A stretch of 56,760 bases of DNA, from the IMG/VR virus record IMGVR_UViG_3300011116_000470, positions 1 to 56,760 of that record. One strand, given 5' to 3'. Made by a program: the position numbers and the translations under genes. Numbering within the stretch: the stretch's first letter is position 1; each line of letters starts with the position of its first letter. The notes below the pieces were generated by a model that saw only the letters and a program-made list of their open reading frames with translations, was not told where the DNA came from and did no database searches. Below, piece by piece: positions 1-56,760 of this stretch. The stretch is from a virus (lineage: Duplodnaviria; Caudoviricetes).

Positions 1-127
1 CCCCATCGGGCTCACCCTAAACCAAGCCTACACCACGGCTACTTATTACGGTAACGCCACGCTGCCTTCTACAGTGCGTGCGCAGCTTGTGATCTGGGGC
101 AGCGGCGTGGGCGCGTTGTCGCTACCA
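1..127. repeat. Terminal direct repeat (assembly overlap), identical to 56634-56760
   Basis: ccccatcggg...gtcgctacca is present at both ends, 127 nt; this length matches a common maximal assembler k-mer, so the contig is circular. Confidence 0.95.
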
Positions 128-856
128 TCCGCATCCTCGGTGGGGGCAAATTGGTTCTGCATGATCCGCAACGGCGGCACAGGCATCTTGACGCTGACCC
201 CCAATGGCGCAAACACCATCGACGGTAACGCCAGTCAGCAGCTTCAGCTTACCGAGTCGTTAGTGCTGGTGTCCGATGGCTCCAACTGGAATACCTTCGG
301 CTATGGCCGTTCTAACACCTTCGCCTACACCCAGTTGTCGCTATCGGTAACCGGGGGCACCACGACGCTCACCTCTACGCAAGCGGCCAACACCATTCAG
401 TATTACTCTGGCGCGCTGACCAGCAACCAGATCATCGTGGTGCCGTCCACGGTGCAGTTTTACATCATCACCAACACCACTACAGGGGCTTTCACGTTCA
501 CCGTGAAGACCGCAGTGGGCGGCGGCGCGACGGTCACAATCCCACAAAACACGTCAATCGCACTGGTGTGCGACGGCACCAACGTTTATAACGCGGCTTC
601 GGGTTCGTCAAGTTCAATCACCACGTTGACCGTGGGCAACGGCTCTTTGGCCGTCCCGTCTATCAAATTTAGCGGCGACTTGAATTCAGGTATCTACCTA
701 CCCAGCACGGGGCAAGTTGGCTTTGTCATTGCAAACGCGCAAGCTGGGTACTACGACGCCACGGGATTTACCATAGTGGGCAAGATGGCCGCAAGCGGCG
801 CGGTGTCGGGCACTACGGGCACGTTCACCACTGGTATTCAAGGCGGGGCCTTTTAA
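1..856 (+). CDS. 3' part of tail/baseplate-like structural protein that starts at 56215 and crosses the contig junction (424 aa total)
   Basis: Frame from ATG 56215 continues through the overlap into the frame of ORF 74..856; Thr/Gly/Ser-rich beta-type sequence ending GGAF. Confidence 0.8.
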   Translation, partial: PIGLTLNQAYTTATYYGNATLPSTVRAQLVIWGSGVGALSLPSASSVGANWFCMIRNGGTGILTLTPNGANTIDGNASQQLQLTESLVLVSDGSNWNTFGYGRSNTFAYTQLSLSVTGGTTTLTSTQAANTIQYYSGALTSNQIIVVPSTVQFYIITNTTTGAFTFTVKTAVGGGATVTIPQNTSIALVCDGTNVYNAASGSSSSITTLTVGNGSLAVPSIKFSGDLNSGIYLPSTGQVGFVIANAQAGYYDATGFTIVGKMAASGAVSGTTGTFTTGIQGGAF

Positions 857-2619
857 TGACCAAAAAAGTCATTTCAATGGAAGTCCCTCCGGGGATACAG
901 CGCGACGGCACGGTGCTTGATGCGCCGTGTTTTGTCGATGGCCGCTGGGTGCGCTTTCAACGAGGCAGGCCGCGCAAGATCGGTGGCTACGATGCCATCT
1001 TCCTAAACGCAAGTGGCATATCTCGCGGCATGGCCATGACTTCCGTAAACGGCTTTAACTACGTGGTTTCCGGCTACAGCGGTGGCCTTGAGCAGTGGAT
1101 TACGGGCACCAGTGGCGGGCTGGGCTCGGGGCCGTACACGTACACCCTTTCCGACTTTACAGCCAGCGCCAACAATTTGTGGCAGTTCGACATCGCCTAC
1201 GACTCCACCGGCAACAACACCAACAACTTGGTGGCGCATCCGGGCCAGAACCTGAGCTTCATCACCTCCACGGTCGAAACACCCGTGCTGTACGGCGAAT
1301 TTCCCGGCAACTACTTGTCGCTCACCATGTCCAAGGTGGGCCAGTTCACCGCTGCGGGCTCAATAAACAGCACCACGACCTTTACCCTTGCGGCGGCGAA
1401 CGTGCGCGTGGCCGCTGGCCAGAGCATCAGTGGCACCGGCATCCCAGCAGGCACCACGGTGACGCTGGTGGTAGGCACTACCGTCACGATGTCCGCCGCA
1501 GCTACCGCTACGGCCAGCATCACGGCCACCTTTGACAACAACATCGCGGTGTCGGGCGGCTGCGTCGTGATCCACCCGTACTTGTTTGTGTACGGCAACA
1601 ACGGCCTCATCCGCAACTCCAGCGCTGGTGACTTTGCCAACTGGGTCAGCCCAGACGCCAACGCCACCAACGTGGCCACTGGCAAGATCGTCAAAGGCTT
1701 ACCTATCCGTGGTGGCTCCACGTCGCCTTCTGGCCTGTTTTGGGCCGTTGACGCCCTGATCCGTGTGAGCTTTCAGCCATCTACTTCAGGCGGCGTGAAC
1801 TACTACTGGGTCTATGACCTCGTGAGCAGCCAGACTTCGATCATGTCGTCTAGTTCGGTCATTGAGTACGACGGCATCTTCTACTGGGCTGGTGTGGATC
1901 GCTTCTTGTCCTACAACGGCGTGGTGCAGGAAATCCCCAACAACAGCAACCAGAACTATTTCTTTGACAACGTGAACATGACCCAGCGCCAAAAGGTATG
2001 GGCCACCAAGGTGCCGCGTTATGGAGAAATCTGGTGGTTCTACCCCAAAGGTGATGCCACCGAATGCACCGATGCCATCATCTACAACGTGCGCGATAAG
2101 ACGTGGTACGACGCTGGGCAGGCTATCGGTGCGCGCCGTTCTGCGGGCGTGTTCTCCGAGGTGTTCCCCAAGCCTATTTGGGCGGGCAACGAGGCCAACA
2201 CAGAGGGCGAGTACACCCTATGGCAGCACGAGACCGGCGTGGATAGCATCTACCTGACCAACGTAAACGCCGTGCAGAGCTATTTTGAGACCTACAACAT
2301 CGGCACGCTAGGCGGACTGGTAGGCTCGGTGCAGCAGCCCGGCGATAACTTGTGGACGCGCCTTGAGCGTATTGAGCCGGACTTCTTGCAAGAAGGTGAA
2401 ATGTCCGTGGTGGTCACGGGCCAAGGCTATGCCGATGACACCGTGGTGGAATCCGATCCCTACGTTTTTTCGCCGGGTACGCTCAAGATCGACATGCGTG
2501 AGCAGCGCCGTGAAATGCGGCTGCGCTTTGAATCAAACACCGCTGGTGGGACATACCAAACTGGCCGCGTGCTGCTGTCCTTGACCACTGGTGATGTTCG
2601 CGGAACAGGCAACCCATGA
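856..2619 (+). CDS. Tail nozzle / stabilisation protein (P22 gp10 / T7 gp12-like beta-propeller)
   Basis: 587 aa; WVRFQRGRPRKIGG near N-terminus, GEIWWFYP and IYNVRDKTWY repeats; lies after adaptor gene and before ejection proteins. Confidence 0.65.
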   Translation: MTKKVISMEVPPGIQRDGTVLDAPCFVDGRWVRFQRGRPRKIGGYDAIFLNASGISRGMAMTSVNGFNYVVSGYSGGLEQWITGTSGGLGSGPYTYTLSDFTASANNLWQFDIAYDSTGNNTNNLVAHPGQNLSFITSTVETPVLYGEFPGNYLSLTMSKVGQFTAAGSINSTTTFTLAAANVRVAAGQSISGTGIPAGTTVTLVVGTTVTMSAAATATASITATFDNNIAVSGGCVVIHPYLFVYGNNGLIRNSSAGDFANWVSPDANATNVATGKIVKGLPIRGGSTSPSGLFWAVDALIRVSFQPSTSGGVNYYWVYDLVSSQTSIMSSSSVIEYDGIFYWAGVDRFLSYNGVVQEIPNNSNQNYFFDNVNMTQRQKVWATKVPRYGEIWWFYPKGDATECTDAIIYNVRDKTWYDAGQAIGARRSAGVFSEVFPKPIWAGNEANTEGEYTLWQHETGVDSIYLTNVNAVQSYFETYNIGTLGGLVGSVQQPGDNLWTRLERIEPDFLQEGEMSVVVTGQGYADDTVVESDPYVFSPGTLKIDMREQRREMRLRFESNTAGGTYQTGRVLLSLTTGDVRGTGNP

Positions 2620-2846
2620 TTCCCGCACAAGTCTATGACCCACGCAACTTCACTTGGGATGCTTGGTGCGCGCTCATGGCCGAGCTTTTTGCGTCCAACC
2701 AGCTTGGAACGGTGCCCGAAAGCCTTTGGACTACATGGGCCGATGGCATTGCTGGTATTGGCCGGTTCGCCGGTGCCCCTGACAGTCGCAACTTTGCGAC
2801 GTGGCAGGATTGGGCGTTTGCGTTCAACAACGCATTAAGGAAATAA
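2616..2846 (+). CDS. Small Trp-rich hypothetical virion-associated protein
   Basis: 76 aa, ATGA overlap with upstream gene. Confidence 0.7.
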   Translation: MIPAQVYDPRNFTWDAWCALMAELFASNQLGTVPESLWTTWADGIAGIGRFAGAPDSRNFATWQDWAFAFNNALRK

Positions 2847-2848
2847 CC

Positions 2849-5275
2849 ATGGAGAATATCGGCGGCTTTAGCGATAGTGACGGGTGGTACGCACCAACGG
2901 GGGGTGAAGCGCGTGCGGGTATGGGTTTTGCCGGTACAGGTAGCGGCCTGTCGGGTACAGGCGGCGGCGCAGCGCAAGCGGGTTTTGGTGGCGGGGGATA
3001 CGGCGCGGGCGCAGGGTATTACACAGGGGGCGGCAACGGGGGTCTTACTCCCGGTGCCTTAGAGCGATTAGCCGCTGATAACGCCGAAATAGAGCAAGCC
3101 GCTCGTGAACAAGCTGCCCGTGAAGCAGTGCGTGCGGCGGAACAGCAAGCCGCAGCACAGCAAGCCGCTCGTGAACAAGATGCTCGTGAACAAGCTGCCC
3201 GTGAAGCAGCGCGTGCAGCGGAACAGCAATCCGCTTTTAATGAAGCAAAAAATGTTGATGTTGCGGCGCTCAAGCCTAACCAAGTAGCCGCCATCTTGGC
3301 GGACACAAATTACCCACAATGGCTTAAAGACCTTGTAACCCAAATACAACCCGCAGAGGGCAGCACATTGGAGAAGCTGGGCCTACAGCCCGGCGTTACC
3401 TCTGACCAGTATTTTTCCCAAGAAACACCGGAGCAACGCGATGCGCGCATGAACTTGGTGGGTAAAGGTCTTAATGGGGTTGTAAACGCCTTCATAAGTA
3501 TGTCCCCCATGGGGGCAACGTGGAACGCCATGAATACCGCCGCGAACGTATTGACCGGCAAAGAAACAGTTGGTCAAGCGCTTACGAAGATGGGCACTGC
3601 GTATGTGGCCAGCAAACTGGGCATCCCTACGGGCGCGCTCAATTCAGCACTTGCGGGCGACCTTGGCGGCGTAGCGCAATCATTGGCTATGGGCCAATTG
3701 AATAAAACAATTTCTAACGTCACTGGTTTGCCTTCCGGTTTAGTGTCAATGGCCACGAATGCCACCGGTGTCGGCTCAAATATAAAGTCCGCCGTAAATA
3801 CGGCCATTGGAAGCACGCCTACTGGGTTCAGTACCAACAAAATCGCAAGCGCGCTTGATAGCATTTTAGGAACCGCGCCTGCAAAAACGACTACAACGGC
3901 TACTACGCCTCCAAAAATTTCCATTGACCCAAACGCGAACCCGTATAACGATGTACTTTCAGCTAACCAGCAGCTTTCGTTAGACCGCGCACTAACTGCG
4001 CCTGATACCCCAACTACCGTAGGTGGTCTTGACTCGTTAGACCGCGTAAATGTCACAGGGGCAAACACGGGCGACGGCGCTGGGGTTGGTAGTGAAACAG
4101 TTCCTATCAGGGCGACCTATGGTGCGGAAACAGAAGGCGCATTAGCGCCAGTAACAATTACGGCAAAACGTTTACCTAAAGAAGAAGAAGAACCGCCCAG
4201 TGCGCTTGAAACAGTTCCTAGCACCGCAACCTATGGTACAGAAACAGAAGGCGCATTAGCGCCAGTAAAAATTACGGCAAAACGTTTACCTAAAGAAGAA
4301 GAAATACCTACGCCAGTAATGCCTCCGAATGTTGGAACGCTTGAGCCTGTAACGGGCAGCTTGCCAGTTGCAGCTACCCCCGTGGCTACTACGCCTACGC
4401 CTACGCCTACGCCTACGCCTACGCCTACACCTACGCCAGTAACATCCACCGCCGCAACGCCAACAGGTGGCTTGCCGACAGTTTCAGACGCTACCGCTGC
4501 TGCGGGGCGCATGGCGCAACTTGGAAAAATGGGGTCTTCAGAAATGGGTTACAACCAAAACCTTAGACAACTCAATATGCCTGAATTAACGCAATTTGAG
4601 ATGCCAACCGACGAAACACTATCAAACGTTGACGTGAACAAAGCCTTGGCCGCGTTGGCGGCGTATGCGCCCAACGCCGAGCGCGATATAGTGCCCCAGT
4701 TCTTTGCCGAAGGTGGGCAACCCGATGCGCAGAATTTGTTGGATTCGTACCAGCGGGCCGACATGCAAAAAGCGCTTAAAAATTTAGGTGAAGTAGGCTC
4801 GGGTTTAACGCCTGCCAAGCCCCGAGTGCTTTCTCTTGAAAAAGTAGGTGGCCCAAACCAGCAGCAATCCTTGCGCCAAATGGGTGTAGTACCGCAGCTT
4901 GCAACTATTTTGCGGGCTCGGGGCATGCGTTTGGCCGAAGGTGGCCAGCCCGACCACACCCATCCGCACTACGATGGGACTCCGCTCTTTCGCACCGGGG
5001 GGCTGGAAAGTCTGGGCGGCAAATACGTCGAAGGCAAGGGTGACGGCACCAGCGACGACATAGCCGCGATGCTGGCCAACGGTGAGTACGTCTTCTCCGC
5101 CGATGTAGTGGCGGCGCTGGGCAACGGCTCCAACAAGGCTGGGGCCGAAAAACTAGATGAAATGGTGCAGTCGATCCGTGCTCGGGCACGCTCTGCGCCC
5201 CCCGACAAGCTCCCCCCGGATGCCAAGTCTCCACTAGAATATCTGAAATCCTCAAAGGGGAAAAAGCATGACTGA
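2849..5275 (+). CDS. Putative internal virion/ejection protein with TonB-box-like repeats and a C-terminal GxGTSDxIxAMLxNGEYV domain
   Basis: AAGGA RBS before ATG 2849; low-complexity EQAARE repeats, PT linker, FAEGG/LAEGG/FRTGG motifs; C-terminal domain resembles the end of siphophage tape-measure proteins. Confidence 0.7.
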   Translation: MENIGGFSDSDGWYAPTGGEARAGMGFAGTGSGLSGTGGGAAQAGFGGGGYGAGAGYYTGGGNGGLTPGALERLAADNAEIEQAAREQAAREAVRAAEQQAAAQQAAREQDAREQAAREAARAAEQQSAFNEAKNVDVAALKPNQVAAILADTNYPQWLKDLVTQIQPAEGSTLEKLGLQPGVTSDQYFSQETPEQRDARMNLVGKGLNGVVNAFISMSPMGATWNAMNTAANVLTGKETVGQALTKMGTAYVASKLGIPTGALNSALAGDLGGVAQSLAMGQLNKTISNVTGLPSGLVSMATNATGVGSNIKSAVNTAIGSTPTGFSTNKIASALDSILGTAPAKTTTTATTPPKISIDPNANPYNDVLSANQQLSLDRALTAPDTPTTVGGLDSLDRVNVTGANTGDGAGVGSETVPIRATYGAETEGALAPVTITAKRLPKEEEEPPSALETVPSTATYGTETEGALAPVKITAKRLPKEEEIPTPVMPPNVGTLEPVTGSLPVAATPVATTPTPTPTPTPTPTPTPVTSTAATPTGGLPTVSDATAAAGRMAQLGKMGSSEMGYNQNLRQLNMPELTQFEMPTDETLSNVDVNKALAALAAYAPNAERDIVPQFFAEGGQPDAQNLLDSYQRADMQKALKNLGEVGSGLTPAKPRVLSLEKVGGPNQQQSLRQMGVVPQLATILRARGMRLAEGGQPDHTHPHYDGTPLFRTGGLESLGGKYVEGKGDGTSDDIAAMLANGEYVFSADVVAALGNGSNKAGAEKLDEMVQSIRARARSAPPDKLPPDAKSPLEYLKSSKGKKHD
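4094..4303 (+). repeat. Tandem duplication, 114-nt period (ETVP..ATYGxETEGALAPVxITAKRLPKEEE)
   Basis: Near-identical copies starting at 4094 and 4208. Confidence 0.9.
4391..4438 (+). repeat. (ACGCCT)n hexamer repeat encoding a Thr-Pro linker
   Basis: About 8 tandem acgcct-like units. Confidence 0.9.
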
Positions 5276-6695
5276 TTTAACCCAATCATCGGCGACAACG
5301 GCTACCACAGCGCCGGACTGGTACACCCAGTCGATGAAGAACCTTGCTGCGGGCGCATCGCAGTACGGTATTAGCGGCCCCAACGCGCCCGCATACGTTG
5401 GCGCGCAGCCGTTGCAGACACAAGCGTTTGAAGCGGCGAAAACCAATGTAGGTAACTACCAGCCCGGCTTGGCTACTGCGGGCGGCATGATAGGGCAAGG
5501 CGCGGGCGTGGACATCACAGGCGCGGCTAACCCATACCTTCAAGCCGGTACGTCTAGCTCTGCTGATCTGGTGGGCGGGTACATGAACCCGTATATCAGC
5601 AGCGTGGTGGACAAAATCAGGCTGGCCAATCAGCAAAACATTGCGCAAAACTTGTCGCCGGGTATCACCGCTGGTGCGGTGGGCGCTGGCCAGTTTGGAT
5701 CGCAGCGTGGTGCAAACGCGCTGGCGCTGGGCATATCCAACGCCAACATCGGTGCGTTGGGCCAGCAGGCCGCAGCGCTGCAATCGGGCTATTCTGACGC
5801 GCTCAAAGCCGCGCAAGCGCAGCGTGCCGCTCAACTAAGCGCTGGCCAGATCGCGGGCAACATGGCCACTCAAGAGGCCCAAAAATTCCGTGACTTGTCC
5901 ACCAACCAAATGAACTTGGCTAGGCAGCAACAAGAGCAAGGCGTAGTTGATGTAAACCAGTTGGCCACCATGGGTGAGCAACAACAGAAAATTGCGCAAA
6001 ATAAAGAGCTTTTCCCGCTAGATGTGCTGAACAAACAGGCAAGCATATTCAGCGGCGCGCAGGTGCCCATGTCCACCATCCAGACGATGGAAGGCTCCCC
6101 CCTGTCCGCGATTGCAAGTCTTGGGTCTTTAGGTATGGCAGCATTTGCGCCGGGGGCCAACACCTACGAGCCCGTTTTAGACGCAAACGGTAACCCTACG
6201 TTTGACGCCAGCGGCAAGCCTATCATGAAGATTGTATCGGGGGCGTCCCACGCTGAACGGTTTATAAAGTGGATTCAAGAGGGGCAGAAGGGCGCTCCAC
6301 CTACTCCGCCTGCAAAAACAAATACGGGTACTGGTACGGGCACAGGCGGTGGCTACGGTAACACCGGGGGTAGTGGCCAAACGGGCGGTCAACCGGGTGG
6401 TTCTTTGCCGGGGTACACCCCGCGTGTTATTTCCGATGGTGCGGGCGGGTACATATCTACTGATACCGGCCTGCCTGTGAACGCCGATGGCACCCCGTTA
6501 ACCGGCACTGGTGGCGGCACTGGCGGCGGCGGCATGGGCGGTGAGTACGTGGCTTCCGATGGCGCGGGCGGTTACATAGATACCAGAACCGGCTACCCTG
6601 TGAACGCCGATGGAACCCCGATTGACCAATCCGAGAGCGAAGACACCACGGGCGGATACTGGGATGAAGACGGCAACTGGGTCGAAAACCCATAA
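5268..6695 (+). CDS. Putative ejection (DNA transfer/pilot) protein
   Basis: 475 aa, Gln/Ala/Gly-rich; YMNPYISSVVD and GAGQFGSQR motifs typical of podovirus internal proteins; C-terminal duplicated SDGAGGYI..TG.PVNADGTP. Confidence 0.6.
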   Translation: MTDLTQSSATTATTAPDWYTQSMKNLAAGASQYGISGPNAPAYVGAQPLQTQAFEAAKTNVGNYQPGLATAGGMIGQGAGVDITGAANPYLQAGTSSSADLVGGYMNPYISSVVDKIRLANQQNIAQNLSPGITAGAVGAGQFGSQRGANALALGISNANIGALGQQAAALQSGYSDALKAAQAQRAAQLSAGQIAGNMATQEAQKFRDLSTNQMNLARQQQEQGVVDVNQLATMGEQQQKIAQNKELFPLDVLNKQASIFSGAQVPMSTIQTMEGSPLSAIASLGSLGMAAFAPGANTYEPVLDANGNPTFDASGKPIMKIVSGASHAERFIKWIQEGQKGAPPTPPAKTNTGTGTGTGGGYGNTGGSGQTGGQPGGSLPGYTPRVISDGAGGYISTDTGLPVNADGTPLTGTGGGTGGGGMGGEYVASDGAGGYIDTRTGYPVNADGTPIDQSESEDTTGGYWDEDGNWVENP

Positions 6696-6705
6696 GGATT
6701 AAATC

Positions 6706-8397
6706 ATGGCGACACAACCAATGGGCGGTTTGCCCGACCCCTCCAAGATCAACTACTACGGTGCGCCCTCGGCGGATGTTGAAGAGTACCAGCGCTCGTT
6801 GGAAGACAGCGTGCGGGCGCTGGAACAGCGCTATGCGCAGCCAAACTGGTTCAACGTGGCCGCTGGCTTTGCCAAGCCCCAATTGGGCGGTTTCATGGCG
6901 TCCTTGGGTAGCGCTTCGCAGGCGCTGGGTGAGAACTTAGAAAAGCAGCGCGAATCGCAGTTGCCTATCGCGCAGATGCGTGCGCAGCTTGCCGCGTCCA
7001 AAATCGGCATGGGCCAGAACAAAACGGCTGCTGACGCTTTTGCTGCGTGGAAAGCCAGTGGCAAGCCCATGGACGAAACCACATACAGCCAGATCGTGGG
7101 CCTCGCACCCAACTCTTCAGTAGCAGCCGCCGCTAAGGCCGCATACGAGGGCGAGAAGACCGAAAAAGGGTTGCTCAACACCGCGCAACAATTGCGGCAA
7201 GAGCAGGGCCGACAAGCTATGTCAATTGCCGCAGCTAAGTACAGCACAGGCGCGATTAGCAAGAAGGATTACAACACTGAACTTGCGCGTATTGAAAGCG
7301 CGTATGGCCCCACAGCGCCAGTTGCATCCACCCGCCCAGTAACCACCGGTGGGGCGCTTACCGGCACTGGTGAAACTGGTGGCGATGCTGCGCTTAACGC
7401 ACCGGCAGCGCCTGCTGCACCGGCTGCACCGGCTGCGCTTGCCGAACCGGCAGCACCAAAAGCGCCTGCTGCGCCAACTTCGCTTCAAGGAAAATTTTGG
7501 GGCGGTGCAAAATTATCTGAAGAAACTTTGGCGGGGTTAGAAAACGACGCTGCAAAAGGAAACCCTGAAGCAGCAGCAACGTTAGCCACTTATAAGGCGT
7601 CGGTTGGCCCTGACGGGCGCGTGCTCATAACTTCACCTTTATCTTCTAGCGCGCAAGGGTTAGCACCAGAAGTAATAGCTGAACAAGTAAAGGTTAATGA
7701 GACTGATGCTGCAAAACGTTTTAATGAATTAAAAACCATAGCGGGGCCTATGGGCGCAGGCGGCACCGGCTATAAACCTTTGAAAAACGTTGTCGAAAAC
7801 CAAATAGCTTTGTTAAAAAACAACCCGAAATTGGTTGATGAAGTGACAGCTATTTTGACAAAAGGTGATCTTATGTCGCAATTCAAAGCGGCAGTAGATG
7901 AAGGCGTGGGTTTCAATCTTCAGGGTTTAACAGGCCAAGTACGTTTACCAGTAAAAACATTTGAAACTGCGGGTTTTAACCCCACCCAATTAGGTTTTTT
8001 ACAGACCCTAGCGAATAACTACGCAAAAATTACTGCGCAACAACAAAGGATGGCTGGCCTAAATCCTAACGCTGCTTCAAACTTAGAGATAAACGTACAA
8101 AAAGCAATTATCCCTACGACAGATATCGAACGCAAAGCAGCGCTTAAATCTTTGGTGCATTTCAATATTGATTTGGATGCTTTACACGATCAATACAATT
8201 TTGTAAACGATGTTTACCGCGACCGTAGTTCTGATTTTACGGTAGCCGAAGGTGTGCCTGATAGACTTTCTTCCATATTCGCGCATCCGGTTTACGATAA
8301 GTTGTATGAAAAACAGCAAGATCGCCACGATGAACTCAATGCCGCCTACCAAGCGTACTTAAAAAATGCGCAGGCTAAAAAGCAAAAAGCACCATAG
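6706..8397 (+). CDS. Putative internal virion/ejection protein
   Basis: 563 aa, AAGGA RBS, helical N-terminus, APAAP linker, AT-richer C-terminal half. Confidence 0.6.
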   Translation: MATQPMGGLPDPSKINYYGAPSADVEEYQRSLEDSVRALEQRYAQPNWFNVAAGFAKPQLGGFMASLGSASQALGENLEKQRESQLPIAQMRAQLAASKIGMGQNKTAADAFAAWKASGKPMDETTYSQIVGLAPNSSVAAAAKAAYEGEKTEKGLLNTAQQLRQEQGRQAMSIAAAKYSTGAISKKDYNTELARIESAYGPTAPVASTRPVTTGGALTGTGETGGDAALNAPAAPAAPAAPAALAEPAAPKAPAAPTSLQGKFWGGAKLSEETLAGLENDAAKGNPEAAATLATYKASVGPDGRVLITSPLSSSAQGLAPEVIAEQVKVNETDAAKRFNELKTIAGPMGAGGTGYKPLKNVVENQIALLKNNPKLVDEVTAILTKGDLMSQFKAAVDEGVGFNLQGLTGQVRLPVKTFETAGFNPTQLGFLQTLANNYAKITAQQQRMAGLNPNAASNLEINVQKAIIPTTDIERKAALKSLVHFNIDLDALHDQYNFVNDVYRDRSSDFTVAEGVPDRLSSIFAHPVYDKLYEKQQDRHDELNAAYQAYLKNAQAKKQKAP

Positions 8398-8403
8398 GGG
8401 TAA

Positions 8404-9747
8404 GTGATGACCAAAAAAGGTGAATTTGATGATCTATTCGAGGATGTTCCTGAAAAAGCATCGGCAAAAACCAGTCCTGCGGTTGCGCCAGAAAACACCG
8501 TAGAAGAGGAAAGCCCTGAATCCAAAAGCGCGAGGGCGCGTACTCTACGCCAAAAGGGTAGTGAGTTTGAAGGTTTGTTTAGCGATGAATACCAACCGCC
8601 GTCTAAAGAAACTGGGATAGACCCAAAACTGCTTTATGCAGCAGGCGCAGGCGCACTGGGCGCAGGCGCACTGGGCGGAGCGCTTTATGGTGCGTATAAA
8701 AGAAAACCTGTGCCAAGCGAAGTTAGCCTTGCTGCTCGATTGATGGAACGTCACTACGGCTTGCCTTCAGGGGCCTTAACTACGTTTGAAGGCGCGTTAC
8801 CAACCCCAGCGAATGAAGCATCTGTCGCGGCGGCGCGTGCTATTACTGCGCCTCCGCCTGTTGCTGCCAACGTCGCTGGGGAAGCTGGCGCTTTGCCTAC
8901 ATCTTCTCGCGTAGAGCCATCTTTTAGCTCAACACCTAAAGCGCTTTCCAGCGCTTATATGGGCGCAGGGGAAGGCCCCACACAAGTGTATAACTACGCG
9001 CTGTCGTTGGGGTTATCCCCAACTCAGGCGATGCAAGCGGTGGATAACACTAAAGAAGAAGGCGGCGCGCATTACATAAAAGGCCAAGCTAGGGCCGGAG
9101 AACTTAAAGCGCAAAAAATGTTCCCTGCGGGGGTTACAGTTTTGCCTGAAGCGCCAAATGTGGTGGTGCCAATACCCACCGGTGGGGGTTCCCGCCAACA
9201 ATCCGACGTGTGGCGTAGGCCAAGAGCTATCGGCCCAATGCCATGGGCTAGTGGCGCGCAACCTTCAGCTATTGGGGATATGGGCGACGTGCGCCCCGGT
9301 GCTGCGCCTACAGCGCCAATGCCGCCAACCGAACCCGCGCTGCAACAACCGACTATTGAAGAAACCGGCGCCAAAATCCGCGCTGCCTCTGCGCGGGCTC
9401 GTAATTTGCAACGCGGTTCTACTACATTGACCGGTGGGCTTTTTGGCGCTCCGCTTGCCGCGCAAGGCTATACCATGGCCACGCAAAAAGAGCCCATTGA
9501 CTGGACGCAGTATTTAAGTCTTATCGGAGGCGCACTTGGCACCTTTGGGCCTTTGACATCCAAAATACCCGGAGTTGCGGGCCGGATACCGGTAGCGGGG
9601 CCTTTGGCCACTTTAGCGCAAATACCTTACGCAGTGAAGCACCGAGAAGAAATACTTAGGGGAATGACAAGGGCTGATGTTCAGAATCCACACGCTCTTA
9701 TGCCGTCTGAAATGTTTGAGCCAGCTTTTCCCGTAGATAACCGCTAA
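8404..9747 (+). CDS. Putative internal virion protein with hydrophobic segments
   Basis: 447 aa; GAGALGAGALGG and C-terminal hydrophobic stretches; last gene before terminator. Confidence 0.55.
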   Translation: MMTKKGEFDDLFEDVPEKASAKTSPAVAPENTVEEESPESKSARARTLRQKGSEFEGLFSDEYQPPSKETGIDPKLLYAAGAGALGAGALGGALYGAYKRKPVPSEVSLAARLMERHYGLPSGALTTFEGALPTPANEASVAAARAITAPPPVAANVAGEAGALPTSSRVEPSFSSTPKALSSAYMGAGEGPTQVYNYALSLGLSPTQAMQAVDNTKEEGGAHYIKGQARAGELKAQKMFPAGVTVLPEAPNVVVPIPTGGGSRQQSDVWRRPRAIGPMPWASGAQPSAIGDMGDVRPGAAPTAPMPPTEPALQQPTIEETGAKIRAASARARNLQRGSTTLTGGLFGAPLAAQGYTMATQKEPIDWTQYLSLIGGALGTFGPLTSKIPGVAGRIPVAGPLATLAQIPYAVKHREEILRGMTRADVQNPHALMPSEMFEPAFPVDNR

Positions 9748-9777
9748 CGATTGTCTCCTAGGTCAATCCTGACCCTT

Positions 9778-9804
9778 AGCCCCCATCACTGGGGGCTTTT
9801 TTTT
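9778..9804 (+). terminator. Rho-independent terminator ending the late operon
   Basis: AGCCCCCA-TCAC-TGGGGGCT followed by a T run; located where + and - operons converge. Confidence 0.85.
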
Positions 9805-9866
9805 CACAAGAGGCAAATAATGGCGGTTACCACGATGGCCCAAAATAGCACTCTAAACCAAAACAT
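9804..9866 (-). CDS. 20-aa single-pass membrane micro-protein (MFWFRVLFWAIVVTAIICLL)
   Basis: TGATG coupling to the upstream minus-strand gene; wholly hydrophobic; not in ORF track. Confidence 0.4.
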   Translation of the reverse strand: MFWFRVLFWAIVVTAIICLL

Positions 9867-10108
9867 CACATAGCCCCGCGCTTCTCGCTCAGTGCCCGCG
9901 CCACCTCAACGTTAAGCGACTTCACGAACTTGATGCACTCTGCGCGCTCAAGGCGGGCGTACTTCAGGGCCACCTTCTCTTCGATCTTGGCCGCGAACTC
10001 CACGATGTCCAAGTTGTCGCAGTACAGGCCTTTGGGGTCAATGGGCTGGCTGGGGTCTTGGCTCTTGCAGGCCCACAGCACTTCTTTCAGGTCGTCTTCA
10101 GTCAGCAT
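9866..10108 (-). CDS. Hypothetical protein
   Basis: 80 aa, GGAGA RBS, ERAECI motif common in small phage proteins. Confidence 0.7.
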   Translation of the reverse strand: MLTEDDLKEVLWACKSQDPSQPIDPKGLYCDNLDIVEFAAKIEEKVALKYARLERAECIKFVKSLNVEVARALSEKRGAM

Positions 10109-10155
10109 AAGGTTCTCCGGTTAGTGTAACTTTAGGTTTGAGTATAATGCAAACC

Positions 10156-10356
10156 ATGACCCTAGCCGAATACTTTAAAACCGATGTGCGCGGTGCCAAG
10201 AGCGAGATGGCCGAGTACCTCAAGATCACGCCCACATGGATGGCGCTGCTTGTCGCAGGCAAGCGGCAAGCCTCTCCCGTGCTGGCGCTGGCTATTGAGA
10301 AGGCTACTGGGGGGCTGGTGACTCGGCAGGAACTTCGTCCTGACATCTTTCGGTGA
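10156..10356 (+). CDS. Cro/YdaS-like HTH regulator (probably leaderless)
   Basis: KSEMAEYLKITPTWMALLVAGKRQAS...IEKATGGLVTRQELRPD pattern; TATAAT at 10143-10148. Confidence 0.75.
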   Translation: MTLAEYFKTDVRGAKSEMAEYLKITPTWMALLVAGKRQASPVLALAIEKATGGLVTRQELRPDIFR

Positions 10357-10477
10357 CCGCCTTGCGCCACTGCTCCAACAGCATCTTGTTGTCGGCCCTG
10401 AGTTGTCGGCTTTCCTCCACCAGCTCATAGGCGATCTTCTCTAAATTCTCTCTTTGCCACAAGGCGAAATCAGCCAT
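10304..10477 (-). CDS. Hypothetical protein (57 aa, MADFALWQRENLEKIAYEL...)
   Basis: Overlaps helicase stop, AAGGA RBS, coiled-coil like; overlaps 3' end of the Cro-like gene convergently; not in ORF track. Confidence 0.55.
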   Translation of the reverse strand: MADFALWQRENLEKIAYELVEESRQLRADNKMLLEQWRKAVTERCQDEVPAESPAPQ

Positions 10478-11855
10478 TTGTTTTCCTTCGACGCTTCATG
10501 GCGTCCATCAAAATATCTTGTACTTCGCGCTTGGTCTCCAAGCGCTCTAACACCAGTTCGTCCACTGTCCCCTTGGCCAGTATCCGGTGGATAAACACCG
10601 GCCTGTCGTGGCCAGCCTGCATCTGCCGAGTGGGGCCGATCCGCTCAATGATCTGGAGGTGCTCTTCCAGATTCCAGTTGACCGCAAAGAACACCAGTAT
10701 GTTGCCGCCGTCCTGCAAATTCAGGCCATGCCCAGCGCTTGCCGGGTGTGCAAACAGCAGCGGTATTTTGCCTTCGTTCCAGTCCCGTATGGTCTGCGGG
10801 TTCTTGTCCAAGTGCCGCCCCTGCGGGAACGCCTTGAGCAGCCGCGCAAGATCGCTCTTGAAGTTGTAGGCCACCAGCACCGGCATGCCCGCAGCTTCCT
10901 CCACGATAGACTCCAAGGCCTCTATTTTGGCCTTGTGCAGTTCGCGCCACTCAATGGCACCCTCACCCACGTACATGGCCCCATTGGCGATCTGAAGGCA
11001 CTTCTGGGTCTTTGCAGCGGCATTGAACGCCTCAACCTCGTGCCCAGAGTCCAGCGAAGTGAACATTTCCTTTTCCATGTCCTTGTAGTGCTTGCGCGCC
11101 TTGGGCGGCAGTGTCACCATGATGTCGTTGATGATGGGCTCTTTCAGGTCGAACCAATCCTTGGCCTCAATGGTCAGGCACACGTCGCGCAGCTTGTCCT
11201 GTATCTCTTTTTGGGCGTGGCGCATGGGCTCCAAGCCATAGCCGTCGCGGGATGTCTGGAACCAGCGCTGGCTAAAGGCCGTGAAGGTGCGCCCGAGGCG
11301 GTTGCCTGCGTCGATGAACCACGCCTGCCCCCATAGGTCTTTGAGGCCGTTGCTGGCCGGTGTGCCGGTCAGTTCCACCAGCCGTTTGATGCGGGTGTGC
11401 GCGATGGAGCCCAGCGCATGCGCCCGCTTGCCGCCTTGGCGTAGCCGGAACGACTTGACCCGCGTGGACTCGTCTAGCACCACGGTGCGGTAGGGCCACT
11501 TGTCGCCCCAATAGGCCACCAGCCACACCAGTTGCTCGTAGTTGGTGGTATAGACCTGCGCCGGGCTGCGGATGGCCTCTATGCGCTCTTTCTCGGTGCC
11601 CGTGATGGCCACGATGTTCATGCCGCGCAAGTGCTCCCACTTGAGCACCTCGTCGGGCCATGTGCCGGTGGCCACGCGCAGCGGGGCTACAACCAGCACG
11701 GGGCTGTCCTCAACCATCAAGATGGCCTCAATGGCCGTGAGCGTGGCCACCGTCTTGCCCGTGCCCATACCGGCCCACACCGCGCAGCGCTTGCTGCCCA
11801 ATATGTGCTCAATGATCATGCCCTGATACGGGCGGGGGGTGAATACTTGCCTCAT
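10470..11855 (-). CDS. SNF2-family helicase
   Basis: GMGTGKT Walker A, VLDES, LTGTPA, HPASAGHGLNLQ, QIIERIG motifs. Confidence 0.92.
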   Translation of the reverse strand: MRQVFTPRPYQGMIIEHILGSKRCAVWAGMGTGKTVATLTAIEAILMVEDSPVLVVAPLRVATGTWPDEVLKWEHLRGMNIVAITGTEKERIEAIRSPAQVYTTNYEQLVWLVAYWGDKWPYRTVVLDESTRVKSFRLRQGGKRAHALGSIAHTRIKRLVELTGTPASNGLKDLWGQAWFIDAGNRLGRTFTAFSQRWFQTSRDGYGLEPMRHAQKEIQDKLRDVCLTIEAKDWFDLKEPIINDIMVTLPPKARKHYKDMEKEMFTSLDSGHEVEAFNAAAKTQKCLQIANGAMYVGEGAIEWRELHKAKIEALESIVEEAAGMPVLVAYNFKSDLARLLKAFPQGRHLDKNPQTIRDWNEGKIPLLFAHPASAGHGLNLQDGGNILVFFAVNWNLEEHLQIIERIGPTRQMQAGHDRPVFIHRILAKGTVDELVLERLETKREVQDILMDAMKRRRKTNG

Positions 11856-12118
11856 GCCAGCAGCGCGTCCACGCCCTCGATAGTGTCGATGACTTCCACC
11901 AGTTCACCGAGCCTGCGCATGCGGTTGTGCTCCCGTATCTGGTGTACCTTGGGCTTGACGCCGGGGGCTTTTAGCTCCACCCAGAACGGCGTGCGTCCCG
12001 GCAGCATCACGCGGCGATCCGGTGCGCCAACGTGGCCCACCCACTTGCCCTTGCGGATTTCGCCGCCCAGTTCCTTCACCCGTTTGACGAGGTACTTCTC
12101 AATGTCAGATTCACGCAT
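11852..12118 (-). CDS. VRR-NUC domain nuclease
   Basis: MRESDIE...GAPDR...FWVELKAP...HQ motif; true start 12118. Confidence 0.88.
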   Translation of the reverse strand: MRESDIEKYLVKRVKELGGEIRKGKWVGHVGAPDRRVMLPGRTPFWVELKAPGVKPKVHQIREHNRMRRLGELVEVIDTIEGVDALLA

Positions 12119-12119
12119 A

Positions 12120-14213
12120 TCAGTCTTTCTTGTATCGGTATGTTTCAAAGCCCGCTGCTGCCAGCGGCATGTCTTGCGCCCATGCGGGCGGTGTGGCCAG
12201 CAGCGCGGCCATCTTGTCCACGCTGTACTCGGGGCTGTCTGGGGCTTCGGCGATGATCTCGTCATGCACCGTCAACACGATCTGGTAGCCCGCCGCTTCT
12301 ATCAGCGGCATGTTCGCGGCCATCACGTCGCGGGCGATGGCTTGGCACAGGTTCTCAAAGAGCTTGCCGCCATGGGTATGGACACGCACCCACTTGCGCG
12401 TGAACTGGTCTATGCCCATGTAGGTGATGCTGTCGTCTTCCATGACCTTGGGGCTGGGGTAGCACAGCACGCGCCCCGAGGGCAGCGTGATCAGCAACCA
12501 GCTTTTTGCGGCCTTGATCTTCAGGCCCAGCGTGGTGTAGGTCTGGCCACGGGTACGAAGGGCTTGCAGCACCGCGTTCTTGAGCCTTCCCCAGTAGCCC
12601 GAGATATTGGGGTGGGCGTTGCGCCATGCGCGCTTTAGCACGTCGCAGGCCACGAAGGCGTCATCGGACAGCCCATAGCGCGAGCGCTTGTCCTTGATGG
12701 CCCACTCCAAGAACTTGTCGGCCTTGGCCACCAGTTCCTCGTCGGCCAGCTCTAACACCTTTACGGCGAGGTCTTCAAGGTCGATGTCGTAGGCCCCGGC
12801 AAAGGTCGCAAAGGCCCCCACGCCGCCCTCGTAGCCCAGCGCCAGCTCTTGGACCTTGCCCACCTGCCGCTGGTCCGAGTTGACATTGTCTAGCTTGACG
12901 CCGAAGGACTTGCTGTAGGCCAGCTTGTACAGGTCGGGACCAAGCCGAATGGGCTTGCCCTTAGCGTCTTTACCAACTATGGTGTCAAAGTCGCGAAAGG
13001 CCTTGAGCTTCCATTCCTCGTTGGCCAGCCACGCTTGGTCGCGGCCCTCGATGTTGGACAAGTCGGCTATCACCAGCTTCTTGCCGGGCGGGGCCACGAT
13101 GCAACTACGGATAGCCGAAACAGCCAACTCCATCACGTCATCAAAGATCAAGTGCGCGCACCCGGCTTTGAGTGCTTCAATGCCTAAGTCGATGTCCTCT
13201 TGCTTGAGCGTGGGCCGAGGCAGGTTCTGGGGCTGGAATAGCCGCCCAGCCCAGCGGCCAGTACGCGCTGCGCCGTTAAATTGCAGCAGCCCGCGCAAAC
13301 GCCCGTCCGCGCTGGTGCCCCTGCGCAACACCTTGTACTTGGCCGTGCTGGTGGAAGAGGCCTGCAAGCGCATCGTCAGCAAGTCGCGTAGTTCCGAACT
13401 GATGTCCATGGCCAGCACCTTGGCCACGGTGGCCATTTGCAAGTCGGGCATGTCGATACCGTAGCTCTCAAGTATGTGCAAGCGCAGCGCAGCGCCTTTT
13501 GTGGTGCTGGCGATCTGGCCGTCAGTTAGCGCCACGGTGCGTTCGGCCAAACTGGTCTGGGCCGTGGCCACGGCGGTGATGGCTGCGTTCACCAGTTCCA
13601 TGTCGATGGCCACGCCCCGGTCGTTTATGGTCTGGTCAAGCTGCCACAGCGCTGTCTCCGTGGGGGTCATGTTGATCATGGGCATGCGCTTCATTACTTC
13701 GCGCATGGCCTCAATGTCCGAAGCCGCGTAGGCCTTGAAGCGCTCCCACTCCACTGGGTGCGTCTCGCGGGTGGCCCTGCGCAGGATGCGGTTCTTGCCC
13801 AAGGGCTTGGTAAAGAGTTGGATCAGGCGCTTGCCGTCCTTGTCCTTGGCCTTGTCCGTGGGCAGGCCTAGGATGTCGCAGAGCATGCCCAGCGCGCCCG
13901 GCAGGCCGTGGCTCAGGGCTTGCACCATGGTGTCGTGGATGCGCGCCGTGGGGATGTCTACGCCCCACGCATGCCGGATCACGGTGCGGTCAAAGTGACT
14001 GTTTTGGATCACCACCGTAACGCTGGGATCGTTTAGCACCGCCATTATCCCGTCGGGGCGGGTATTGGGCAGGGTGAGGTCTAGCACCTGCACCGGCCCA
14101 TCGTCACACGCCCACGCCACCAGCAGTATCTCCGCGTCTGCGGCGTACACATGCGTGCCATGGGTTATAGGGGTCTCGGAGTAGGTCTCCAAGTCCAAGT
14201 ACAAAGTCTTCAT
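12120..14213 (-). CDS. polA: Family A DNA polymerase with 3'-5' exonuclease domain
   Basis: LDLET exo motif, RTGRWAG, QPQNLP, motif A DLSNIEGR, motif B RQVGKVQELALGY, motif C VHDEI. Confidence 0.95.
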   Translation of the reverse strand: MKTLYLDLETYSETPITHGTHVYAADAEILLVAWACDDGPVQVLDLTLPNTRPDGIMAVLNDPSVTVVIQNSHFDRTVIRHAWGVDIPTARIHDTMVQALSHGLPGALGMLCDILGLPTDKAKDKDGKRLIQLFTKPLGKNRILRRATRETHPVEWERFKAYAASDIEAMREVMKRMPMINMTPTETALWQLDQTINDRGVAIDMELVNAAITAVATAQTSLAERTVALTDGQIASTTKGAALRLHILESYGIDMPDLQMATVAKVLAMDISSELRDLLTMRLQASSTSTAKYKVLRRGTSADGRLRGLLQFNGAARTGRWAGRLFQPQNLPRPTLKQEDIDLGIEALKAGCAHLIFDDVMELAVSAIRSCIVAPPGKKLVIADLSNIEGRDQAWLANEEWKLKAFRDFDTIVGKDAKGKPIRLGPDLYKLAYSKSFGVKLDNVNSDQRQVGKVQELALGYEGGVGAFATFAGAYDIDLEDLAVKVLELADEELVAKADKFLEWAIKDKRSRYGLSDDAFVACDVLKRAWRNAHPNISGYWGRLKNAVLQALRTRGQTYTTLGLKIKAAKSWLLITLPSGRVLCYPSPKVMEDDSITYMGIDQFTRKWVRVHTHGGKLFENLCQAIARDVMAANMPLIEAAGYQIVLTVHDEIIAEAPDSPEYSVDKMAALLATPPAWAQDMPLAAAGFETYRYKKD

Positions 14214-14219
14214 TGCGCG

Positions 14220-14435
14220 CTACTGGTACGGGTTTTTTGGGCGCAATTGTGGTTGCAGTGTGGGCGGCGCGCTTATCTTATGCAGAATGCTCACGACCTC
14301 TTGCGTGCCCTCGGTAAGAGCCTCTGACTGGAGCACGCGGCCCACTAGCTCGGGATTCTTCTTGGCGTAGCCCTCACCAAAAACGATGTCAATCGCCTCG
14401 GCGGCGTCCCATATCTTGTCTTTAAGTCTGCCCAT
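14220..14435 (-). CDS. Hypothetical protein (71 aa)
   Basis: Start MGRLKDKIW; AIDIVFGEGYAKKNPELVG motif. Confidence 0.65.
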   Translation of the reverse strand: MGRLKDKIWDAAEAIDIVFGEGYAKKNPELVGRVLQSEALTEGTQEVVSILHKISAPPTLQPQLRPKNPYQ

Positions 14436-14462
14436 AGTAATTCCAGTATGTGTATATAAGGT

Positions 14463-14589
14463 GGGGGTACTCGCTGCACTGGTGAGATTCGAACTCACGA
14501 AGTCCCAAGTATTGCCTCTGGCGGCACTCAAGACTTTATAGCCAGATCACCGTTTGACCATTCTCCGGCACAGCATCCGCTTTCCCCCC
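14463..14589 (-). ncRNA. tRNA-like structured RNA (D arm + T arm, no anticodon arm, no CCA)
   Basis: Minus strand has GUGAG-UUCGAAU-CUCAC T arm, CCG-GAGAAUGGUCAAA-CGG D-like arm, an 11-bp stem, and an outer GGGGG/CCCCC stem with GAAA/GAGUA internal loop. Confidence 0.6.
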
Positions 14590-14594
14590 GAATA

Positions 14595-15131
14595 TCAAAC
14601 CAAGTCTTCTACGCTCAGGTCTTCAAAGTCGTCGGTATCGGCCACGCCGCCGCCAGCAAAGCTCTCGCCGTCTTTGTAGAACTGCACGCCCATCAAAGTG
14701 GCATTGATGCGCTTGCCGTAGTTGTTGTCCTGCACCCACAATTCAATGCTGGCGTTGACGTAGCAGCCCGCATAGGGCTTGCCGTCTTGCGCCGTCAGCG
14801 GGGTCTTGTTCACGTCGATCACTAGGGGCTTGATAGAGTTGCGAGCGCTGACGTACATCATGCCCTCAAAGCCATCGTAGTTGGCCTTTAGATCGCCGCT
14901 GTGCAGGCAGGTCTTGTCGGCTGCGCGGATAGTCTTGAGCATGGCGTCGGCCTTAGCGCCCCACTTTTCTTTGGCCACGGCCTCGATGGCACTGTTGATG
15001 GTTTTAATCTGCGAATCTTTGGGGTCGATCAGGAACGCAGCAGAGAAGGCAGGTTTGCCCTCGCCGTTGACGGTCTTGGCCTCAAAGAGTTGGGGGAACG
15101 ACAAGCGCACATTGTTGAGTTTTACTTTCAT
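14595..15131 (-). CDS. DUF2815-family single-stranded DNA-binding protein
   Basis: VRLSFP, YAGCYVNASI, GVQFYKDGESF motifs, acidic C-terminal tail. Confidence 0.88.
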   Translation of the reverse strand: MKVKLNNVRLSFPQLFEAKTVNGEGKPAFSAAFLIDPKDSQIKTINSAIEAVAKEKWGAKADAMLKTIRAADKTCLHSGDLKANYDGFEGMMYVSARNSIKPLVIDVNKTPLTAQDGKPYAGCYVNASIELWVQDNNYGKRINATLMGVQFYKDGESFAGGGVADTDDFEDLSVEDLV

Positions 15132-15146
15132 GGGAATCTCCAAAGG

Positions 15147-16301
15147 TTAAGGGTTTGTCACGTCATCAAAATCAGAAGCGTCTGCTGACGTAACCAGTGC
15201 AGGGCGCTTATCGGAAACAGGGGCCACCGAGGGGGAGCCCTCGGCTTGGGTAATCAACTCGGAAATCTTGACCCACTGGCGTGGGCCAATCTCGCCCGCC
15301 TTGGACAGCTTTTCCAAGCTGGTGGGGCTGGCCAGTTTGTAGTCATACATCTGGTCGTGCTTGATCCGCATGGACTTCAAAAGGGCCTCTGCGTCTTCAG
15401 CGTTTGACCACTGCCGATTGCCCTTCTTGCCTTGCACCAGCTTGTAGCCGGGAACCGGCACACCGGCCAGCAAGCGGCGCTCAACTTCTGCGCGCACGGC
15501 CTTGACCCATTTTTCGATCATGTCGGCGTTGGCCATCACGCGGGCGAGGTCGTCGTCGTCCGCCGTCTCGGGCACCACGGTGTCAAAGTCGTTTATCACC
15601 GCTGTGCGGATGGCCGGGCAGGTAGCCTTGGCCCTGCACCACTGGCAACCCTTGGGAGAGGGCACAAGCGGCGCGTCGGGCTGGCGGGTGTACTCTGCCG
15701 CAAACTGCACCTCGGCTGCGAACACGTTCAGGTCGTCAATGCTCAGGCTCCACTCGGGGGCCGCGCCAAGGCGGGGCTGGACGATGCCAACGCGCACGCG
15801 CTTGAAGTCGTAGGCGATGTCCCACTCCCTGAGCACGCCGCAGGCGTACATCAAAAGCTGGGGGTTTTCCTCGGCCTCAACCTCCACGCCGCGCCCGAAC
15901 TTGGCGTCCAGCACGATCAGTTCGTCTTGGGTCAGGATCACGGCATCCGCCGTGCCTTGCGCGCCGGGCTCGTTGGTCAGATGGTCGATGCCCACGCGCT
16001 GCTCCACCAGCAGCCGCCCGTTGGTGGCCCTGACAACGCTGCGCACATGGTCAACGTACTTCTGCACGGCCTGCGCCTGCTCTACCTGCAAGATCAGCCC
16101 GGTCTCGGTGTCGGTCACGCCGATGTAACCAGAGGCGTCGGTGCCTGCGACCAAGCAGTGCGCCGCCACGGTGTGCATCATCGTGCCCTCGTCCGCGCTG
16201 GCCGAGCTGGTATCCGGGATGTCCTTGGACAGCGCCACCGAGCCGGGGCAGGTCATCCAGCGCACTGCGCTACTGGGCGATAGCTGGGCGTGCGCGCTCA
16301 T
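15147..16301 (-). CDS. DUF2800 Cas4-like PD-(D/E)xK exonuclease
   Basis: HAQLSPSSAVRWMTCPGS, GTAD, DAKFG, QLLMYA, CQWCRAKATC. Confidence 0.9.
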   Translation of the reverse strand: MSAHAQLSPSSAVRWMTCPGSVALSKDIPDTSSASADEGTMMHTVAAHCLVAGTDASGYIGVTDTETGLILQVEQAQAVQKYVDHVRSVVRATNGRLLVEQRVGIDHLTNEPGAQGTADAVILTQDELIVLDAKFGRGVEVEAEENPQLLMYACGVLREWDIAYDFKRVRVGIVQPRLGAAPEWSLSIDDLNVFAAEVQFAAEYTRQPDAPLVPSPKGCQWCRAKATCPAIRTAVINDFDTVVPETADDDDLARVMANADMIEKWVKAVRAEVERRLLAGVPVPGYKLVQGKKGNRQWSNAEDAEALLKSMRIKHDQMYDYKLASPTSLEKLSKAGEIGPRQWVKISELITQAEGSPSVAPVSDKRPALVTSADASDFDDVTNP

Positions 16302-16687
16302 GCTAGTTCTGCCAAGAAGGCCGGGTAGTCGGCGGGCTTTAGCTGGGGGCCTTTGGCTGCGCCGAACTTGGCCAACGCGGCCAAGACCTTGGCCCGGTCT
16401 TTAGTCCATGTGTCCGTGATGGCCTTGGCCACCATGTCGTAGTCAATACCAGCGGTCGTCGCTTGCGTAGAGGTTGTCTCCGAAGAACCGGTCGTAGCGG
16501 TCGTAGGCCCTATCTCCGACGTGGCGGTGGCTTGCGCCTCGGCCTTGGCGGCTTTTGGCGCTTTCCCCTTTGGGGCGGAGGGAACCTCCGCATCTGGCTC
16601 GGGCACCGCTACACGGGCGCTCTGTAGGGTTGCGTTGAGGGCGTTCACTGCGTCGGTGAGGCCCTTGATTGTGTCTTCTAGGCTCAT
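16298..16687 (-). CDS. Hypothetical protein preceding DUF2800
   Basis: GGAG RBS before ATG 16687; coiled N-terminus, Ala/Thr linker, LAKFGA...LKPADY C-terminus. Confidence 0.75.
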   Translation of the reverse strand: MSLEDTIKGLTDAVNALNATLQSARVAVPEPDAEVPSAPKGKAPKAAKAEAQATATSEIGPTTATTGSSETTSTQATTAGIDYDMVAKAITDTWTKDRAKVLAALAKFGAAKGPQLKPADYPAFLAELA

Positions 16688-16705
16688 GTGGGTATCTCCA
16701 TAAAT

Positions 16706-16811
16706 CCACAACACAATTGTTGTGGCGAGGCGATCTTACATCACATTTTGGGCAGTTGCTGTAACTTTTTAAAAAATATTTGTTGTAAACCACAACTTTC
16801 TGTTGTAGGAT
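16706..16811. promoter_or_regulatory. Divergent promoter/operator region
   Basis: AT-rich gap between divergent operons; -10-like TAAGAT (minus, 16733-16738) and TAGGAT (plus, 16806-16811); inverted repeats CCACAACA-CAAT-TGTTGTGG (16706-16725) and ACAAC-N5-GTTGT (16792-16806). Confidence 0.6.
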
Positions 16812-16841
16812 CGGGCTCTCTACAACTTTTTGGAGTAAAAA

Positions 16842-17045
16842 ATGATGCGCCGCATAGGACTACGCGAACTGCTCAAAGAGCCGTTCAAAAAGCCAACACC
16901 GCTAGAGGTGATCGCCGCCGAGTTAGCAGAGGCCCATCTGGCCAAGCTGCAAGCAGAGACCGGAGTCGAGTACGCCCAGTCCATCGTGGACTATAACGTC
17001 AACCGAATCACGCGGCTCAACGCCCGCATGGAGGAATACAAATGA
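16842..17045 (+). CDS. Hypothetical early protein
   Basis: GGAG RBS, 67 aa. Confidence 0.7.
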   Translation: MMRRIGLRELLKEPFKKPTPLEVIAAELAEAHLAKLQAETGVEYAQSIVDYNVNRITRLNARMEEYK

Positions 17046-17266
17046 AAGACGAGATTGCAGGTGCGATTTACGCCAAGGAATACACCGATTGGCACATCAA
17101 GACGGGTGGCTTTGCGCGGGACATGACACTGCGTGACCACTTTGCGGGGCTGGCTATGCAAGGGATGATATCAAGCGGCAACCTACCGGTGTCAGTAAGT
17201 GATGAAGAGATTGCAGATGCCGCATACGAAATGGCAGACTTAATGCTTAAGGAGCGCAACAAATGA
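17042..17266 (+). CDS. Conserved phage hypothetical protein
   Basis: MTLRDHFAGLAMQG...AYEMADLML motif. Confidence 0.75.
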   Translation: MKDEIAGAIYAKEYTDWHIKTGGFARDMTLRDHFAGLAMQGMISSGNLPVSVSDEEIADAAYEMADLMLKERNK

Positions 17267-17640
17267 AAAAACTTATCGCTATCACCGCTGCTGTAGCAGC
17301 ACTTGCGGGTTGTTCCTCGGACGCAGACATTGCATCACGCAATATGTCCAAGGCGGCAGACCAGTTTGAAATCACGCGCCGTGTGGTGTTTTACAACGGC
17401 ATCACTGGCGACTACGTGCTGACTGTCGAGGGCTTGTGTTCGTTGGGCAATTACGACAACCACAGGGGACTGTCCATCACTTGCAAGGTAGGGCCGAATA
17501 GCTACAAGAAGCACTTCCTTGGCCTGTCCGACAACGTGACTTATTTTGTCGAGCAGTTGGAAGCCAAGCCAGCCAGTGTGTACCACTACCGTGTGATATT
17601 TAAACCCGCTGCAATCATTCCTGATGTGGAGGTCAAATGA
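17263..17640 (+). CDS. Phage lipoprotein
   Basis: MKK + hydrophobic stretch + LAGC lipobox; RRVVFYNGIT motif. Confidence 0.8.
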   Translation: MKKLIAITAAVAALAGCSSDADIASRNMSKAADQFEITRRVVFYNGITGDYVLTVEGLCSLGNYDNHRGLSITCKVGPNSYKKHFLGLSDNVTYFVEQLEAKPASVYHYRVIFKPAAIIPDVEVK

Positions 17641-17822
17641 CTGAATACAACCCTTACGTGGCTGAATACAAACTTCACGTACCGCCGTCGCCTGTTGGGT
17701 ATTGGGTGTTGTACGCCGAAGCGCCGCAGCAAACTATGTTTGCTATGTATCACAAACCCACAGACGAGCAGATTGCCAACACCGAACGGTTGCTAGGCTG
17801 GACATGGAAGGACGCAAAATGA
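17637..17822 (+). CDS. Hypothetical protein
   Basis: GGAGG RBS, ATGA coupling. Confidence 0.65.
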   Translation: MTEYNPYVAEYKLHVPPSPVGYWVLYAEAPQQTMFAMYHKPTDEQIANTERLLGWTWKDAK

Positions 17823-17914
17823 ACACATGGCCCTTTCCCACCACGCCACTACCCGATAAGCCCTACAAGCGAGTACCCGTTAACCCTGACAACTACGAGG
17901 ATGCACCACTATGA
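17819..17914 (+). CDS. 31-aa hypothetical protein (MNTWPFP...EDAPL)
   Basis: ATGA overlaps on both sides. Confidence 0.55.
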   Translation: MNTWPFPTTPLPDKPYKRVPVNPDNYEDAPL

Positions 17915-18132
17915 ACTGCTGTAACGCAAACGGAGACTGCACACAAGGTAAAGACTGCCCTGTACGCAAGCAGCGCATCAAAGAAATCAATGATGCCTAC
18001 GCCAACGGGTTTAAAGACGCACAGATAGATGACCCGATAGACGATCTCGCCCACACATTCAAGGGATTGATAACCTTGCTTACGGTGGTGCTTTGTGTGT
18101 GGGTCGTGTACTTACTTATTTGGGGGAAGTAA
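17911..18132 (+). CDS. Cys-rich hypothetical membrane protein
   Basis: CC...C....CPVR N-terminus, C-terminal hydrophobic helix. Confidence 0.65.
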   Translation: MNCCNANGDCTQGKDCPVRKQRIKEINDAYANGFKDAQIDDPIDDLAHTFKGLITLLTVVLCVWVVYLLIWGK

Positions 18133-18347
18133 TGAACATCATTGAACTAGCGAAACAAGCGGGGTTTCAAGACGCAGATTGGAATTACATCAAAGCCCTT
18201 GCAAAGTTTGCCGACTTGGTAGAAGCAGCAGCCCGTGCTGACGAGCGCGAAGCGTGTGCCAAGCTGTGCGATGAAGTCGGCAAAGAAAGCCTAAGCCAAT
18301 GGCCCTACAGGTTTGCAAACATGATTAGAGCAAGGGGAACAACATGA
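18132..18347 (+). CDS. Hypothetical protein (EREACA family)
   Basis: IIELAKQAGF...EREACAKLCD...IRARG. Confidence 0.7.
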   Translation: MNIIELAKQAGFQDADWNYIKALAKFADLVEAAARADEREACAKLCDEVGKESLSQWPYRFANMIRARGTT

Positions 18348-18427
18348 CAGGCTACCAATCTTATTGCGTGTACTGCAAGCGTCCCGTGTACACAATACTA
18401 ACCAAGTGTAGGAGTTGCGGAAAATGA
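18344..18427 (+). CDS. 27-aa zinc-ribbon micro-protein
   Basis: MTGYQSYCVYCKRPVYTILTKCRSCGK; ATGA overlaps at both ends; not in ORF track. Confidence 0.55.
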   Translation: MTGYQSYCVYCKRPVYTILTKCRSCGK

Positions 18428-18786
18428 CAGGGTACAAATCAAAATGCGATATGGCGCAGGACAAGTTAGCACAGCCAGCGCTGGAGCCTAATTGGACTTG
18501 TAACGAATGCGGAGCGCAGGAATTTACATCAGCGCTGTCTGAAGCTGACCTTGACTATCTCGCGTGTGCAAATTGTGGTGGCAACGAATTTCACAAAGAA
18601 ACCTTGGCACAGCCAGTGCAGGATATGGAGTTTGCGAGGATTCGAATACAAGTGGGCAATAAGTTCGTCGAAGGATTATTGACGCACGCGCAATTGCTTC
18701 GTGCAGACAATCCTTGGGCGTTAATCGAACACAAAGTCGCAATATGCGTTGCCACACTAAAGGAAATATATGAGCAAAAAACTTAA
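18424..18786 (+). CDS. Zinc-ribbon hypothetical protein
   Basis: CNECG...CANCG between LAQP motifs. Confidence 0.65.
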   Translation: MTGYKSKCDMAQDKLAQPALEPNWTCNECGAQEFTSALSEADLDYLACANCGGNEFHKETLAQPVQDMEFARIRIQVGNKFVEGLLTHAQLLRADNPWALIEHKVAICVATLKEIYEQKT

Positions 18787-19075
18787 AGAAGCCTTGGCAC
18801 AGCCAGCGCAGGAGCCTGTGGCTTGGATGTACGACTGGCTTTGTGACGGCAAGCTAATTACAGGATGGATTGCGCACAGTGAATCCGAGATTCCCAAATC
18901 AATGGCATTCAACATCCGCCCTCTCTACACCACCCCACCACAGCGCATATGGGTAGGGCTTACGGATGATGAAATTAAAAAGATATGTGAAAAAAACAAA
19001 TGGGACAGTAGTTGGCAATCTTTGCGGTTTGCTCGTGCAATTGAAGCCGCACACGGTATAAAGGAGAACACATGA
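18770..19075 (+). CDS. Hypothetical protein (AQPAQEPVAW / WVGLTDDE family)
   Basis: EPVAW, PLYTTP, WVGLTDDEI, FARAIEA motifs. Confidence 0.75.
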   Translation: MSKKLKEALAQPAQEPVAWMYDWLCDGKLITGWIAHSESEIPKSMAFNIRPLYTTPPQRIWVGLTDDEIKKICEKNKWDSSWQSLRFARAIEAAHGIKENT

Positions 19076-19278
19076 AAGTACACCACCTTAAAGACTGGAA
19101 CGCTACTGCCATGCTTACCCATGCGCTAGAGCGCATAGCGCCTGAGCAATCTTGCGTTGTGCTGTTTTACGAAGATGGCGAACTTAAAAAACTATCGGCC
19201 CATGTGGACAACCAACACGCCGTGTGGATGTACGAAATTGCAAAGCTGACTGTGTTGCATGAATGCCTTGCCCATTAA
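19072..19278 (+). CDS. Hypothetical protein
   Basis: AAGGAG RBS, ATGA coupling. Confidence 0.65.
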   Translation: MKVHHLKDWNATAMLTHALERIAPEQSCVVLFYEDGELKKLSAHVDNQHAVWMYEIAKLTVLHECLAH

Positions 19279-19290
19279 AGGAAAAGAACA

Positions 19291-19554
19291 ATGCGTAAGT
19301 CAACCCATGCCGACATCCGCGAGGCGCTGCGAAAGATGCCCGATGGGCTTACCATCGTGGCCATTTGCTACATGACCGGGCTGCGCGGCAGCACCGTGCG
19401 CCAAGCACTGCCCAGCATGCCCGATGTGTACATCGACCGCTGGGAGAAGACTGCCAAGACCAAGGGCTACCGAGCCATCGCTTGGCGACCGGTGTACATC
19501 GCCGTGCCCGTGCCGCCGAACCAACCAAAACCCACTAAAGAAAGCAAACCATGA
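19291..19554 (+). CDS. Hypothetical winged-helix-like protein
   Basis: IREALRKMPDGLT...MPDVYIDRW. Confidence 0.6.
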   Translation: MRKSTHADIREALRKMPDGLTIVAICYMTGLRGSTVRQALPSMPDVYIDRWEKTAKTKGYRAIAWRPVYIAVPVPPNQPKPTKESKP

Positions 19555-19763
19555 CCGGAATCGAAGAAGCCATCCATGCCGTGGGCTCACAAGCCCAACT
19601 GGCCGACATCCTAGGCTGCACGCAGCAAAACGTGAGCAAGATGCTCAGCAACGGCTACGTGCCCACCAAGTGGGTCAGGGCCGTAGAGCAGGCCAGCGGC
19701 ATCCCGCGTGAGCGCCTGATCAACCCGGCACTGGCCGAGTTGCTTGCGCCCACGGACATCTGA
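19551..19763 (+). CDS. Cro/YdaS-like HTH regulator
   Basis: AVGSQAQLADILGCTQQNVSK...VEQASGIPRERL. Confidence 0.85.
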   Translation: MTGIEEAIHAVGSQAQLADILGCTQQNVSKMLSNGYVPTKWVRAVEQASGIPRERLINPALAELLAPTDI

Positions 19764-19778
19764 TAGACTGTTCGGTGG

Positions 19779-19868
19779 ACACGGCTAGGACTGGGGTAGC
19801 TCCCCCGCCCGAAAAGCGAACTACCCCCGCCTGCCGCTGTTTCTTCTTTGGGGTACGTTGCTGGGTAG
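19779..19868 (+). promoter_or_regulatory. Candidate structured RNA leader of primase gene
   Basis: Three-way junction CGGC/GCCG, GGGG/CCCC, GCG/CGC; loop AACUACCCC complementary to GGGGUA and GGGUAG just upstream of ATG 19873. Confidence 0.5.
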
Positions 19869-19872
19869 AACA

Positions 19873-21924
19873 ATGACAAACACAACGCCAGACTTGCCAC
19901 CGATTGGCCAAGTCTTCAACGGGGACAACATCCCCCAAGAGCTCAAGGCCCTGCGCCGTTGGGCCGTTTGGAAGGCCATCTGGAACGAGAGCCGCCAAAA
20001 GTACGACAAGGTGCCCTACAACGCCATGCACCGGGGGCTCTCCACCAAGAACGTGTCCGACTGGGGCGACTACGAGAGCGCTGCGGCCACGCTGCGCCTG
20101 AACCCTTCGCGCTACCACGGGCTTGGGCTGGTGCTCACCGACATATCGGACGTGGTGGGCATCGACCTTGACGAGTGCCGCGCCAACGGCCAGATCGCGC
20201 CATGGGCGCGGGAGGTTGTTGAGGCCATGGGCAGCTACACCGAGATCAGCCCAAGCGGCACAGGGCTGCGCATTCTGGCCACAGGGGCCACCAACACGGA
20301 CTGGAACAACCACGACGTGGGGATTGAGGTCTATGGCGGCCATACGGCCCGTTTCCTGACGATTACGGGCCACACCTCCAAGCCCCGGCCCATGGCCCCG
20401 GCCAAGGCCGAGGTGCTGGCCAACTTGTTCGAGCAGTACGGCAAGACGCGCAAGGCCGCGCCCGTGATTCAGATCGCCATGCCCGAGCTTATCCACGAGA
20501 TGGCCTTGCCGGACGTGCAGGACATGGACATCCCCGAGGCCACCCGAGAGTTGCTGCTGCACGGGCCGAGCGAGGACGTTACCGACCGCTCCGCTGCCCT
20601 GCACGCCGCTGGTGTGCAGCTTTACAGCGCCGGGTACGACGACGCCACGGTGCTGTCCATCCTTGCGGCCAGCCAGCCGGTCATGGACATCGCGCTGGCC
20701 CACCGCAACAAAGACCCCGAGCGGGCCATGACGTACTTGTGGGTTGAGCACTGCCAAAAGGCCAAGCCCAAGGCCACTACCAAGGCCACCATTTTGGCCG
20801 ACTTTGACGACCTCACCAGTGACCCGGAGGTGGCCGCACAGCTAAAAAAGTCCAACGAGGCCAAGGCCGCAAAAGAGAGCCGGTTCAAGCTAGAGACGGC
20901 ATCGGAGTTCGTAGTGCGCCGCAAGGCCTCGTGGATCATCAAGGGAGTGCTGCCCAACGCCAACTTGGGCGTTATCTATGGGGCTTCAGGCTCGGGCAAG
21001 TCGTTCTTTGCTTTTGAGCAGGCAGCGGCGATCGCCCGTGGCATCGACTGGCGCGGCCACCGCACCACCAAGTCCAAGGTCTGCTGGGTGGCCGCAGAGG
21101 GCCAAGAGGACATGCGCAAGCGGGTGGCCGGGTACTGCGTACACCACGGCATAGACCCCTCGCAGCTTGAGAACCTGTACTTCGTGGCCAACGCGCCCAA
21201 CTTGCTGGACATAGAGGACACGCGGGCGCTGGTCAAGCAGATAAGGGTTCAGGGCGACTTTGACCTCGTGGTGATGGACACGCTGGCCCAAGTCATGTCT
21301 GGGGGCAACGAGAACAGCGGCGAGGACATGGGCAAGGTGCTGGGCCACTGCAAGGAGATCACCCGGCTCACCAACGCCATGGTCGAGTTGATCCACCACA
21401 GCGGCAAGGACGAGTCCAGAGGGGCACGGGGCTGGTCAGGCCTGCGGGCCGCGTGTGACTTTGAGTTTGAGGTCATCCGGGCCGAAGAAGAGCGTGTGGC
21501 CATCGTGACCAAGATGAAGGGCGGGGCCGACGGCGAAGAGTTTGGCTTTAGGCTTGAGACCATCGTGGTGGGGCAGGACGAGGATGGCGACGACGAGACG
21601 ACCTGCGTGGTGGCCTTCACCGATGGCAGCAGACAGTCCGTGGCGGCGTCCAAAGGCCCCAAGGGTGACACCAACGCGCTGGTGTTCCAGACGGCCAAAG
21701 ACCTGATTGATTTCGGTGGCGAGAGCCCCGTTACCGAGCACGAATTGATCACGGCAGCGGTGAGCAAGATGCCGGTGGCGGAGGCCGGGAAGCGCGATAC
21801 AAGGCCCCAGACTGCCCGGCGGAGCTTGAAATCGCTTATTGAGGGCGGGTTTTTGGTTCAGAATGCTCTTGGCCATGTGACGGTTTTTGGTGGCACGAAG
21901 CCGCAAAACAATGCGTATAAGTAA
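19873..21924 (+). CDS. AEP primase-polymerase fused to RecA-like (AAA_25) helicase
   Basis: GIDLD, YTEISPSGTG, IEVY...RFLTITG; GASGSGKS Walker A, VMDTL, IHHSGK. Confidence 0.9.
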   Translation: MTNTTPDLPPIGQVFNGDNIPQELKALRRWAVWKAIWNESRQKYDKVPYNAMHRGLSTKNVSDWGDYESAAATLRLNPSRYHGLGLVLTDISDVVGIDLDECRANGQIAPWAREVVEAMGSYTEISPSGTGLRILATGATNTDWNNHDVGIEVYGGHTARFLTITGHTSKPRPMAPAKAEVLANLFEQYGKTRKAAPVIQIAMPELIHEMALPDVQDMDIPEATRELLLHGPSEDVTDRSAALHAAGVQLYSAGYDDATVLSILAASQPVMDIALAHRNKDPERAMTYLWVEHCQKAKPKATTKATILADFDDLTSDPEVAAQLKKSNEAKAAKESRFKLETASEFVVRRKASWIIKGVLPNANLGVIYGASGSGKSFFAFEQAAAIARGIDWRGHRTTKSKVCWVAAEGQEDMRKRVAGYCVHHGIDPSQLENLYFVANAPNLLDIEDTRALVKQIRVQGDFDLVVMDTLAQVMSGGNENSGEDMGKVLGHCKEITRLTNAMVELIHHSGKDESRGARGWSGLRAACDFEFEVIRAEEERVAIVTKMKGGADGEEFGFRLETIVVGQDEDGDDETTCVVAFTDGSRQSVAASKGPKGDTNALVFQTAKDLIDFGGESPVTEHELITAAVSKMPVAEAGKRDTRPQTARRSLKSLIEGGFLVQNALGHVTVFGGTKPQNNAYK

Positions 21925-21933
21925 AAAATTGCG

Positions 21934-22046
21934 TGCAACAGTTGCAACAGTTGTGCAACAGTTGCAATCTGTTGCCTGTTGCAGATGCAACAGTTGCAAC
22001 ACACCCCTTTAGGGGGTGTTGCATGTTGCAAGGCCAGTTGCGTTGC
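21934..22046. repeat. Array of TGCAAC/GTTGCA palindromic repeats plus hairpin; candidate replication origin
   Basis: TGCAAC-A-GTTGCA at 21934, 21954, 21986; hairpin TGCAACAC(A)CCCC-TTTA-GGGGGTGTTGCA 21995-22023; followed by AT-rich tract. Confidence 0.7.
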
Positions 22047-22101
22047 TGTTTGTAATTATTTACAAAAACTATCGGTGGAAGGAAAACAATAAAAATTTTT
22101 T

Positions 22102-22140
22102 ACAAAAAAGTTGTTGTACAAGCAAAAAGTCGTGTACACT
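22102..22140 (+). promoter_or_regulatory. Putative early promoter with operator-like site
   Basis: ACAAA-N6-GTTGT 22102-22117; TACACT -10 at 22135-22140. Confidence 0.5.
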
Positions 22141-22198
22141 TCAGCCATCGCAGCAAAAACTGCGGTACTTCTTAAACACACATACTTGGAGTATCAAA

Positions 22199-22483
22199 AT
22201 GGCTAAAGCAAAACTGGTGGTGGAATTGAATGAAGGATCGGTGGATCGTCTGGGTGTCTTGCTCGCACAGATCGCTGACCTTACCGAGCAAGCCGACGCG
22301 ATCAAAGACGCGATCAAGCGCGGCGGACAGTCCATCGAAGGCAGCCTATTCAAGGCCACCTTGGTGGACTCTGACCGCAAGGTCTTTGATAAGGAGTTCT
22401 TCGTTGAGCAAAACGGTGCCGACGTCTACGACGCCTACACCAAAAACACCGTCAGCGTTTCCGTCCGCGTCACATCCCGTTAA
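22199..22483 (+). CDS. Hypothetical early protein
   Basis: GGAG RBS before ATG 22199; VDRLGVLLAQIADL coiled coil, EGSLFKAT. Confidence 0.75.
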   Translation: MAKAKLVVELNEGSVDRLGVLLAQIADLTEQADAIKDAIKRGGQSIEGSLFKATLVDSDRKVFDKEFFVEQNGADVYDAYTKNTVSVSVRVTSR

Positions 22484-22503
22484 ACCAACCCTAGGAGCAC
22501 ATC

Positions 22504-23367
22504 ATGATCCGTTACGCAACATCTTCCCAGCAGTCCACCTTTCGCAGCCAGTCTGCCCTGTCCAACGAACAGATCGCCTACTACGCCCCCAGCGTGATGG
22601 CCAGCGAGGCCCACGAGAGCCGTGGCGAGCGCTACAGCTTCATTCCCACGATCCAAGTGATCGACGGCCTGCGGGCCGAGGGCTTTCAGCCCTACGAGAT
22701 TCGCCAGACCAAGGTGCGCGATGCCGGTAAGCGTGAGCACACCAAGCACATGGTTCGCATGCGCCACGCCAGTTCCATCGTGGCCGATGAGGTGCCCGAG
22801 ATCATCTTGCTCAACAGCCACGATGGCACATCGAGCTACCAGATCATGTCGGGCGTGTTTCGTTTTGTCTGCTCCAACGGCCTGATCGCTGGCGATATGT
22901 TCAACAACATCAAGGTTCGCCACAGCGGCAACGTGGTGGGCGATGTGATCGAAGGCGCGACCCGTGTGCTCGAAGACGCCAAGCAGATCGGCAGCCGCAT
23001 CGACGAGTACAAGGCCATAACCCTTAACTACGACGAGCAGACAGCTTTTGCTCGGGCGGCGCTGCAACTGCGCTGGGGCGATGACCAGCCCGTGGTGCCC
23101 GGCAGCATCTTGCGGCCCAGCCGCTGGCAAGACCGCGAGGACAACTTGTGGACGGTGTACAACCGCGTGCAGGAGAACATGATGAAAGGCGGCGTGCGCG
23201 GGCGCAGCGCAACTGGCCGTCGCACCACCACCCGCGCCGTGGGCGGCGTCACCGAGAACGTCAAGCTCAACAAAGCGCTGTGGACGCTGGCCGATACCAT
23301 GGCGGCTTTGAAGCTGGACAAGGCCACCGACCAGTTCATTGAGCAGTACGAGCACGCCTACCTGTAA
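22504..23367 (+). CDS. DUF932/DUF945 (YafZ/YubP-like) protein
   Basis: HESRGERYSFIPT, HTKHMVRMR, LLNSHDGTSSY, FRFVCSNG, LWTVYNRVQEN. Confidence 0.9.
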   Translation: MIRYATSSQQSTFRSQSALSNEQIAYYAPSVMASEAHESRGERYSFIPTIQVIDGLRAEGFQPYEIRQTKVRDAGKREHTKHMVRMRHASSIVADEVPEIILLNSHDGTSSYQIMSGVFRFVCSNGLIAGDMFNNIKVRHSGNVVGDVIEGATRVLEDAKQIGSRIDEYKAITLNYDEQTAFARAALQLRWGDDQPVVPGSILRPSRWQDREDNLWTVYNRVQENMMKGGVRGRSATGRRTTTRAVGGVTENVKLNKALWTLADTMAALKLDKATDQFIEQYEHAYL

Positions 23368-23406
23368 CCCCAACGGCCCCCTCGGGGGCCACAACCGGAG
23401 AAGACC

Positions 23407-23562
23407 ATGGAATTTTCGACCCTTACCCTGCAAGAGCGCGAGCGCTTGGCCTACATCGGCGGCGACACCAAGCTGGCCCGAATGCTGGCCGAGCAGATAG
23501 AGCTACAAGAGGAGCTGGATGAGGCGCTGGACGAGCTGTACAAGAAGGAGAACGATCTGTGA
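23407..23562 (+). CDS. Hypothetical protein (51 aa)
   Basis: GGAGA RBS; MEFSTLTLQERERLAY; not in ORF track. Confidence 0.6.
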   Translation: MEFSTLTLQERERLAYIGGDTKLARMLAEQIELQEELDEALDELYKKENDL

Positions 23563-23681
23563 GATACCGCGAGCACTACCAAATCCACAAGCCTATGAAG
23601 CCGCTACCCTACGCCATCGCTTGGCTGGCCCTTACACTTGTCTTTGCCCTGCTGGGCATAACCATTGCCTACTGGATGTGA
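23559..23681 (+). CDS. Small membrane protein (40 aa)
   Basis: GTGA coupling; one hydrophobic helix; not in ORF track. Confidence 0.5.
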   Translation: MRYREHYQIHKPMKPLPYAIAWLALTLVFALLGITIAYWM

Positions 23682-23683
23682 TC

Positions 23684-23908
23684 ATGGCCACAAAAACCCC
23701 CACCAAGGCCGTTAAAACGGCCCAAAACGAGCCCGAAGCGGTGACAGAGTACCGTATGCCCACCGAGGTGGCCAACTGGATCAAGCAGGCCGAAAGCCGC
23801 CTTGCCTACCTGACCACCACGGTCGAGAGGCTCAAGGCCGAGAACGCAGGCCTGCGCAAAGCCAACAAAGTCATGGAGGCCCGCGTGATGGGCCAGTCGC
23901 AGGAGTAG
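23684..23908 (+). CDS. Coiled-coil hypothetical protein
   Basis: Start MATKTPTK; heptad pattern. Confidence 0.65.
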   Translation: MATKTPTKAVKTAQNEPEAVTEYRMPTEVANWIKQAESRLAYLTTTVERLKAENAGLRKANKVMEARVMGQSQE

Positions 23909-23911
23909 ATC

Positions 23912-24217
23912 ATGGAATTTGAACCAACCGAGCAAAACCTGCGCGACATTCACGAGCAGGCCGTAATAATCGAAGACATTTTCAAAGAGCATGCCGATAA
24001 AATCAGAGACGAATTTGGCGTAAAAATAGCCATAAATGTTTTTATGAACGCGGGCATCTCTAGTATTGCGTTGGGGCTGGCGTTAATCAAAGACGACGAA
24101 GTAGAACGGCTTGCGGCCCTACTACGGGTAGTTATAGCCATCGGGGCCCTGACAGAGATCATGCTAACTGAGCAACAAGCCCAAGAAATAATTAAAAAAG
24201 TAATGGAGAAAAAGTAA
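23912..24217 (+). CDS. Hypothetical protein
   Basis: AGGAG RBS, 101 aa, AT-richer. Confidence 0.65.
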   Translation: MEFEPTEQNLRDIHEQAVIIEDIFKEHADKIRDEFGVKIAINVFMNAGISSIALGLALIKDDEVERLAALLRVVIAIGALTEIMLTEQQAQEIIKKVMEKK

Positions 24218-24468
24218 TGGAAAACAAAGAACTGAGCCCCCTCGCCCGGCAGCTACTTGGCCATGCCAACGTCATGCCGATGTTCACCCAGCGCGAGTTT
24301 GACAAGGCGCTGGCCGAGGCCAAGGCCGAGATCATGGCCATCGCCATCCAGACCACTAGGCAGGCCATCGCCATCGAGCGCGAGGAGTGCGCTCGGCTGG
24401 CCGACGAGGCCGAGCAACACGAGTTGGCCACGGCCATTAGGCAAAGGCTATCAGGCAAGCCGCATTGA
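24217..24468 (+). CDS. Hypothetical protein (EREECA family)
   Basis: TAATG coupling; IEREECARLA. Confidence 0.7.
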   Translation: MENKELSPLARQLLGHANVMPMFTQREFDKALAEAKAEIMAIAIQTTRQAIAIEREECARLADEAEQHELATAIRQRLSGKPH

Positions 24469-24494
24469 TAAAAATGTTTTCAGCAAATAAATTT

Positions 24495-24529
24495 AAACTT
24501 TAAGTTACACAACAAAAAGGTTGTATACT
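24495..24529 (+). promoter_or_regulatory. Putative promoter with two operator-like motifs
   Basis: AAACTTTAAGTTACAC 24495-24510; ACAAC-N6-GTTGT 24509-24524; TATACT 24524-24529. Confidence 0.55.
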
Positions 24530-24560
24530 CTACTCACACCAACACACACAGGAGAACACC

Positions 24561-24710
24561 ATGACCAAAAGTGAAATTTATAAAGTCCGCCTGCAAGTAC
24601 ATAACGCAATGACAAGCGCGTTCAATAACAAAACCACATACAGCCCGCTGATTCGTATGGAATGGAAAAAATACGGATACATACCAGTATCGGCTAGGAA
24701 CGCATACTAA
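24561..24710 (+). CDS. Hypothetical protein (49 aa)
   Basis: AGGAGAACACCATG leader; not in ORF track. Confidence 0.6.
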   Translation: MTKSEIYKVRLQVHNAMTSAFNNKTTYSPLIRMEWKKYGYIPVSARNAY

Positions 24711-24747
24711 TCACCCACGGGGCTTCGGCCCCACACAGGAGAACACC

Positions 24748-24915
24748 ATGACCAAGTATCTGATAGCCCTGCCCAGCCTTCGGGGCCAAAAAGGGTTCAA
24801 TTGCCCCACGATTCTTGTGACCGCCAAGGACAAGAACGACGCCATAGCGCTTGCCCGGCACCTTCGCCCTCACGCCAACATTGGCGACGTGAAACCGGTC
24901 AATTACTTATCGTAG
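24748..24915 (+). CDS. Hypothetical protein (55 aa)
   Basis: Same AGGAGAACACCATG leader; not in ORF track. Confidence 0.6.
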   Translation: MTKYLIALPSLRGQKGFNCPTILVTAKDKNDAIALARHLRPHANIGDVKPVNYLS

Positions 24916-24925
24916 GGAGAACACC

Positions 24926-25120
24926 ATGGAACAAGAGATCGAAACCACAATCAGCACCAAGCACGGCGGGCGCGTAACCGTCAGCGAGTGGGACGAGGGC
25001 GGCGTCTGGCTGCACCTCGCCGGGTTCAGCGCCAGCATGAGCACGGTGCTCACCCGCGCTGAGGCGCAGGCACTGGCGGCTGGGTTGCAAGAGATACTGG
25101 CCAAAGAGGTGGCAGCATGA
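24926..25120 (+). CDS. Hypothetical protein
   Basis: GGAGAACACCATG leader, 64 aa. Confidence 0.65.
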   Translation: MEQEIETTISTKHGGRVTVSEWDEGGVWLHLAGFSASMSTVLTRAEAQALAAGLQEILAKEVAA

Positions 25121-25266
25121 GCTACGACGAGCACCTAAGCCGCCGTGAATGGCTCATGGCCACCTACCACCTGAGCCGCGACGAGGCCACCGAGACGGCG
25201 TACTACGACACCGACCCGCAGACATGGGCCGGTAGCCCGTGGGACACCGAAGAGCCAAGCTGCTGA
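25117..25266 (+). CDS. Acidic hypothetical protein (49 aa)
   Basis: GAGG RBS, ATGA coupling; not in ORF track. Confidence 0.5.
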   Translation: MSYDEHLSRREWLMATYHLSRDEATETAYYDTDPQTWAGSPWDTEEPSC

Positions 25267-25330
25267 CACGCCCCGCGCAATCGGCTAAACTCGCCTCAAA
25301 CGCGCTGCAAGATGCGCTGAAGGGGCACAA

Positions 25331-25828
25331 ATGGCGACTGGTAAGAAGATGGGCAGGCCTCCGGGCATTTCCCCATACCCGAACAAGGAACAGATTAAGG
25401 ACGATGTGGTGCAGTGGATTTCCAACGGGAAAACGCTGCGCGAATTCTGTCGGCAAGACGGGATGCCGAGCTTTAATGCAATCTACGATTGGGAAGCAGA
25501 AGACAAGGACTTCGCTTCACGCATCGCGCAGGCGCGTCTAAAAGGGCACGATGTAATCGCTGAGGAATGCGCAGCGCTTTCAGACACCGAGCCGCTGGCC
25601 GTGTACGACGAGGCGGGCAACAAGCGCTACGATCCCGGCTCCATCGCGTGGCGCAAAATGCAGATCGAGACGCGCCTCAAGCTCTTGGCCAAGTGGAACC
25701 CACGCAAGTACGGCGACAAGACGATTGTTGCAGGCGACGACCAAGCCCCCGTGGTGGTAGAGGCCAGCTTTGACATCTTTGGCGAGTTGCTCAAGAACCT
25801 AGCGCTCAAACGCCAAGCCAGTGAGTGA
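25331..25828 (+). CDS. terS: Terminase small subunit (Sf6-like)
   Basis: WISNGKTLREFCRQDGMPS..IYDW HTH, IETRLKLLAKWNPRKYGD; precedes terL. Confidence 0.85.
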   Translation: MATGKKMGRPPGISPYPNKEQIKDDVVQWISNGKTLREFCRQDGMPSFNAIYDWEAEDKDFASRIAQARLKGHDVIAEECAALSDTEPLAVYDEAGNKRYDPGSIAWRKMQIETRLKLLAKWNPRKYGDKTIVAGDDQAPVVVEASFDIFGELLKNLALKRQASE

Positions 25829-27239
25829 CATCGCCGAGCTACTAGAGAGCCCGCAGGTACGCGAGCAGTATGCGCTACTGCCTGAGCGCGACCGGCTGGC
25901 CTTCGAGTGGCGTGCGCGCTGGCTTGTAGCCGCCCACAAGCACCAGCTTGAGCCCGTGGGCGACTGGTGGAGCATATGGCTCATGTGCGCGGGCCGGGGC
26001 GCAGGAAAGACCCGTGCAGCCGCCGAGAACCTTGGCTGGTGGGCATGGGAGCAACCCAACACGCGCTGGCTAGTGTCCGCGCCCACATCGGCGGACTTGC
26101 GCGGCACATGCTACGAAGGCGACTCGGGCCTGATAGCCGTCATACCGCCCAAGCTGGTGGCCAAGTACAACTCAAGCCTGCACGAGCTCACGCTGATCAA
26201 CGGCAGCTTGATCAAGGGCATCCCGGCATCCGAGCCCGAGCGCTTCAGGGGGCCGCAGTTCCATGGGGGCTGGCTCGACGAGTTGGCCGCGTGGGAGTAC
26301 CTGCAAGAGGCGTGGGACATGATCCAGTTCGGCATCCGGCTGGGCACCCACACCAAGCTGATCGCCTCCACCACGCCCAAGCCCAAGGACGTGGTGATGG
26401 ACTTGATCGCCCGCGACGGCGACGACGTGGCCGTGACCCGCGCCAGCACCTACAGCAACATCAAGAACCTCGCGCCCTCGTTCCAAAAGCAGATCATGCA
26501 GTACGAGGGCACGAAGCTGGGACGCCAAGAGATTTACGCCGAGATCATCGACCCAGAAGAGGGCGGCATCGTGCGCAGGGACTGGTTCAAGCTGTGGCCT
26601 GCGGGTAAACCCTTACCCAAGTTCGAGTTCATCCTGCAATCGCTGGACTGCGCCACCAGCGAGAAGACCGTCAACGACCCCACGGCGCACATCACCTTTG
26701 GCGTGTTCAAGCCAGAGGACGGCGGCATGTGCGCGCTGGTGATCGACTGCTGGCAAGAGCACATGCAGTATCCCGACCTGCGGCCCAAGGTGCTCGACGA
26801 GTACGAGGTTGTGTACGGCGAGGGCAAGAACAAGAAGCGCGTGGACTTGCTGCTGGTCGAGGACAAGAGCGCGGGCATCAGTCTTATACAAGACCTGCGC
26901 AGGGCGGGCGTGCCTGTCATCCCGTATAACCCCGGCAAGGCCGACAAGGTGCAGCGCCTGTCCATCGTCTCCAACATCATCAAGGCCGGGCGCGTGTGGA
27001 TACCCGAGAGCAGCAACCGTAAGGGCTTCGTGCGCGACTGGGCCGAAGGCATGATCAGCCAGATATGCAGCTTCCCCGAGGGCACGGCGCACGATGACTT
27101 CGTGGACGCCATGAGCCAAGCGCTGCGCTACCTGCGCGATGCGGGCTGGCTGGTGATCGACTTCCCCCGCGAGTGGGTGGACGAGGATGACTATGTTGAC
27201 GCCGGACAGCGTAAGAGGGAGAATCCCTATGCGCTGTAA
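25821..27239 (+). CDS. terL: Terminase large subunit
   Basis: AGRGAGKT Walker A, WLDE Walker B, STTPK, VEDKSAG, HDDFVDA nuclease motif. Confidence 0.95.
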   Translation: MSDIAELLESPQVREQYALLPERDRLAFEWRARWLVAAHKHQLEPVGDWWSIWLMCAGRGAGKTRAAAENLGWWAWEQPNTRWLVSAPTSADLRGTCYEGDSGLIAVIPPKLVAKYNSSLHELTLINGSLIKGIPASEPERFRGPQFHGGWLDELAAWEYLQEAWDMIQFGIRLGTHTKLIASTTPKPKDVVMDLIARDGDDVAVTRASTYSNIKNLAPSFQKQIMQYEGTKLGRQEIYAEIIDPEEGGIVRRDWFKLWPAGKPLPKFEFILQSLDCATSEKTVNDPTAHITFGVFKPEDGGMCALVIDCWQEHMQYPDLRPKVLDEYEVVYGEGKNKKRVDLLLVEDKSAGISLIQDLRRAGVPVIPYNPGKADKVQRLSIVSNIIKAGRVWIPESSNRKGFVRDWAEGMISQICSFPEGTAHDDFVDAMSQALRYLRDAGWLVIDFPREWVDEDDYVDAGQRKRENPYAL

Positions 27240-27271
27240 AATCCGCGCCAACCATAACCCGATTAACCGCC

Positions 27272-28771
27272 ATGGCAACAAACACTGAGGCGCAATATGA
27301 CACAAAGCAAGAAGGGCCGTTCTACCGCGTCCATCCACGCGCTATTGCGCAAAGTGGAGCACGAACTCAAGGCATACGAGAAGAAGGTGGGGCCAATACC
27401 CAAGCTGCACTCGGATCATCACGAGGCGCAGTTTCGCAATCATCTGAGGATGCGCAGGTCTATGATCTGATACACAGCGGGCGCACGCCCGCGCACCAAG
27501 CGGCGCACGCCTACAGCCAGCGGATGTTTGGCAGGCCCTACGCGCCCATCCCCAACAGCGAGAGCTCGCTCAAGAAACAAGCCCCAATCGGGCGCGTGTT
27601 CATGTTGGCCACCGAGGGCAACCCGCAGTACAAACAAGCGGTGTACGACGCCTATAAACGCCAGATGCCCGAGCACGTCGCAGAAGCCAAGAACTACGAC
27701 GAACTGGTGGCCAAGGCCTATCAGCAACTGAACCGCGAGACCAAGCAGCAGTTTGATTCGCTGCCGGTGAACATGAGCTTTCACAAGAACGGAGAAGGCA
27801 ACTACCGCAGCAGCAAAGAGATGCTGCGCGACATCCACAACAACGGCCATTTGTACGTATTCCAAGGCGGCGAGCCGCACCTGTCCATGAACAACGTTGA
27901 CCCAAGCACTGGGCTCAACGACACCGAGATGTTTAGGGCAGTGCATGACTTCTACGGCCACGCGCTGCACGCAAACGAGTTTGGCCCCAAGGGTGAAGAG
28001 AAGGCATGGGCGGCGCACTCCGGCATGTACAGCCCGCTGGCGCAAGCGGCCATGACCACCGAGACACGCGGTCAAAACAGCGTGGTCAACTACACCCCGC
28101 TCAACGCCCACATCAAGCAGCAAGTGCGCAAGCTCGACGAGGCCGCGTATCATGCCGCCCGCAACGGCGACGCCGCGCAGGCCGAGCGGTTCATCAACCT
28201 CAAGCGGCAGGTGCTAGACGAGGGCTTTACTTACGGCCCGCAGGCGTCGATTCTGTTGCCCCCTGAGATGAACCGAGGCGACTACGAGGGCGGCGTGCCC
28301 CCGTACTTGCGCCCGCTGATCAAACCCAAAAACCCAGCCAGCGCGGAGCTAACGCACTTTAGCAACGAGCCCAACTTGACGCAGACCGACCCCAGCCGAT
28401 ACGGCACGGGCATCAAGGGCGCGGAGGCCGAGCGACTGACCAGCCCCAACGCCGTGCGCAACCGCACCTACTTTTACGCCGGACGCCCCGAGCGCGGTGA
28501 GCCCGGCTTGGGCACCCATCGCTATGCAGCGCGAGCAAGCGACCTATACGACGTGGCCAGCGACCCCGAAGGCCTGCATCGGCTGGCCATTGAGCACAAC
28601 GTTACCCCGTTTAGCGCGCCGTACAATCAGGGCGTGGCCAACCCGCAAGGGGCCTTCACGGACTTGGAGCGATTGGCCCACGAGCACGGCTACGGCGGCG
28701 TGCTGCAACGCAACACACAGATGCCGATGGCGGCAGTATTTGGCGCGCTACCGGTGCGCAAGATCACGTAA
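27272..28771 (+). CDS. Polyvalent-type protein: metallopeptidase-like domain plus ADP-ribosyltransferase-like domain
   Basis: FRAVHDFYGH...GEEKAW..H...ETRGQNS; C-terminal LTHFS...GTG...RTYFY...HGYGG. Confidence 0.5.
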   Translation: MATNTEAQYDTKQEGPFYRVHPRAIAQSGARTQGIREEGGANTQAALGSSRGAVSQSSEDAQVYDLIHSGRTPAHQAAHAYSQRMFGRPYAPIPNSESSLKKQAPIGRVFMLATEGNPQYKQAVYDAYKRQMPEHVAEAKNYDELVAKAYQQLNRETKQQFDSLPVNMSFHKNGEGNYRSSKEMLRDIHNNGHLYVFQGGEPHLSMNNVDPSTGLNDTEMFRAVHDFYGHALHANEFGPKGEEKAWAAHSGMYSPLAQAAMTTETRGQNSVVNYTPLNAHIKQQVRKLDEAAYHAARNGDAAQAERFINLKRQVLDEGFTYGPQASILLPPEMNRGDYEGGVPPYLRPLIKPKNPASAELTHFSNEPNLTQTDPSRYGTGIKGAEAERLTSPNAVRNRTYFYAGRPERGEPGLGTHRYAARASDLYDVASDPEGLHRLAIEHNVTPFSAPYNQGVANPQGAFTDLERLAHEHGYGGVLQRNTQMPMAAVFGALPVRKIT

Positions 28772-28782
28772 AGGACACGGCT

Positions 28783-30579
28783 ATGCCCACGATCAACCAG
28801 ATGCGCCAAGCGCTGATGCAACGAGCCACACGGCGCATGTCTGATGGCGGGCAACCCGACGAGGCCGACGAGAACCCAGATAGCAGGCGCGTGGCCGAGT
28901 CCAAGGCCATGCTCAATCCCAAGGTGCAGACCGTGCGCAATCCGAAGCGCATGGCCTTTCCCGGCATCTACAAAAACCCCAAACAAATTGCCGCCGAGGC
29001 CGCTGCCCGCGTGGAGCCCGAAGACCCAGCGCTCAAGCGCTTGTTCGGCGTCAGCCGTGGCGACTTGTACGAGATGGGTAAGGGCCGCAAAGGCAACCTG
29101 CCGGGCACGCTACCCGGCGCAGCGGCCAATCCAAGGGGCTCCGAAGCCGCTACCGACGTTATGGTTCCTAAAAACCGCCAGCGCTTGATAGACGTGCTGG
29201 GCGAGGCCGAGAAGTACCCTGCGCTGGTGCAGGGCATGGATCCGTGGTATATCACCGACCCGGCTTTTCAGCGCATGGTGCATTTAATCGGTTACGAAAA
29301 CGCCGTGCGCGAATACGACAAGCTCAACCACCTGATAGGCATGGCCTCGCCCGCCAGTGACGTGATGACTGAGATACCACGCGGCACTGCGGCTTATGCG
29401 CTGCACACTCAGGGGCGCTTCCCTGAGTTCGTGAAGTACGCGGGCATGCCCGAAGGCAAGCGCAAGCGCAGCTTTCCCAAGGACATCCGCAACGTGCCGG
29501 GGCATGCCTACCACAAGACCGCACAGGCTGGGCCTATGGCCAAGTATCTTGACCTTGGTGAGATGACCATGAAGACGCCCAAAGTGCCGCTGTACATCCA
29601 AGCAAGCAGCGTGCCCGAAGTAGGTTTTCAGACAGAGACCCCGGTGGGCGACGCGCACTGGAGCCGTGGCGTGGGCTTGGCCGACACCCGCAACTGGAAA
29701 ACCGTTAAGGGTAAAAAAGCTATCCCCGGCGCCAGCGTAACTAACCCTGAGATGTCCGCGCTCAAGCCATGGTGGAAAGAAATTGCCGAGCAACTGGGCC
29801 TTGAGTCTGTTCCAGCCCAAGGACGCGCATGGGGCACGTTTGCGCCGCAAACCGGTGTGGACACGCCCATCGGCGCAGGCAAGCTAGAGCTATTGGCGCG
29901 CAACATTATGTACACCGCCCACCGACTGGGCGTGTCGCCTGAAACCGCCCGCGACATGATCCTGACCGGCAAGACCTACGCAGGCCGCGCAGAAGGAGGC
30001 AGCATCCAAGGGCCATCGCTGGACGAGATGCGCGCCCACCTCGTGCTGCACAAGGCAGACGGCGGGGCCATCGACATCAAGGAAATCGGCGCGGAAGAAG
30101 CGCCCAACATGGACGTTAAAGAGTTCATGAGCCCCGGTATGGACAAGATCAGCCTGCCCATCGGTGGCGTGGACTTCCAGCCGCAGATGCCCGGCAAGCA
30201 GATGCTGCCCGGCCAGCCCCCGCAGCAGCCCGGCATGCCCGGACAGCCGGGACAGCCACCGGGCGCACCGCAAGGCGCTATGCCGCCCGGAGCACCCCCG
30301 CAGGGCGCTATGCCACCCGGCATGCCCAGCGCGCCGCCAGCCCCGCCCAAAGGCCCGCCCAGCAACATCCTAGCCATGACGCCCCAAGGCCAAGCCTTGC
30401 AGGCCATGCGGCCCAACCCTATGGCCATGCCGCGCCCACCCGCGCTGCCCATGAAGAGTATGGCCAAGGGCGGCTCAACCACACCGTCGGCGCAAGCGAT
30501 GCGCAAGGCGCTGGCCAAGCGCAGCCCTAAGCGCGGTGGATCGACCCACGACATCCAACTGACGGAGCGCATGCTGTGA
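28783..30579 (+). CDS. Polyvalent-type protein with putative HhH/DNA-glycosylase-like domain and Pro/Gln/Met-rich tail
   Basis: PWY...ASP...PKV...VGDAHWSR...IAEQLGL..VPAQGRAW pattern; five xxxGG motifs. Confidence 0.45.
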   Translation: MPTINQMRQALMQRATRRMSDGGQPDEADENPDSRRVAESKAMLNPKVQTVRNPKRMAFPGIYKNPKQIAAEAAARVEPEDPALKRLFGVSRGDLYEMGKGRKGNLPGTLPGAAANPRGSEAATDVMVPKNRQRLIDVLGEAEKYPALVQGMDPWYITDPAFQRMVHLIGYENAVREYDKLNHLIGMASPASDVMTEIPRGTAAYALHTQGRFPEFVKYAGMPEGKRKRSFPKDIRNVPGHAYHKTAQAGPMAKYLDLGEMTMKTPKVPLYIQASSVPEVGFQTETPVGDAHWSRGVGLADTRNWKTVKGKKAIPGASVTNPEMSALKPWWKEIAEQLGLESVPAQGRAWGTFAPQTGVDTPIGAGKLELLARNIMYTAHRLGVSPETARDMILTGKTYAGRAEGGSIQGPSLDEMRAHLVLHKADGGAIDIKEIGAEEAPNMDVKEFMSPGMDKISLPIGGVDFQPQMPGKQMLPGQPPQQPGMPGQPGQPPGAPQGAMPPGAPPQGAMPPGMPSAPPAPPKGPPSNILAMTPQGQALQAMRPNPMAMPRPPALPMKSMAKGGSTTPSAQAMRKALAKRSPKRGGSTHDIQLTERML

Positions 30580-33500
30580 GAGGCTTTTACTCACCCATCG
30601 ACCAACTGGCGGCGCAGCTTCCCCGCACCAAGGGAACTGGCGCTGAGTTTATGACCGAGTTGAGCAAGCGCCCCGGCTACAAGCCGCAGGAGGTGCAAGA
30701 CCGCGACTTGCAGACGCTCATGGCCCTGCCCAAGATGGAGCGGGCGCAGTTCCTTGCAGCGCTCAAGGCCAAGCCAGCCCCCAAGCTGGAAGAGACCACG
30801 CTTAACGAAAGAAGCGAAGACCCGACAAAGTATCAGGAATACACCCTACCCGGTGGCAGCAACTACCGCGAGATACTGCTGCAAATGCCGCACGACCCTA
30901 ACCGCAAGGCTGACCCGTCATCCGGCCACTGGGATCAACCCAACGTGCTGGCGCACGTCCGCGCCAAAGACCGCTTGGGCCCCAATGGCGAAAAGATTTT
31001 GCACATTGAAGAAATTCAATCCGATTGGCACCAGCAAGGCCGCGACAAGGGTTACCTATCGCCCGACATGCCTAAACAATTGCAAGCAGCCAAACTTGCG
31101 CACCAGCGTTTAAAAGAGCAGTTGGAACAGGCAAAAGCCAGTTCAGAGCACTCCGAGCGCGGGTTGAATAGTAACAAGCCGCTGTACCAAGACCCCGAGG
31201 TGCGTCAGCGCTTGGAAGCGGCCAAGGTTGAGCACAACAACAAGATCATGGACTTGATGCCGCAGGTCATGAAGGCCGAGGCAGCGCGCCAAGAGTTAGA
31301 ACAAAAAGCAAAGACCGGCGTGCCCGATGCCCCGTTCAAAAAGAACTGGCACGAGTTGGCGCTCAAGAAGATGATCCACCACGCAGCCGAAAAGGGCTAC
31401 GACGCCATTGCCATCACACCGGGGACGGAGCAAGCCAAGCGATATGACCTGAGCAAACAGGTAGGTCGCATCACACACATGACGCATCACGATGATCCTG
31501 ATAGCGGCATTTTGTTCGCTTTTGATCCATCGGGTCGCCAGATAGTAGAAAAGCACAACGTGCCCCATTCCCAACTGCCTGAGTACATTGGTAAAGAAGG
31601 GGCGCAAAAACTACTAGGACAAAAGCCCGATAAGCATGGCTACCGTGAGTTAAGCGGCCAAAACCTTGAGGTTGGTGGCGAGGGCATGAAGGGCTTCTAC
31701 GACAAAATGGTGCCCAGCTTCTTGAACCAGTTTGGTAAGAAGTACGGCGCGCAGGTTGGCACGATGCCATTGGAGTTCAATAAATGGGAGCTTGAAGGGC
31801 AGATGCCAAAACTCGCTGAAAAGCAAGCAACACTGCACCACTTTCCCATCACCCCAGAGATGCGCGAGGACGTGACCAAGAACGGCGTGCCGCTGTACGC
31901 AGAGGGCGGCAGCGTGCCGCATCTGGCCATCGGCGGCCAAGGCCCAAAAAACTGGATCAAAGGTTCGGTGGAGCAGGTGATTGAGCCGTTGAAGTCCACC
32001 GTTGGATTCATGACCCCAGACCGAGTTGCCGAACAACAGCGTTCGATTGATGCGGCACGGCGAATCCTTGGCGCTGAAGCTCCCCGCGCAACCCTTGAGC
32101 AGATGGAGCGGGAAATACAGCAGTCACATCGTGTCGGTGCCATCAACCAATGGATTGAGCGCAACCTTGGGAACTACATTAAGAAGCAGATGGCGACGCA
32201 TGACGACCCCATCCGCAAGTTGGCAGAACAAGGCATCGTTCACATGCCACCTGAGCAGATGGGCTACGGTTCAACACAGGCCGAAGGTGTACGCAAAGTA
32301 CATGGCGCACCACGCCTTGGTCAGTCACCTGAAGCTCAGGCATGGGAAGATGCGACTGATGTGTCGATGTATCCGCATACCATCGGCGAAGTTAGAAATT
32401 TTGCCAGTCATGTGCAAGAGCCTTGGATGGATAAGGTGGGGCCAGAGACCAAAGTCTGGACTGCTTTGGACAACATGCACGCCCGCTACTTGGGCTTTGA
32501 CCACTTGGTGGACATCCTCAAGCAAGACTTGGCTGAAGGCCGCATCCGTCCTGAACAAATGAGCAAGGTCAGCATTGAGCATGCAGTACGCCGAGCACAC
32601 GAGTACGATCAGGAGCGCAAGAAGGCAATGGCCGAGACGGCGCTCAAGGCCACTGAGGGCATGCCAGTCCACAAGGAATATCCTGAAGGGTACAAGTGGA
32701 TTGAGTTGACCTTGCCAGAAAAAGGCGAGCATTTACTCACTGAACTGGACAAAAAAATCATTGCTGATCGCAAAGACAACCCAGTATCGCCAGAGGTAAT
32801 GGATAAAACACTTGATCAAAGAGCGCATGCAAAACTGGAAGAGGCTCTGAAGTATGAGGGCGACACCATGGGTCACTGCGTTGGCGGGTATACGCCTGAT
32901 GTGGCTTTAGGCAAGTCACGCATCTTTAGTTTGCGTGATGCCAAAGGTGAGCCTCATGTGACGATTGAGGTTAAGCCAAAAAGTATTGAAGAAGGAATCA
33001 GAAAACTACCTGATGCAGAGCGCCAAGCTTTGGCTCAGGAAGTTAAAGACCAACATTTTGGTGGAGTAATGCCGGGCGTAAGCAGTGAAGACAAATACTT
33101 CAATCTAATTGACCAACATTACGTTGCCAAGCATGGCATGCCTGCGCCACGCATCCATCAAATCAAAGGCAAAGGCAACGCCAAGCCCAAGAAGGACTAC
33201 ATCCCTTATGTGCAGGACTTTGTAAAGTCAGGCAACTGGTCGGACGTAGGCGACGCAAAAAATGCTGGCCTGCGTAAATACGGAGACGTGTTCAACGTCA
33301 ACGAGCAACGGCAAATAGAGAAAACCGGCGAGCAGGTGCCCGAGCATGAATGGTTGACGGGAGAGGACATTCAACGCTTGCACAACGCCATCGTTCCGCC
33401 GGGCAAGCGCTTGAAATACGATGCCAATGGGAACATCATAGGCAACGAAGGCGGATACGCCAAGGGCGGCAGCATCAAGCCCATCGGCTACACTAAAGAG

Positions 33501-33581
33501 AAAGTTACAGTTTCACCAAACTTAGATGCCATGCGGTACGAGCTTATGAGCGTGAAACACTTTGCAAAGAAGGTTAAATAA
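30576..33581 (+). CDS. Large polyvalent protein with EEIQSDW domain and PcfJ-like domain
   Basis: YTLPGGSNYREIL...LAHVR...IEEIQSDWHQ...AAEKGYD; EGDTMGHCVGGY...IFSLRD...HVTIEV...QIKGKGN. Confidence 0.65.
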   Translation: MRGFYSPIDQLAAQLPRTKGTGAEFMTELSKRPGYKPQEVQDRDLQTLMALPKMERAQFLAALKAKPAPKLEETTLNERSEDPTKYQEYTLPGGSNYREILLQMPHDPNRKADPSSGHWDQPNVLAHVRAKDRLGPNGEKILHIEEIQSDWHQQGRDKGYLSPDMPKQLQAAKLAHQRLKEQLEQAKASSEHSERGLNSNKPLYQDPEVRQRLEAAKVEHNNKIMDLMPQVMKAEAARQELEQKAKTGVPDAPFKKNWHELALKKMIHHAAEKGYDAIAITPGTEQAKRYDLSKQVGRITHMTHHDDPDSGILFAFDPSGRQIVEKHNVPHSQLPEYIGKEGAQKLLGQKPDKHGYRELSGQNLEVGGEGMKGFYDKMVPSFLNQFGKKYGAQVGTMPLEFNKWELEGQMPKLAEKQATLHHFPITPEMREDVTKNGVPLYAEGGSVPHLAIGGQGPKNWIKGSVEQVIEPLKSTVGFMTPDRVAEQQRSIDAARRILGAEAPRATLEQMEREIQQSHRVGAINQWIERNLGNYIKKQMATHDDPIRKLAEQGIVHMPPEQMGYGSTQAEGVRKVHGAPRLGQSPEAQAWEDATDVSMYPHTIGEVRNFASHVQEPWMDKVGPETKVWTALDNMHARYLGFDHLVDILKQDLAEGRIRPEQMSKVSIEHAVRRAHEYDQERKKAMAETALKATEGMPVHKEYPEGYKWIELTLPEKGEHLLTELDKKIIADRKDNPVSPEVMDKTLDQRAHAKLEEALKYEGDTMGHCVGGYTPDVALGKSRIFSLRDAKGEPHVTIEVKPKSIEEGIRKLPDAERQALAQEVKDQHFGGVMPGVSSEDKYFNLIDQHYVAKHGMPAPRIHQIKGKGNAKPKKDYIPYVQDFVKSGNWSDVGDAKNAGLRKYGDVFNVNEQRQIEKTGEQVPEHEWLTGEDIQRLHNAIVPPGKRLKYDANGNIIGNEGGYAKGGSIKPIGYTKEKVTVSPNLDAMRYELMSVKHFAKKVK

Positions 33582-36109
33582 TGGCCGACCAAGACGACAA
33601 CAGCACGGACGATCTGGAGCTTAACGAAGACGGCTCCGTGGACGTGGAACTGCCCGATGATTTCTCGGACATCACCGAGCTGCCCGATGGCTCTGCCGTG
33701 GTGAGCATTGAAACCAAAGGCCCAGAGGAAGCCCCAGACTTCTACGCCAACATGGCCGAGGAGCTAGACGGCTTTGAGCTTGACACGCTGGGCATGCGCT
33801 ACGTCAACCTGCTGGAAAAGGACAAGAGCGCCCGTGAAGAGCGCGACAAGCAGTACGAAGAGGGCATTCGGCGCACCGGCTTGGGCAAAGACGCCCCCGG
33901 TGGTGCTAACTTCATGGGCGCAAGCCGCGCCGTTCACCCTGTTATGGCTGAAGGATGCGTCGATTTTGCGTCCCGCGCCATCAAAGAGCTATACCCGCCA
34001 GACGGCCCGGTGCGTACCAAGATAATGGGCAAGGTCGATGAGCTCAAAACCCAGCGCGCAGAGCGCAAACGGGACTTTTTGAACTGGCAAATTACCGAGC
34101 AGATTGAAGAATTCCGCGACGAACAAGAGCAAATGCTCACCCAACTGCCTTTGGGCGGCTCTCAGTACCTAAAAGTGTGGTACGACGAGCAGAAAAAGCG
34201 TCCGACGTTGGAATTTGTGCCCATCGACCGCATTATTTTGCCTTTTGCGGCCTCAAATTTCTACACAGCGCAGCGCGCAGCCGAAGTTCACGAGATTACC
34301 GAGTGGGAATACAACCGGCGCGTGGCCAATGGCATGTACAAAAGCGCGTTTAAGGTCACTTCTGGCCAAGAACCGGAGCAAACGCTTGCCCAAAAGGCCA
34401 ACGACAAGATCGAAGGCCGCAAATTCCAAGATAACGAGGACGGACTGCGCAAGGTCTATCACATCTACACGTATTTGGAGCTAGAAGAAGACAATTTTGC
34501 CAAAGGCGAGATGGCTCCGTACATCATGATGGTGGACGAGCAGTCCAGCGAGGTCATTGGCCTGTACCGCAACTGGGAAGAGGGCGACGAGACGATGACC
34601 AAGCTCGATTGGATCATCGAATTCAAGTTCATCCCATGGCGCGGCGCATACGCCATCGGCCTGCCGCACCTGATTGGTGGATTGTCCGCAGCGCTGACCG
34701 GCGCACTGCGCGCTTTGCTTGATTCGGCGCACATCAACAACGCCGCGACCATGCTCAAGCTCAAGGGCGCAAAGATCAGCGGCCAGACCCAGCAGATTGA
34801 GGTCACCCAAGTGGCCGAGATCGAAGGCGCGCCCGGTGTGGACGACATCCGCAAGATCGCCATGCCCATGCCGTTTAATCCGCCTAGCCCCGTGCTCTTT
34901 GAGTTGCTGGGCTGGCTGGACAAAGCCGCCAAGGGCGTGGTAACCACCAGCGAAGAGAAGATCGCCGATGTCAACTCACAGGCCCCGGTGGGCACCACGC
35001 AGGCGCTTATTGAGCAAGGCGCTGCGGTGTACTCCGCCATCCACGCCCGCCTGCACCAGTCGCAGGCCCGCTTGATCAAGGTGCTGTGCCGCTTGAACCG
35101 CTGGCACTTTGACGAAATGCAAAAGGGTGACGTGGTTGCCGACCTTGAGATTAGCCGCGAGGACTTCAACCGCAACACCGATGTGATCCCGGTGTCCGAC
35201 CCGCATATCTTCTCTGAAACGCAGCGTATGGCCCAGATGCAGGCCGTGTTGCAGCGGGCAGACGCCCACCCCGACCTGTACGATGCCAAGGCCGTGGAAG
35301 AGCGCTTCCTAAAGCAGATCAAGATACCCAACATCAGCGAACTGCTCAAGGACGTGCCAGCCCCCGAGCAGCGCACGCTGGCCGACGAGAACGCGGCCAT
35401 GTCGCTGGGCCACCCGTCTTATGCCTACATGCAGCAAGACCACTTGGCGCATATCCAAGGGCACTTGATGTTCGGCATGGACGCCAACTTTGGTGCCAAC
35501 CCGTTCATTGCTCCAAAATTCCTGCCCAACGCCATTGAGCACATCAAGCAGCACATGACCCTGTGGTACTTGAACCGCATGAACGGCTACGTGGCCAACC
35601 TGCGCGGCGGCAAGCCGGTGGACAACTACGACGACCCCAAGCTCACCGCCATCATCGACAAGCTCTACGCCACCGTTGGCCAGCATGTCGCGCTGGACAG
35701 CCAAGAGGTGTTCTCGCAGCTACTGCCCCAGCTTCAGCAACTCATGCAAATGCAACAGCAAATGCAACCCCCGCCGCAACTGCCGCCCGATGCGCAAGTG
35801 GTCAAGGACACCAGCATGGCCGAGACCCAGCGCAAAGCGGCCAAGGACACGCAGGACGTGCAGATGGCCCAAGCCCGCATGAAGGACGACCAGCAACGCA
35901 CGCAGGCCGAAATGCAGTCCAAGGCGCAGCTTGCGCAGGCGCAGATTGCCGCAGACTTGCAAAAGCACCAGATGGACAATCAAACCAAGATCGCCATCGA
36001 AAATGCCAAGCTGACGCACCAGACTATCCAGCAATCAAACGAATTGGCGGTAACGCCGCAACCGGCGCAATCGCCACAATCTGAAGGAGTACCTTATGGC
36101 AACCAGTGA
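33581..36109 (+). CDS. Portal protein
   Basis: 842 aa; P22-like podovirus portal pattern (HPVMAEGCVDF, GPVRTK, LPLGGSQYLKVWYD, APVGTTQALIEQG), Gln-rich coiled C-terminus. Confidence 0.88.
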   Translation: MADQDDNSTDDLELNEDGSVDVELPDDFSDITELPDGSAVVSIETKGPEEAPDFYANMAEELDGFELDTLGMRYVNLLEKDKSAREERDKQYEEGIRRTGLGKDAPGGANFMGASRAVHPVMAEGCVDFASRAIKELYPPDGPVRTKIMGKVDELKTQRAERKRDFLNWQITEQIEEFRDEQEQMLTQLPLGGSQYLKVWYDEQKKRPTLEFVPIDRIILPFAASNFYTAQRAAEVHEITEWEYNRRVANGMYKSAFKVTSGQEPEQTLAQKANDKIEGRKFQDNEDGLRKVYHIYTYLELEEDNFAKGEMAPYIMMVDEQSSEVIGLYRNWEEGDETMTKLDWIIEFKFIPWRGAYAIGLPHLIGGLSAALTGALRALLDSAHINNAATMLKLKGAKISGQTQQIEVTQVAEIEGAPGVDDIRKIAMPMPFNPPSPVLFELLGWLDKAAKGVVTTSEEKIADVNSQAPVGTTQALIEQGAAVYSAIHARLHQSQARLIKVLCRLNRWHFDEMQKGDVVADLEISREDFNRNTDVIPVSDPHIFSETQRMAQMQAVLQRADAHPDLYDAKAVEERFLKQIKIPNISELLKDVPAPEQRTLADENAAMSLGHPSYAYMQQDHLAHIQGHLMFGMDANFGANPFIAPKFLPNAIEHIKQHMTLWYLNRMNGYVANLRGGKPVDNYDDPKLTAIIDKLYATVGQHVALDSQEVFSQLLPQLQQLMQMQQQMQPPPQLPPDAQVVKDTSMAETQRKAAKDTQDVQMAQARMKDDQQRTQAEMQSKAQLAQAQIAADLQKHQMDNQTKIAIENAKLTHQTIQQSNELAVTPQPAQSPQSEGVPYGNQ

Positions 36110-36260
36110 TCAAGAACAAAAGAGCATCAATGTGCCGCAGCACAAGCGTATCGCCATGGGCGAGAAGCTCGACGGCACCAGTATGCAGCCCAAGGGCCAA
36201 TCGCAGGGCGGCAAGTCCAGCGGTGGCGGCTTGAGCCACGTCAAGGCCAAAAATAAGTGA
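36096..36260 (+). CDS. Small hypothetical protein (54 aa)
   Basis: AAGGAG RBS; VPQHKRIAMG; not in ORF track. Confidence 0.6.
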   Translation: MATSDQEQKSINVPQHKRIAMGEKLDGTSMQPKGQSQGGKSSGGGLSHVKAKNK

Positions 36261-36427
36261 TAGCCCAGCTATTGCACCTCCTCAAGCAGCGGCAGGCCGA
36301 ATTGCGCATGTCGCTGGTTGAGAACCCGGTAGGCAACCACGAGGCGTATGTTCGCCTTGTGGGTGAATACCAAGGGCTCCAGTGGGTACTGGACACCCTG
36401 AACGCGAAACTCGCTGAAAACGAATAA
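36257..36427 (+). CDS. Small helical head-module protein (56 aa)
   Basis: GTGA coupling; YVRLVGEYQGL motif; not in ORF track. Confidence 0.65.
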   Translation: MIAQLLHLLKQRQAELRMSLVENPVGNHEAYVRLVGEYQGLQWVLDTLNAKLAENE

Positions 36428-36446
36428 GGCCGCAAGGCCCCAAGTG

Positions 36447-36485
36447 GCGCTGAAATATGCGCTTTTTCTGCACTGAAATATGTGC
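36447..36485 (+). promoter_or_regulatory. Tandem hairpins with identical UGAAAUAU loops upstream of groES-like gene
   Basis: GCGC-TGAAATAT-GCGC (36447-36462) and GCAC-TGAAATAT-GTGC (36470-36485). Confidence 0.6.
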
Positions 36486-36504
36486 TTTGTCGATAGGAGT
36501 GAGT

Positions 36505-36960
36505 ATGAGTGAAAAACCGATCCCCACAATTGTGGGTAGTGAAAGTGTGTCTGATCCCACCGAGTTGGCGTGGGCGTTTCCAGACGTAAAGCCGGGGCAA
36601 GCCCCCTTTGGCGGGCGAGTGATTGTTCAGCTTCGCCGCATCAAGAAAAATGCGGGAAAGATCATTTTGGTCGAAGAGACCAAAGAGAACGAGAAGTGGA
36701 ACAACATGATAGGCAGAGTCGTGGCCATAGGGCCTTTGGCCTTCAAGAACCGCGACACGATGCAACCATGGGCAGAAGGAAGTTGGGCGCAAGTAGGCGA
36801 CTACGTGCGCGTGCCTCGTTGGGGCGGAGACCGCTGGGAGCGGCCTGTCGTGAACGAGGAAAACGGCGACCTCAATCCCGTGTTGTTTATGACTATCAAT
36901 GACCACGAACTGATAGCTAGGGTCACCGACGACCCGCTTTCGTTCAAAGCCTACGTTTAA
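36505..36960 (+). CDS. groES: GroES/Cpn10-like co-chaperonin
   Basis: PFGGRVIVQ...KIIL..ETK...GRVVAIGP...VGDYV...INDHELIA; AGGAG RBS before ATG 36505. Confidence 0.8.
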   Translation: MSEKPIPTIVGSESVSDPTELAWAFPDVKPGQAPFGGRVIVQLRRIKKNAGKIILVEETKENEKWNNMIGRVVAIGPLAFKNRDTMQPWAEGSWAQVGDYVRVPRWGGDRWERPVVNEENGDLNPVLFMTINDHELIARVTDDPLSFKAYV

Positions 36961-36969
36961 GGAAATACC

Positions 36970-37938
36970 ATGGCAACCCAAACCAAAGATGACGAAGAAT
37001 TGCACGTTAAAGAAGGCCTAGACGGCACCGCTACGGTGGAACTGCCCGAAGAACTTCTGGCCGAGGGCGGCGAAGTAGAGCCCAAAAAGGAAGAACCGCG
37101 TGCAGAAGAGAACGACCCCAGCGACGAAGACCACCCGGATGACACCGACGCGGTTCGCGCCGCCCGTCGCGCCCGCCGCCGCTCCAAGAAAGACCTGATC
37201 CGCAAGACCAACGAGGAAAAGGATGTCCGCTTGCAGATGCTGCAACGCCAGAACGAGGAGCTCATGCAGCGCCTCTCTCGGGTGGAGCAACGCACCCAGC
37301 AGCACGATGTCAACCGGATCGACAAGGCCCTTGAGGATCAGCAAGTCCAGTTGGAATACTACCGGATGAAGATGGCCGAGGCCACCGGCTCGGGCGACGG
37401 AACCGCCGCTGTGGAGGCGCAGGAGAAGCTGTTTGAGACCAAAAACGCTATCCAGCAACTCCACGCCCTCAAGCAGCAGGCCGACCGGCCCGCCGCGCCC
37501 CGGCAAAAGGCCATCAATCCCAACGTGCAACGCCACGCCGCCAAGTGGATTGAGCGCAACGACTGGTACAAACCCGACTTGTCGGACACCGACAGCCGGA
37601 TCGCCAAGCAGCTTGACGAGGAAATGACCAAGGAAGGCTGGGACGCCGGAACGCCCGATTACTGGGACGAACTTGACGACCGCTTGCAAAAATACTTGCC
37701 GCATCGGTATAATGAACCGTCACAGAGACGTGACACTAACCGATCACCAAGGAATACCGTGGGCAGTTCAGGACGTGAGGCATCAGCCGCTTATGGGGGC
37801 ACAAACCGCACCTTTACTCTCTCAGCCGAACAGGTTCGAGCGATGAAGGACGCGGGTATGTGGGATAACCCCGAAAAGCGCGCCAAGATGATCAAGCGCT
37901 ATGCAGCCGAAGCACGTAACAACAACCGAGGTAACTAA
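36970..37938 (+). CDS. Capsid scaffolding protein
   Basis: Acidic N-terminus, coiled coil, WIERNDWY, YWDELDDRL, LSAEQVRAM C-terminus; upstream of capsid genes. Confidence 0.7.
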   Translation: MATQTKDDEELHVKEGLDGTATVELPEELLAEGGEVEPKKEEPRAEENDPSDEDHPDDTDAVRAARRARRRSKKDLIRKTNEEKDVRLQMLQRQNEELMQRLSRVEQRTQQHDVNRIDKALEDQQVQLEYYRMKMAEATGSGDGTAAVEAQEKLFETKNAIQQLHALKQQADRPAAPRQKAINPNVQRHAAKWIERNDWYKPDLSDTDSRIAKQLDEEMTKEGWDAGTPDYWDELDDRLQKYLPHRYNEPSQRRDTNRSPRNTVGSSGREASAAYGGTNRTFTLSAEQVRAMKDAGMWDNPEKRAKMIKRYAAEARNNNRGN

Positions 37939-37940
37939 TC

Positions 37941-38489
37941 ATGGAATCACGTCTCAAAAAATCTTTATCTGCCGGTGGCCGCGAAACTCGCGCAATCGAG
38001 GACGCCAGCCGTGCAGCCCCTGAAGATAAGTTCATTTCTACGCAGGAACGTCGCAAGATGTGGAGCGAGGAGTGGACGCAATCAGCTTTGCCTAAACTTC
38101 CCAACCTTGACGGTTGGCATTTATGCTGGCTTTCAACCACCAACAGCTACGATAGCATTGATAAGCGGATTCGCCTTGGGTACGTTCCAGTTAAATCTGA
38201 AGAGTTACCCGGCTATGAAGACTATCGCGTGAAATCGGGCGAGCATGTTGGCTACGTTTCCTGCAACGAGATGTTGCTGTTCAAACTGCCCATGGACTTG
38301 TATCAAGATTACATGACGCACATGCACCACGATAAGCCCCAAGAGGAAGCGGAAAAAATCCGCGTCCAAGTGGAGCAACTTCAAGGCGCACGGGACAGCA
38401 ACGGCAAGTCGCTGGTACAGGTTGAGGGTGAAGGAATGGGCAATTTTGTTGACAAGCAACCCAACCGCATGCCGGTCTTTTCCGGTTAA
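37941..38489 (+). CDS. Conserved head-module hypothetical protein
   Basis: GWHLCWLS...RIRLGYVPV...MLLFKLP. Confidence 0.7.
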   Translation: MESRLKKSLSAGGRETRAIEDASRAAPEDKFISTQERRKMWSEEWTQSALPKLPNLDGWHLCWLSTTNSYDSIDKRIRLGYVPVKSEELPGYEDYRVKSGEHVGYVSCNEMLLFKLPMDLYQDYMTHMHHDKPQEEAEKIRVQVEQLQGARDSNGKSLVQVEGEGMGNFVDKQPNRMPVFSG

Positions 38490-38502
38490 CTAGGAGTTTT
38501 AT

Positions 38503-39084
38503 ATGAGTTCTACCTCTGCTCCGTTTGGTTTGCGTCCTGCGTTCCACCCCTCTGGTCTGGATCGCGCACAGGCGCTTGCTAACGGTATCGCGTCGGCCTA
38601 TGCGTCCGACATCTTGAAGGGCCAGCCCGTCAAGTACAACCCATCCGCTGGTACTATCATTGTTGCCACCGTTGGAGCCGCTTGGAGCGGTGCCTTCGCT
38701 GGTGTCGAATGGACGGATACCACTGGCCGTCGCCGCGTGTCCAACTACTGGCCCGCAAACACTGCCTACCAAACTGGTTCTTGTGTCGCGTATTTCTACA
38801 ACGATGCCAACATCGTTTATGAAATTCAGACCGATGCAACCATTGCTCAAACCTCTATCGGGAATGAGTACAACTTCTCCAACATCACTGCGGGTTCCAA
38901 CACCACCGGTCTGTCTGCCGCCACTCTTGGCGTTTCGACTGCTGTTGGTAACGGCGTCCAAGGCGATATGCGCGTGGTGGACATCGCTCCCTACCCGGAT
39001 AATGCTTGGGGCGATTCCTACGTTATTGTCCGCGTTGTGAATGCACGTTCACAATTCTTCGGCCAATTCACCGCTATTGCATAA
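38503..39084 (+). CDS. Capsid decoration/cement protein
   Basis: APFGLRP N-terminus, beta-rich, directly upstream of MCP. Confidence 0.6.
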   Translation: MSSTSAPFGLRPAFHPSGLDRAQALANGIASAYASDILKGQPVKYNPSAGTIIVATVGAAWSGAFAGVEWTDTTGRRRVSNYWPANTAYQTGSCVAYFYNDANIVYEIQTDATIAQTSIGNEYNFSNITAGSNTTGLSAATLGVSTAVGNGVQGDMRVVDIAPYPDNAWGDSYVIVRVVNARSQFFGQFTAIA

Positions 39085-39096
39085 GGAGAATAAACA

Positions 39097-40011
39097 ATGG
39101 CTGCACCAATGAGAAGTACGGACTTTCGCAGTATCGTTGAGCCTATCCTCAACGAATGCTTCGATGGAGTCTATGACCAACGCGCCGACGAATGGAGCCG
39201 TGTGTTCCGTGAAGAAGACGGCATCCCCCGTAACTACCACGAAGAGCCCGTACTGTACGGTTTCGGCGCGGCACCCCAGCTTCCTGACGGCACCCCGGTG
39301 ACCTATCAGCAAGGTGGCGTTCTGTTCCTGAAGCGCTACATCTACAAGGTCTATGGTTTGGCGTTTGCCCTGACCAAAGTGCTGGTGGAAGATGGCGACC
39401 ATATCCGCTTGGGTCAAGTGTACGCACGTCACTTGGCTCAATCGCTGGTGGAAACCAAGGAACTGCTGTCCGCTAACGTCTTGAACGTTGCGTTCAACGC
39501 TGCTTACCCCGGTGGCGATGGCGTGTCGCTGATCAGTAACGCTCACCCCATCGTGAACGGCACTTTCAGCAACCAGCTAACCACCGCTGCGGTTCTGTCG
39601 CAAACCTCCCTTGAGCAGATGTTGATCCAAGTCCGTCAGGCCGTGGACAACAACGGCAAGAAGATTCGTCTGGTGCCCCGCCAATTGGTGGTGGCCCCCG
39701 GCAACATCTTCCAAGCCGAAGTGCTGCTCAAGTCGGTTCTGCGCACCGGCAACGCCAACAACGACATCAATCCGGTGAAATCCATCGGTTTGCTGGACGA
39801 AGGCGCTGCCGTGTTGAGCCGTTTGACCAGCGCCACTGCATGGTGGGTTCAGACCGATGCGCCCGAGGGCATGAAGCTCTTGATGCGTCGTCGTCTGGAG
39901 AAGACCATGGAAGGCGACTTTGAGACTGACTCCATGCGCTACAAGGCGACCGAGCGTTACGATGTCGGTTTCACCGATCCTCGTGCGATGTACGGTACTC
40001 CCGGCGCTTAA
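39097..40011 (+). CDS. Major capsid protein (HK97 fold, Mu gpT-like)
   Basis: 304 aa; YGLAFALT, LVVAP, LTSATAWWVQTD, DFETDSMRYKATERY..GFTDPRAMYG. Confidence 0.88.
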   Translation: MAAPMRSTDFRSIVEPILNECFDGVYDQRADEWSRVFREEDGIPRNYHEEPVLYGFGAAPQLPDGTPVTYQQGGVLFLKRYIYKVYGLAFALTKVLVEDGDHIRLGQVYARHLAQSLVETKELLSANVLNVAFNAAYPGGDGVSLISNAHPIVNGTFSNQLTTAAVLSQTSLEQMLIQVRQAVDNNGKKIRLVPRQLVVAPGNIFQAEVLLKSVLRTGNANNDINPVKSIGLLDEGAAVLSRLTSATAWWVQTDAPEGMKLLMRRRLEKTMEGDFETDSMRYKATERYDVGFTDPRAMYGTPGA

Positions 40012-40019
40012 ACCAAAGT

Positions 40020-40043
40020 AGGGGGGTTAACAGCCCCCCTCTT
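40020..40043 (+). terminator. Hairpin after MCP (weak terminator or stability element)
   Basis: AGGGGGGTT-AAC-AGCCCCCCT, short U tract. Confidence 0.45.
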
Positions 40044-40057
40044 AACTGGAGAAAATT

Positions 40058-40507
40058 ATGGCTCAAACCTATATTGGTTCTACCCTGCGCACGGGCTCTG
40101 GTACGTTGACTGACTCTACCGATGGCGGCTTTGTCGTCGTGAGTCAAACGACTACCGTGACTACCGTGGCCGCAGGTACGGCAGTTTCCGCTACTGAAGT
40201 TCTTCCAGCTTCTTCGCAAATTATTCAATTTTTTATTGATCAAGTTGTGGACGAAGTGGTTGGCGGCGGTACGGCTACGGCCATTAACGCCACCATCGGC
40301 ACGGCTGCTGCGGGCACCCAATATCTTTCGGCAACGAACGTATTTGCGGGCGGACGCGCTGCTTTGACTTTCACTGCGGCTCAATTGTTGGCGATGTCTG
40401 ACATCGGCAGCAACACGACCTTGTACTTCACCATCGCCCCCAACGGCACGATCAGCACGACCCAAGGCGTTTATCGCTTGACCGTTGTGTATGCTCAGAA
40501 AGTCTAA
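40058..40507 (+). CDS. Putative minor capsid/decoration protein
   Basis: 149 aa beta-rich, LPASSQI, IGTAAAGTQY; follows MCP. Confidence 0.6.
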   Translation: MAQTYIGSTLRTGSGTLTDSTDGGFVVVSQTTTVTTVAAGTAVSATEVLPASSQIIQFFIDQVVDEVVGGGTATAINATIGTAAAGTQYLSATNVFAGGRAALTFTAAQLLAMSDIGSNTTLYFTIAPNGTISTTQGVYRLTVVYAQKV

Positions 40508-40519
40508 AGAGGCTATATC

Positions 40520-41533
40520 ATGGGTCAATTCAAACCAATGGTAAAGATGGAGACCACCGAGCCATCAGTGATCCTGAAGCTCAAAAAAGGTGGTCATGTC
40601 GCTATGAATCGTGGCGGCGAGTACGGCTACGCGAATATGCGTTCCAAGGGCATGGCCACCATGCCCGACGACCGCTATACCCCGCCAGCCGCTGCTCCCA
40701 AAGCACCTTCGGTGATGGCACGTCGCGCAGCTATGGCTGCTCCCTTGATGAAAAAAGGCGGGAAAATGGAGAAGCATGAAGATGCTGCTCAAGATCGCGC
40801 CATGATCAAAAAGGCGATGGCTGGCAAGAAGTTTGCTTCGGGCGGCACGACCAAAGTAGTTGACGGCGACAAAACCGACAAGGCGCACGGCACTGGTGAT
40901 GTCAAAATGGGTAAAGCTGCTGGCTACAAAACTGGCGGCACCATCGAAGGCAACGAAGGTAAATTCAAAAATACCAAAGTTGTTGACGGCGACAAGCACG
41001 ACAGTGCTAGTGGCACTGGTAAGGTTCGCATGTCCAATGCTGGCGGCTTCAAAGACGGCGGCTCTACCAACTGGGAAAACCGCCCAGCCAATAGCGCTAA
41101 ACCCGGCAAGTCCAACACCACTACTGGTGAGGTCAAAGAAGCCAATGCTGGCGGCTACAAACGGGGCGGCTCTGCAAAAAAGCATTTCGCCACGGGGGGC
41201 AGTGTTAACGACGCTGGCCATGCCGTGGCAATGCCTCGCAAGCCGGTATCCAAACCGGTGAGCAACACTGCGCAATCGGGCACCTTCAAAAAAGGTGGCA
41301 AAGTCATGCACAAAGCTGATGGTGGTCTTACTGACCTCAGCAGGGGCGCGTATGACAAGTCGATTGGGCCGGGCGAGGACGAAATGGAAATGGCTAACGC
41401 CATCCGTAACGCCCCGTCTGACGCCATGAACGCAGTGATGCGCTTACTGGGCAAGAAGCCTTCTGCTGGAGCAGGTCGGGGGTTTGTAAACCCACCCGTG
41501 ACTCGCAAAAGCGGCGGACAAGCCAAGTGCTAG
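40520..41533 (+). CDS. Basic low-complexity protein built of about 11 xxxGG motifs
   Basis: LKKGG, MNRGG, MKKGG, FASGG, YKTGG, FKDGG, YKRGG, FATGG, FKKGG, KADGG, RKSGG; internal repeat TKVVDGDK.D...GTG.V.M. Confidence 0.75.
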   Translation: MGQFKPMVKMETTEPSVILKLKKGGHVAMNRGGEYGYANMRSKGMATMPDDRYTPPAAAPKAPSVMARRAAMAAPLMKKGGKMEKHEDAAQDRAMIKKAMAGKKFASGGTTKVVDGDKTDKAHGTGDVKMGKAAGYKTGGTIEGNEGKFKNTKVVDGDKHDSASGTGKVRMSNAGGFKDGGSTNWENRPANSAKPGKSNTTTGEVKEANAGGYKRGGSAKKHFATGGSVNDAGHAVAMPRKPVSKPVSNTAQSGTFKKGGKVMHKADGGLTDLSRGAYDKSIGPGEDEMEMANAIRNAPSDAMNAVMRLLGKKPSAGAGRGFVNPPVTRKSGGQAKC

Positions 41534-41536
41534 TAG

Positions 41537-41562
41537 AGTAGGGGCTTCGGCCCCTACTTTTT
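41537..41562 (+). terminator. Rho-independent terminator
   Basis: AGTAGGGGC-TTCG-GCCCCTACT then T run. Confidence 0.8.
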
Positions 41563-41576
41563 AATTGGAGATATAT

Positions 41577-41981
41577 ATGGCAGATGCAGTTACAAGCCAA
41601 ACGCTGATAGACGGCGAGCGCTTGGCTATCATGAAATTTACCAACATTAGCGATGGCACTGGCGAAACTGCCGTTACCAAGGTCGATGTTTCTGCTCTGG
41701 CCAAAAGTGGTTCAGGGCAGGCGTGTACCGGCGTTATCGTGAACAAGATCACTTCGGTATGCCACGGCATGGAAGTGCGTATGTTTTGGGATGCTACAAC
41801 CGATGTGCCGTTTTTTATGAACACAATTAACACCAACTACGAAAATGATTTTTCAAACATTGGTGGCATCACAAACAACTCGGGCGCTGGCAAGAACGGG
41901 AACATCGTTTTTAGTACCGCTGACCAAAGCGCAGGCGATACATACACCGTTGTGTTAGAGATGATTAAAACTTACGGTTAA
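41577..41981 (+). CDS. Conserved phage structural/hypothetical protein
   Basis: MADAVTSQTLIDG..KFTNISDGTGE; GGAG RBS. Confidence 0.75.
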   Translation: MADAVTSQTLIDGERLAIMKFTNISDGTGETAVTKVDVSALAKSGSGQACTGVIVNKITSVCHGMEVRMFWDATTDVPFFMNTINTNYENDFSNIGGITNNSGAGKNGNIVFSTADQSAGDTYTVVLEMIKTYG

Positions 41982-41990
41982 GGACGCATC

Positions 41991-42149
41991 ATGCCGCTAA
42001 TCAAGTCTAAATCCGAAAAAGCGTTCAAAAAGAACATTGCCACTGAGGTCAAGGCCGGTAAACCGGTCAAGCAGGCCGTGGCCATCGCCTATAGCACCAA
42101 GCGCTCCGCACCCAAAAAGATGCGTGATGGCGGGAAAGCCTGCTGGTAG
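41991..42149 (+). CDS. Small basic protein (52 aa) with KQAVAIA and MRDGG motifs
   Basis: AAGGA RBS; not in ORF track. Confidence 0.7.
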
Positions 42150-42151
42150 CT

Positions 42152-42544
42152 ATGGCTAAGCAAGGTCTATACGCCAACATCCACGCCAAGCAAGAGCGCA
42201 TTGCGCACGGCTCTGGTGAAAAGATGCGCAAGCCGGGCGCAATGGGCGCTCCGACGGCGCAGGCTTTCAAAGAGTCGGCCAAGACAGCCAAGATGAAAAA
42301 AGGCGGCGTGTCGCTGGCCATTGGCCGTGGCGAGAAACTTCCTGCCAAGCAGGGCGCGGGGCTTACCGCAAAAGGCCGCGCTAAATACAATCGGGAAACC
42401 GGATCGCACCTGAAGGCCCCGCAACCGCAAGGTGGCTCAAGGCGCGATTCTTTCTGTGCCCGCATGGGGCCTGTCGCTGAAAAAAGCGAAAAAGGTAGCC
42501 GTGCAAGGGCATCAATGCAACGCTGGAACTGCCCCGGCTGGTAA
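42152..42544 (+). CDS. Basic conserved phage protein (DUF6321-like)
   Basis: GLYANIHAK N-module, MKKGG junction, GLTAKGRAKYN...SFCARM...WNC C-module. Confidence 0.7.
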   Translation: MAKQGLYANIHAKQERIAHGSGEKMRKPGAMGAPTAQAFKESAKTAKMKKGGVSLAIGRGEKLPAKQGAGLTAKGRAKYNRETGSHLKAPQPQGGSRRDSFCARMGPVAEKSEKGSRARASMQRWNCPGW

Positions 42545-42553
42545 GGAACGAAC

Positions 42554-42853
42554 ATGGCCAAAGTTAAAAAATTTGCAAACGGTGGCGCTCTTGCCGATGT
42601 GGTAGGCGCGGCTTCCAAGTTCACCGCGCCGCCCGGAGATAGCTCCAGCGCTCCCAGCGCGGCCCCACCGTTCAATTACGGCGGCAGCGGTGCGCCCGAT
42701 GGCGTTACAGCACCCGATGTAGGCCAGACAGAGCGAGAAATCAATGCGGCGTCTATGGCCGCGCCAAACCTGCCAAAATACCGCAAAGGTGGCCATGTGA
42801 CCACCCGCCGCTTGTCAAGCGTCACCAAGTCCTCAAAATCGCCTACTTGGTAA
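42554..42853 (+). CDS. Hypothetical protein with FANGG and YRKGG motifs
   Basis: AAGGA RBS, 99 aa. Confidence 0.7.
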   Translation: MAKVKKFANGGALADVVGAASKFTAPPGDSSSAPSAAPPFNYGGSGAPDGVTAPDVGQTEREINAASMAAPNLPKYRKGGHVTTRRLSSVTKSSKSPTW

Positions 42854-42862
42854 GGAAAAGCC

Positions 42863-43933
42863 ATGTCCTACTCGGGTACTGTTGGCCAGACCGTTATCAC
42901 GGTTCAAAAGCTCATTGACCATGGGGCGCGGCGTGCTGGGAAATTGGCCGAGGAATTGACGGTTGAACAGGTGCAAGCGTCCAAAGAGTCGCTGTTTTAC
43001 ATCCTGAGCAATTTGATCAACCAAGGCATCCAGTATTTCGCCATCAAAAAGACCGTAATTGGCCTCAATCCTGACCAATACCAGTATTCCCTGCCCGTTG
43101 GTGGCAATGACGTGCTAAACGCGCTCTATCGCACGTTAAATCGCCCGACCCCGAACATCGCCAACGGCTACTCTGCCTCGTCGGGCAATGCCGACCTCGC
43201 TTTTGACGGCAACACTGCGACGGCGGATACACAAACCGCGCCCAATGGCTACATCGCCGTGAATTACGGCACCAACAATTCAATTTACGCCGGGTCAATC
43301 GGTATCCTGCCCGCCACCTCGGGCTCATTCCACATTTTGCTGGAATGGTCGAACGATGGTTCCACATGGAACACTTTGTACGACACAGGCGTTACCACAT
43401 GGGTTAGCGGCCAATGGCACTGGTACGACATTGATCCGGGCGTGACGGCGCAGTATTACCGCATGCGCGAAACTGGCGGCGGCACTTTGAGCGTGGCGGA
43501 GTTCTTTGTGGGCAACAACTCCACCGAGATCACCATGTCCCGGCTCAACCGCGACGACTACACCAACTTGCCCAACAAGAACTTTACGGCCAACCAGCCG
43601 TTTCAGTTCTGGCTCAACCGCACGATCCCGCAGGCCACCATTACGGTTTGGCCAACGCCTTCTAGCCCGTTTGTGCAGATGACGGTGTGGTACTCAGCCT
43701 ACGTGGAAGATGTGGGCGCTTTGAGCGGCCAGTTGGCCATCCCTGACCGCTGGCTTATGGCCATCCAAAACATGCTGGGCCACCAGATGGCGCAGGAACT
43801 GCCCGGCGTGGACTTGGCGCGCATCCAGTACCTTGAGGGCCAAGCCCAGAAGTATTTCATGATGGCCGAGCAAGAAGAGCGCGACAAGTCGCCCATCATG
43901 CTCAGCCCTAATATTTCGGTCTATTCGAGGTAG
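42863..43933 (+). CDS. Head-tail adaptor-like protein with inserted discoidin-like domain
   Basis: LIDHGARRAG...LNRDDYTNLPNK...VWPTP; central AFDGN...LEWSNDG.TW...YYRM insert. Confidence 0.6.
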   Translation: MSYSGTVGQTVITVQKLIDHGARRAGKLAEELTVEQVQASKESLFYILSNLINQGIQYFAIKKTVIGLNPDQYQYSLPVGGNDVLNALYRTLNRPTPNIANGYSASSGNADLAFDGNTATADTQTAPNGYIAVNYGTNNSIYAGSIGILPATSGSFHILLEWSNDGSTWNTLYDTGVTTWVSGQWHWYDIDPGVTAQYYRMRETGGGTLSVAEFFVGNNSTEITMSRLNRDDYTNLPNKNFTANQPFQFWLNRTIPQATITVWPTPSSPFVQMTVWYSAYVEDVGALSGQLAIPDRWLMAIQNMLGHQMAQELPGVDLARIQYLEGQAQKYFMMAEQEERDKSPIMLSPNISVYSR

Positions 43934-43938
43934 TTACG

Positions 43939-44280
43939 ATGCCTCGGTTCCTTGATACCCGTGGCGGCTCCGACATTGCGATCTTCGTATGCGACAGGTG
44001 CAAGATGAAGCGCGCACACTCGACGGCGCGCAACGACCCCAACTTCCCCGGCTTGCTGGTGTGCGACCAAGGTTGTGCGGATCAGATCGACCCGTACCGG
44101 CTGGCAGCGCGCCAGACTGAGCGCATCACGATCCGCTTCCCGCGCCCCGATGTAAGCGTGGCTGTCACTGGCGGCGATATAGTCACGACACCATACGGTG
44201 GCGAGATTATCAGCACCGAGCAGAACACGAACACGCCGGAGAACAACGGCAACAATAGCGGACTGGCCCCGCAGCCCTGA
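43939..44280 (+). CDS. Zinc-finger-like conserved phage protein
   Basis: VCDRC...LLVCDQGCAD..DP...PRPD. Confidence 0.7.
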   Translation: MPRFLDTRGGSDIAIFVCDRCKMKRAHSTARNDPNFPGLLVCDQGCADQIDPYRLAARQTERITIRFPRPDVSVAVTGGDIVTTPYGGEIISTEQNTNTPENNGNNSGLAPQP

Positions 44281-44282
44281 AT

Positions 44283-47200
44283 ATGTCGATCAACGTAACC
44301 ATCACCCAACTCCCGCACGCCGAGGCCATTGTTGGCACCGAAGCGGTGCCTATCGTTCAAAACGGCGTGACGGTGCAGACAACGGCTGCCGCGCTGGCCG
44401 GATCACCCATCCAGACGCAGAGCTTCCTGACGGCCAACAACGAGCCCACGCTGCCCAACAGCCGCGCCCTCGCCGTAGGCTCTGGGCTCAGTTTGGCCGA
44501 TGGCGGTTCGCAAAGCACGCTGCAAGTGAATTTGACCGGCGCGCTGGCCAACGTCAATGGCCTTGGCACCGGTATCGTGGCCAAGACCAGCCCCACGGCG
44601 CTGGCAGTGCGCGCCCTTGCGACTACCGGGCCGGGCTTGTCAGTTGCCGATGGCGATGGCATTGCGGGCAACCCAACCTTCCAACTGACCGGTGTGGCCG
44701 CAGCGATTGCCAGTTCGACCGGCACCGGCATGTTGGCCATCATTGGTGGCGCGGCCATAGCCAACCGCACGATCACAGGCACCGCAGGCCAGATCACAGT
44801 CACCGATGGGGACGGCACCAACAACCCGACTATCGGGCTCACAAACACAGCGGTCGCGGCGGGCTCGTACACCAACACCAATTTGACTGTGGACGCCCAA
44901 GGGCGCATCACAGCGGCTTCAAGCGGCACGCCGGGCGGGGTAAATAGCTTTAGCGCAGGAACGACGGGTTTTAACCCTTCTACGGCCTCTACAGGGGCTA
45001 TCACTCTCAGTGGGATACTCAATGTCGCCAACGGCGGAACTGGCACAGCTACACCGTCTTTAGTGGCCGGGTCTAACATAAGCATTTCTGGCACTTGGCC
45101 CAATCAAACTATCGGCAGCATTAGTGGTAGTGGCACGGTAACTTCGGTTGCAGCTACCGTGCCAGCGTTTTTGGCGGTAACGGGTAGCCCCATAACCACA
45201 TCGGGCACGTTGGCCATCGACTATTCGGGCACAGCACTTCCTGTACTCAACGGCGGAACGGGAACAACAACCCCGGCTTTGGTGGCGGGGTCTAACATCT
45301 CCATCACAGGTACTTGGCCAAACCAAACGATCAATTCGAGCAACCCCGGCGGCACAGTAACGAGCGTAGCGGTGGTCTCTGGTAACGGTTTTGCTGGCAC
45401 GGTAACCAACAGCACCACTACCCCCGCGATAACACTTTCCACATCGGTTTCCGGGCTCTTAAAAGGCGATGGGACGGCTATCTCGGCAGCAGTGTCCGGT
45501 ACTGATTACGCCCCGGCAACTAGCGGCACGTCGATCCTTTACGGCAACGGCACTGGTGGGTTTAGCAACGTGACCATCGGTTCGGGCGTTTCTTTTGCTG
45601 GTGGCACGCTATCGGCCACGGGCGCAGGCGGCACGGTCACATCCGTAGCAGCTACAGTCCCCGCGTTCTTGTCCGTCTCTGGTAGCCCAATCACTACGTC
45701 CGGTACGCTGGCGGTCAGCTACTCCGGCACAGCGTTGCCGATTGCCAACGGCGGCACTGGGCAAACAACCGATGCTGCGGCTATTACGGCCTTAACCGGC
45801 GCGCAGACCTCGGGGTACTACCTGCGCTCTAACGGCACGAATGCGGTTCTCGCGGCTATTGTTGCGGGGGATGTGCCTACCCTAAACCAGAACACCACTG
45901 GCACCGCGGCCAACGTGACGGGCACGGTGGCGGTGCTAAACGGTGGCACTGGCGCTACAACGGCACCGGGCGCTAGAACCAATTTAAGCGCGGCTCAGAG
46001 CGGCGCAAATACCGACATCACATCCATTGCGCTTACGACTGGCACGATTACCACGGCTCCAAGTTCTAGCAACGACATAGTAAACAAATCCTACGCCGAC
46101 TCAATCGCTTCGGGTATTAACTTCCATGCGGCCTGTAACTACGCAACGACAGCGGCCTTGTCTGCGTACACCTACAACAATGGCGCAAGCGGGGTAGGGG
46201 CAACGATAACTGCTGTTGCGGTTGGCGCTCTGACTATTGACGGGTACACCTTTGTATCAGGCGATGTCGGCAAGCGTATTCTCATAAAGAACGAAACCGG
46301 CGCGTATGTCAGCAACGTGTTACCCAGCGCGGCGTTTAACGGCGTTTACACGTTAACCACCGCTGGCACGGCTGGCGTCGCGTATGTCCTAACCCGTGCT
46401 ACTGACTACGACACCAGTGGTAGTGGTACGAATGAAATCGACCAAGGCGATATGCTTTTGGTTATTTCAGGAACTACAAACGCAAATACGTCTTGGGTTC
46501 AGCAGACGCCTTTACCTATTACCGTTGGCACTACGTCGCTGGTGTTTATTGAATTTGCAGCAGCCCAAACGTACACCGCTGGTACAGGGTTAACCCTAAC
46601 AACCAACCAGTTTTCAATCGCCAACATCGGCACGGCGGGGACATACGGCTCGGCAAGCCAAGTGCCGGTATTTGTAACCAACGCCCAAGGCCAAGTTACC
46701 AGCGTCACCAACACGTCGATCGCAATATCAGGCGGCGCAGTAACCGGCAACATCAGCGGTAACGCGGCCAACGTGACCGGCACGGTGGCCATCGCCAACG
46801 GCGGCACGGGCCAGACTACCGCCAGCGCGGCTTTTAACGCTTTATCTCCGATAACGACTGCGGGCGACTTAATTATCGGCAACGGTGTAAACAGCGCCAC
46901 TCGGCTTGGTATCGGCGCAAACGGCTACGTCTTAACCTCTAATGGCACCACGGCAACTTGGGCAGCGGCCACCGGGGGCGTAACCCAGATCATCGCGGGC
47001 ACAAACGTAACCATATCTCCTGTGGGCGGCACTGGCGCGGTGACCGTCAACGCTTCTGGCGGCAGCGCTTACAGCCGAACGTCTTTTACAGCTACAGCAG
47101 GCCAAACCACTTTCACGGTAACCTACGCGGTAGGGTACTTGCAAGTCTATGTAAACGGTGTGCTGCTGGCCACATCGGATTACACTGCCACCAGCGGTAC

Positions 47201-47324
47201 AAACTTTGTGCTGAATGTCGCGTGCGCGGCGGGCGATATCGTAGAGGCATTGGTAATCACCACTGCTATTACAGGCATAACAACAGGCAAGAGCATTGCG
47301 ATGGCAATGATCTTCGGGTATTAA
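44283..47324 (+). CDS. Long tail fibre protein
   Basis: 1013 aa Thr/Gly/Ala/Ser-rich; repeated GTVTSV, NGGTG, VDAQGRITAA; VNKSYAD; LTRATD. Confidence 0.8.
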   Translation: MSINVTITQLPHAEAIVGTEAVPIVQNGVTVQTTAAALAGSPIQTQSFLTANNEPTLPNSRALAVGSGLSLADGGSQSTLQVNLTGALANVNGLGTGIVAKTSPTALAVRALATTGPGLSVADGDGIAGNPTFQLTGVAAAIASSTGTGMLAIIGGAAIANRTITGTAGQITVTDGDGTNNPTIGLTNTAVAAGSYTNTNLTVDAQGRITAASSGTPGGVNSFSAGTTGFNPSTASTGAITLSGILNVANGGTGTATPSLVAGSNISISGTWPNQTIGSISGSGTVTSVAATVPAFLAVTGSPITTSGTLAIDYSGTALPVLNGGTGTTTPALVAGSNISITGTWPNQTINSSNPGGTVTSVAVVSGNGFAGTVTNSTTTPAITLSTSVSGLLKGDGTAISAAVSGTDYAPATSGTSILYGNGTGGFSNVTIGSGVSFAGGTLSATGAGGTVTSVAATVPAFLSVSGSPITTSGTLAVSYSGTALPIANGGTGQTTDAAAITALTGAQTSGYYLRSNGTNAVLAAIVAGDVPTLNQNTTGTAANVTGTVAVLNGGTGATTAPGARTNLSAAQSGANTDITSIALTTGTITTAPSSSNDIVNKSYADSIASGINFHAACNYATTAALSAYTYNNGASGVGATITAVAVGALTIDGYTFVSGDVGKRILIKNETGAYVSNVLPSAAFNGVYTLTTAGTAGVAYVLTRATDYDTSGSGTNEIDQGDMLLVISGTTNANTSWVQQTPLPITVGTTSLVFIEFAAAQTYTAGTGLTLTTNQFSIANIGTAGTYGSASQVPVFVTNAQGQVTSVTNTSIAISGGAVTGNISGNAANVTGTVAIANGGTGQTTASAAFNALSPITTAGDLIIGNGVNSATRLGIGANGYVLTSNGTTATWAAATGGVTQIIAGTNVTISPVGGTGAVTVNASGGSAYSRTSFTATAGQTTFTVTYAVGYLQVYVNGVLLATSDYTATSGTNFVLNVACAAGDIVEALVITTAITGITTGKSIAMAMIFGY

Positions 47325-47333
47325 GGAATAGAA

Positions 47334-47705
47334 ATGGCAAACCCAAACATAGTCAACGTAACCACAATTTACGGCAATACCAGCTACTTAATTCCGAGCA
47401 CTACAGCGGCTACGACTTGGACTGCGCTCACGCCTGCTGTTGATACTGTTAATAAAATTGACAACATTGTTGCGGCAAACGTGACTGGTTCGGTGGCGAC
47501 GGTAACCGTGGCGATCAACAGCGCTGCGGCTGGCGCGGGAACAAACTACCGCCTTGTGTACCAAGTGCCCGTGCCGGTAAACGCTTCAGTTGTTGTTGCC
47601 GATAAGAGTACGGCTTTTTATCTCGGCGAAGCGCAGTCTGTTGTGGTGACAGTTGGCACCGCATCAGCAATTGAGTTGACTGCTTCATACGAGGCTATTA
47701 CCTAA
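47334..47705 (+). CDS. Tail-associated protein
   Basis: MANPNIVNVTTIYG...SYEAIT; in fibre cluster. Confidence 0.65.
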   Translation: MANPNIVNVTTIYGNTSYLIPSTTAATTWTALTPAVDTVNKIDNIVAANVTGSVATVTVAINSAAAGAGTNYRLVYQVPVPVNASVVVADKSTAFYLGEAQSVVVTVGTASAIELTASYEAIT

Positions 47706-48709
47706 TGTCCACTAGGTATAAAGGCTCAATAATGTCGTCCACTGCGGCGACAATTACTACGTCATCAGCTAAAGGAATATGGCGGCTTAACGAAGTGATG
47801 CAATCATTGTTTGCATCAATATGGCCTTTGTTTAATACTGCCCCTCCTTCCGTAGATTATTTAGTTGTCGCTGGTAGTGGCGGCGGTGGTTCTAGTGATA
47901 ACGCCCACGGCGGTGGTGGTGGTGGTGGCGCTGGAGGGTATCGTACTGCAACAGGGTTCTCAGTATCCGCAGGAACTGCATACACAGTAACGATTGGCGC
48001 GGGTGGAGCGGGTAGAGCAAATAATACTGGCACTCGTGGTGGCAACGGTACAGATTCCGTTTTCAGTAGCATAACCTCCACGGCTGGCGGTGGTGGCGGG
48101 TCTAGTATTGCTGGAAATAATGGCGCTGCTGGTGGTTCTGGCGGCGGGGCTTTTGGTAGGACAGGATTTACTGGAGGTGCGGGGACTGCGGGGCAGGGAT
48201 TTGCAGGGGCAAACTCCTCCGGTGGCACTTCAAGTTCTGGCAGAGGTGGTACAGGTGGCGGAGGCGCTAGCGCAGCAAGCGTTACAAACGCAAACACTGC
48301 TGGAACAGCCGGTGGCGCAGGAGCATCCTCGTCAATAACAGGAACTAGCATTACTTACGCTGGCGGTGGTGGTGGTGGCAGCGGCACTACTGCGGGTACT
48401 TTTGGGGCAGGAGGCGTTGGCGGCGGCGGTGCCGGTGGTCGCAATGGTGTTAACGCAATTGCGGGAACCGCGAACACTGGCGGCGGTGGCGGCGGCGGTG
48501 GAGTAGCTTCTGCGGGCGCTAACGGCGGGTCAGGTGTTGTTGTTCTTGCATACCTAAACAATTACAGGGATATTGTTTCATTCACGGCGGGGCTGGTTGT
48601 CAACGGTGTAACTACCACAGGGTCAAATGTTCCCCCATCAGATGTAGCATCACGTTCTGGGTACAAAGTTTATCGTTTTACTTCTGGCACAGGAACGGTA
48701 ACTTTTTAA
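47705..48709 (+). CDS. Glycine-rich receptor-binding/fibre protein, paralogue 1
   Basis: [42 protein letters not shown]. Confidence 0.75.
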
Positions 48710-48711
48710 CT

Positions 48712-49875
48712 ATGTCAACTAGATATAAAGGCTCTATTTTATCTGCTTCAGCGGCAAGCACGAGCTTAAGTGCTGCCGCAGGTGTTTGGCGTTCTAACGA
48801 AACAATGCAAGCGTTGCAAGCAACTGCATGGCCTTTACTTACTTTCCCGATTGAATTTTTATTAGTCGCTGGCGGTGGCCCCGGAGGGTGGAACTATTCT
48901 GGTGGTGGAGGGGCTGGAGGTGTAATCACTTCTAGCGCGTTAAACATTAGCCCCGGTATAGGCTATACGGTAACTATTGGGGCGGGCGGAACTGCGCCGG
49001 GTAGCGGCGGCGTGCCCGGCACTGGCAACAACTCAGTGTTTACGGCGTCAAGTTCAAGCCCCGCGCTAGGTGGCGGCGGCGGCGATGTGGATAGCACTGG
49101 AACCAAGTACGGCGGCAATGGTGGCTCTGGCGGGGGCGCTGGATATTTAGCGGGGTCTGTTGCGGGGCTTGGAACAGTGGGTCAAGGTAGGAATGGCGGT
49201 GCTGGTGATTCAAACAGCAATTTTGGTGGCGGTGGTGGAGGATTTGGGGGCGTTGGTGTAGGTGGTACAAACTCTACTGGCGTTGGCGGTATTGGGCTAT
49301 TAAGCACGATCACCACGGCGTTTGCTGGAACTGCTAGTACGGCGTCTAACACCACTTTAACAATCACCGCAGTCTCTGCGGGGGTCATAGGCGTTGGCAC
49401 GCAAATAACCGGCTCAAACATCCCGGCAGGAACGGTTATTACCGCACGCGGAACAGGTACTGGCGGGACTGGCACTTACACCATGAATAAAGCCGCTACC
49501 ACCACCACCACGGGTGTGGCGATAACTAGCACTGGGGTTTACTATGCTGGCGGCGGTGGAGGCTGGACGCGAAACACAGGCACCACTCTCGGCGGCTTAG
49601 GTGGCGGCGGCAATGGCGTTACAGGCTCTGGCGGCGGCGCTGGGGGAGTTAACCAAGGCGGAGGCGGCGGGGGTGTTGGTTCTGCCGCATCAGGCGGAAC
49701 TGGCGGATCAGGCATATTGATTATCGCTTATCCCAATTCGTATGCTAATCTCGCTTCGGTATCCGCAGGCCTGACTTGCAACGGCAGCGCTGGGAATACC
49801 ACGCCCGACACGACCTACCGCACGGGCTACAAAGTGTATAGATTTACTGCCGGAACAGGCACAATTTCTTGGTGA
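48712..49875 (+). CDS. Glycine-rich receptor-binding/fibre protein, paralogue 2
   Basis: Same N-terminus MSTRYKGSI and C-terminus [13 protein letters not shown]; extra inserted domain. Confidence 0.75.
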
Positions 49876-49880
49876 CAACT

Positions 49881-50258
49881 ATGGCGCATTACGCAGAACT
49901 TGACGAGCACAATATAGTCCTACGGGTGATTGTTGGAGTAGATGAACCTTTGGATGGTGAAGCCATTTACGCAGAGACTACAGGCAAGGTTTGGAAGAAG
50001 ACCAGCTACAACACCTACGCCAACCAGCACAAACTGGGGGGTACGCCTTTTCGTAAAAATTATGCGGGGATTGGGTACGTTTATGACCCGGAAATGGACG
50101 CTTTCTATCCACCCGCGTCATTCCCAAGCTGGACTTTGGATAAAGAAGCTGGGGTGTGGGTTCCACCTGTGCCAAAACCAACCGATGATAAATTGTACGT
50201 TTGGGTAGAAGAGGCCAGACAATGGATCGAATACACTCCATATAACATGATTACTTAA
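49881..50258 (+). CDS. Conserved partner of glycine-rich fibre proteins (possible chaperone)
   Basis: MAHYAELD...WKKTSYN...FRKNYAGIGY..D...F..P..FPSW. Confidence 0.7.
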   Translation: MAHYAELDEHNIVLRVIVGVDEPLDGEAIYAETTGKVWKKTSYNTYANQHKLGGTPFRKNYAGIGYVYDPEMDAFYPPASFPSWTLDKEAGVWVPPVPKPTDDKLYVWVEEARQWIEYTPYNMIT

Positions 50259-50267
50259 AGGTAAACC

Positions 50268-50504
50268 ATGAGCCTGCCCCGTAATCTATCAATCCTTGCC
50301 GAAAATACCGATACGGCGGGGGTAGTCACGTATGCCACTAACGCCACCAACACGGGGATTACGGCTGCGACAACGGGCGCGACCAACTACTTGACCTTCG
50401 TCACAGCCACTACCGGGAACCTCCCACAGTTGGTAAACTCGTCGATAACCGCAAACGCAGTCAATGGCACCATTACCGGTGGCATTGCTGGCGGCGCTTT
50501 TTAA
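50268..50504 (+). CDS. Short fibre-like adaptor protein ending GGAF
   Basis: 78 aa Thr/Ala-rich. Confidence 0.6.
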   Translation: MSLPRNLSILAENTDTAGVVTYATNATNTGITAATTGATNYLTFVTATTGNLPQLVNSSITANAVNGTITGGIAGGAF

Positions 50505-50514
50505 GGAAAACATC

Positions 50515-52986
50515 ATGGCAGCCAGTGGATTCACACCAATTTTGATCTATGCAAGCGGCACGGCAAGCAACGTGCCCTTGGCAGCAAACCTGACCAGCAG
50601 CGCATCGGGCGCTGAGTTGGCGCTGAACTACGCCGATGGCAAGCTGTACTTCAAGAACAGTTCGGGGGTAGTGACACTGCTGGCTGGTGCTGGAGGCGCT
50701 GGCGTCGTAGCGGGCTCTAACACCCAGATTCAGTTCAACAACAGCGGCGTGTTTGGTGCGTCCGCCAACTTGACTTGGAGCGGCACTGTACTGTCCACGA
50801 CTGGGTTGACTGCCACTGGCGCAATCACACTCAATACCACGACGAACAATCAGTCCTACACCACTACTGGTGCTGGCACGATTACGATCTCGTCAGGTAC
50901 TGCTGGCTCCATCAACAACATGACCATCGGCGGCACCACTGCTGCCGCAGGCACGTTCACGAATTTGACCTATACCGGAACACTAACTGGTTCCACAGGC
51001 GTGATTGCGATTGGCACAAATCAAATTTACAAAGACTCCAGCGGCAACGTGGGAATTGGGACGAGTTCGCCGGGGGTTAAATTAGATGTAGCTGGTGCAA
51101 TTCGGTCAACAAATAGCAACGTCTATGCTGGTGATGGTAGTGCTTTTGCATGGGGTGCTGCCAGTACATATGTTGGTGGAAGTTCTTCTACCAACATAAT
51201 GACGTTTGTAACTTCTTCTTCCGAGCGTATGCGTATCGACTCCAGCGGCAATGTGGGGATTGGGACGAGTTCGCCGGGATACAAGCTGGATGTTCAGGGC
51301 GCAACTGCATCCACACAACTGAAATCCACCACGGGAACAAACTACGTTGCACATTTCTTAAACAACACTGGTGGCTTTACTTATCTTGGCGTTGAAAGTA
51401 GCGCTGGCGGGTCTTTGTTTACGGGTACAGCGGCTTATGAGGCAGTATTTGGTACTGTCAGCGCATACCCTGTTGGCTTTGCAACTGGCGGCGCGGAGCG
51501 TATGCGTATCGACTCCAGCGGCAACGTGGGGATTGGGACTGCCTCTGGCTCGGCTCGGCTAAACGTCAATGGCGGTACAAGCACATCCCAGATTCGTTGG
51601 GAGGTAAACAACGCTGCTTTCACGCAAGAGGTATCCACAAACGCCGCAGCAAACGCATACGTGTACAAGACGAATGATGCTTTATACCATGTGTGGAAGT
51701 TAAGTAGCGCAGAGGCAATGCGTATCGACTCCAGCGGCAACGTAGGAATTGGGACGAGTTCGCCAAACCTTTCCAGCAGTAGCACTGCACTGACGGTCAA
51801 CACAGGAACAGCGGCAAACTACTCTGCTTTTGAACTTGCAAGCGGTGGCACACTCAACTACCACATCAACGCAAACAACTCTGCTGTTTACCATGTCGCT
51901 GCTGGCACTCGCCCTTGGGTTGTTTACACCAACGGCTCCGAGCGTATGCGTATCGACTCCAGCGGCAACGTGGGGATTGGGACGAGTTCGCCAGCAACTA
52001 CGCCAAAAATGACCGTGCAAGGTGGTGGAGCAAATGGTTATGGTGGAATAAGAATACTAAGCGACACAGGTTTTTCTAATGGCTCAAATTACCAAGCGTA
52101 TGGTCGAAGAGGTGACGGTAACCCATCTGGTGCTTTTGCTGGTGGGACGTTATTGGCAAGGGTTAATACAGCCCCTGCCGCACTTATTTCAGGTATAAAT
52201 TTAGGTCGAGTAGGTTTTGGCGGCAGCTACGACGGCACTGATGCAAACATAGTTTACGGCGCACAAATAACTGGACAAGCAAGTGGTACTTATTCATCCA
52301 CATCAGCAGCAACAGACCTTGTTTTTTACACCACTCCAAGCGGCACGGCAGGAGGAACTACGACAGGCACAGCCGACTTTGGCACAGAACGCATGCGTAT
52401 CGACTCCAGCGGCAACGTGGGTATCGGGACGAGTTCGCCGGGATACAAGCTGGATGTAAACGGTGGGATACGGATGCCTAACGCCACCGTATTTTGGTTT
52501 AATAATGCTTCAGGAACGGCACAAGAAACTTTGCAGTTGTATTCAGATAACAATACTTATTTAAGTACCCCCGGAGCTTTAATTTTACGCACAAACGGCA
52601 CAACAGAGCGTATGCGTATTGACGCAAGCGGAAACGTGCTTGTCACTAACCCTGCTGGTCTTGGCTACGGCACAGGCTCTGGTGGCACTGTTACACAGGC
52701 AACAAGCAGAACTACTGCGGTAACAATCAATAAGCCTACTGGCAAAATTACGATGTTTACTGCAACAGGCAGTCCAACATGGTCAAATTTTACTGTTAAC
52801 AATAGCCTTTTTACAACTACTGATACAGTTATATTAACCGTAGAAGGCGGTAATGCAAACACTTATATGTTAACTATTGTTGGTACTGCGGCAGGTTCAT
52901 TTATTATTGGATTTGCTACTACAGGAGGCGTAGCTTCAGATACACCACGAATTAACTTTGCAATCATTAAAGGAGCGACAGCATGA
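50515..52986 (+). CDS. Tail fibre with Mtd-N-like N-terminus and RMRIDSSGNVGIGT repeats
   Basis: AELALNYADGKLYFK; GSNTQIQFN; seven repeat copies; AAGGA RBS before ATG 50515. Confidence 0.8.
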   Translation: MAASGFTPILIYASGTASNVPLAANLTSSASGAELALNYADGKLYFKNSSGVVTLLAGAGGAGVVAGSNTQIQFNNSGVFGASANLTWSGTVLSTTGLTATGAITLNTTTNNQSYTTTGAGTITISSGTAGSINNMTIGGTTAAAGTFTNLTYTGTLTGSTGVIAIGTNQIYKDSSGNVGIGTSSPGVKLDVAGAIRSTNSNVYAGDGSAFAWGAASTYVGGSSSTNIMTFVTSSSERMRIDSSGNVGIGTSSPGYKLDVQGATASTQLKSTTGTNYVAHFLNNTGGFTYLGVESSAGGSLFTGTAAYEAVFGTVSAYPVGFATGGAERMRIDSSGNVGIGTASGSARLNVNGGTSTSQIRWEVNNAAFTQEVSTNAAANAYVYKTNDALYHVWKLSSAEAMRIDSSGNVGIGTSSPNLSSSSTALTVNTGTAANYSAFELASGGTLNYHINANNSAVYHVAAGTRPWVVYTNGSERMRIDSSGNVGIGTSSPATTPKMTVQGGGANGYGGIRILSDTGFSNGSNYQAYGRRGDGNPSGAFAGGTLLARVNTAPAALISGINLGRVGFGGSYDGTDANIVYGAQITGQASGTYSSTSAATDLVFYTTPSGTAGGTTTGTADFGTERMRIDSSGNVGIGTSSPGYKLDVNGGIRMPNATVFWFNNASGTAQETLQLYSDNNTYLSTPGALILRTNGTTERMRIDASGNVLVTNPAGLGYGTGSGGTVTQATSRTTAVTINKPTGKITMFTATGSPTWSNFTVNNSLFTTTDTVILTVEGGNANTYMLTIVGTAAGSFIIGFATTGGVASDTPRINFAIIKGATA
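51034..52638 (+). repeat. Seven dispersed direct repeats of about 35-70 nt (atgcgtatcgactccagcggcaacgtggggattgggacgagttcgcc)
   Basis: Copies near 51034, 51223, 51496, 51718, 51937, 52393, 52606. Confidence 0.9.
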
Positions 52987-53168
52987 TTTATTTAGCAGCG
53001 GTATGTCACGACATTAAATCCAACACCTTAGAAGCCACATGGCTAGAGGAAACGGAAACGGAACTCAAGCGAGTAAAGTGCCGCAACTACAGCGCAGAAC
53101 AGAAGGACGAGTTCCTTGCTGACTGTGGTGCGGATGGTGAGAAATATACAACTTTAGCAGGATGGTAA
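52983..53168 (+). CDS. Hypothetical protein (possible fibre chaperone)
   Basis: AAGGAG RBS, ATGA coupling. Confidence 0.65.
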   Translation: MIYLAAVCHDIKSNTLEATWLEETETELKRVKCRNYSAEQKDEFLADCGADGEKYTTLAGW

Positions 53169-53170
53169 TT

Positions 53171-53461
53171 ATGACTACAACTTGGAAAATCGCACAATGC
53201 GACCGCCTCACCGCAGACGGTTTTATCACTACGGCACATTGGACAGCAACCGCTGTTGACGGTGACTACTCCGCTGGTGCTTACGGAACTTGCGGCTTTG
53301 CTGCTGGCACTCCGTCTATCCCCTATGCTGATGTAACCGAGCAAGAAGTTCTTGACTGGTGCTGGGCTGGTGGCGTGGACAAGGACGCAGTGGAAGCAAG
53401 CCTTGCTGCACAGATCGACCTACAAAAGAATCCGGTAGTCGCCGCTGGCGTACCTTGGTAA
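53171..53461 (+). CDS. Conserved tail-fibre-associated protein
   Basis: TTWKI...TAHW...IPYADVTEQEVLDW...GVPW. Confidence 0.7.
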   Translation: MTTTWKIAQCDRLTADGFITTAHWTATAVDGDYSAGAYGTCGFAAGTPSIPYADVTEQEVLDWCWAGGVDKDAVEASLAAQIDLQKNPVVAAGVPW

Positions 53462-53489
53462 CGGGAAGCCGCCACCCGGCCTTGGCGGC
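53462..53489 (+). promoter_or_regulatory. Compact H-type RNA pseudoknot
   Basis: CGGG-AA-GCCGCCA-CCCG-GCCU-UGGCGGC. Confidence 0.45.
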
Positions 53490-53510
53490 AATTTGAAAAG
53501 GAAATATGAA

Positions 53511-53738
53511 ATGGGCAACAACACAAAACCCCAACTCATCATTGACGGCGTTGAGTATGACATTGATTCTTTGAACGACCAGCAAAAAGCAATCTTGGAT
53601 CACGTAGCTGATCTGGAGCGCAAAGTAGCCTCGGCTAAGTTCAATTTAGATCAGTTGCAAGTCGGACGCGATGCGTTTTTGAATATGCTAAAGCAGGCCT
53701 TGACCGAGCAACCAGCGGAAGCAAAAGTAACAGAGTAA
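53511..53738 (+). CDS. Coiled-coil hypothetical protein
   Basis: IIDGVEYDIDSL.DQQK...LDQLQVGRDAF. Confidence 0.7.
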   Translation: MGNNTKPQLIIDGVEYDIDSLNDQQKAILDHVADLERKVASAKFNLDQLQVGRDAFLNMLKQALTEQPAEAKVTE

Positions 53739-53741
53739 AAA

Positions 53742-53957
53742 ATGGAAGCAACTCACGAACTCGCCACGGAGACCGATAAGCGTTTGTCTGTGCATGAAGC
53801 AATTTGCGCCCAGAGATACGAAGGAATCCAAGCACGTTTTGATGACGGCTCAAAGCGCATGACCAAGATTGAGTACCTCTTGTACGTGCTCATTGCGGCG
53901 GTGCTGTTAGGGCCGGGCGTTGCGGCAGAGTTCGTGAAAAAAATGATTGGGCTTTAA
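53742..53957 (+). CDS. Small membrane protein (XhlA/holin-like)
   Basis: HEAICAQRY coiled coil plus one C-terminal TM helix; start of lysis cluster. Confidence 0.6.
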   Translation: MEATHELATETDKRLSVHEAICAQRYEGIQARFDDGSKRMTKIEYLLYVLIAAVLLGPGVAAEFVKKMIGL

Positions 53958-53967
53958 GCCATGCGGT

Positions 53968-54279
53968 ATGCGCGCTGCTCTCTTCTTTGGTTTGCTGCTG
54001 TCGGTGGCTTTGGCCGGGGACAGGCTGATCTTGTCCACCGAGCCTTCGCCCAAAAAACCAGAGAAGCCAAAGCAGACAAGCTGCGCGGTGCGGGAGTTGT
54101 ACGTTATTGGTTTAACGACACACGACCCGGCAGAGCGGCACAAAGCTATGCTGGATTGGCTGGATAAGTCAGCGTGCAGCGCGAATGATTATGTGACCAT
54201 TTGGAACGCCCTGCCGGAATGGGCGGGTACTTCAGATAGCCCCGCATTGAGGGCTAAGATTATGGAGAAGGCAAGATGA
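53968..54279 (+). CDS. Secreted hypothetical protein
   Basis: Signal peptide MRAALFFGLLLSVALA; two Cys. Confidence 0.55.
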   Translation: MRAALFFGLLLSVALAGDRLILSTEPSPKKPEKPKQTSCAVRELYVIGLTTHDPAERHKAMLDWLDKSACSANDYVTIWNALPEWAGTSDSPALRAKIMEKAR

Positions 54280-54506
54280 ACGAATCATGGTTAGCACGCA
54301 ACATACAGCCGGTAACGGTGGTGTTCTTGCTTTTCTCGTACTTCTTCTTCGCGCTGCTCTCTGTCTTTGAGATGGAAACCCGTGGTGCGTATGTTGACCT
54401 GCTTGGGCAGGCCATGATCATCGTCATCACCGCCATCTTTGCGGGCAAGACCGCCGAGAGGATTGTTGACATCCGAACAAACAAAGGAGCGCCAGATGGC
54501 ACTTGA
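54276..54506 (+). CDS. Two-TM holin-like protein
   Basis: SWLARNIQP, two hydrophobic helices, FAGKTAERI. Confidence 0.6.
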   Translation: MNESWLARNIQPVTVVFLLFSYFFFALLSVFEMETRGAYVDLLGQAMIIVITAIFAGKTAERIVDIRTNKGAPDGT

Positions 54507-54903
54507 TCCAGTATCAGCATTGTTTGAAGTCGGCAGCAAGGTCTTAGACCGAGTTCTGCCCGACCCTGCGCAGCAAGCAGCCGCCAAGTTGGAGTTGCTC
54601 AAGCTCCAACAAAACGGCGAGTTGGCTCAGATTACTGGACAGATGGAAATCAACAAGGCTGAAGCGGCAAGCTCCAGCCTGTTCGTTTCCGGCTGGCGTC
54701 CGAGCATCGGCTGGATATGCGGCGCAGGGTTTGCGGTGCAGTTTGTCATCGGCCCGTTGGCAGAGTGGGGTTCTGTTTTGGCTGGTCACCCTGTCAAGTT
54801 TCCACAAATGGACACCGGAACCATGATGCCGCTTCTCTTGGGTATGCTTGGCCTTGGCGGTTTGCGTACCGCTGAGAAGCTGGCAGACAAGGCCGCGAAA
54901 TGA
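54496..54903 (+). CDS. 3TM holin (gene-transfer-agent type)
   Basis: LDRVLPDP, QMEINKAEA, FVSGWRPSIGW, LLGMLGLGGLRTAEK. Confidence 0.85.
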   Translation: MALDPVSALFEVGSKVLDRVLPDPAQQAAAKLELLKLQQNGELAQITGQMEINKAEAASSSLFVSGWRPSIGWICGAGFAVQFVIGPLAEWGSVLAGHPVKFPQMDTGTMMPLLLGMLGLGGLRTAEKLADKAAK

Positions 54904-55127
54904 AAGCAAAACTCACGTTTTTTGTGACCTTGATGGTCAGTTTTACCCTATGCGTGGTCATCATTGGTATGGTCGCCGTGCTGATGGCAGGCTTGTTTGA
55001 CCCCCTCGTGGACAATTCAGAAATTTTCAAGTTAATTAGCCCTGCATTTCAGACAATTGTCGGCGGCTTTATTGGACTGCTGGCGGGCGTGAAGTTGTCG
55101 CACGGCGAAACGGAAGACTCCAAATGA
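54900..55127 (+). CDS. Two-TM membrane protein
   Basis: Hydrophobic; PAFQTIVGGFIGLLAG. Confidence 0.65.
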   Translation: MKAKLTFFVTLMVSFTLCVVIIGMVAVLMAGLFDPLVDNSEIFKLISPAFQTIVGGFIGLLAGVKLSHGETEDSK

Positions 55128-55558
55128 ACCTAAGCCCGCACTTTACGCTAGAAGAGTTGACCATCACGGATCATCGCCAGTTCGACAACACGCCCAATGA
55201 GGCCGAACGAGCGAATTTAGTGCGACTGGCCGGTTTGCTGGAACAAGTCAAGACCGCTATCGGTGGCAAGCCGGTGATGGTCAACAGCGCTTTCCGGTGC
55301 AAACAAGTAAATGATGCGGTGGGCAGCAAGGACACCAGCCAGCATCGAGTGGGCTGCGCTGCGGACATCCGAGTGCCCAGCATGACCCCCGATTCCGTAG
55401 TCAAGGCCATCATTGCGGCCAAGCTGCCCTTTGACCAGCTAATCCGTGAGTTTGACCGCTGGACGCACATTTCGGTGGCCAACGACCCCAAGGGCAAGCC
55501 TAGGGGGCAGGCGCTGATCATCGACAAGCAAGGCACCCGCCCTTACAATCAAGGGTAA
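55124..55558 (+). CDS. Endolysin, peptidase M15A family
   Basis: LSPHFTLEEL, NSAFRC..VNDAVG, SQHRVGCAAD, FDQLIRE, WTHIS. Confidence 0.9.
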   Translation: MNLSPHFTLEELTITDHRQFDNTPNEAERANLVRLAGLLEQVKTAIGGKPVMVNSAFRCKQVNDAVGSKDTSQHRVGCAADIRVPSMTPDSVVKAIIAAKLPFDQLIREFDRWTHISVANDPKGKPRGQALIIDKQGTRPYNQG

Positions 55559-55570
55559 CAAGGACTGAAC

Positions 55571-56212
55571 ATGACGACGCCATCCTACGTTCTAACTTAC
55601 AACAGCCTCACAAGCACGGTGCTTCAGTACCTTGAGCGTAGCGACCCCGCCGTTGTCGCCTTTATCCCCGTGGCCATCACGCTGGCCGAATTTGAGATCG
55701 CCCAAGACATCAAGACGCTGGGCCAGATGGTAGTGGTCGATGCCACCATGAATACCGGCAACCCAGTTATCGCCAAGCCTGCGCGCTGGCGCAAGACGGT
55801 TTCCATGACCATGGTGGACGCCGCTGGGGCCAAGACGCCCATGTACTTGCGCAAGTTGGAGTACCTATCGAGCTACTGGCCCGATGTCACTGCGACCGGC
55901 ACGCCGCTGTACTACGCCGATTACGACTACGATCACTGGTTTATCGCACCCACACCTAGCGCTGATTTTTCGTTTGAGGCGCTGTGCTACACCCGCTTGG
56001 AACCGTTGTCTTCTGCCAACCAAACCAACTGGCTCACCCAGAACGCGCCCAACGCGATGCTTTACGGCACGCTCAAGCAGACCGCGCCCTTTGTCAAGGA
56101 TGACCCCCGCTTGGCCATCTGGTCGGGGCTATTTGACAGCGCCATGGCCGCGCTCAAGGCCGAAGACCAGCTTCGCATCGGCGACCGCCAAGCAATTGCT
56201 CAGGACTCATAA
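55571..56212 (+). CDS. Tail adaptor (T7 gp11/P22 gp4-like)
   Basis: LTYNSL..TVLQYLER, ITLAE, GTPLYYA, APTP, TNWLTQNAPNAMLYG. Confidence 0.7.
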   Translation: MTTPSYVLTYNSLTSTVLQYLERSDPAVVAFIPVAITLAEFEIAQDIKTLGQMVVVDATMNTGNPVIAKPARWRKTVSMTMVDAAGAKTPMYLRKLEYLSSYWPDVTATGTPLYYADYDYDHWFIAPTPSADFSFEALCYTRLEPLSSANQTNWLTQNAPNAMLYGTLKQTAPFVKDDPRLAIWSGLFDSAMAALKAEDQLRIGDRQAIAQDS

Positions 56213-56214
56213 CC

Positions 56215-56760
56215 ATGACCACTTACACGAACCCGTTCACCGGCCAGACTATTAGCCCCTCGTCGGTAAGCTACGAGTCCATCACGCTATCGGGCAACCT
56301 GACGCTTGAATGGCCGATAAACGGCAACGACGCCACTCCGGTCAGCAGCATCCTTGATGTGACGGCCACCGCGCCGGGTTTCAACTTGGCGCTGCCGCCC
56401 GCAACGCAGGTATCGACTGGCCAGACTGTCATCGTGCGCAACATCGGCCTCTTGGCCAACACGTTCACGGTGACGGACTACACGGGCGCTACCATCATCT
56501 TGGTGTCCTCTGGCGTTGCTCAGTTCATCTTCTTGACCGACAACAGCACGGAAGGCGGCACTTGGTCGTCCGTGGTGCTGGGCGCGGGCACATCATCGGC
56601 CAACGCCGCAGCGCTTGCTGGGTACGGCCTGACCCCCATCGGGCTCACCCTAAACCAAGCCTACACCACGGCTACTTATTACGGTAACGCCACGCTGCCT
56701 TCTACAGTGCGTGCGCAGCTTGTGATCTGGGGCAGCGGCGTGGGCGCGTTGTCGCTACCA
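56215..56760 (+). CDS. 5' part of structural protein continuing at 1-856
   Basis: Open from ATG 56215 (MTTYTNPFTGQ) to contig end, AGGA RBS. Confidence 0.8.
   Translation, partial: MTTYTNPFTGQTISPSSVSYESITLSGNLTLEWPINGNDATPVSSILDVTATAPGFNLALPPATQVSTGQTVIVRNIGLLANTFTVTDYTGATIILVSSGVAQFIFLTDNSTEGGTWSSVVLGAGTSSANAAALAGYGLTPIGLTLNQAYTTATYYGNATLPSTVRAQLVIWGSGVGALSLP
56634..56760. repeat. Terminal direct repeat identical to 1-127
   Basis: Exact match by inspection. Confidence 0.95.

Follow-up and report, generated by a model that had tools for sequence, protein, structure and literature searches.

The window analysed here is a stretch of 56,760 nucleotides that constitutes a complete phage genome (direct terminal repeats, 100% complete). 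Seven of its genes, all located on the plus strand and named below by their first position, encode proteins that carry a short di-glycine peptide, referred to as the tag. The first of them (2849..5275, 808 amino acids from the ATG at 2849) encodes an ejection-type protein with FAEGG at 4703-4717, LAEGG at 4931-4945 and FRTGG at 4988-5002. Its conserved C-terminal block (4895..5272) contains a tape-measure-type module, FRTGG...GKGDGTSDDIAAMLANGEYVF. The block resembles the mycobacteriophage Douge tape measure protein gp16 (8zdo_S; phmmer E 1.2e-5, at two repeats), and tblastn with it found 89 phage records, chiefly annotated actinophage tape measure proteins. Residues 740-776 of the ORF, counted from a start at 2801, match the tape measure family PHROG 6090. 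None of the seven tagged proteins reaches the Pfam or NCBIfam tape-measure models.

Two polyvalent-type cargo proteins are encoded just before the portal gene, which overlaps the second of them. The 28783 protein (28783..30579, 598 amino acids) carries MSDGG (28837-28851), RAEGG (29986-30000), KADGG (30052-30066), MAKGG (30460-30474) and PKRGG (30526-30540). In its AlphaFold2 model the fold covers about residues 45-404 and stops right at GG405-406, and the five tags are all found in low-pLDDT stretches that flank this fold; the original prediction that tags bracket globular domains is thus supported. The model is similar in fold to HhH-GPD DNA glycosylases (3n0u_A: Z 10.5, rmsd 3.4, 185 aligned), and homologues occur fused to ART-PolyVal (PF18760) or DUF6321. 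The 30576 protein (30576..33581, 1001 amino acids) has a phrog_7348 region (residues 95-444) and a PcfJ-like domain (675-803), with tandem tags YAEGG (31896-31910) and LAIGG (31923-31937), followed by YAKGG (33456-33470). Past the last tag there is a C-terminal element (33516..33578) with the helix motif PNLDAMRYEL and a basic end, KKVK. The KKV codons hold the Shine-Dalgarno sequence GAAGG (33569-33573) for the portal start codon, the ATG at 33581, so the basic end serves in part as a translation signal. Among the matches listed (n=34), most polyvalent homologues end in the tail [YF]KKGGKV..DTMxLEL..KKAK.

The remaining four genes encode basic or small proteins. The 40520 protein (40520..41533, 337 amino acids) is rich in Lys and Gly, has a net charge of +28 and is predicted to be disordered (AlphaFold2 with 69 sequences: mean pLDDT 45.8, pTM 0.12). 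It bears 11 tags, 8 of them strict as defined below, at 40580, 40604, 40748, 40832, 40925, 41048, 41156, 41186, 41285, 41312 and 41504. Of 8000 proteins scored, 4876 belong to its family at E<=1e-3, and the family has neither a name nor a Pfam entry. Like the position of the tags in low-pLDDT flanks of the 28783 fold, the predicted disorder speaks for processing: with its 11 copies the protein looks like a substrate made for chopping. The 41991 protein (41991..42149, 52 amino acids) is a small basic protein with a phrog_2423 module, and it ends in MRDGG-KACW (tag at 42120-42134), while its longer homologues end in FK[KAS]GGKV..(S)CW. The small basic 42152 protein (42152..42544) consists of module D (phrog_16028), MKKGG (42293-42307) and module E (DUF6321). 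Finally, the small 42554 protein (42554..42853, 99 amino acids) carries FANGG (42572-42586), FNYGG (42671-42685) and YRKGG (42779-42793).

The original prediction of one tag common to non-homologous late proteins was borne out: all 26 loose copies are found where it had placed them, the 11 copies of the 40520 gene included, and 16 of them match the strict form [FYML]-[AK]-x-G-G (2+1+3+8+0+1+1 in gene order). It had also proposed a test for enrichment over shuffled sequences, and enrichment is what we found in all 64 ORFs, with 23 strict copies against 4.32 expected (sd 2.1; none of 1000 per-protein shuffles reached 23), or 15 against 4.17 when the repeat protein was left out (0/1000). In the seven genes alone the count was 16 against 0.98, and in the six without 40520 it was 8 against 0.75 (0/3000 in both cases). 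No enrichment was seen in the remaining 57 ORFs, where 7 strict copies compare with 3.48 expected and 69 of 1000 shuffles reach 7. As had been claimed, the strict form is missing from the portal (33581), capsid (39097), terminase (25821) and polymerase (12120) genes, and the extended form xxxGGQPD occurs in two genes, as FAEGGQPD and LAEGGQPD in 2849 and as MSDGGQPD in 28783. The extended consensus, of about seven residues, is G-[YFMLK]-[AK]-x-G-G-x-[VI]; the GG is flanked by conserved bulky residues, one at position 0 and a V/I two places past the GG, and the surroundings are acidic in some copies (FAEGGQPD) and very basic in others (FKKGGKV). Bulky anchors on both sides of the GG would also suit a binding motif, which speaks against processing. 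Our literature search found no paper that describes this motif.

Since the pattern was set post hoc, from the same data, its conservation in homologues constitutes an independent test, and the motif passed it. Across 80 related viral loci, homologues of five of the seven genes showed a 10- to 30-fold enrichment. Strict motifs numbered 46 against 3.4 expected in 28783 homologues and 68 against 4.0 in 42152 homologues from these loci, 32 against 2.1 in 30576 homologues (n=15), 613 against 21.2 in 40520 homologues (n=71) and 6 against 0.3 in 41991 homologues (n=14); only two 42554 homologues occurred in related loci, with 4 against 0.0. The same loci gave no strict motif in 40 portal proteins or in 57 capsid proteins (2.4 expected in each set). 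The original claim that shell, portal and replication proteins lack the motif is supported. Larger homologue sets (n=120 each) contained 224 strict motifs against 36.3 expected for 2849, with no protein lacking the motif, and 215 against 26.0 for 28783, where 27 of the 120 had none. Conservation also extends to position, as had been anticipated. An alignment of 54 homologues of the 28783 protein shows G405 and G406 in every sequence, and across 61 aligned C-termini of 2849 homologues conservation is at least 90% for LAEGGQPD and FRTGG and at least 60% for FAEGG. The best 120 members of the 40520 family have 7-12 copies each. These sets are not near-identical, with identities down to 30-60%; in the phage collection there is only one near relative, and it is uncultured. 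Pelagibacter phage HTVC027P bears sparse copies of the motif.

The motif is located at seams, that is, at borders of domains and modules and near protein ends, as originally proposed. Among 806 internal BLASTP breakpoints in 35 mosaic cargo proteins, 60.9% fall within 10 residues of a motif, compared with 10.5% on random placement (18.6% in the highest of 500 trials). The small proteins are varied combinations of five modules in which every joint reads K-[MLFY]-K-x-G-G, the tag being the whole 5-residue linker between two modules. Counting distinct proteins, the motif stands immediately before the internal start of module E in 36 of 42 cases and before that of module D in 14 of 18. Stand-alone module ORFs begin MAKN(N)P-SLAIG or MAKQG-LYANIH, colinear with the joint, and the joint thus coincides with a natural N-terminus. 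In the cyanopodoviruses P-GSP1 and S-RIP1, D and E are separate ORFs without the tag. Terminal copies lie 7-23 residues from N-termini, or 4-8 residues before the conserved ..C/..CW ends.

Tape-measure proteins carry the same peptide. The lambda gpH copies named in the original prediction are indeed present in J02459 (FATGG at 733, YATGG at 778, MRDGG at 842-846), and the C-terminal block of the 2849 protein aligns with gpH 733-770, FRTGG..GGKY..GEYVF being matched by FATGG..GGKY..GEFVF. Unlike the phage described here, which has no tape measure, lambda is long-tailed and uses gpH as a ruler in the tail lumen. In T5, pb2 has at 1127-1131 the same RAEGG that the 28783 protein has at 402-406, and this is one of only two loose copies in the 1219 residues of pb2.

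Short peptides common to unrelated internal proteins are known from other viruses. In T4, with its capsid-targeting sequence and cleavage by gp21, and in adenovirus, such a peptide couples loading or maturation to cleavage; the adenovirus core precursors, basic and DNA-associated, are cut at (M/I/L)-X-G-G|X sites. Enzymes of the C39, adenovirus and ubiquitin type share a consensus with the bulky residue four places before the end of the GG, while in our motif this residue is five places before it and position four is Ala or Lys. Neither a prohead protease nor an adenain-like gene was found by Pfam in 40 of the 64 ORFs, and together with the shifted bulky residue this leaves membership in a T4- or adenovirus-type system unsupported. 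Pfam showed no peptidase in these 40 ORFs except the M15 endolysin, HExxH was found in none of the 64 ORFs, no JAB domain was found in six frames of the whole record, and NCBIfam gave nothing for the seven tagged proteins or the two head-module proteins scanned. The C39, JAB/Ub-type and adenovirus protease classes that had been suggested as candidates therefore do not fit. A further likeness is to the polyvalent proteins of Iyer, Burroughs, Anand, de Souza and Aravind (2017; PMC5512222). Those are big multi-domain mosaics encoded among late or virion genes; they are predicted to be delivered along with the DNA and then cut into units, and zincin-like peptidase domains are proposed as the processing agents. 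The 28783 homologue fusions to ART-PolyVal or DUF6321 and the PcfJ-like domain of 30576 agree with this scheme, but no zincin-like peptidase was found here (Pfam, 40/64 ORFs; HExxH, 64 ORFs). Neither 'glycine' nor 'linker' occurs in the text of that paper (PMC5512222).

How, then, should the motif be read? That Gly-, Lys- and Ala-rich proteins simply yield a pattern fitted afterwards is very improbable. The post hoc pattern, loose matches in Gly-rich fibres, SSB and a scaffold-like protein, and the unenriched 57 ORFs would agree with such an origin, but composition-keeping shuffles and conservation in homologues with identities down to 30-60% contradict it. We consider it even less credible that the signal is nucleotide in nature, with GGAGG plus GTG/ATG acting as internal ribosome-binding sites and starts from which modules are translated separately. 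Met is often found at position 0 of small-protein joints (42%, n=89 instances) and stand-alone ORFs start exactly at the joint, but GGAGG occurs in only 3.2% of 746 distinct motif instances, the GG is mostly GGC/GGT, and the V/I position uses GTT, GTC, GTG, ATC, ATG and GTA without preference. Codon usage thus contradicts this reading, and selection acts on the motif peptide, not on its codons. The same diversity (GGC/GGT mixed, V codons spread, 746 distinct 21-mers) leaves little DNA identity to drive recombination, which weakens the idea of a passive hinge or helix cap and recombination seam that needs no reader protein or enzyme. Here the GG would end a helix, the flexible joint would let strings of modules thread the tail channel, and module swapping would be eased. 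Glycine-rich motifs of T-even adhesins, which mediate swapping, are a precedent. The coincidence of mosaic breakpoints with the motif is in favor of it, as are the helix at residues 4-20 in the 28783 model, predicted to run into MSDGG 19-23, and the MRDGG copy that caps a helix in lambda (PMC10721106). Nevertheless, a plain hinge requires no bulky residue, [AK] or V/I at fixed spacing and leaves copies a few residues from protein ends unexplained, and we regard it as unlikely.

Another possibility, though a rather doubtful one, is that the tag remains uncut and serves as a docking or packing handle, a short linear motif that binds a site repeated in the particle, be it on the portal, inside the shell, on a scaffold or on a plug in the tail lumen. 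Cargo would thereby be loaded and retained, with the disordered 8-12-copy protein as a multivalent tether. Disordered context, two bulky anchors around a GG turn and multivalency are traits of short linear motifs, the cargo ends (tag, DTMxLEL helix, basic tail) are encoded right before the overlapping portal gene, and the lack of a recognisable protease gene in the searches above agrees with it. In mature lambda virions, gpH 818-849 is modelled as continuous (PMC10721106), so the MRDGG copy, at least, is uncut after GG, and gpH 818-842 forms a three-helix coiled coil, ending at MRDGG, held in the gpI tripod (PMC10721106, PMC12617516). The cargo protein gp45 of crAss001 is bound, within the capsid, to the wing of the portal (PMC10172136). 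On the other hand, tape-measure proteins are not capsid-loaded, so capsid loading cannot be what all carriers have in common. Moreover, a 5-residue linker at small-module joints leaves little space for a receptor, no candidate receptor gene tracks the motif across relatives, and the acidic to very basic contexts argue against simple DNA binding.

We tentatively favor, over such a handle, a post-assembly proteolytic processing site. The tagged proteins are most likely stored in the particle and ejected by what appears to be a podovirus-like phage. The carriers would be the ejection protein 2849 with its tape-measure-type end, the pair of polyvalent cargo proteins, the disordered 40520 protein rich in Lys and Gly, and the small basic proteins built of several modules. 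In them the seam marks borders of interchangeable modules and probable N- or C-terminal trims. In favor of processing are the specific enrichment, the seam positions, the copies close to protein ends, the predicted disorder, the tape-measure link and the processing predicted for polyvalent proteins (PMC5512222). A putative cut at or beside the seam, in whatever register, would free modules, remove terminal handles and chop the 40520 protein into short basic pieces; the agent may come from the host, may be a phage enzyme that escaped recognition, or the proteins may cleave themselves. Against processing, no protease was recognised in the searches above, the MRDGG copy of lambda is uncut after GG, and the portal-to-capsid head-assembly genes are common to Caulobacter phage RW and Roseobacter phage CRP-902, both of which are without the motif.

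Such cutting would, by analogy, parallel the maturation of siphovirus tape-measure proteins, which bear this peptide in the region that is cut. Linares et al. placed the pb2 cut of T5, which yields pb2* and pb2C, after R1127, within the motif (..VPR1127|AEGGMMY..; PMC10038345). This site is contested, as the cut had earlier been assigned to a place after V1148 +/-1 and trypsin, too, cleaves at R1127 (PMC11937520), and the motif copy at this site is a single one, in contrast to the proteome-wide tag found here. Maturation of lambda gpH to gpH* and gpHC is described as a loss of about 14 kDa in the Gly-rich C-terminal part, with site and enzyme unassigned (PMC12617516); a hypothetical cut after F733 would, by our computation, give products of 79.8 and 12.5 kDa.

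The peptide tag [FYML]-[AK]-x-G-G is enriched in this phage beyond what protein composition predicts. All 26 copies originally listed in seven late genes were found at their positions, 16 of them in the strict form, and the proposed comparison with shuffled sequences also went in favour of the motif: the 64 ORFs hold 23 strict copies in comparison to 4.3 expected when residues are permuted inside each protein with composition kept (none of 1000 shuffles reached this count). When the repeat protein (the 337-aa Lys/Gly-rich product of gene 40520, genes being named by start coordinate) was left out, 15 strict copies stood against 4.2 expected (0 of 1000 shuffles); the six other named genes gave 8 versus 0.75 (0 of 3000), and the remaining 57 ORFs 7 versus 3.5, a value reached by 69 of 1000 shuffles. 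It needs to be mentioned that the pattern was picked post hoc, after the data had been seen, and thus the case for the motif rests on homologues, in the light of which chance is a very improbable source.

The record is complete (56,760 bases with direct terminal repeats). The small (25331) and large (25821) terminase genes are followed by three large pre-portal genes (27272, 28783 and 30576), the portal gene (33581) and the gene for a capsid protein of the HK97/Mu type (39097); between portal and capsid lie a GroES-like co-chaperonin gene of the head module (36457-36960) and genes for a coiled-coil protein of 322 aa and for a pair of proteins of about 185 aa each. A series of small genes runs from 40058 to 42853, an SU10-type adaptor gene starts at 42863, and fibres, holin and M15 endolysin come after it, while a virion protein and the 2849 gene occupy the span of the record's two ends. 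The GroES-like gene scores 20.9 bits, just below the Pfam cut-off of 21.1, and is kept in Caulobacter phage RW, Roseobacter phage CRP-902 and Pelagibacter phage HTVC027P, which belong, together with CRP-901 and HTVC023P, to the distant cultured relatives recognised by portal similarity. The sole near relative in the phage collection is MW202545, an uncultured spring-water phage; it has the full tag system, and also encodes (18832-20070) a 412-aa protein with a terminal run of CCCS repeats (..CSDCCSCCCSCCCSCCC..). In HTVC027P tags are sparse, with copies in gp44-gp47 and gp82/gp84, and occur in post-portal small basic proteins, pre-portal proteins and ejection-type proteins, and RW and CRP-902 share the portal-to-capsid module with essentially zero tags. 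The 27272-28771 protein, whose only match is phrog_3170, is tag-free in this genome and has a VHDFYGH stretch without HExxH; its 925-aa relatives in two related loci (L055, L062) do have tags.

The tag is retained in relatives of the proteins that carry it. Crude calling of greedy longest ORFs (at least 45 aa) in 80 related loci gave 1291 ORFs, assigned to families by best BLASTP match at E≤1e-5, with 617 unassigned ORFs retained in the tabulation. Counted over homologues that are non-independent samples, strict copies compared with shuffle expectation were 46 versus 3.4 for the cargo protein 28783 (17 proteins, each with at least one), 32 versus 2.1 for the cargo protein 30576 (15 proteins), 613 versus 21.2 for the repeat protein (71 proteins), and 6 versus 0.3 and 68 versus 4.0 for the products of 41991 (14 proteins) and 42152 (61 proteins). 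None was found in the portal (2.4 expected, 40 proteins) or the capsid protein (2.4 expected, 57 proteins); the adaptor had 3 versus 1.9 (53 proteins), relatives of 44283 had 3 versus 10.0 (40 proteins) and the unassigned ORFs 30 versus 21.8. In a deeper set of 120 relatives of 28783 we counted 215 copies in comparison to 26.0 expected, with 27 proteins lacking any. For the ejection-type 2849 protein, a locus search of viral contigs matched 17 stretches and confirmed none, and relatives were gathered instead by a homologous-protein search; 120 relatives of its C-terminus hold 224 copies versus 36.3 expected, and none is tag-free. Positional conservation, which the original prediction had made a test of the motif, was observed in both families: GG405-406 is invariant in all 54 aligned sequences of the 28783 family, and in the 2849 family LAEGGQPD and FRTGG both reach a conservation of at least 90%. 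The repeat-protein family has neither a name nor a Pfam family; at E≤1e-3 it takes in at least 4876 of the 8000 proteins scored, and each of the best 120 relatives carries 7-12 tags. For the repeat protein a protein atlas gave unnamed viral clusters only, at scores below 0.9.

Tags lie at the seams of mosaic proteins. In its extended form the tag reads G-[YFMLK]-[AK]-x-G-G-x-[VI], often in tandem with a pair spacing of 8-9 residues. Alignments among 35 mosaic cargo proteins have 806 internal breakpoints, and for 60.9% of these a tag is no more than 10 residues away, in comparison to 10.5% for random placement (maximum 18.6% in 500 trials), a test which can be inflated by the motif itself anchoring alignment ends. 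The small proteins mix five short modules (phrog_2423, 'MPSKSPAQ', 'SLKKAGFYE', phrog_16028 and DUF6321) with K-[MLFY]-K-x-G-G at every joint, and of the 42 internal starts of DUF6321 36 come straight after a tag, as do 14 of the 18 internal starts of phrog_16028. As ORFs of their own the modules start MAKN(N)P-SLAIG or MAKQG-LYANIH, and these starts are colinear with the joint. In T7-like cyanophages phrog_16028 and DUF6321 are separate small ORFs without a tag, so the tag does not belong to the modules themselves. These two modules, joined in the window at 42152-42544, occur in 417 phage records, most of them from cyanophages (Synechococcus 287, Prochlorococcus 39) and pelagiphages (24).

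Tags are also found near protein ends: small proteins end in GG-K-x-x-(S)CW, the repeat family in GG-x-A-K-C, and cargo proteins in [YF]KKGGKV..DTMxLEL..KKAK. In the repeat family and the small tagged proteins (40520-42853 and the related loci) the last residue is Cys or Trp (..AKC, ..SCW, ..CPGW, ..PTW); C is the final residue of 65 of the 1291 ORFs and W of 100, concentrated in the tagged families. Most carriers are basic, with charges from +6 to +28 in this phage and as high as +46 among relatives; the exceptions are the products of 2849 (-19) and 30576 (0).

The large tagged proteins have the makeup of polyvalent proteins. Relatives of 28783 are fused to ART-PolyVal (PF18760) or DUF6321 (PF19846), and the 30576 protein combines a PcfJ-like domain with a phrog_7348 region, so that there are several effector-type domains per polypeptide, mosaic among 35 relatives. 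That tags would bracket globular domains agrees with the AlphaFold2 model of the 28783 protein, in which a helical domain is predicted at about 45-404, one tag sits exactly at the domain end and all five lie in low-confidence flanks; the 11-copy repeat protein is predicted to be disordered (pLDDT 45.8). Foldseek matched the 28783 model to no PDB entry at E≤0.001; VIA-align gave 3n0u_A as the best hit (Z 10.5, rmsd 3.4, 185 aligned), with glycosylases making up most of the top 20 rows. The modelled core thus resembles HhH-GPD DNA glycosylases and could be a candidate injected DNA-modifying or anti-restriction enzyme. Gene order (terminase, cargo, overlapping portal start) and basic charge suggest that virions may carry the cargo and bring it into the host.

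The C-terminus of the 2849 protein links the tag to tape-measure proteins. Its module, a tag followed by GxGxGxSD..A..NGE[FY][VI], is similar to tape-measure PHROG 6090 (E 2.5e-4) and, at two repeats, to the Douge tape-measure protein 8zdo_S (E 1.2e-5), and matches 89 phage records in which tape-measure proteins predominate; no tape-measure family was found in the 2849 protein by Pfam (E≤0.01) or NCBIfam (E≤0.1). The copies originally named for lambda gpH are indeed present (FATGG733, YATGG778, MRDGG842). PMC12617516 states that a piece of about 14 kDa is lost from the Gly-rich C-terminal part of gpH, with site and enzyme unknown; we computed that a cut after F733 would give 79.8 and 12.5 kDa. 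Lambda gpK is a peptidase of the JAB/NlpC type. On the other hand, residues 818-849 of gpH are described as modelled without a break, 818-842 being a three-helix coil that gpI holds (PMC10721106), and therefore MRDGG caps a helix and is uncut after GG. The T5 pb2 sequence reads ..VPR1127|AEGGMMY.., and the cut was assigned after R1127 in the account of PMC10038345; a later reply, as given in PMC11937520, names an older assignment after V1148 ±1 and points out that R1127 is a trypsin site, so that T5 is a contested precedent.

We tentatively propose that the tag is a proteolytic processing site. It is supported by the position at seams, by short trims near protein termini, by a disordered protein with many sites, by the match of joints to natural N-termini and by the tape-measure parallels, and PMC5512222 expects polyvalent proteins to be processed. 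Against it stand the uncut lambda copy, the conservation of bulky residues to either side of GG, and the fact that no recognisable protease was found. C39, adenain/Ulp1 and JAB/ubiquitin-type enzymes had been named for di-glycine sites; no cognate gene appeared for JAB (PF14464) in a six-frame search of the whole record, nor for C39, C48 or C5 families by Pfam in 40 of 64 ORFs. Likewise, no processing protease was found by PHROGs in 30 ORFs and none by NCBIfam in 10 proteins, the portal-to-capsid proteins (GroES-like, 322-aa and the two of about 185 aa) matched no protease family in sequence searches, and a profile of the 322-aa protein gave no match to PDB sequences. The Cys residues that these proteins conserve within this phage group are absent from the distant relatives aligned, and the 182-aa head protein was dropped as a possible cysteine protease, its conserved Cys/His not being kept in RW, HTVC027P and CRP-902. 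Sites of the C39, adenain and ubiquitin types have their bulky hydrophobic residue at the fourth place ahead of the bond that is cut after GG; in the tag, by contrast, Ala or Lys fills the fourth place (98-99%) and the bulky residue comes fifth (124, 89 and 639 distinct instances). Iyer et al. (2017) proposed an embedded zincin-like MPTase as the processor of polyvalent proteins (PMC5512222), whereas neither HExxH nor HxxEH occurs in the 64 ORFs and the 27272, 28783 and 30576 proteins contain no Pfam peptidase.

The main rival, an uncut docking handle, is possible though rather doubtful; the uncut lambda copy and the residues conserved around GG are in keeping with it, and a complex prediction of the portal with the 70-residue cargo C-terminal tail gave no answer (score 0.00), speaking neither for nor against binding. 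Unlikely in our view is a passive hinge or recombination seam, to which the breakpoints near tags would be congenial: motif codons vary freely (GGC and GGT mixed, V codons spread), which indicates that the peptide and not the codons is under selection and weakens recombination via DNA identity at the motif. An internal-start signal is close to negligible, since GGAGG, as a Shine-Dalgarno sequence, occurs in 3.2% of 746 distinct instances. The GroES mobile loop reads KSAGGIVL, and GroEL binding by this likeness was dropped, the motif being without the hydrophobic triplet; DNA binding was set aside in view of acidic instances (FAEGGQPD, YAEGGDV).

A wider form of the processing-site reading, which we regard as speculative and on the whole improbable, is that [bulky]-[A/K]-x-G-G-x-[V/I] is a tailed-phage-wide code read by one maturation activity that cuts tape measures and podovirus cargo. 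Such an activity might be a host enzyme, or self-cleavage set off by assembly. In lambda gpH it would cut at or next to F733-G737, and in podoviruses it would take the cargo polyproteins apart within the particle; the 337-residue disordered protein would then yield roughly a dozen short basic peptides, and DUF6321 and other small modules would be freed for ejection. Polyvalent cargo, the maturation of tape measures and targeting peptides each belong to a known kind; one peptide common to them is absent from the literature searched, in which we found no description of the motif in ejected or cargo proteins. Should the tag serve in processing or loading, the proteins that uncultured phages carry and inject could be recognised by a sequence rule, and the repeat-protein family alone has at least 4876 members. 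The tag would then also explain the free swapping of modules in mosaic cargo proteins, and make a concrete, testable prediction for the cut site and enzyme of gpH, a question that goes back to 1974. A short portable tag sending proteins into or out of the phage head would also be useful for engineering phage-based protein delivery.

A second motif, P-[ST/N]-x-x-x-M-R-x-x-L, accompanies the tags at 28786-28815, 30013-30042, 30484-30513 and 33516-33545; the three sites in the modelled 28783 protein are predicted to be helical (H4-20, H413-418, H570-578), and the fourth lies in the 30576 protein. Its D-T-M-x-L-E-L version is the conserved C-terminal tail of relatives' cargo proteins. The KKAK/KKVK cargo end as a pure protein signal is partly explained away by the portal ribosome-binding site: at 33567-33583 the last cargo codons, AAG AAG GTT AAA TAA, hold the portal Shine-Dalgarno sequence GAAGG, and the portal ATG overlaps the cargo stop codon.

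Follow-up and report, generated by a model that had tools for sequence, protein, structure and literature searches.

TonB-box-like motifs in a virion-module protein encoded by an uncultured relative of the Caulobacter phage RW/GB2A group

Results

The locus and its relatives

In a window of 56,760 nucleotides, which is the whole stretch of phage DNA that was analysed, we have examined a gene coding for a protein of 808 residues (Table 1). Its reading frame on the plus strand (2801-5275) is open throughout, and the likely start is the ATG at 2849, which has AAGGA 8 nt upstream and directly follows the stop codon that ends ORF 2616-2846. The gene belongs to the virion module and is syntenic with Caulobacter phage GB2A. 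In both phages the order is tail fibre, virion structural protein, small ORF, the 808-aa gene or its homologue, and large genes, after which a helicase and a polymerase lie on the other strand. The three large genes downstream share slots with gp064c-gp062c of GB2A; they gave no Pfam, PHROG or NCBIfam match, and BLASTP of two of their proteins against the positional counterparts in GB2A detected no similarity.

The phage is an uncultured relative of the Caulobacter phage RW/GB2A group, and the GenBank record of GB2A names the homologue of the 808-aa protein 'tail length tape measure protein'. A search of genome contigs returned a single match, a 1590-bp contig in a Betaproteobacteria MAG, and when the first 20 kb were compared with phage records by Megablast, only the SSB gene was matched (77-78%, Bordetella BPP-1-type phages). 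This contig and the SSB match may point, as weak pointers, to a betaproteobacterial host.

Table 1. Features of the locus, with positions in the window and residues of the 808-aa protein
Feature	Position	Strand	Basis or remark
Upstream virion structural protein gene	856..2619	+	phrog_3287, E 5e-30; 47% identical to GB2A gp067c, E 1e-104
808-aa virion protein gene	2849..5275 (including stop codon)	+	Open frame, ATG 2849; 120 homologues at E <= 0.001
Gly-rich N-terminal stretch, residues 1-67	2849..3049	+	Translation; pLDDT 35-49, without secondary structure
Long Ala/Gln/Arg/Glu-rich helix, residues 68-134	3050..3250	+	Block pLDDT up to 96
Gly/Ala-rich helical region, residues 143-340	3275..3868	+	Helices at pLDDT ~45-80; kept in part of the family
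Central low-complexity region with motifs, residues 341-560	3869..4528	+	pLDDT <50 except residues 420-440
TonB-box-like site 1, LDRVNVTGANT, residues 397-407	4037..4069	+	17.0 bits, rank 1 in protein; also in P0002
114-nt tandem duplication carrying sites 2 and 3	4093..4303	+	Tandem Repeats Finder (TRF) period 114, 1.9 copies, 92% matches, score 373
TonB-box-like site 2, LAPVTITAKRL, residues 432-442	4142..4174	+	11.3 bits, rank 3
TonB-box-like site 3, LAPVKITAKRL, residues 470-480	4256..4288	+	12.3 bits, rank 2
Pro-Thr linker (TPTPTP run)	4389..4437	+	CTACGC hexamer array, TRF period 6, 8.2 copies
Conserved C-terminal part, residues 540-808	4466..5272	+	Covered by 111-118 of 120 homologues
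Tape-measure-like element, residues 724-760	5018..5128	+	Matches phrog_6090 (E 2.4e-4) and phrog_5448
Three downstream large genes (475, 563, 447 aa), ending the late block	5268..9747	+	ORFs

Identity of the 808-aa protein

The long helix is coded in part by 15-nt repeats (TRF period-15 arrays at 3095-3124 and 3161-3205), and the central region is hypervariable across homologues. In the conserved C-terminal part the alignment columns are nearly invariant from about residue 700, residues 801-808 being covered by 37 of the 120 homologues only. Both PHROG families matched by the element near the C-terminus are annotated 'tail length tape measure protein'; among 29 aligned family members, phrog_5448 was matched in 23 and phrog_6090 in 12. 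Beyond this element, scans of the protein against Pfam, PHROGs and NCBIfam gave no functional family, and the tape-measure models of NCBIfam had no match at E <= 10. A PLRV_ORF5 match falls on the Pro-Thr run and is spurious. A crAss cargo protein domain suggested by a language model (score 0.83, below the 0.9 line) was unconfirmed by a Pfam scan of the 29 members and was rejected. A profile of these members found nothing among PDB sequences at E <= 1. Among the 29 window ORFs scanned against PHROGs, none matched a tail tube, sheath or chaperone family, and ORF 42863-43933 had a weak 'major tail protein' match (E 1.7e-4).

The sequence-only reading of this DNA had called the product a putative ejection protein. 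On the one hand, the virion module and the tape-measure element agree with this label. On the other hand, searches against Pfam, PHROGs, NCBIfam and PDB sequences found no characterised ejection protein. We keep the label as a reasonable inference.

Three motifs and a duplication

The translation agrees letter for letter with the motifs picked out beforehand, LDRVNVTG (4037-4060), LAPVTITAKR (4142-4171) and LAPVKITAKR (4256-4285), which are residues 397-404, 432-441 and 470-479. The three sites share the pattern L-x-x-V-x-[VI]-T-[GA]-(x-[RK]) and are unevenly spaced within acidic, Pro-rich, low-complexity sequence. As had been proposed, two of them stem from a 114-nt duplication: the array found by TRF carries sites 2 and 3, and its two full copies, when aligned, are identical at 96 of 114 bases. 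The flanks of site 1 are wholly unlike those of the other two. The Pro-Thr linker said to follow the motifs is likewise present, encoded as TPTPTP by a period-6 array.

Likeness to the TonB boxes of transporters

A TonB-box matrix was derived by unsupervised motif finding. The input was 84 segments preceding the Plug domain, taken from outer-membrane transporters of 32 genomes that all belong to one order, the order of the sole genome with a family member. Transporters L059, L062 and L063 of genome G001, whose Plug matches were odd or weak, are not part of the set, and rows L112 and L083 of genome G027 were excluded from both the transporter set and the TonB alignment, so that G027 enters the tallies only. 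The motif found de novo, L-[PED]-[ET]-[VI]-[VE]-V-T-[AG]-[ST]-R, lies mostly 14-20 residues ahead of the Plug domain (for example LAPVEVTAPAA, LDPVVVTATRT and LERVVITAEKR).

With this matrix, the sites at residues 397, 470 and 432 were the top three in the 808 residues, at 17.0, 12.3 and 11.3 bits, and the next-best site reached 7.9 bits. The real boxes have a median of 15.8 bits (interquartile range 11.8-19.1, n=84). In the other ORFs of the window a single position of 22,215 scored at least 10 bits, and none of 5000 shuffled versions of the protein had two or more sites of at least 11.3 bits. Among other phage ORFs, the same matrix gave 23 matches of at least 11 bits per 146,816 positions, largely strands of the GQTVTVTGS type in tail-fibre-like repeats, which are presumably structural; at this rate, the chance of two or more independent matches in 808 residues is about 0.007.

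In the reverse direction, a matrix made from the phage repeats put its best match on the TonB box in 58 of the 84 transporter segments, and it reached at least 6 bits in 13 of the 84 versus none of 2000 control windows. The Leu at -3 and the Arg/Lys at +6, which are specific to the transporters, are kept in the phage motif. The earlier description of the motifs as TonB-box-like is thus borne out by an independent matrix and by its reverse. No NCBIfam model matched the 120-residue motif region at E <= 10; accordingly, curated transporter models miss these motifs.

The RW/GB2A homologue has a VDEIVVT site. In GB2A this site, VDEIVVTPSQP, scores 10.9 bits and is the only one scoring well. In 20 transporters of Novosphingobium plasmid pNL2 the boxes read [LI]-E-E-I-[IV]-V-T-A-Q-K-R. 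A motif flavour that follows the host would be a suggestive reading of this comparison; we discounted it, as pNL2 comes from another genus and GB2A offers one good site.

Conservation among homologues

At 11 bits or more, at least one site was present in 17 of the 120 homologues found at E <= 0.001 (shuffled mean 2.98, maximum 8), and the pattern written as a regular expression matched 26 times versus 0.59 in shuffles. The highest copy numbers were 10 sites in P0022 and 8 in P0020. In a quick tree of the conserved C-terminal part, 14 of the 18 box-bearing rows, including the window protein, fall within one clade of 29 rows, and none of 500 label shuffles was as clustered. P0095 carries the motif nearly letter for letter, though the tree sets it far from the window protein. 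The sequence-only reading had named lack of conservation as grounds to give up its proposal; the motif is kept, with variable copy number, in one clade, and the proposal survives this check. At the same threshold it is absent from 103 homologues, which indicates that it is not needed for the core function of the family.

The surroundings of the motif differ among members. They are acidic and Pro-rich in the window protein, GNNxITDS repeats in P0020 and Cys-rich modules in P0016, and in P0010, P0012 and P0018 the motif adjoins RTX repeats. The same core in such unlike surroundings fits a self-contained short motif. RTX and Cys-rich modules also occupy the same region in other family members. 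Copy numbers from 1 to 10, together with these alternative modules, hint at devices that would act only outside the cytoplasm.

Structure predictions

An AlphaFold2 model of the window protein, built on a 29-row alignment, has pLDDT below 50 at residues 291-417, 446-470 and 472-598. The exception is a hairpin of strands 420-424 and 435-439 (block pLDDT 67-69), which takes in site 2. Around sites 1 and 3 pLDDT is below 50, which would agree with the disordered region proposed beforehand, although low confidence does not prove disorder; site 2 is predicted to lie in a hairpin.

For co-folding, the TonB C-terminal domain of genome G001 (18-row alignment), a stand-in for that of the host, was paired with residues 390-445; TonB alignment A2 was used without L093, L072 and L075. 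The score was 0.35 (runs 0.35, 0.36 and 0.32), and the best of three controls gave 0.00; a co-fold with an unrelated protein in place of TonB scored 0.00. At least 45% of contacts are common to the runs, with a partner pLDDT of 46-47. In calibration, 58 of 80 solved complexes attained the mark, as did 2 of 110 mismatched pairs. The verdict on the predicted pairing is weak support: only 7 of the 80 solved complexes, and both passing mismatches, scored 0.60 or less, and in the band of 0.35 a pass is, according to the tool, wrong more often than right unless the guess was likely beforehand. TonB-TonB-box complexes have solved structures, and so the pass may reflect likeness only.

The 14-repeat region of P0022, modelled from a single sequence, formed a continuous all-beta repeat (mean pLDDT 57.7, pTM 0.58), the mean pLDDT of five models ranging from 36 to 58. 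A fold search of this model against the PDB gave no match at E <= 0.001 (best E 0.35), and its nearest, non-significant neighbours were solenoids, namely LRRs, curli CsgA, RsaA and beta-helices.

Discussion

Interpretation of the motifs

We tentatively favour the reading that the predicted disordered centre of the protein, with its three motifs, imitates the TonB box of the host and that the ejected protein couples to the TonB motor. On infection, the 808-aa protein would probably pass into the cell envelope, and its central stretch would then reach the periplasm. There, the motif may join the C-terminal domain of TonB as an added beta strand, like the boxes of transporters and of group B colicins and pyocins. 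The ejected protein would thereby be coupled to the proton-motive-force-driven TonB-ExbB-ExbD motor. Tandem copies could allow repeated capture, pulling or holding the protein, and perhaps cargo behind it, across the envelope, and could in this way affect entry. Several observations speak against this reading. TonB boxes are short beta-strand strings, and the matrix also matches tail-fibre-like repeats; the co-fold score lies in a band where passes are often wrong, and searches found no homology to characterised ejection proteins; site 2 is paired with an upstream strand, and the P0022 repeat is modelled as all-beta; most homologues (103 of 120) are missing the motif, and the box is internal and not N-terminal.

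The main alternative is that the motif is a conserved strand of a hairpin or solenoid repeat, serving as a rod or spacer without any TonB role. In a variant of this, the repeat would fold only after ejection and rectify movement, and the TonB likeness would be shared beta-strand chemistry. The pairing of residues 435-439 with 420-424 (pLDDT ~68), the regular all-beta array of P0022 with solenoids as its nearest, non-significant neighbours, the matches of the matrix to GQTVTVTGS tail-fibre-like repeats in related loci, and the RTX and Cys-rich modules in the same region of other members all agree with such a role. However, the window protein has only three uneven copies, at pLDDT below 50 and in an acidic, Pro-rich setting, and the flanks of site 1 are unlike those of sites 2 and 3. 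The Leu at -3 and the Arg/Lys at +6 are kept, beyond mere hydrophobic alternation, and the core persists as the repeat context changes between homologues. The P0022 array, moreover, is a single-sequence model with a mean pLDDT of 36 to 58 over its five versions. We consider a purely structural strand somewhat unlikely.

The motif could also dock by strand addition on a partner other than TonB. On the host side this could be some other protein of the periplasm or outer membrane, and on the phage side, for example, the portal, the tail channel or one of the large virion proteins encoded nearby. A docking peptide would be conserved, repeated and in a flexible region, as this motif is; the TonB co-fold is weak, and three large genes of no known family lie directly downstream. 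The detailed match is nevertheless specific to TonB boxes in both directions, no result points to another partner, and the co-fold with an unrelated protein gave 0.00. We consider this docking improbable. We regard it as more improbable still that the motif binds TonB in order to block the motor, by a titration that shuts receptors to rival phages or bacteriocins or starves host uptake. All the evidence for TonB binding would apply equally, and up to 10 copies, as in P0022, would raise the binding capacity, but the gene lies in the late virion block and not among the early genes usual for takeover functions, and ejection would deliver only few protein molecules per virion. Finally, we give hardly any credence to a lack of function, in which repeat expansion within a low-complexity linker that evolves fast would have produced the motifs as a by-product. 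The central region is hypervariable and rich in tandem repeats, and 103 homologues go without the motif. However, the core is retained through changes in its flanks and repeat units, box-bearing rows cluster in one clade beyond all 500 label shuffles, the motif recurs in the distant P0095, and pattern matches far exceed those in shuffles (26 against 0.59).

Comparison with known systems

TonB-dependent transporters with a TonB box include BtuB, FhuA and FepA, and the known proteins of this kind carry their box close to the N-terminus. The phage motifs resemble the transporter box in pattern (L-x-x-V-x-V-T-[AG]-x-R), in scores within the range of the 84 boxes and in their predicted flexible segment. 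In contrast, their carrier is a phage virion protein, whereas the transporter is a barrel of 22 strands that holds a plug; three copies, and as many as 10 in relatives, take the place of one, and the motifs are internal with no Plug domain after them; a search for the Plug domain in the phage genome gave no match.

In group B colicins, pesticin and TonB-dependent pyocins, the TonB box is part of an unstructured translocation domain. By analogy, the phage protein would come from outside, have to cross the envelope and bring along a TonB box of its own within a stretch predicted to be disordered, which would let TonB act directly on it. Those bacteriocins are soluble toxins with one N-terminal box and are threaded through a transporter, whereas here a virion component carries several internal boxes (residues 397-480 of 808), and Pfam and PDB searches found no bacteriocin domain in it. 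Among the pyocins, S5 is the subject of 10.1101/856047.

Like ejection proteins, the 808-aa protein is encoded by a large gene of the late block, in a phage with isolated relatives that were described under a 'podovirus' title, and its predicted architecture is extended and largely unfolded, with helical and Gly-rich parts. The ejection proteins of short-tailed phages include gp14-16 of T7, gp7/gp16/gp20 of P22 and those of N4. Beyond this layout, no sequence or profile similarity to them was found, and the papers found by our searches report no TonB box on them. Internal virion and ejection proteins of short-tailed phages are the subject of a review (PMC8954989). With tape measure proteins (PHROGs 6090, 5448, 25241, 23013 and 3547) the protein shares the element at residues 724-760; however, only about 37 residues match, at E 1e-3 to 1e-5, and the window has no recognised gene for a tail tube, a sheath or an assembly chaperone.

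If the motif works, infection would be tied to the TonB system, as it is in T1 and phi80. The excerpted text of PMC11658791 ascribes the need of these two phages for TonB to their energised receptor FhuA and mentions no TonB box on a phage protein. Our search, limited to main texts outside subscription journals, found no paper in which a protein of the phage virion bears a TonB box of its own; in the excerpts returned, co-mentions of the TonB box with phage concerned only FhuA's own box, in T5 papers.

Significance

For most phage groups it is still open by what means a short-tailed phage brings its proteins, and after them its DNA, across the periplasm, and which energy it uses. If the boxes of the 808-aa protein work, the phage would draw on the proton-motive force via TonB directly, like group B colicins and pyocins, in contrast to T1 and phi80, which are tied to TonB only through an energised receptor. 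More generally, it is possible, though doubtful at present, that some phages eject proteins with TonB boxes of their own, which TonB-ExbB-ExbD pulls or anchors, hand over hand where the boxes are in tandem, and this may recur across unrelated tail types. If true, such proteins would be a new class of TonB client, with an energy source for viral envelope crossing akin to that of bacteriocin import, and the motif would be a sequence marker from which TonB dependence, and hence routes of resistance, could be predicted in phage genomes. The culturable relatives RW/GB2A, with their VDEIVVT site, make the question directly testable.

Gene and protein architecture

The sequence-only reading had described three TonB-box-like peptides, a 114-nt duplication and a Pro-Thr array within one gene, and all of these were found at precisely the positions it gave (see the table). 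The 808-aa product was modelled with AlphaFold2 from a 29-row alignment, with a mean pLDDT of 47.6. Within the long coil, a hairpin was modelled from strands 420-424 and 435-439 (pLDDT about 68), and the second of these strands is the core of motif 2. The long helix consists of repeated units of the AAREQAAREA type, for which tandem repeats of 15 nt provide part of the coding sequence.

Features of the 808-aa protein and its gene
Feature	Window position	Strand	Residues	Remarks
Gene	2849-5275	+		ATG with AAGGA before it; a 76-aa ORF ends directly upstream
Gly-rich start			1-67	AlphaFold2 model
Single long helix	3050-3250		68-134	Block pLDDT up to 96, very confident
Gly/Ala-rich helix set			143-340	AlphaFold2 model
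Long coil			341-560	pLDDT mostly <50
Site 1	4037-4060		from 397	
Tandem duplication, 114-nt	4093-4303	+		In the gene
Site 2	4142-4171		from 432	
Site 3	4256-4285		from 470	
Pro-Thr hexamer array	4389-4437	+		In the gene
C-terminal part, few helices				AlphaFold2 model

Phage genome and protein family

At 56,760 bp, the window corresponds to a complete virus record of IMG/VR, and 127 bp are identical at its two ends (1-127 and 56634-56760). A tail-fibre-like gene crosses these ends, so the open-ended ORFs 56215-56760 and 2-856 are one gene, with phrog_12796/38625 matches on its second part. The gene content includes terminase, portal, head, endolysin and tail-fibre genes, DNA polymerase A, an SNF2 helicase and a Gp2.5-like SSB; among 29 window ORFs scanned against PHROGs, none matched a family of tail tubes, sheaths or chaperones, apart from a weak "major tail protein" match for ORF 42863-43933. 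The SSB gene (14679-15133) shows 77-78% DNA identity to the Bordetella phages BPP-1, BMP-1, BIP-1 and vB_BbrP_003, and it is the sole megablast match within the first 20 kb. The stretch from terminase to portal holds three large genes (27272-33581), one of which, ORF 30576-33581, has a PHROG endolysin-family match (E 9.5e-15).

A large protein collection yielded 120 homologues of the 808-aa protein (E <= 0.001), almost all metagenomic. Their common part is the C-terminus: the last ~270 residues are covered in 111-118 of the 120 and the final eight in 37, and in the 29-row alignment the sequence is near-invariant from about residue 700 on. Residues 724-760 resemble an element found in several PHROG families that carry a tail tape measure annotation (phrog_6090, E 2.4e-4; phrog_5448 was matched by 23 of the 29 members). 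Searches of Pfam, PHROGs, NCBIfam and PDB sequences linked the 808-aa protein to none of the characterised ejection proteins. The family centre is hypervariable, and its repeats differ from member to member: RTX nonapeptides (5/29), Cys-rich CBM14/TNFR-like modules (5-6/29), ALTTAQ repeats (2/29) or plain Ser/Thr/Gly/Pro-rich sequence. Alternative modules were seen in homologues P0010, P0013, P0016, P0018, P0005 and P0030, and the Cys-rich units come directly after LDTVTVTG. Since RTX, Cys-rich and ALTTAQ modules all fold or act outside the cytoplasm, this may be a common theme.

Among isolates, homologues occur only in the Caulobacter phages GB2A, RW, RLK and KcrB, which together with one uncultured record make five records. 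In GB2A, where the homologue is labelled "tail length tape measure protein", the tail-fibre gene comes first, then the virion structural protein gene, an ORF of 78 aa, the homologue, two hypothetical genes and "lytic tail protein", followed by helicase and polymerase on the opposite strand. The window has the same gene order, and the virion structural proteins of the two, gp067c in GB2A, share 47% identity (E 1e-104). According to PMC11053796, RW is distantly related to Rauchvirus, the genus of BPP-1; that paper cites the original RW description with "podovirus" in its title. A fair reading is that the 808-aa protein is a large virion protein, probably of a short-tailed phage, and is likely released on infection.

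Likeness of the motifs to TonB boxes

In a scan of genome contigs, the sole contig with a family member belonged to the Betaproteobacteria MAG G001, which points weakly to a host. Independently of the phage motif, we assembled 84 segments that immediately precede the Plug domains of TonB-dependent transporters from 32 genomes (G001 and others of its order), with four loci left out. A Gibbs sampler, run with one site per sequence, returned the consensus L-[PED]-[ET]-[VI]-[VE]-V-T-[AG]-[ST]-R, in most cases located 14-20 residues ahead of the Plug match. This consensus is the TonB box; individual boxes include LAPVEVTAPAA, LPPVYVTAPTP, LDPVVVTATRT and LERVVITAEKR.

With this matrix, LDRVNVTGANT at 397 scored 17.0 bits, LAPVKITAKRL at 470 12.3 bits and LAPVTITAKRL at 432 11.3 bits. 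The transporters' own boxes have a median of 15.8 bits (interquartile range 11.8-19.1), and the best remaining site in the 808-aa protein reached 7.9 bits. Only 1 of 22,215 positions in the other window ORFs of at least 150 aa reached 10 bits, and none of 5000 shuffled versions of the protein had two sites of at least 11.3 bits. Outside the family, ORFs from the window and from 44 related loci gave 23 hits of at least 11 bits in 146,816 positions; from that empirical rate, the probability of two independent hits in 808 residues is about 0.007. When the matrix was instead built from phage repeats of 10 proteins, its best match fell on the TonB box in 58 of the 84 transporter segments, and 13 of them reached at least 6 bits versus 0 of 2000 control windows. 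The resemblance proposed from the sequence alone is thus borne out: at the level of sequence, the motifs do resemble TonB boxes, with clear statistical backing, and the likeness is conserved within a clade.

Conservation among homologues

A strict pattern found the motif in 10 of 121 proteins, and a small HMM added looser copies such as LPPVTVTGS, LDTVTVTGT and LDRVTVSGT. By the transporter matrix, 17 of 120 homologues carry at least one site of at least 11 bits (shuffled sets: mean 2.98, maximum 8), with the highest counts in P0022 (10) and P0020 (8). A quick maximum-likelihood tree built on the last 260 residues gathered 14 of 18 box-bearing rows in one 29-row clade (SH-aLRT 91), a clustering equalled in 0 of 500 label shuffles. 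Conservation, a check suggested earlier, therefore holds for this clade, where the core is retained though the repeat unit around it changes completely. Since 103 of the 120 homologues are without it, the motif is an accessory of one clade, outside the family core.

By its C-terminal end, homologue P0095 falls on a long branch apart from the main box-bearing clade, and its residues 539-566 carry GALAPVTVTAKRPP and LDPVYVTAKRPP back to back, in almost the same wording as the window. This suggests that the motif module moves from lineage to lineage. A Pro/Thr-rich linker of the GB2A homologue gp065c (GB2A locus 7510-9252) contains PVDEIVVTPSQ, TVDPVVVNPP and PVDELVIKPP. Of these, PVDEIVVTPSQ is similar to E-E-I-[IV]-V-T-A, the form of the boxes in 20 alphaproteobacterial transporters encoded on Novosphingobium plasmid pNL2.

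Candidate TonB binding and a structural alternative

G001 has a tonB-exbB-exbD cluster, and its TonB C-terminal domain was aligned with 17 others of the same order. We co-folded residues 17-110 of this stand-in TonB with phage residues 390-445, spanning sites 1 and 2. The score was 0.35 (runs 0.35, 0.36 and 0.32) versus 0.00 for the best of three controls, which we grade as weak support; the runs share at least 45% of contacts, with a partner pLDDT of 46-47. Solved complexes attained the mark in 58 of 80 cases and mismatched pairs in 2 of 110; with scores of 0.60 or less, just 7 of the 80 did so, along with both passing mismatches. Structures of TonB bound to the TonB boxes of transporters have been solved, so the pass may reflect no more than likeness. 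The co-folding suggested earlier gives a small push towards TonB binding. That the motifs act as TonB mimics is, from their likeness and this one weak co-fold, a tentative reading with somewhat less than even chances; a role in entry would be a further, hypothetical step.

The main alternative, which we consider less probable, is that the motif is the conserved strand of a structural beta repeat. In its favour, the modelled hairpin includes the core of motif 2, and the 480-residue repeat region of P0022 gave a regular all-beta model (mean pLDDT 57.7, pTM 0.58; single sequence, five models ranging 36-58) whose nearest PDB neighbours are solenoids, at non-significant level. The transporter matrix also matches, at 11-16 bits, repeated strands of the GQTVTVTGS type in related phages, where they occur in tail-fibre-like proteins (loci L003, L030, L031, L033 and L036; the large ORFs that precede the family gene). 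These strands, and an L[ST]GV[TA]ITG site conserved in many related loci, are probably structural and call for caution in motif scans. However, the window protein has just three copies, unevenly spaced in acidic, Pro-rich, low-confidence sequence, and the flanks of site 1 are wholly unlike those of sites 2 and 3. Moreover, the motif keeps the Leu at -3 and the Arg/Lys at +6 of the transporter type, and its core persists when the surrounding repeats change. These readings are compatible: stretching of the chain could unmask a hidden box.

Relation to known systems

Group B colicins, pesticin and TonB-dependent pyocins have an unstructured translocation domain, and the incoming protein presents its own TonB box to the motor. 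If the TonB reading is right, this domain is the nearest functional parallel; the transporter and bacteriocin families share only the motif with the 808-aa protein, which belongs to none of them. Pyocin S5 (10.1101/856047) is one of these pyocins, and a related precedent is FusB, a TonB homologue reported to act directly on its protein substrate. The contrast drawn earlier with T1 and phi80 agrees with PMC11658791, which ascribes their TonB need to the receptor FhuA, whereas here the proposed box is on a virion protein. In the openly accessible full texts searched, no TonB box on a phage virion protein was described; the T5 papers that mention a TonB box do so for FhuA's own. Imported proteins bearing TonB boxes are a known kind, which TonB boxes on a virion protein would extend, and the reading of these motifs as TonB mimics is testable in the Caulobacter RW/GB2A system.
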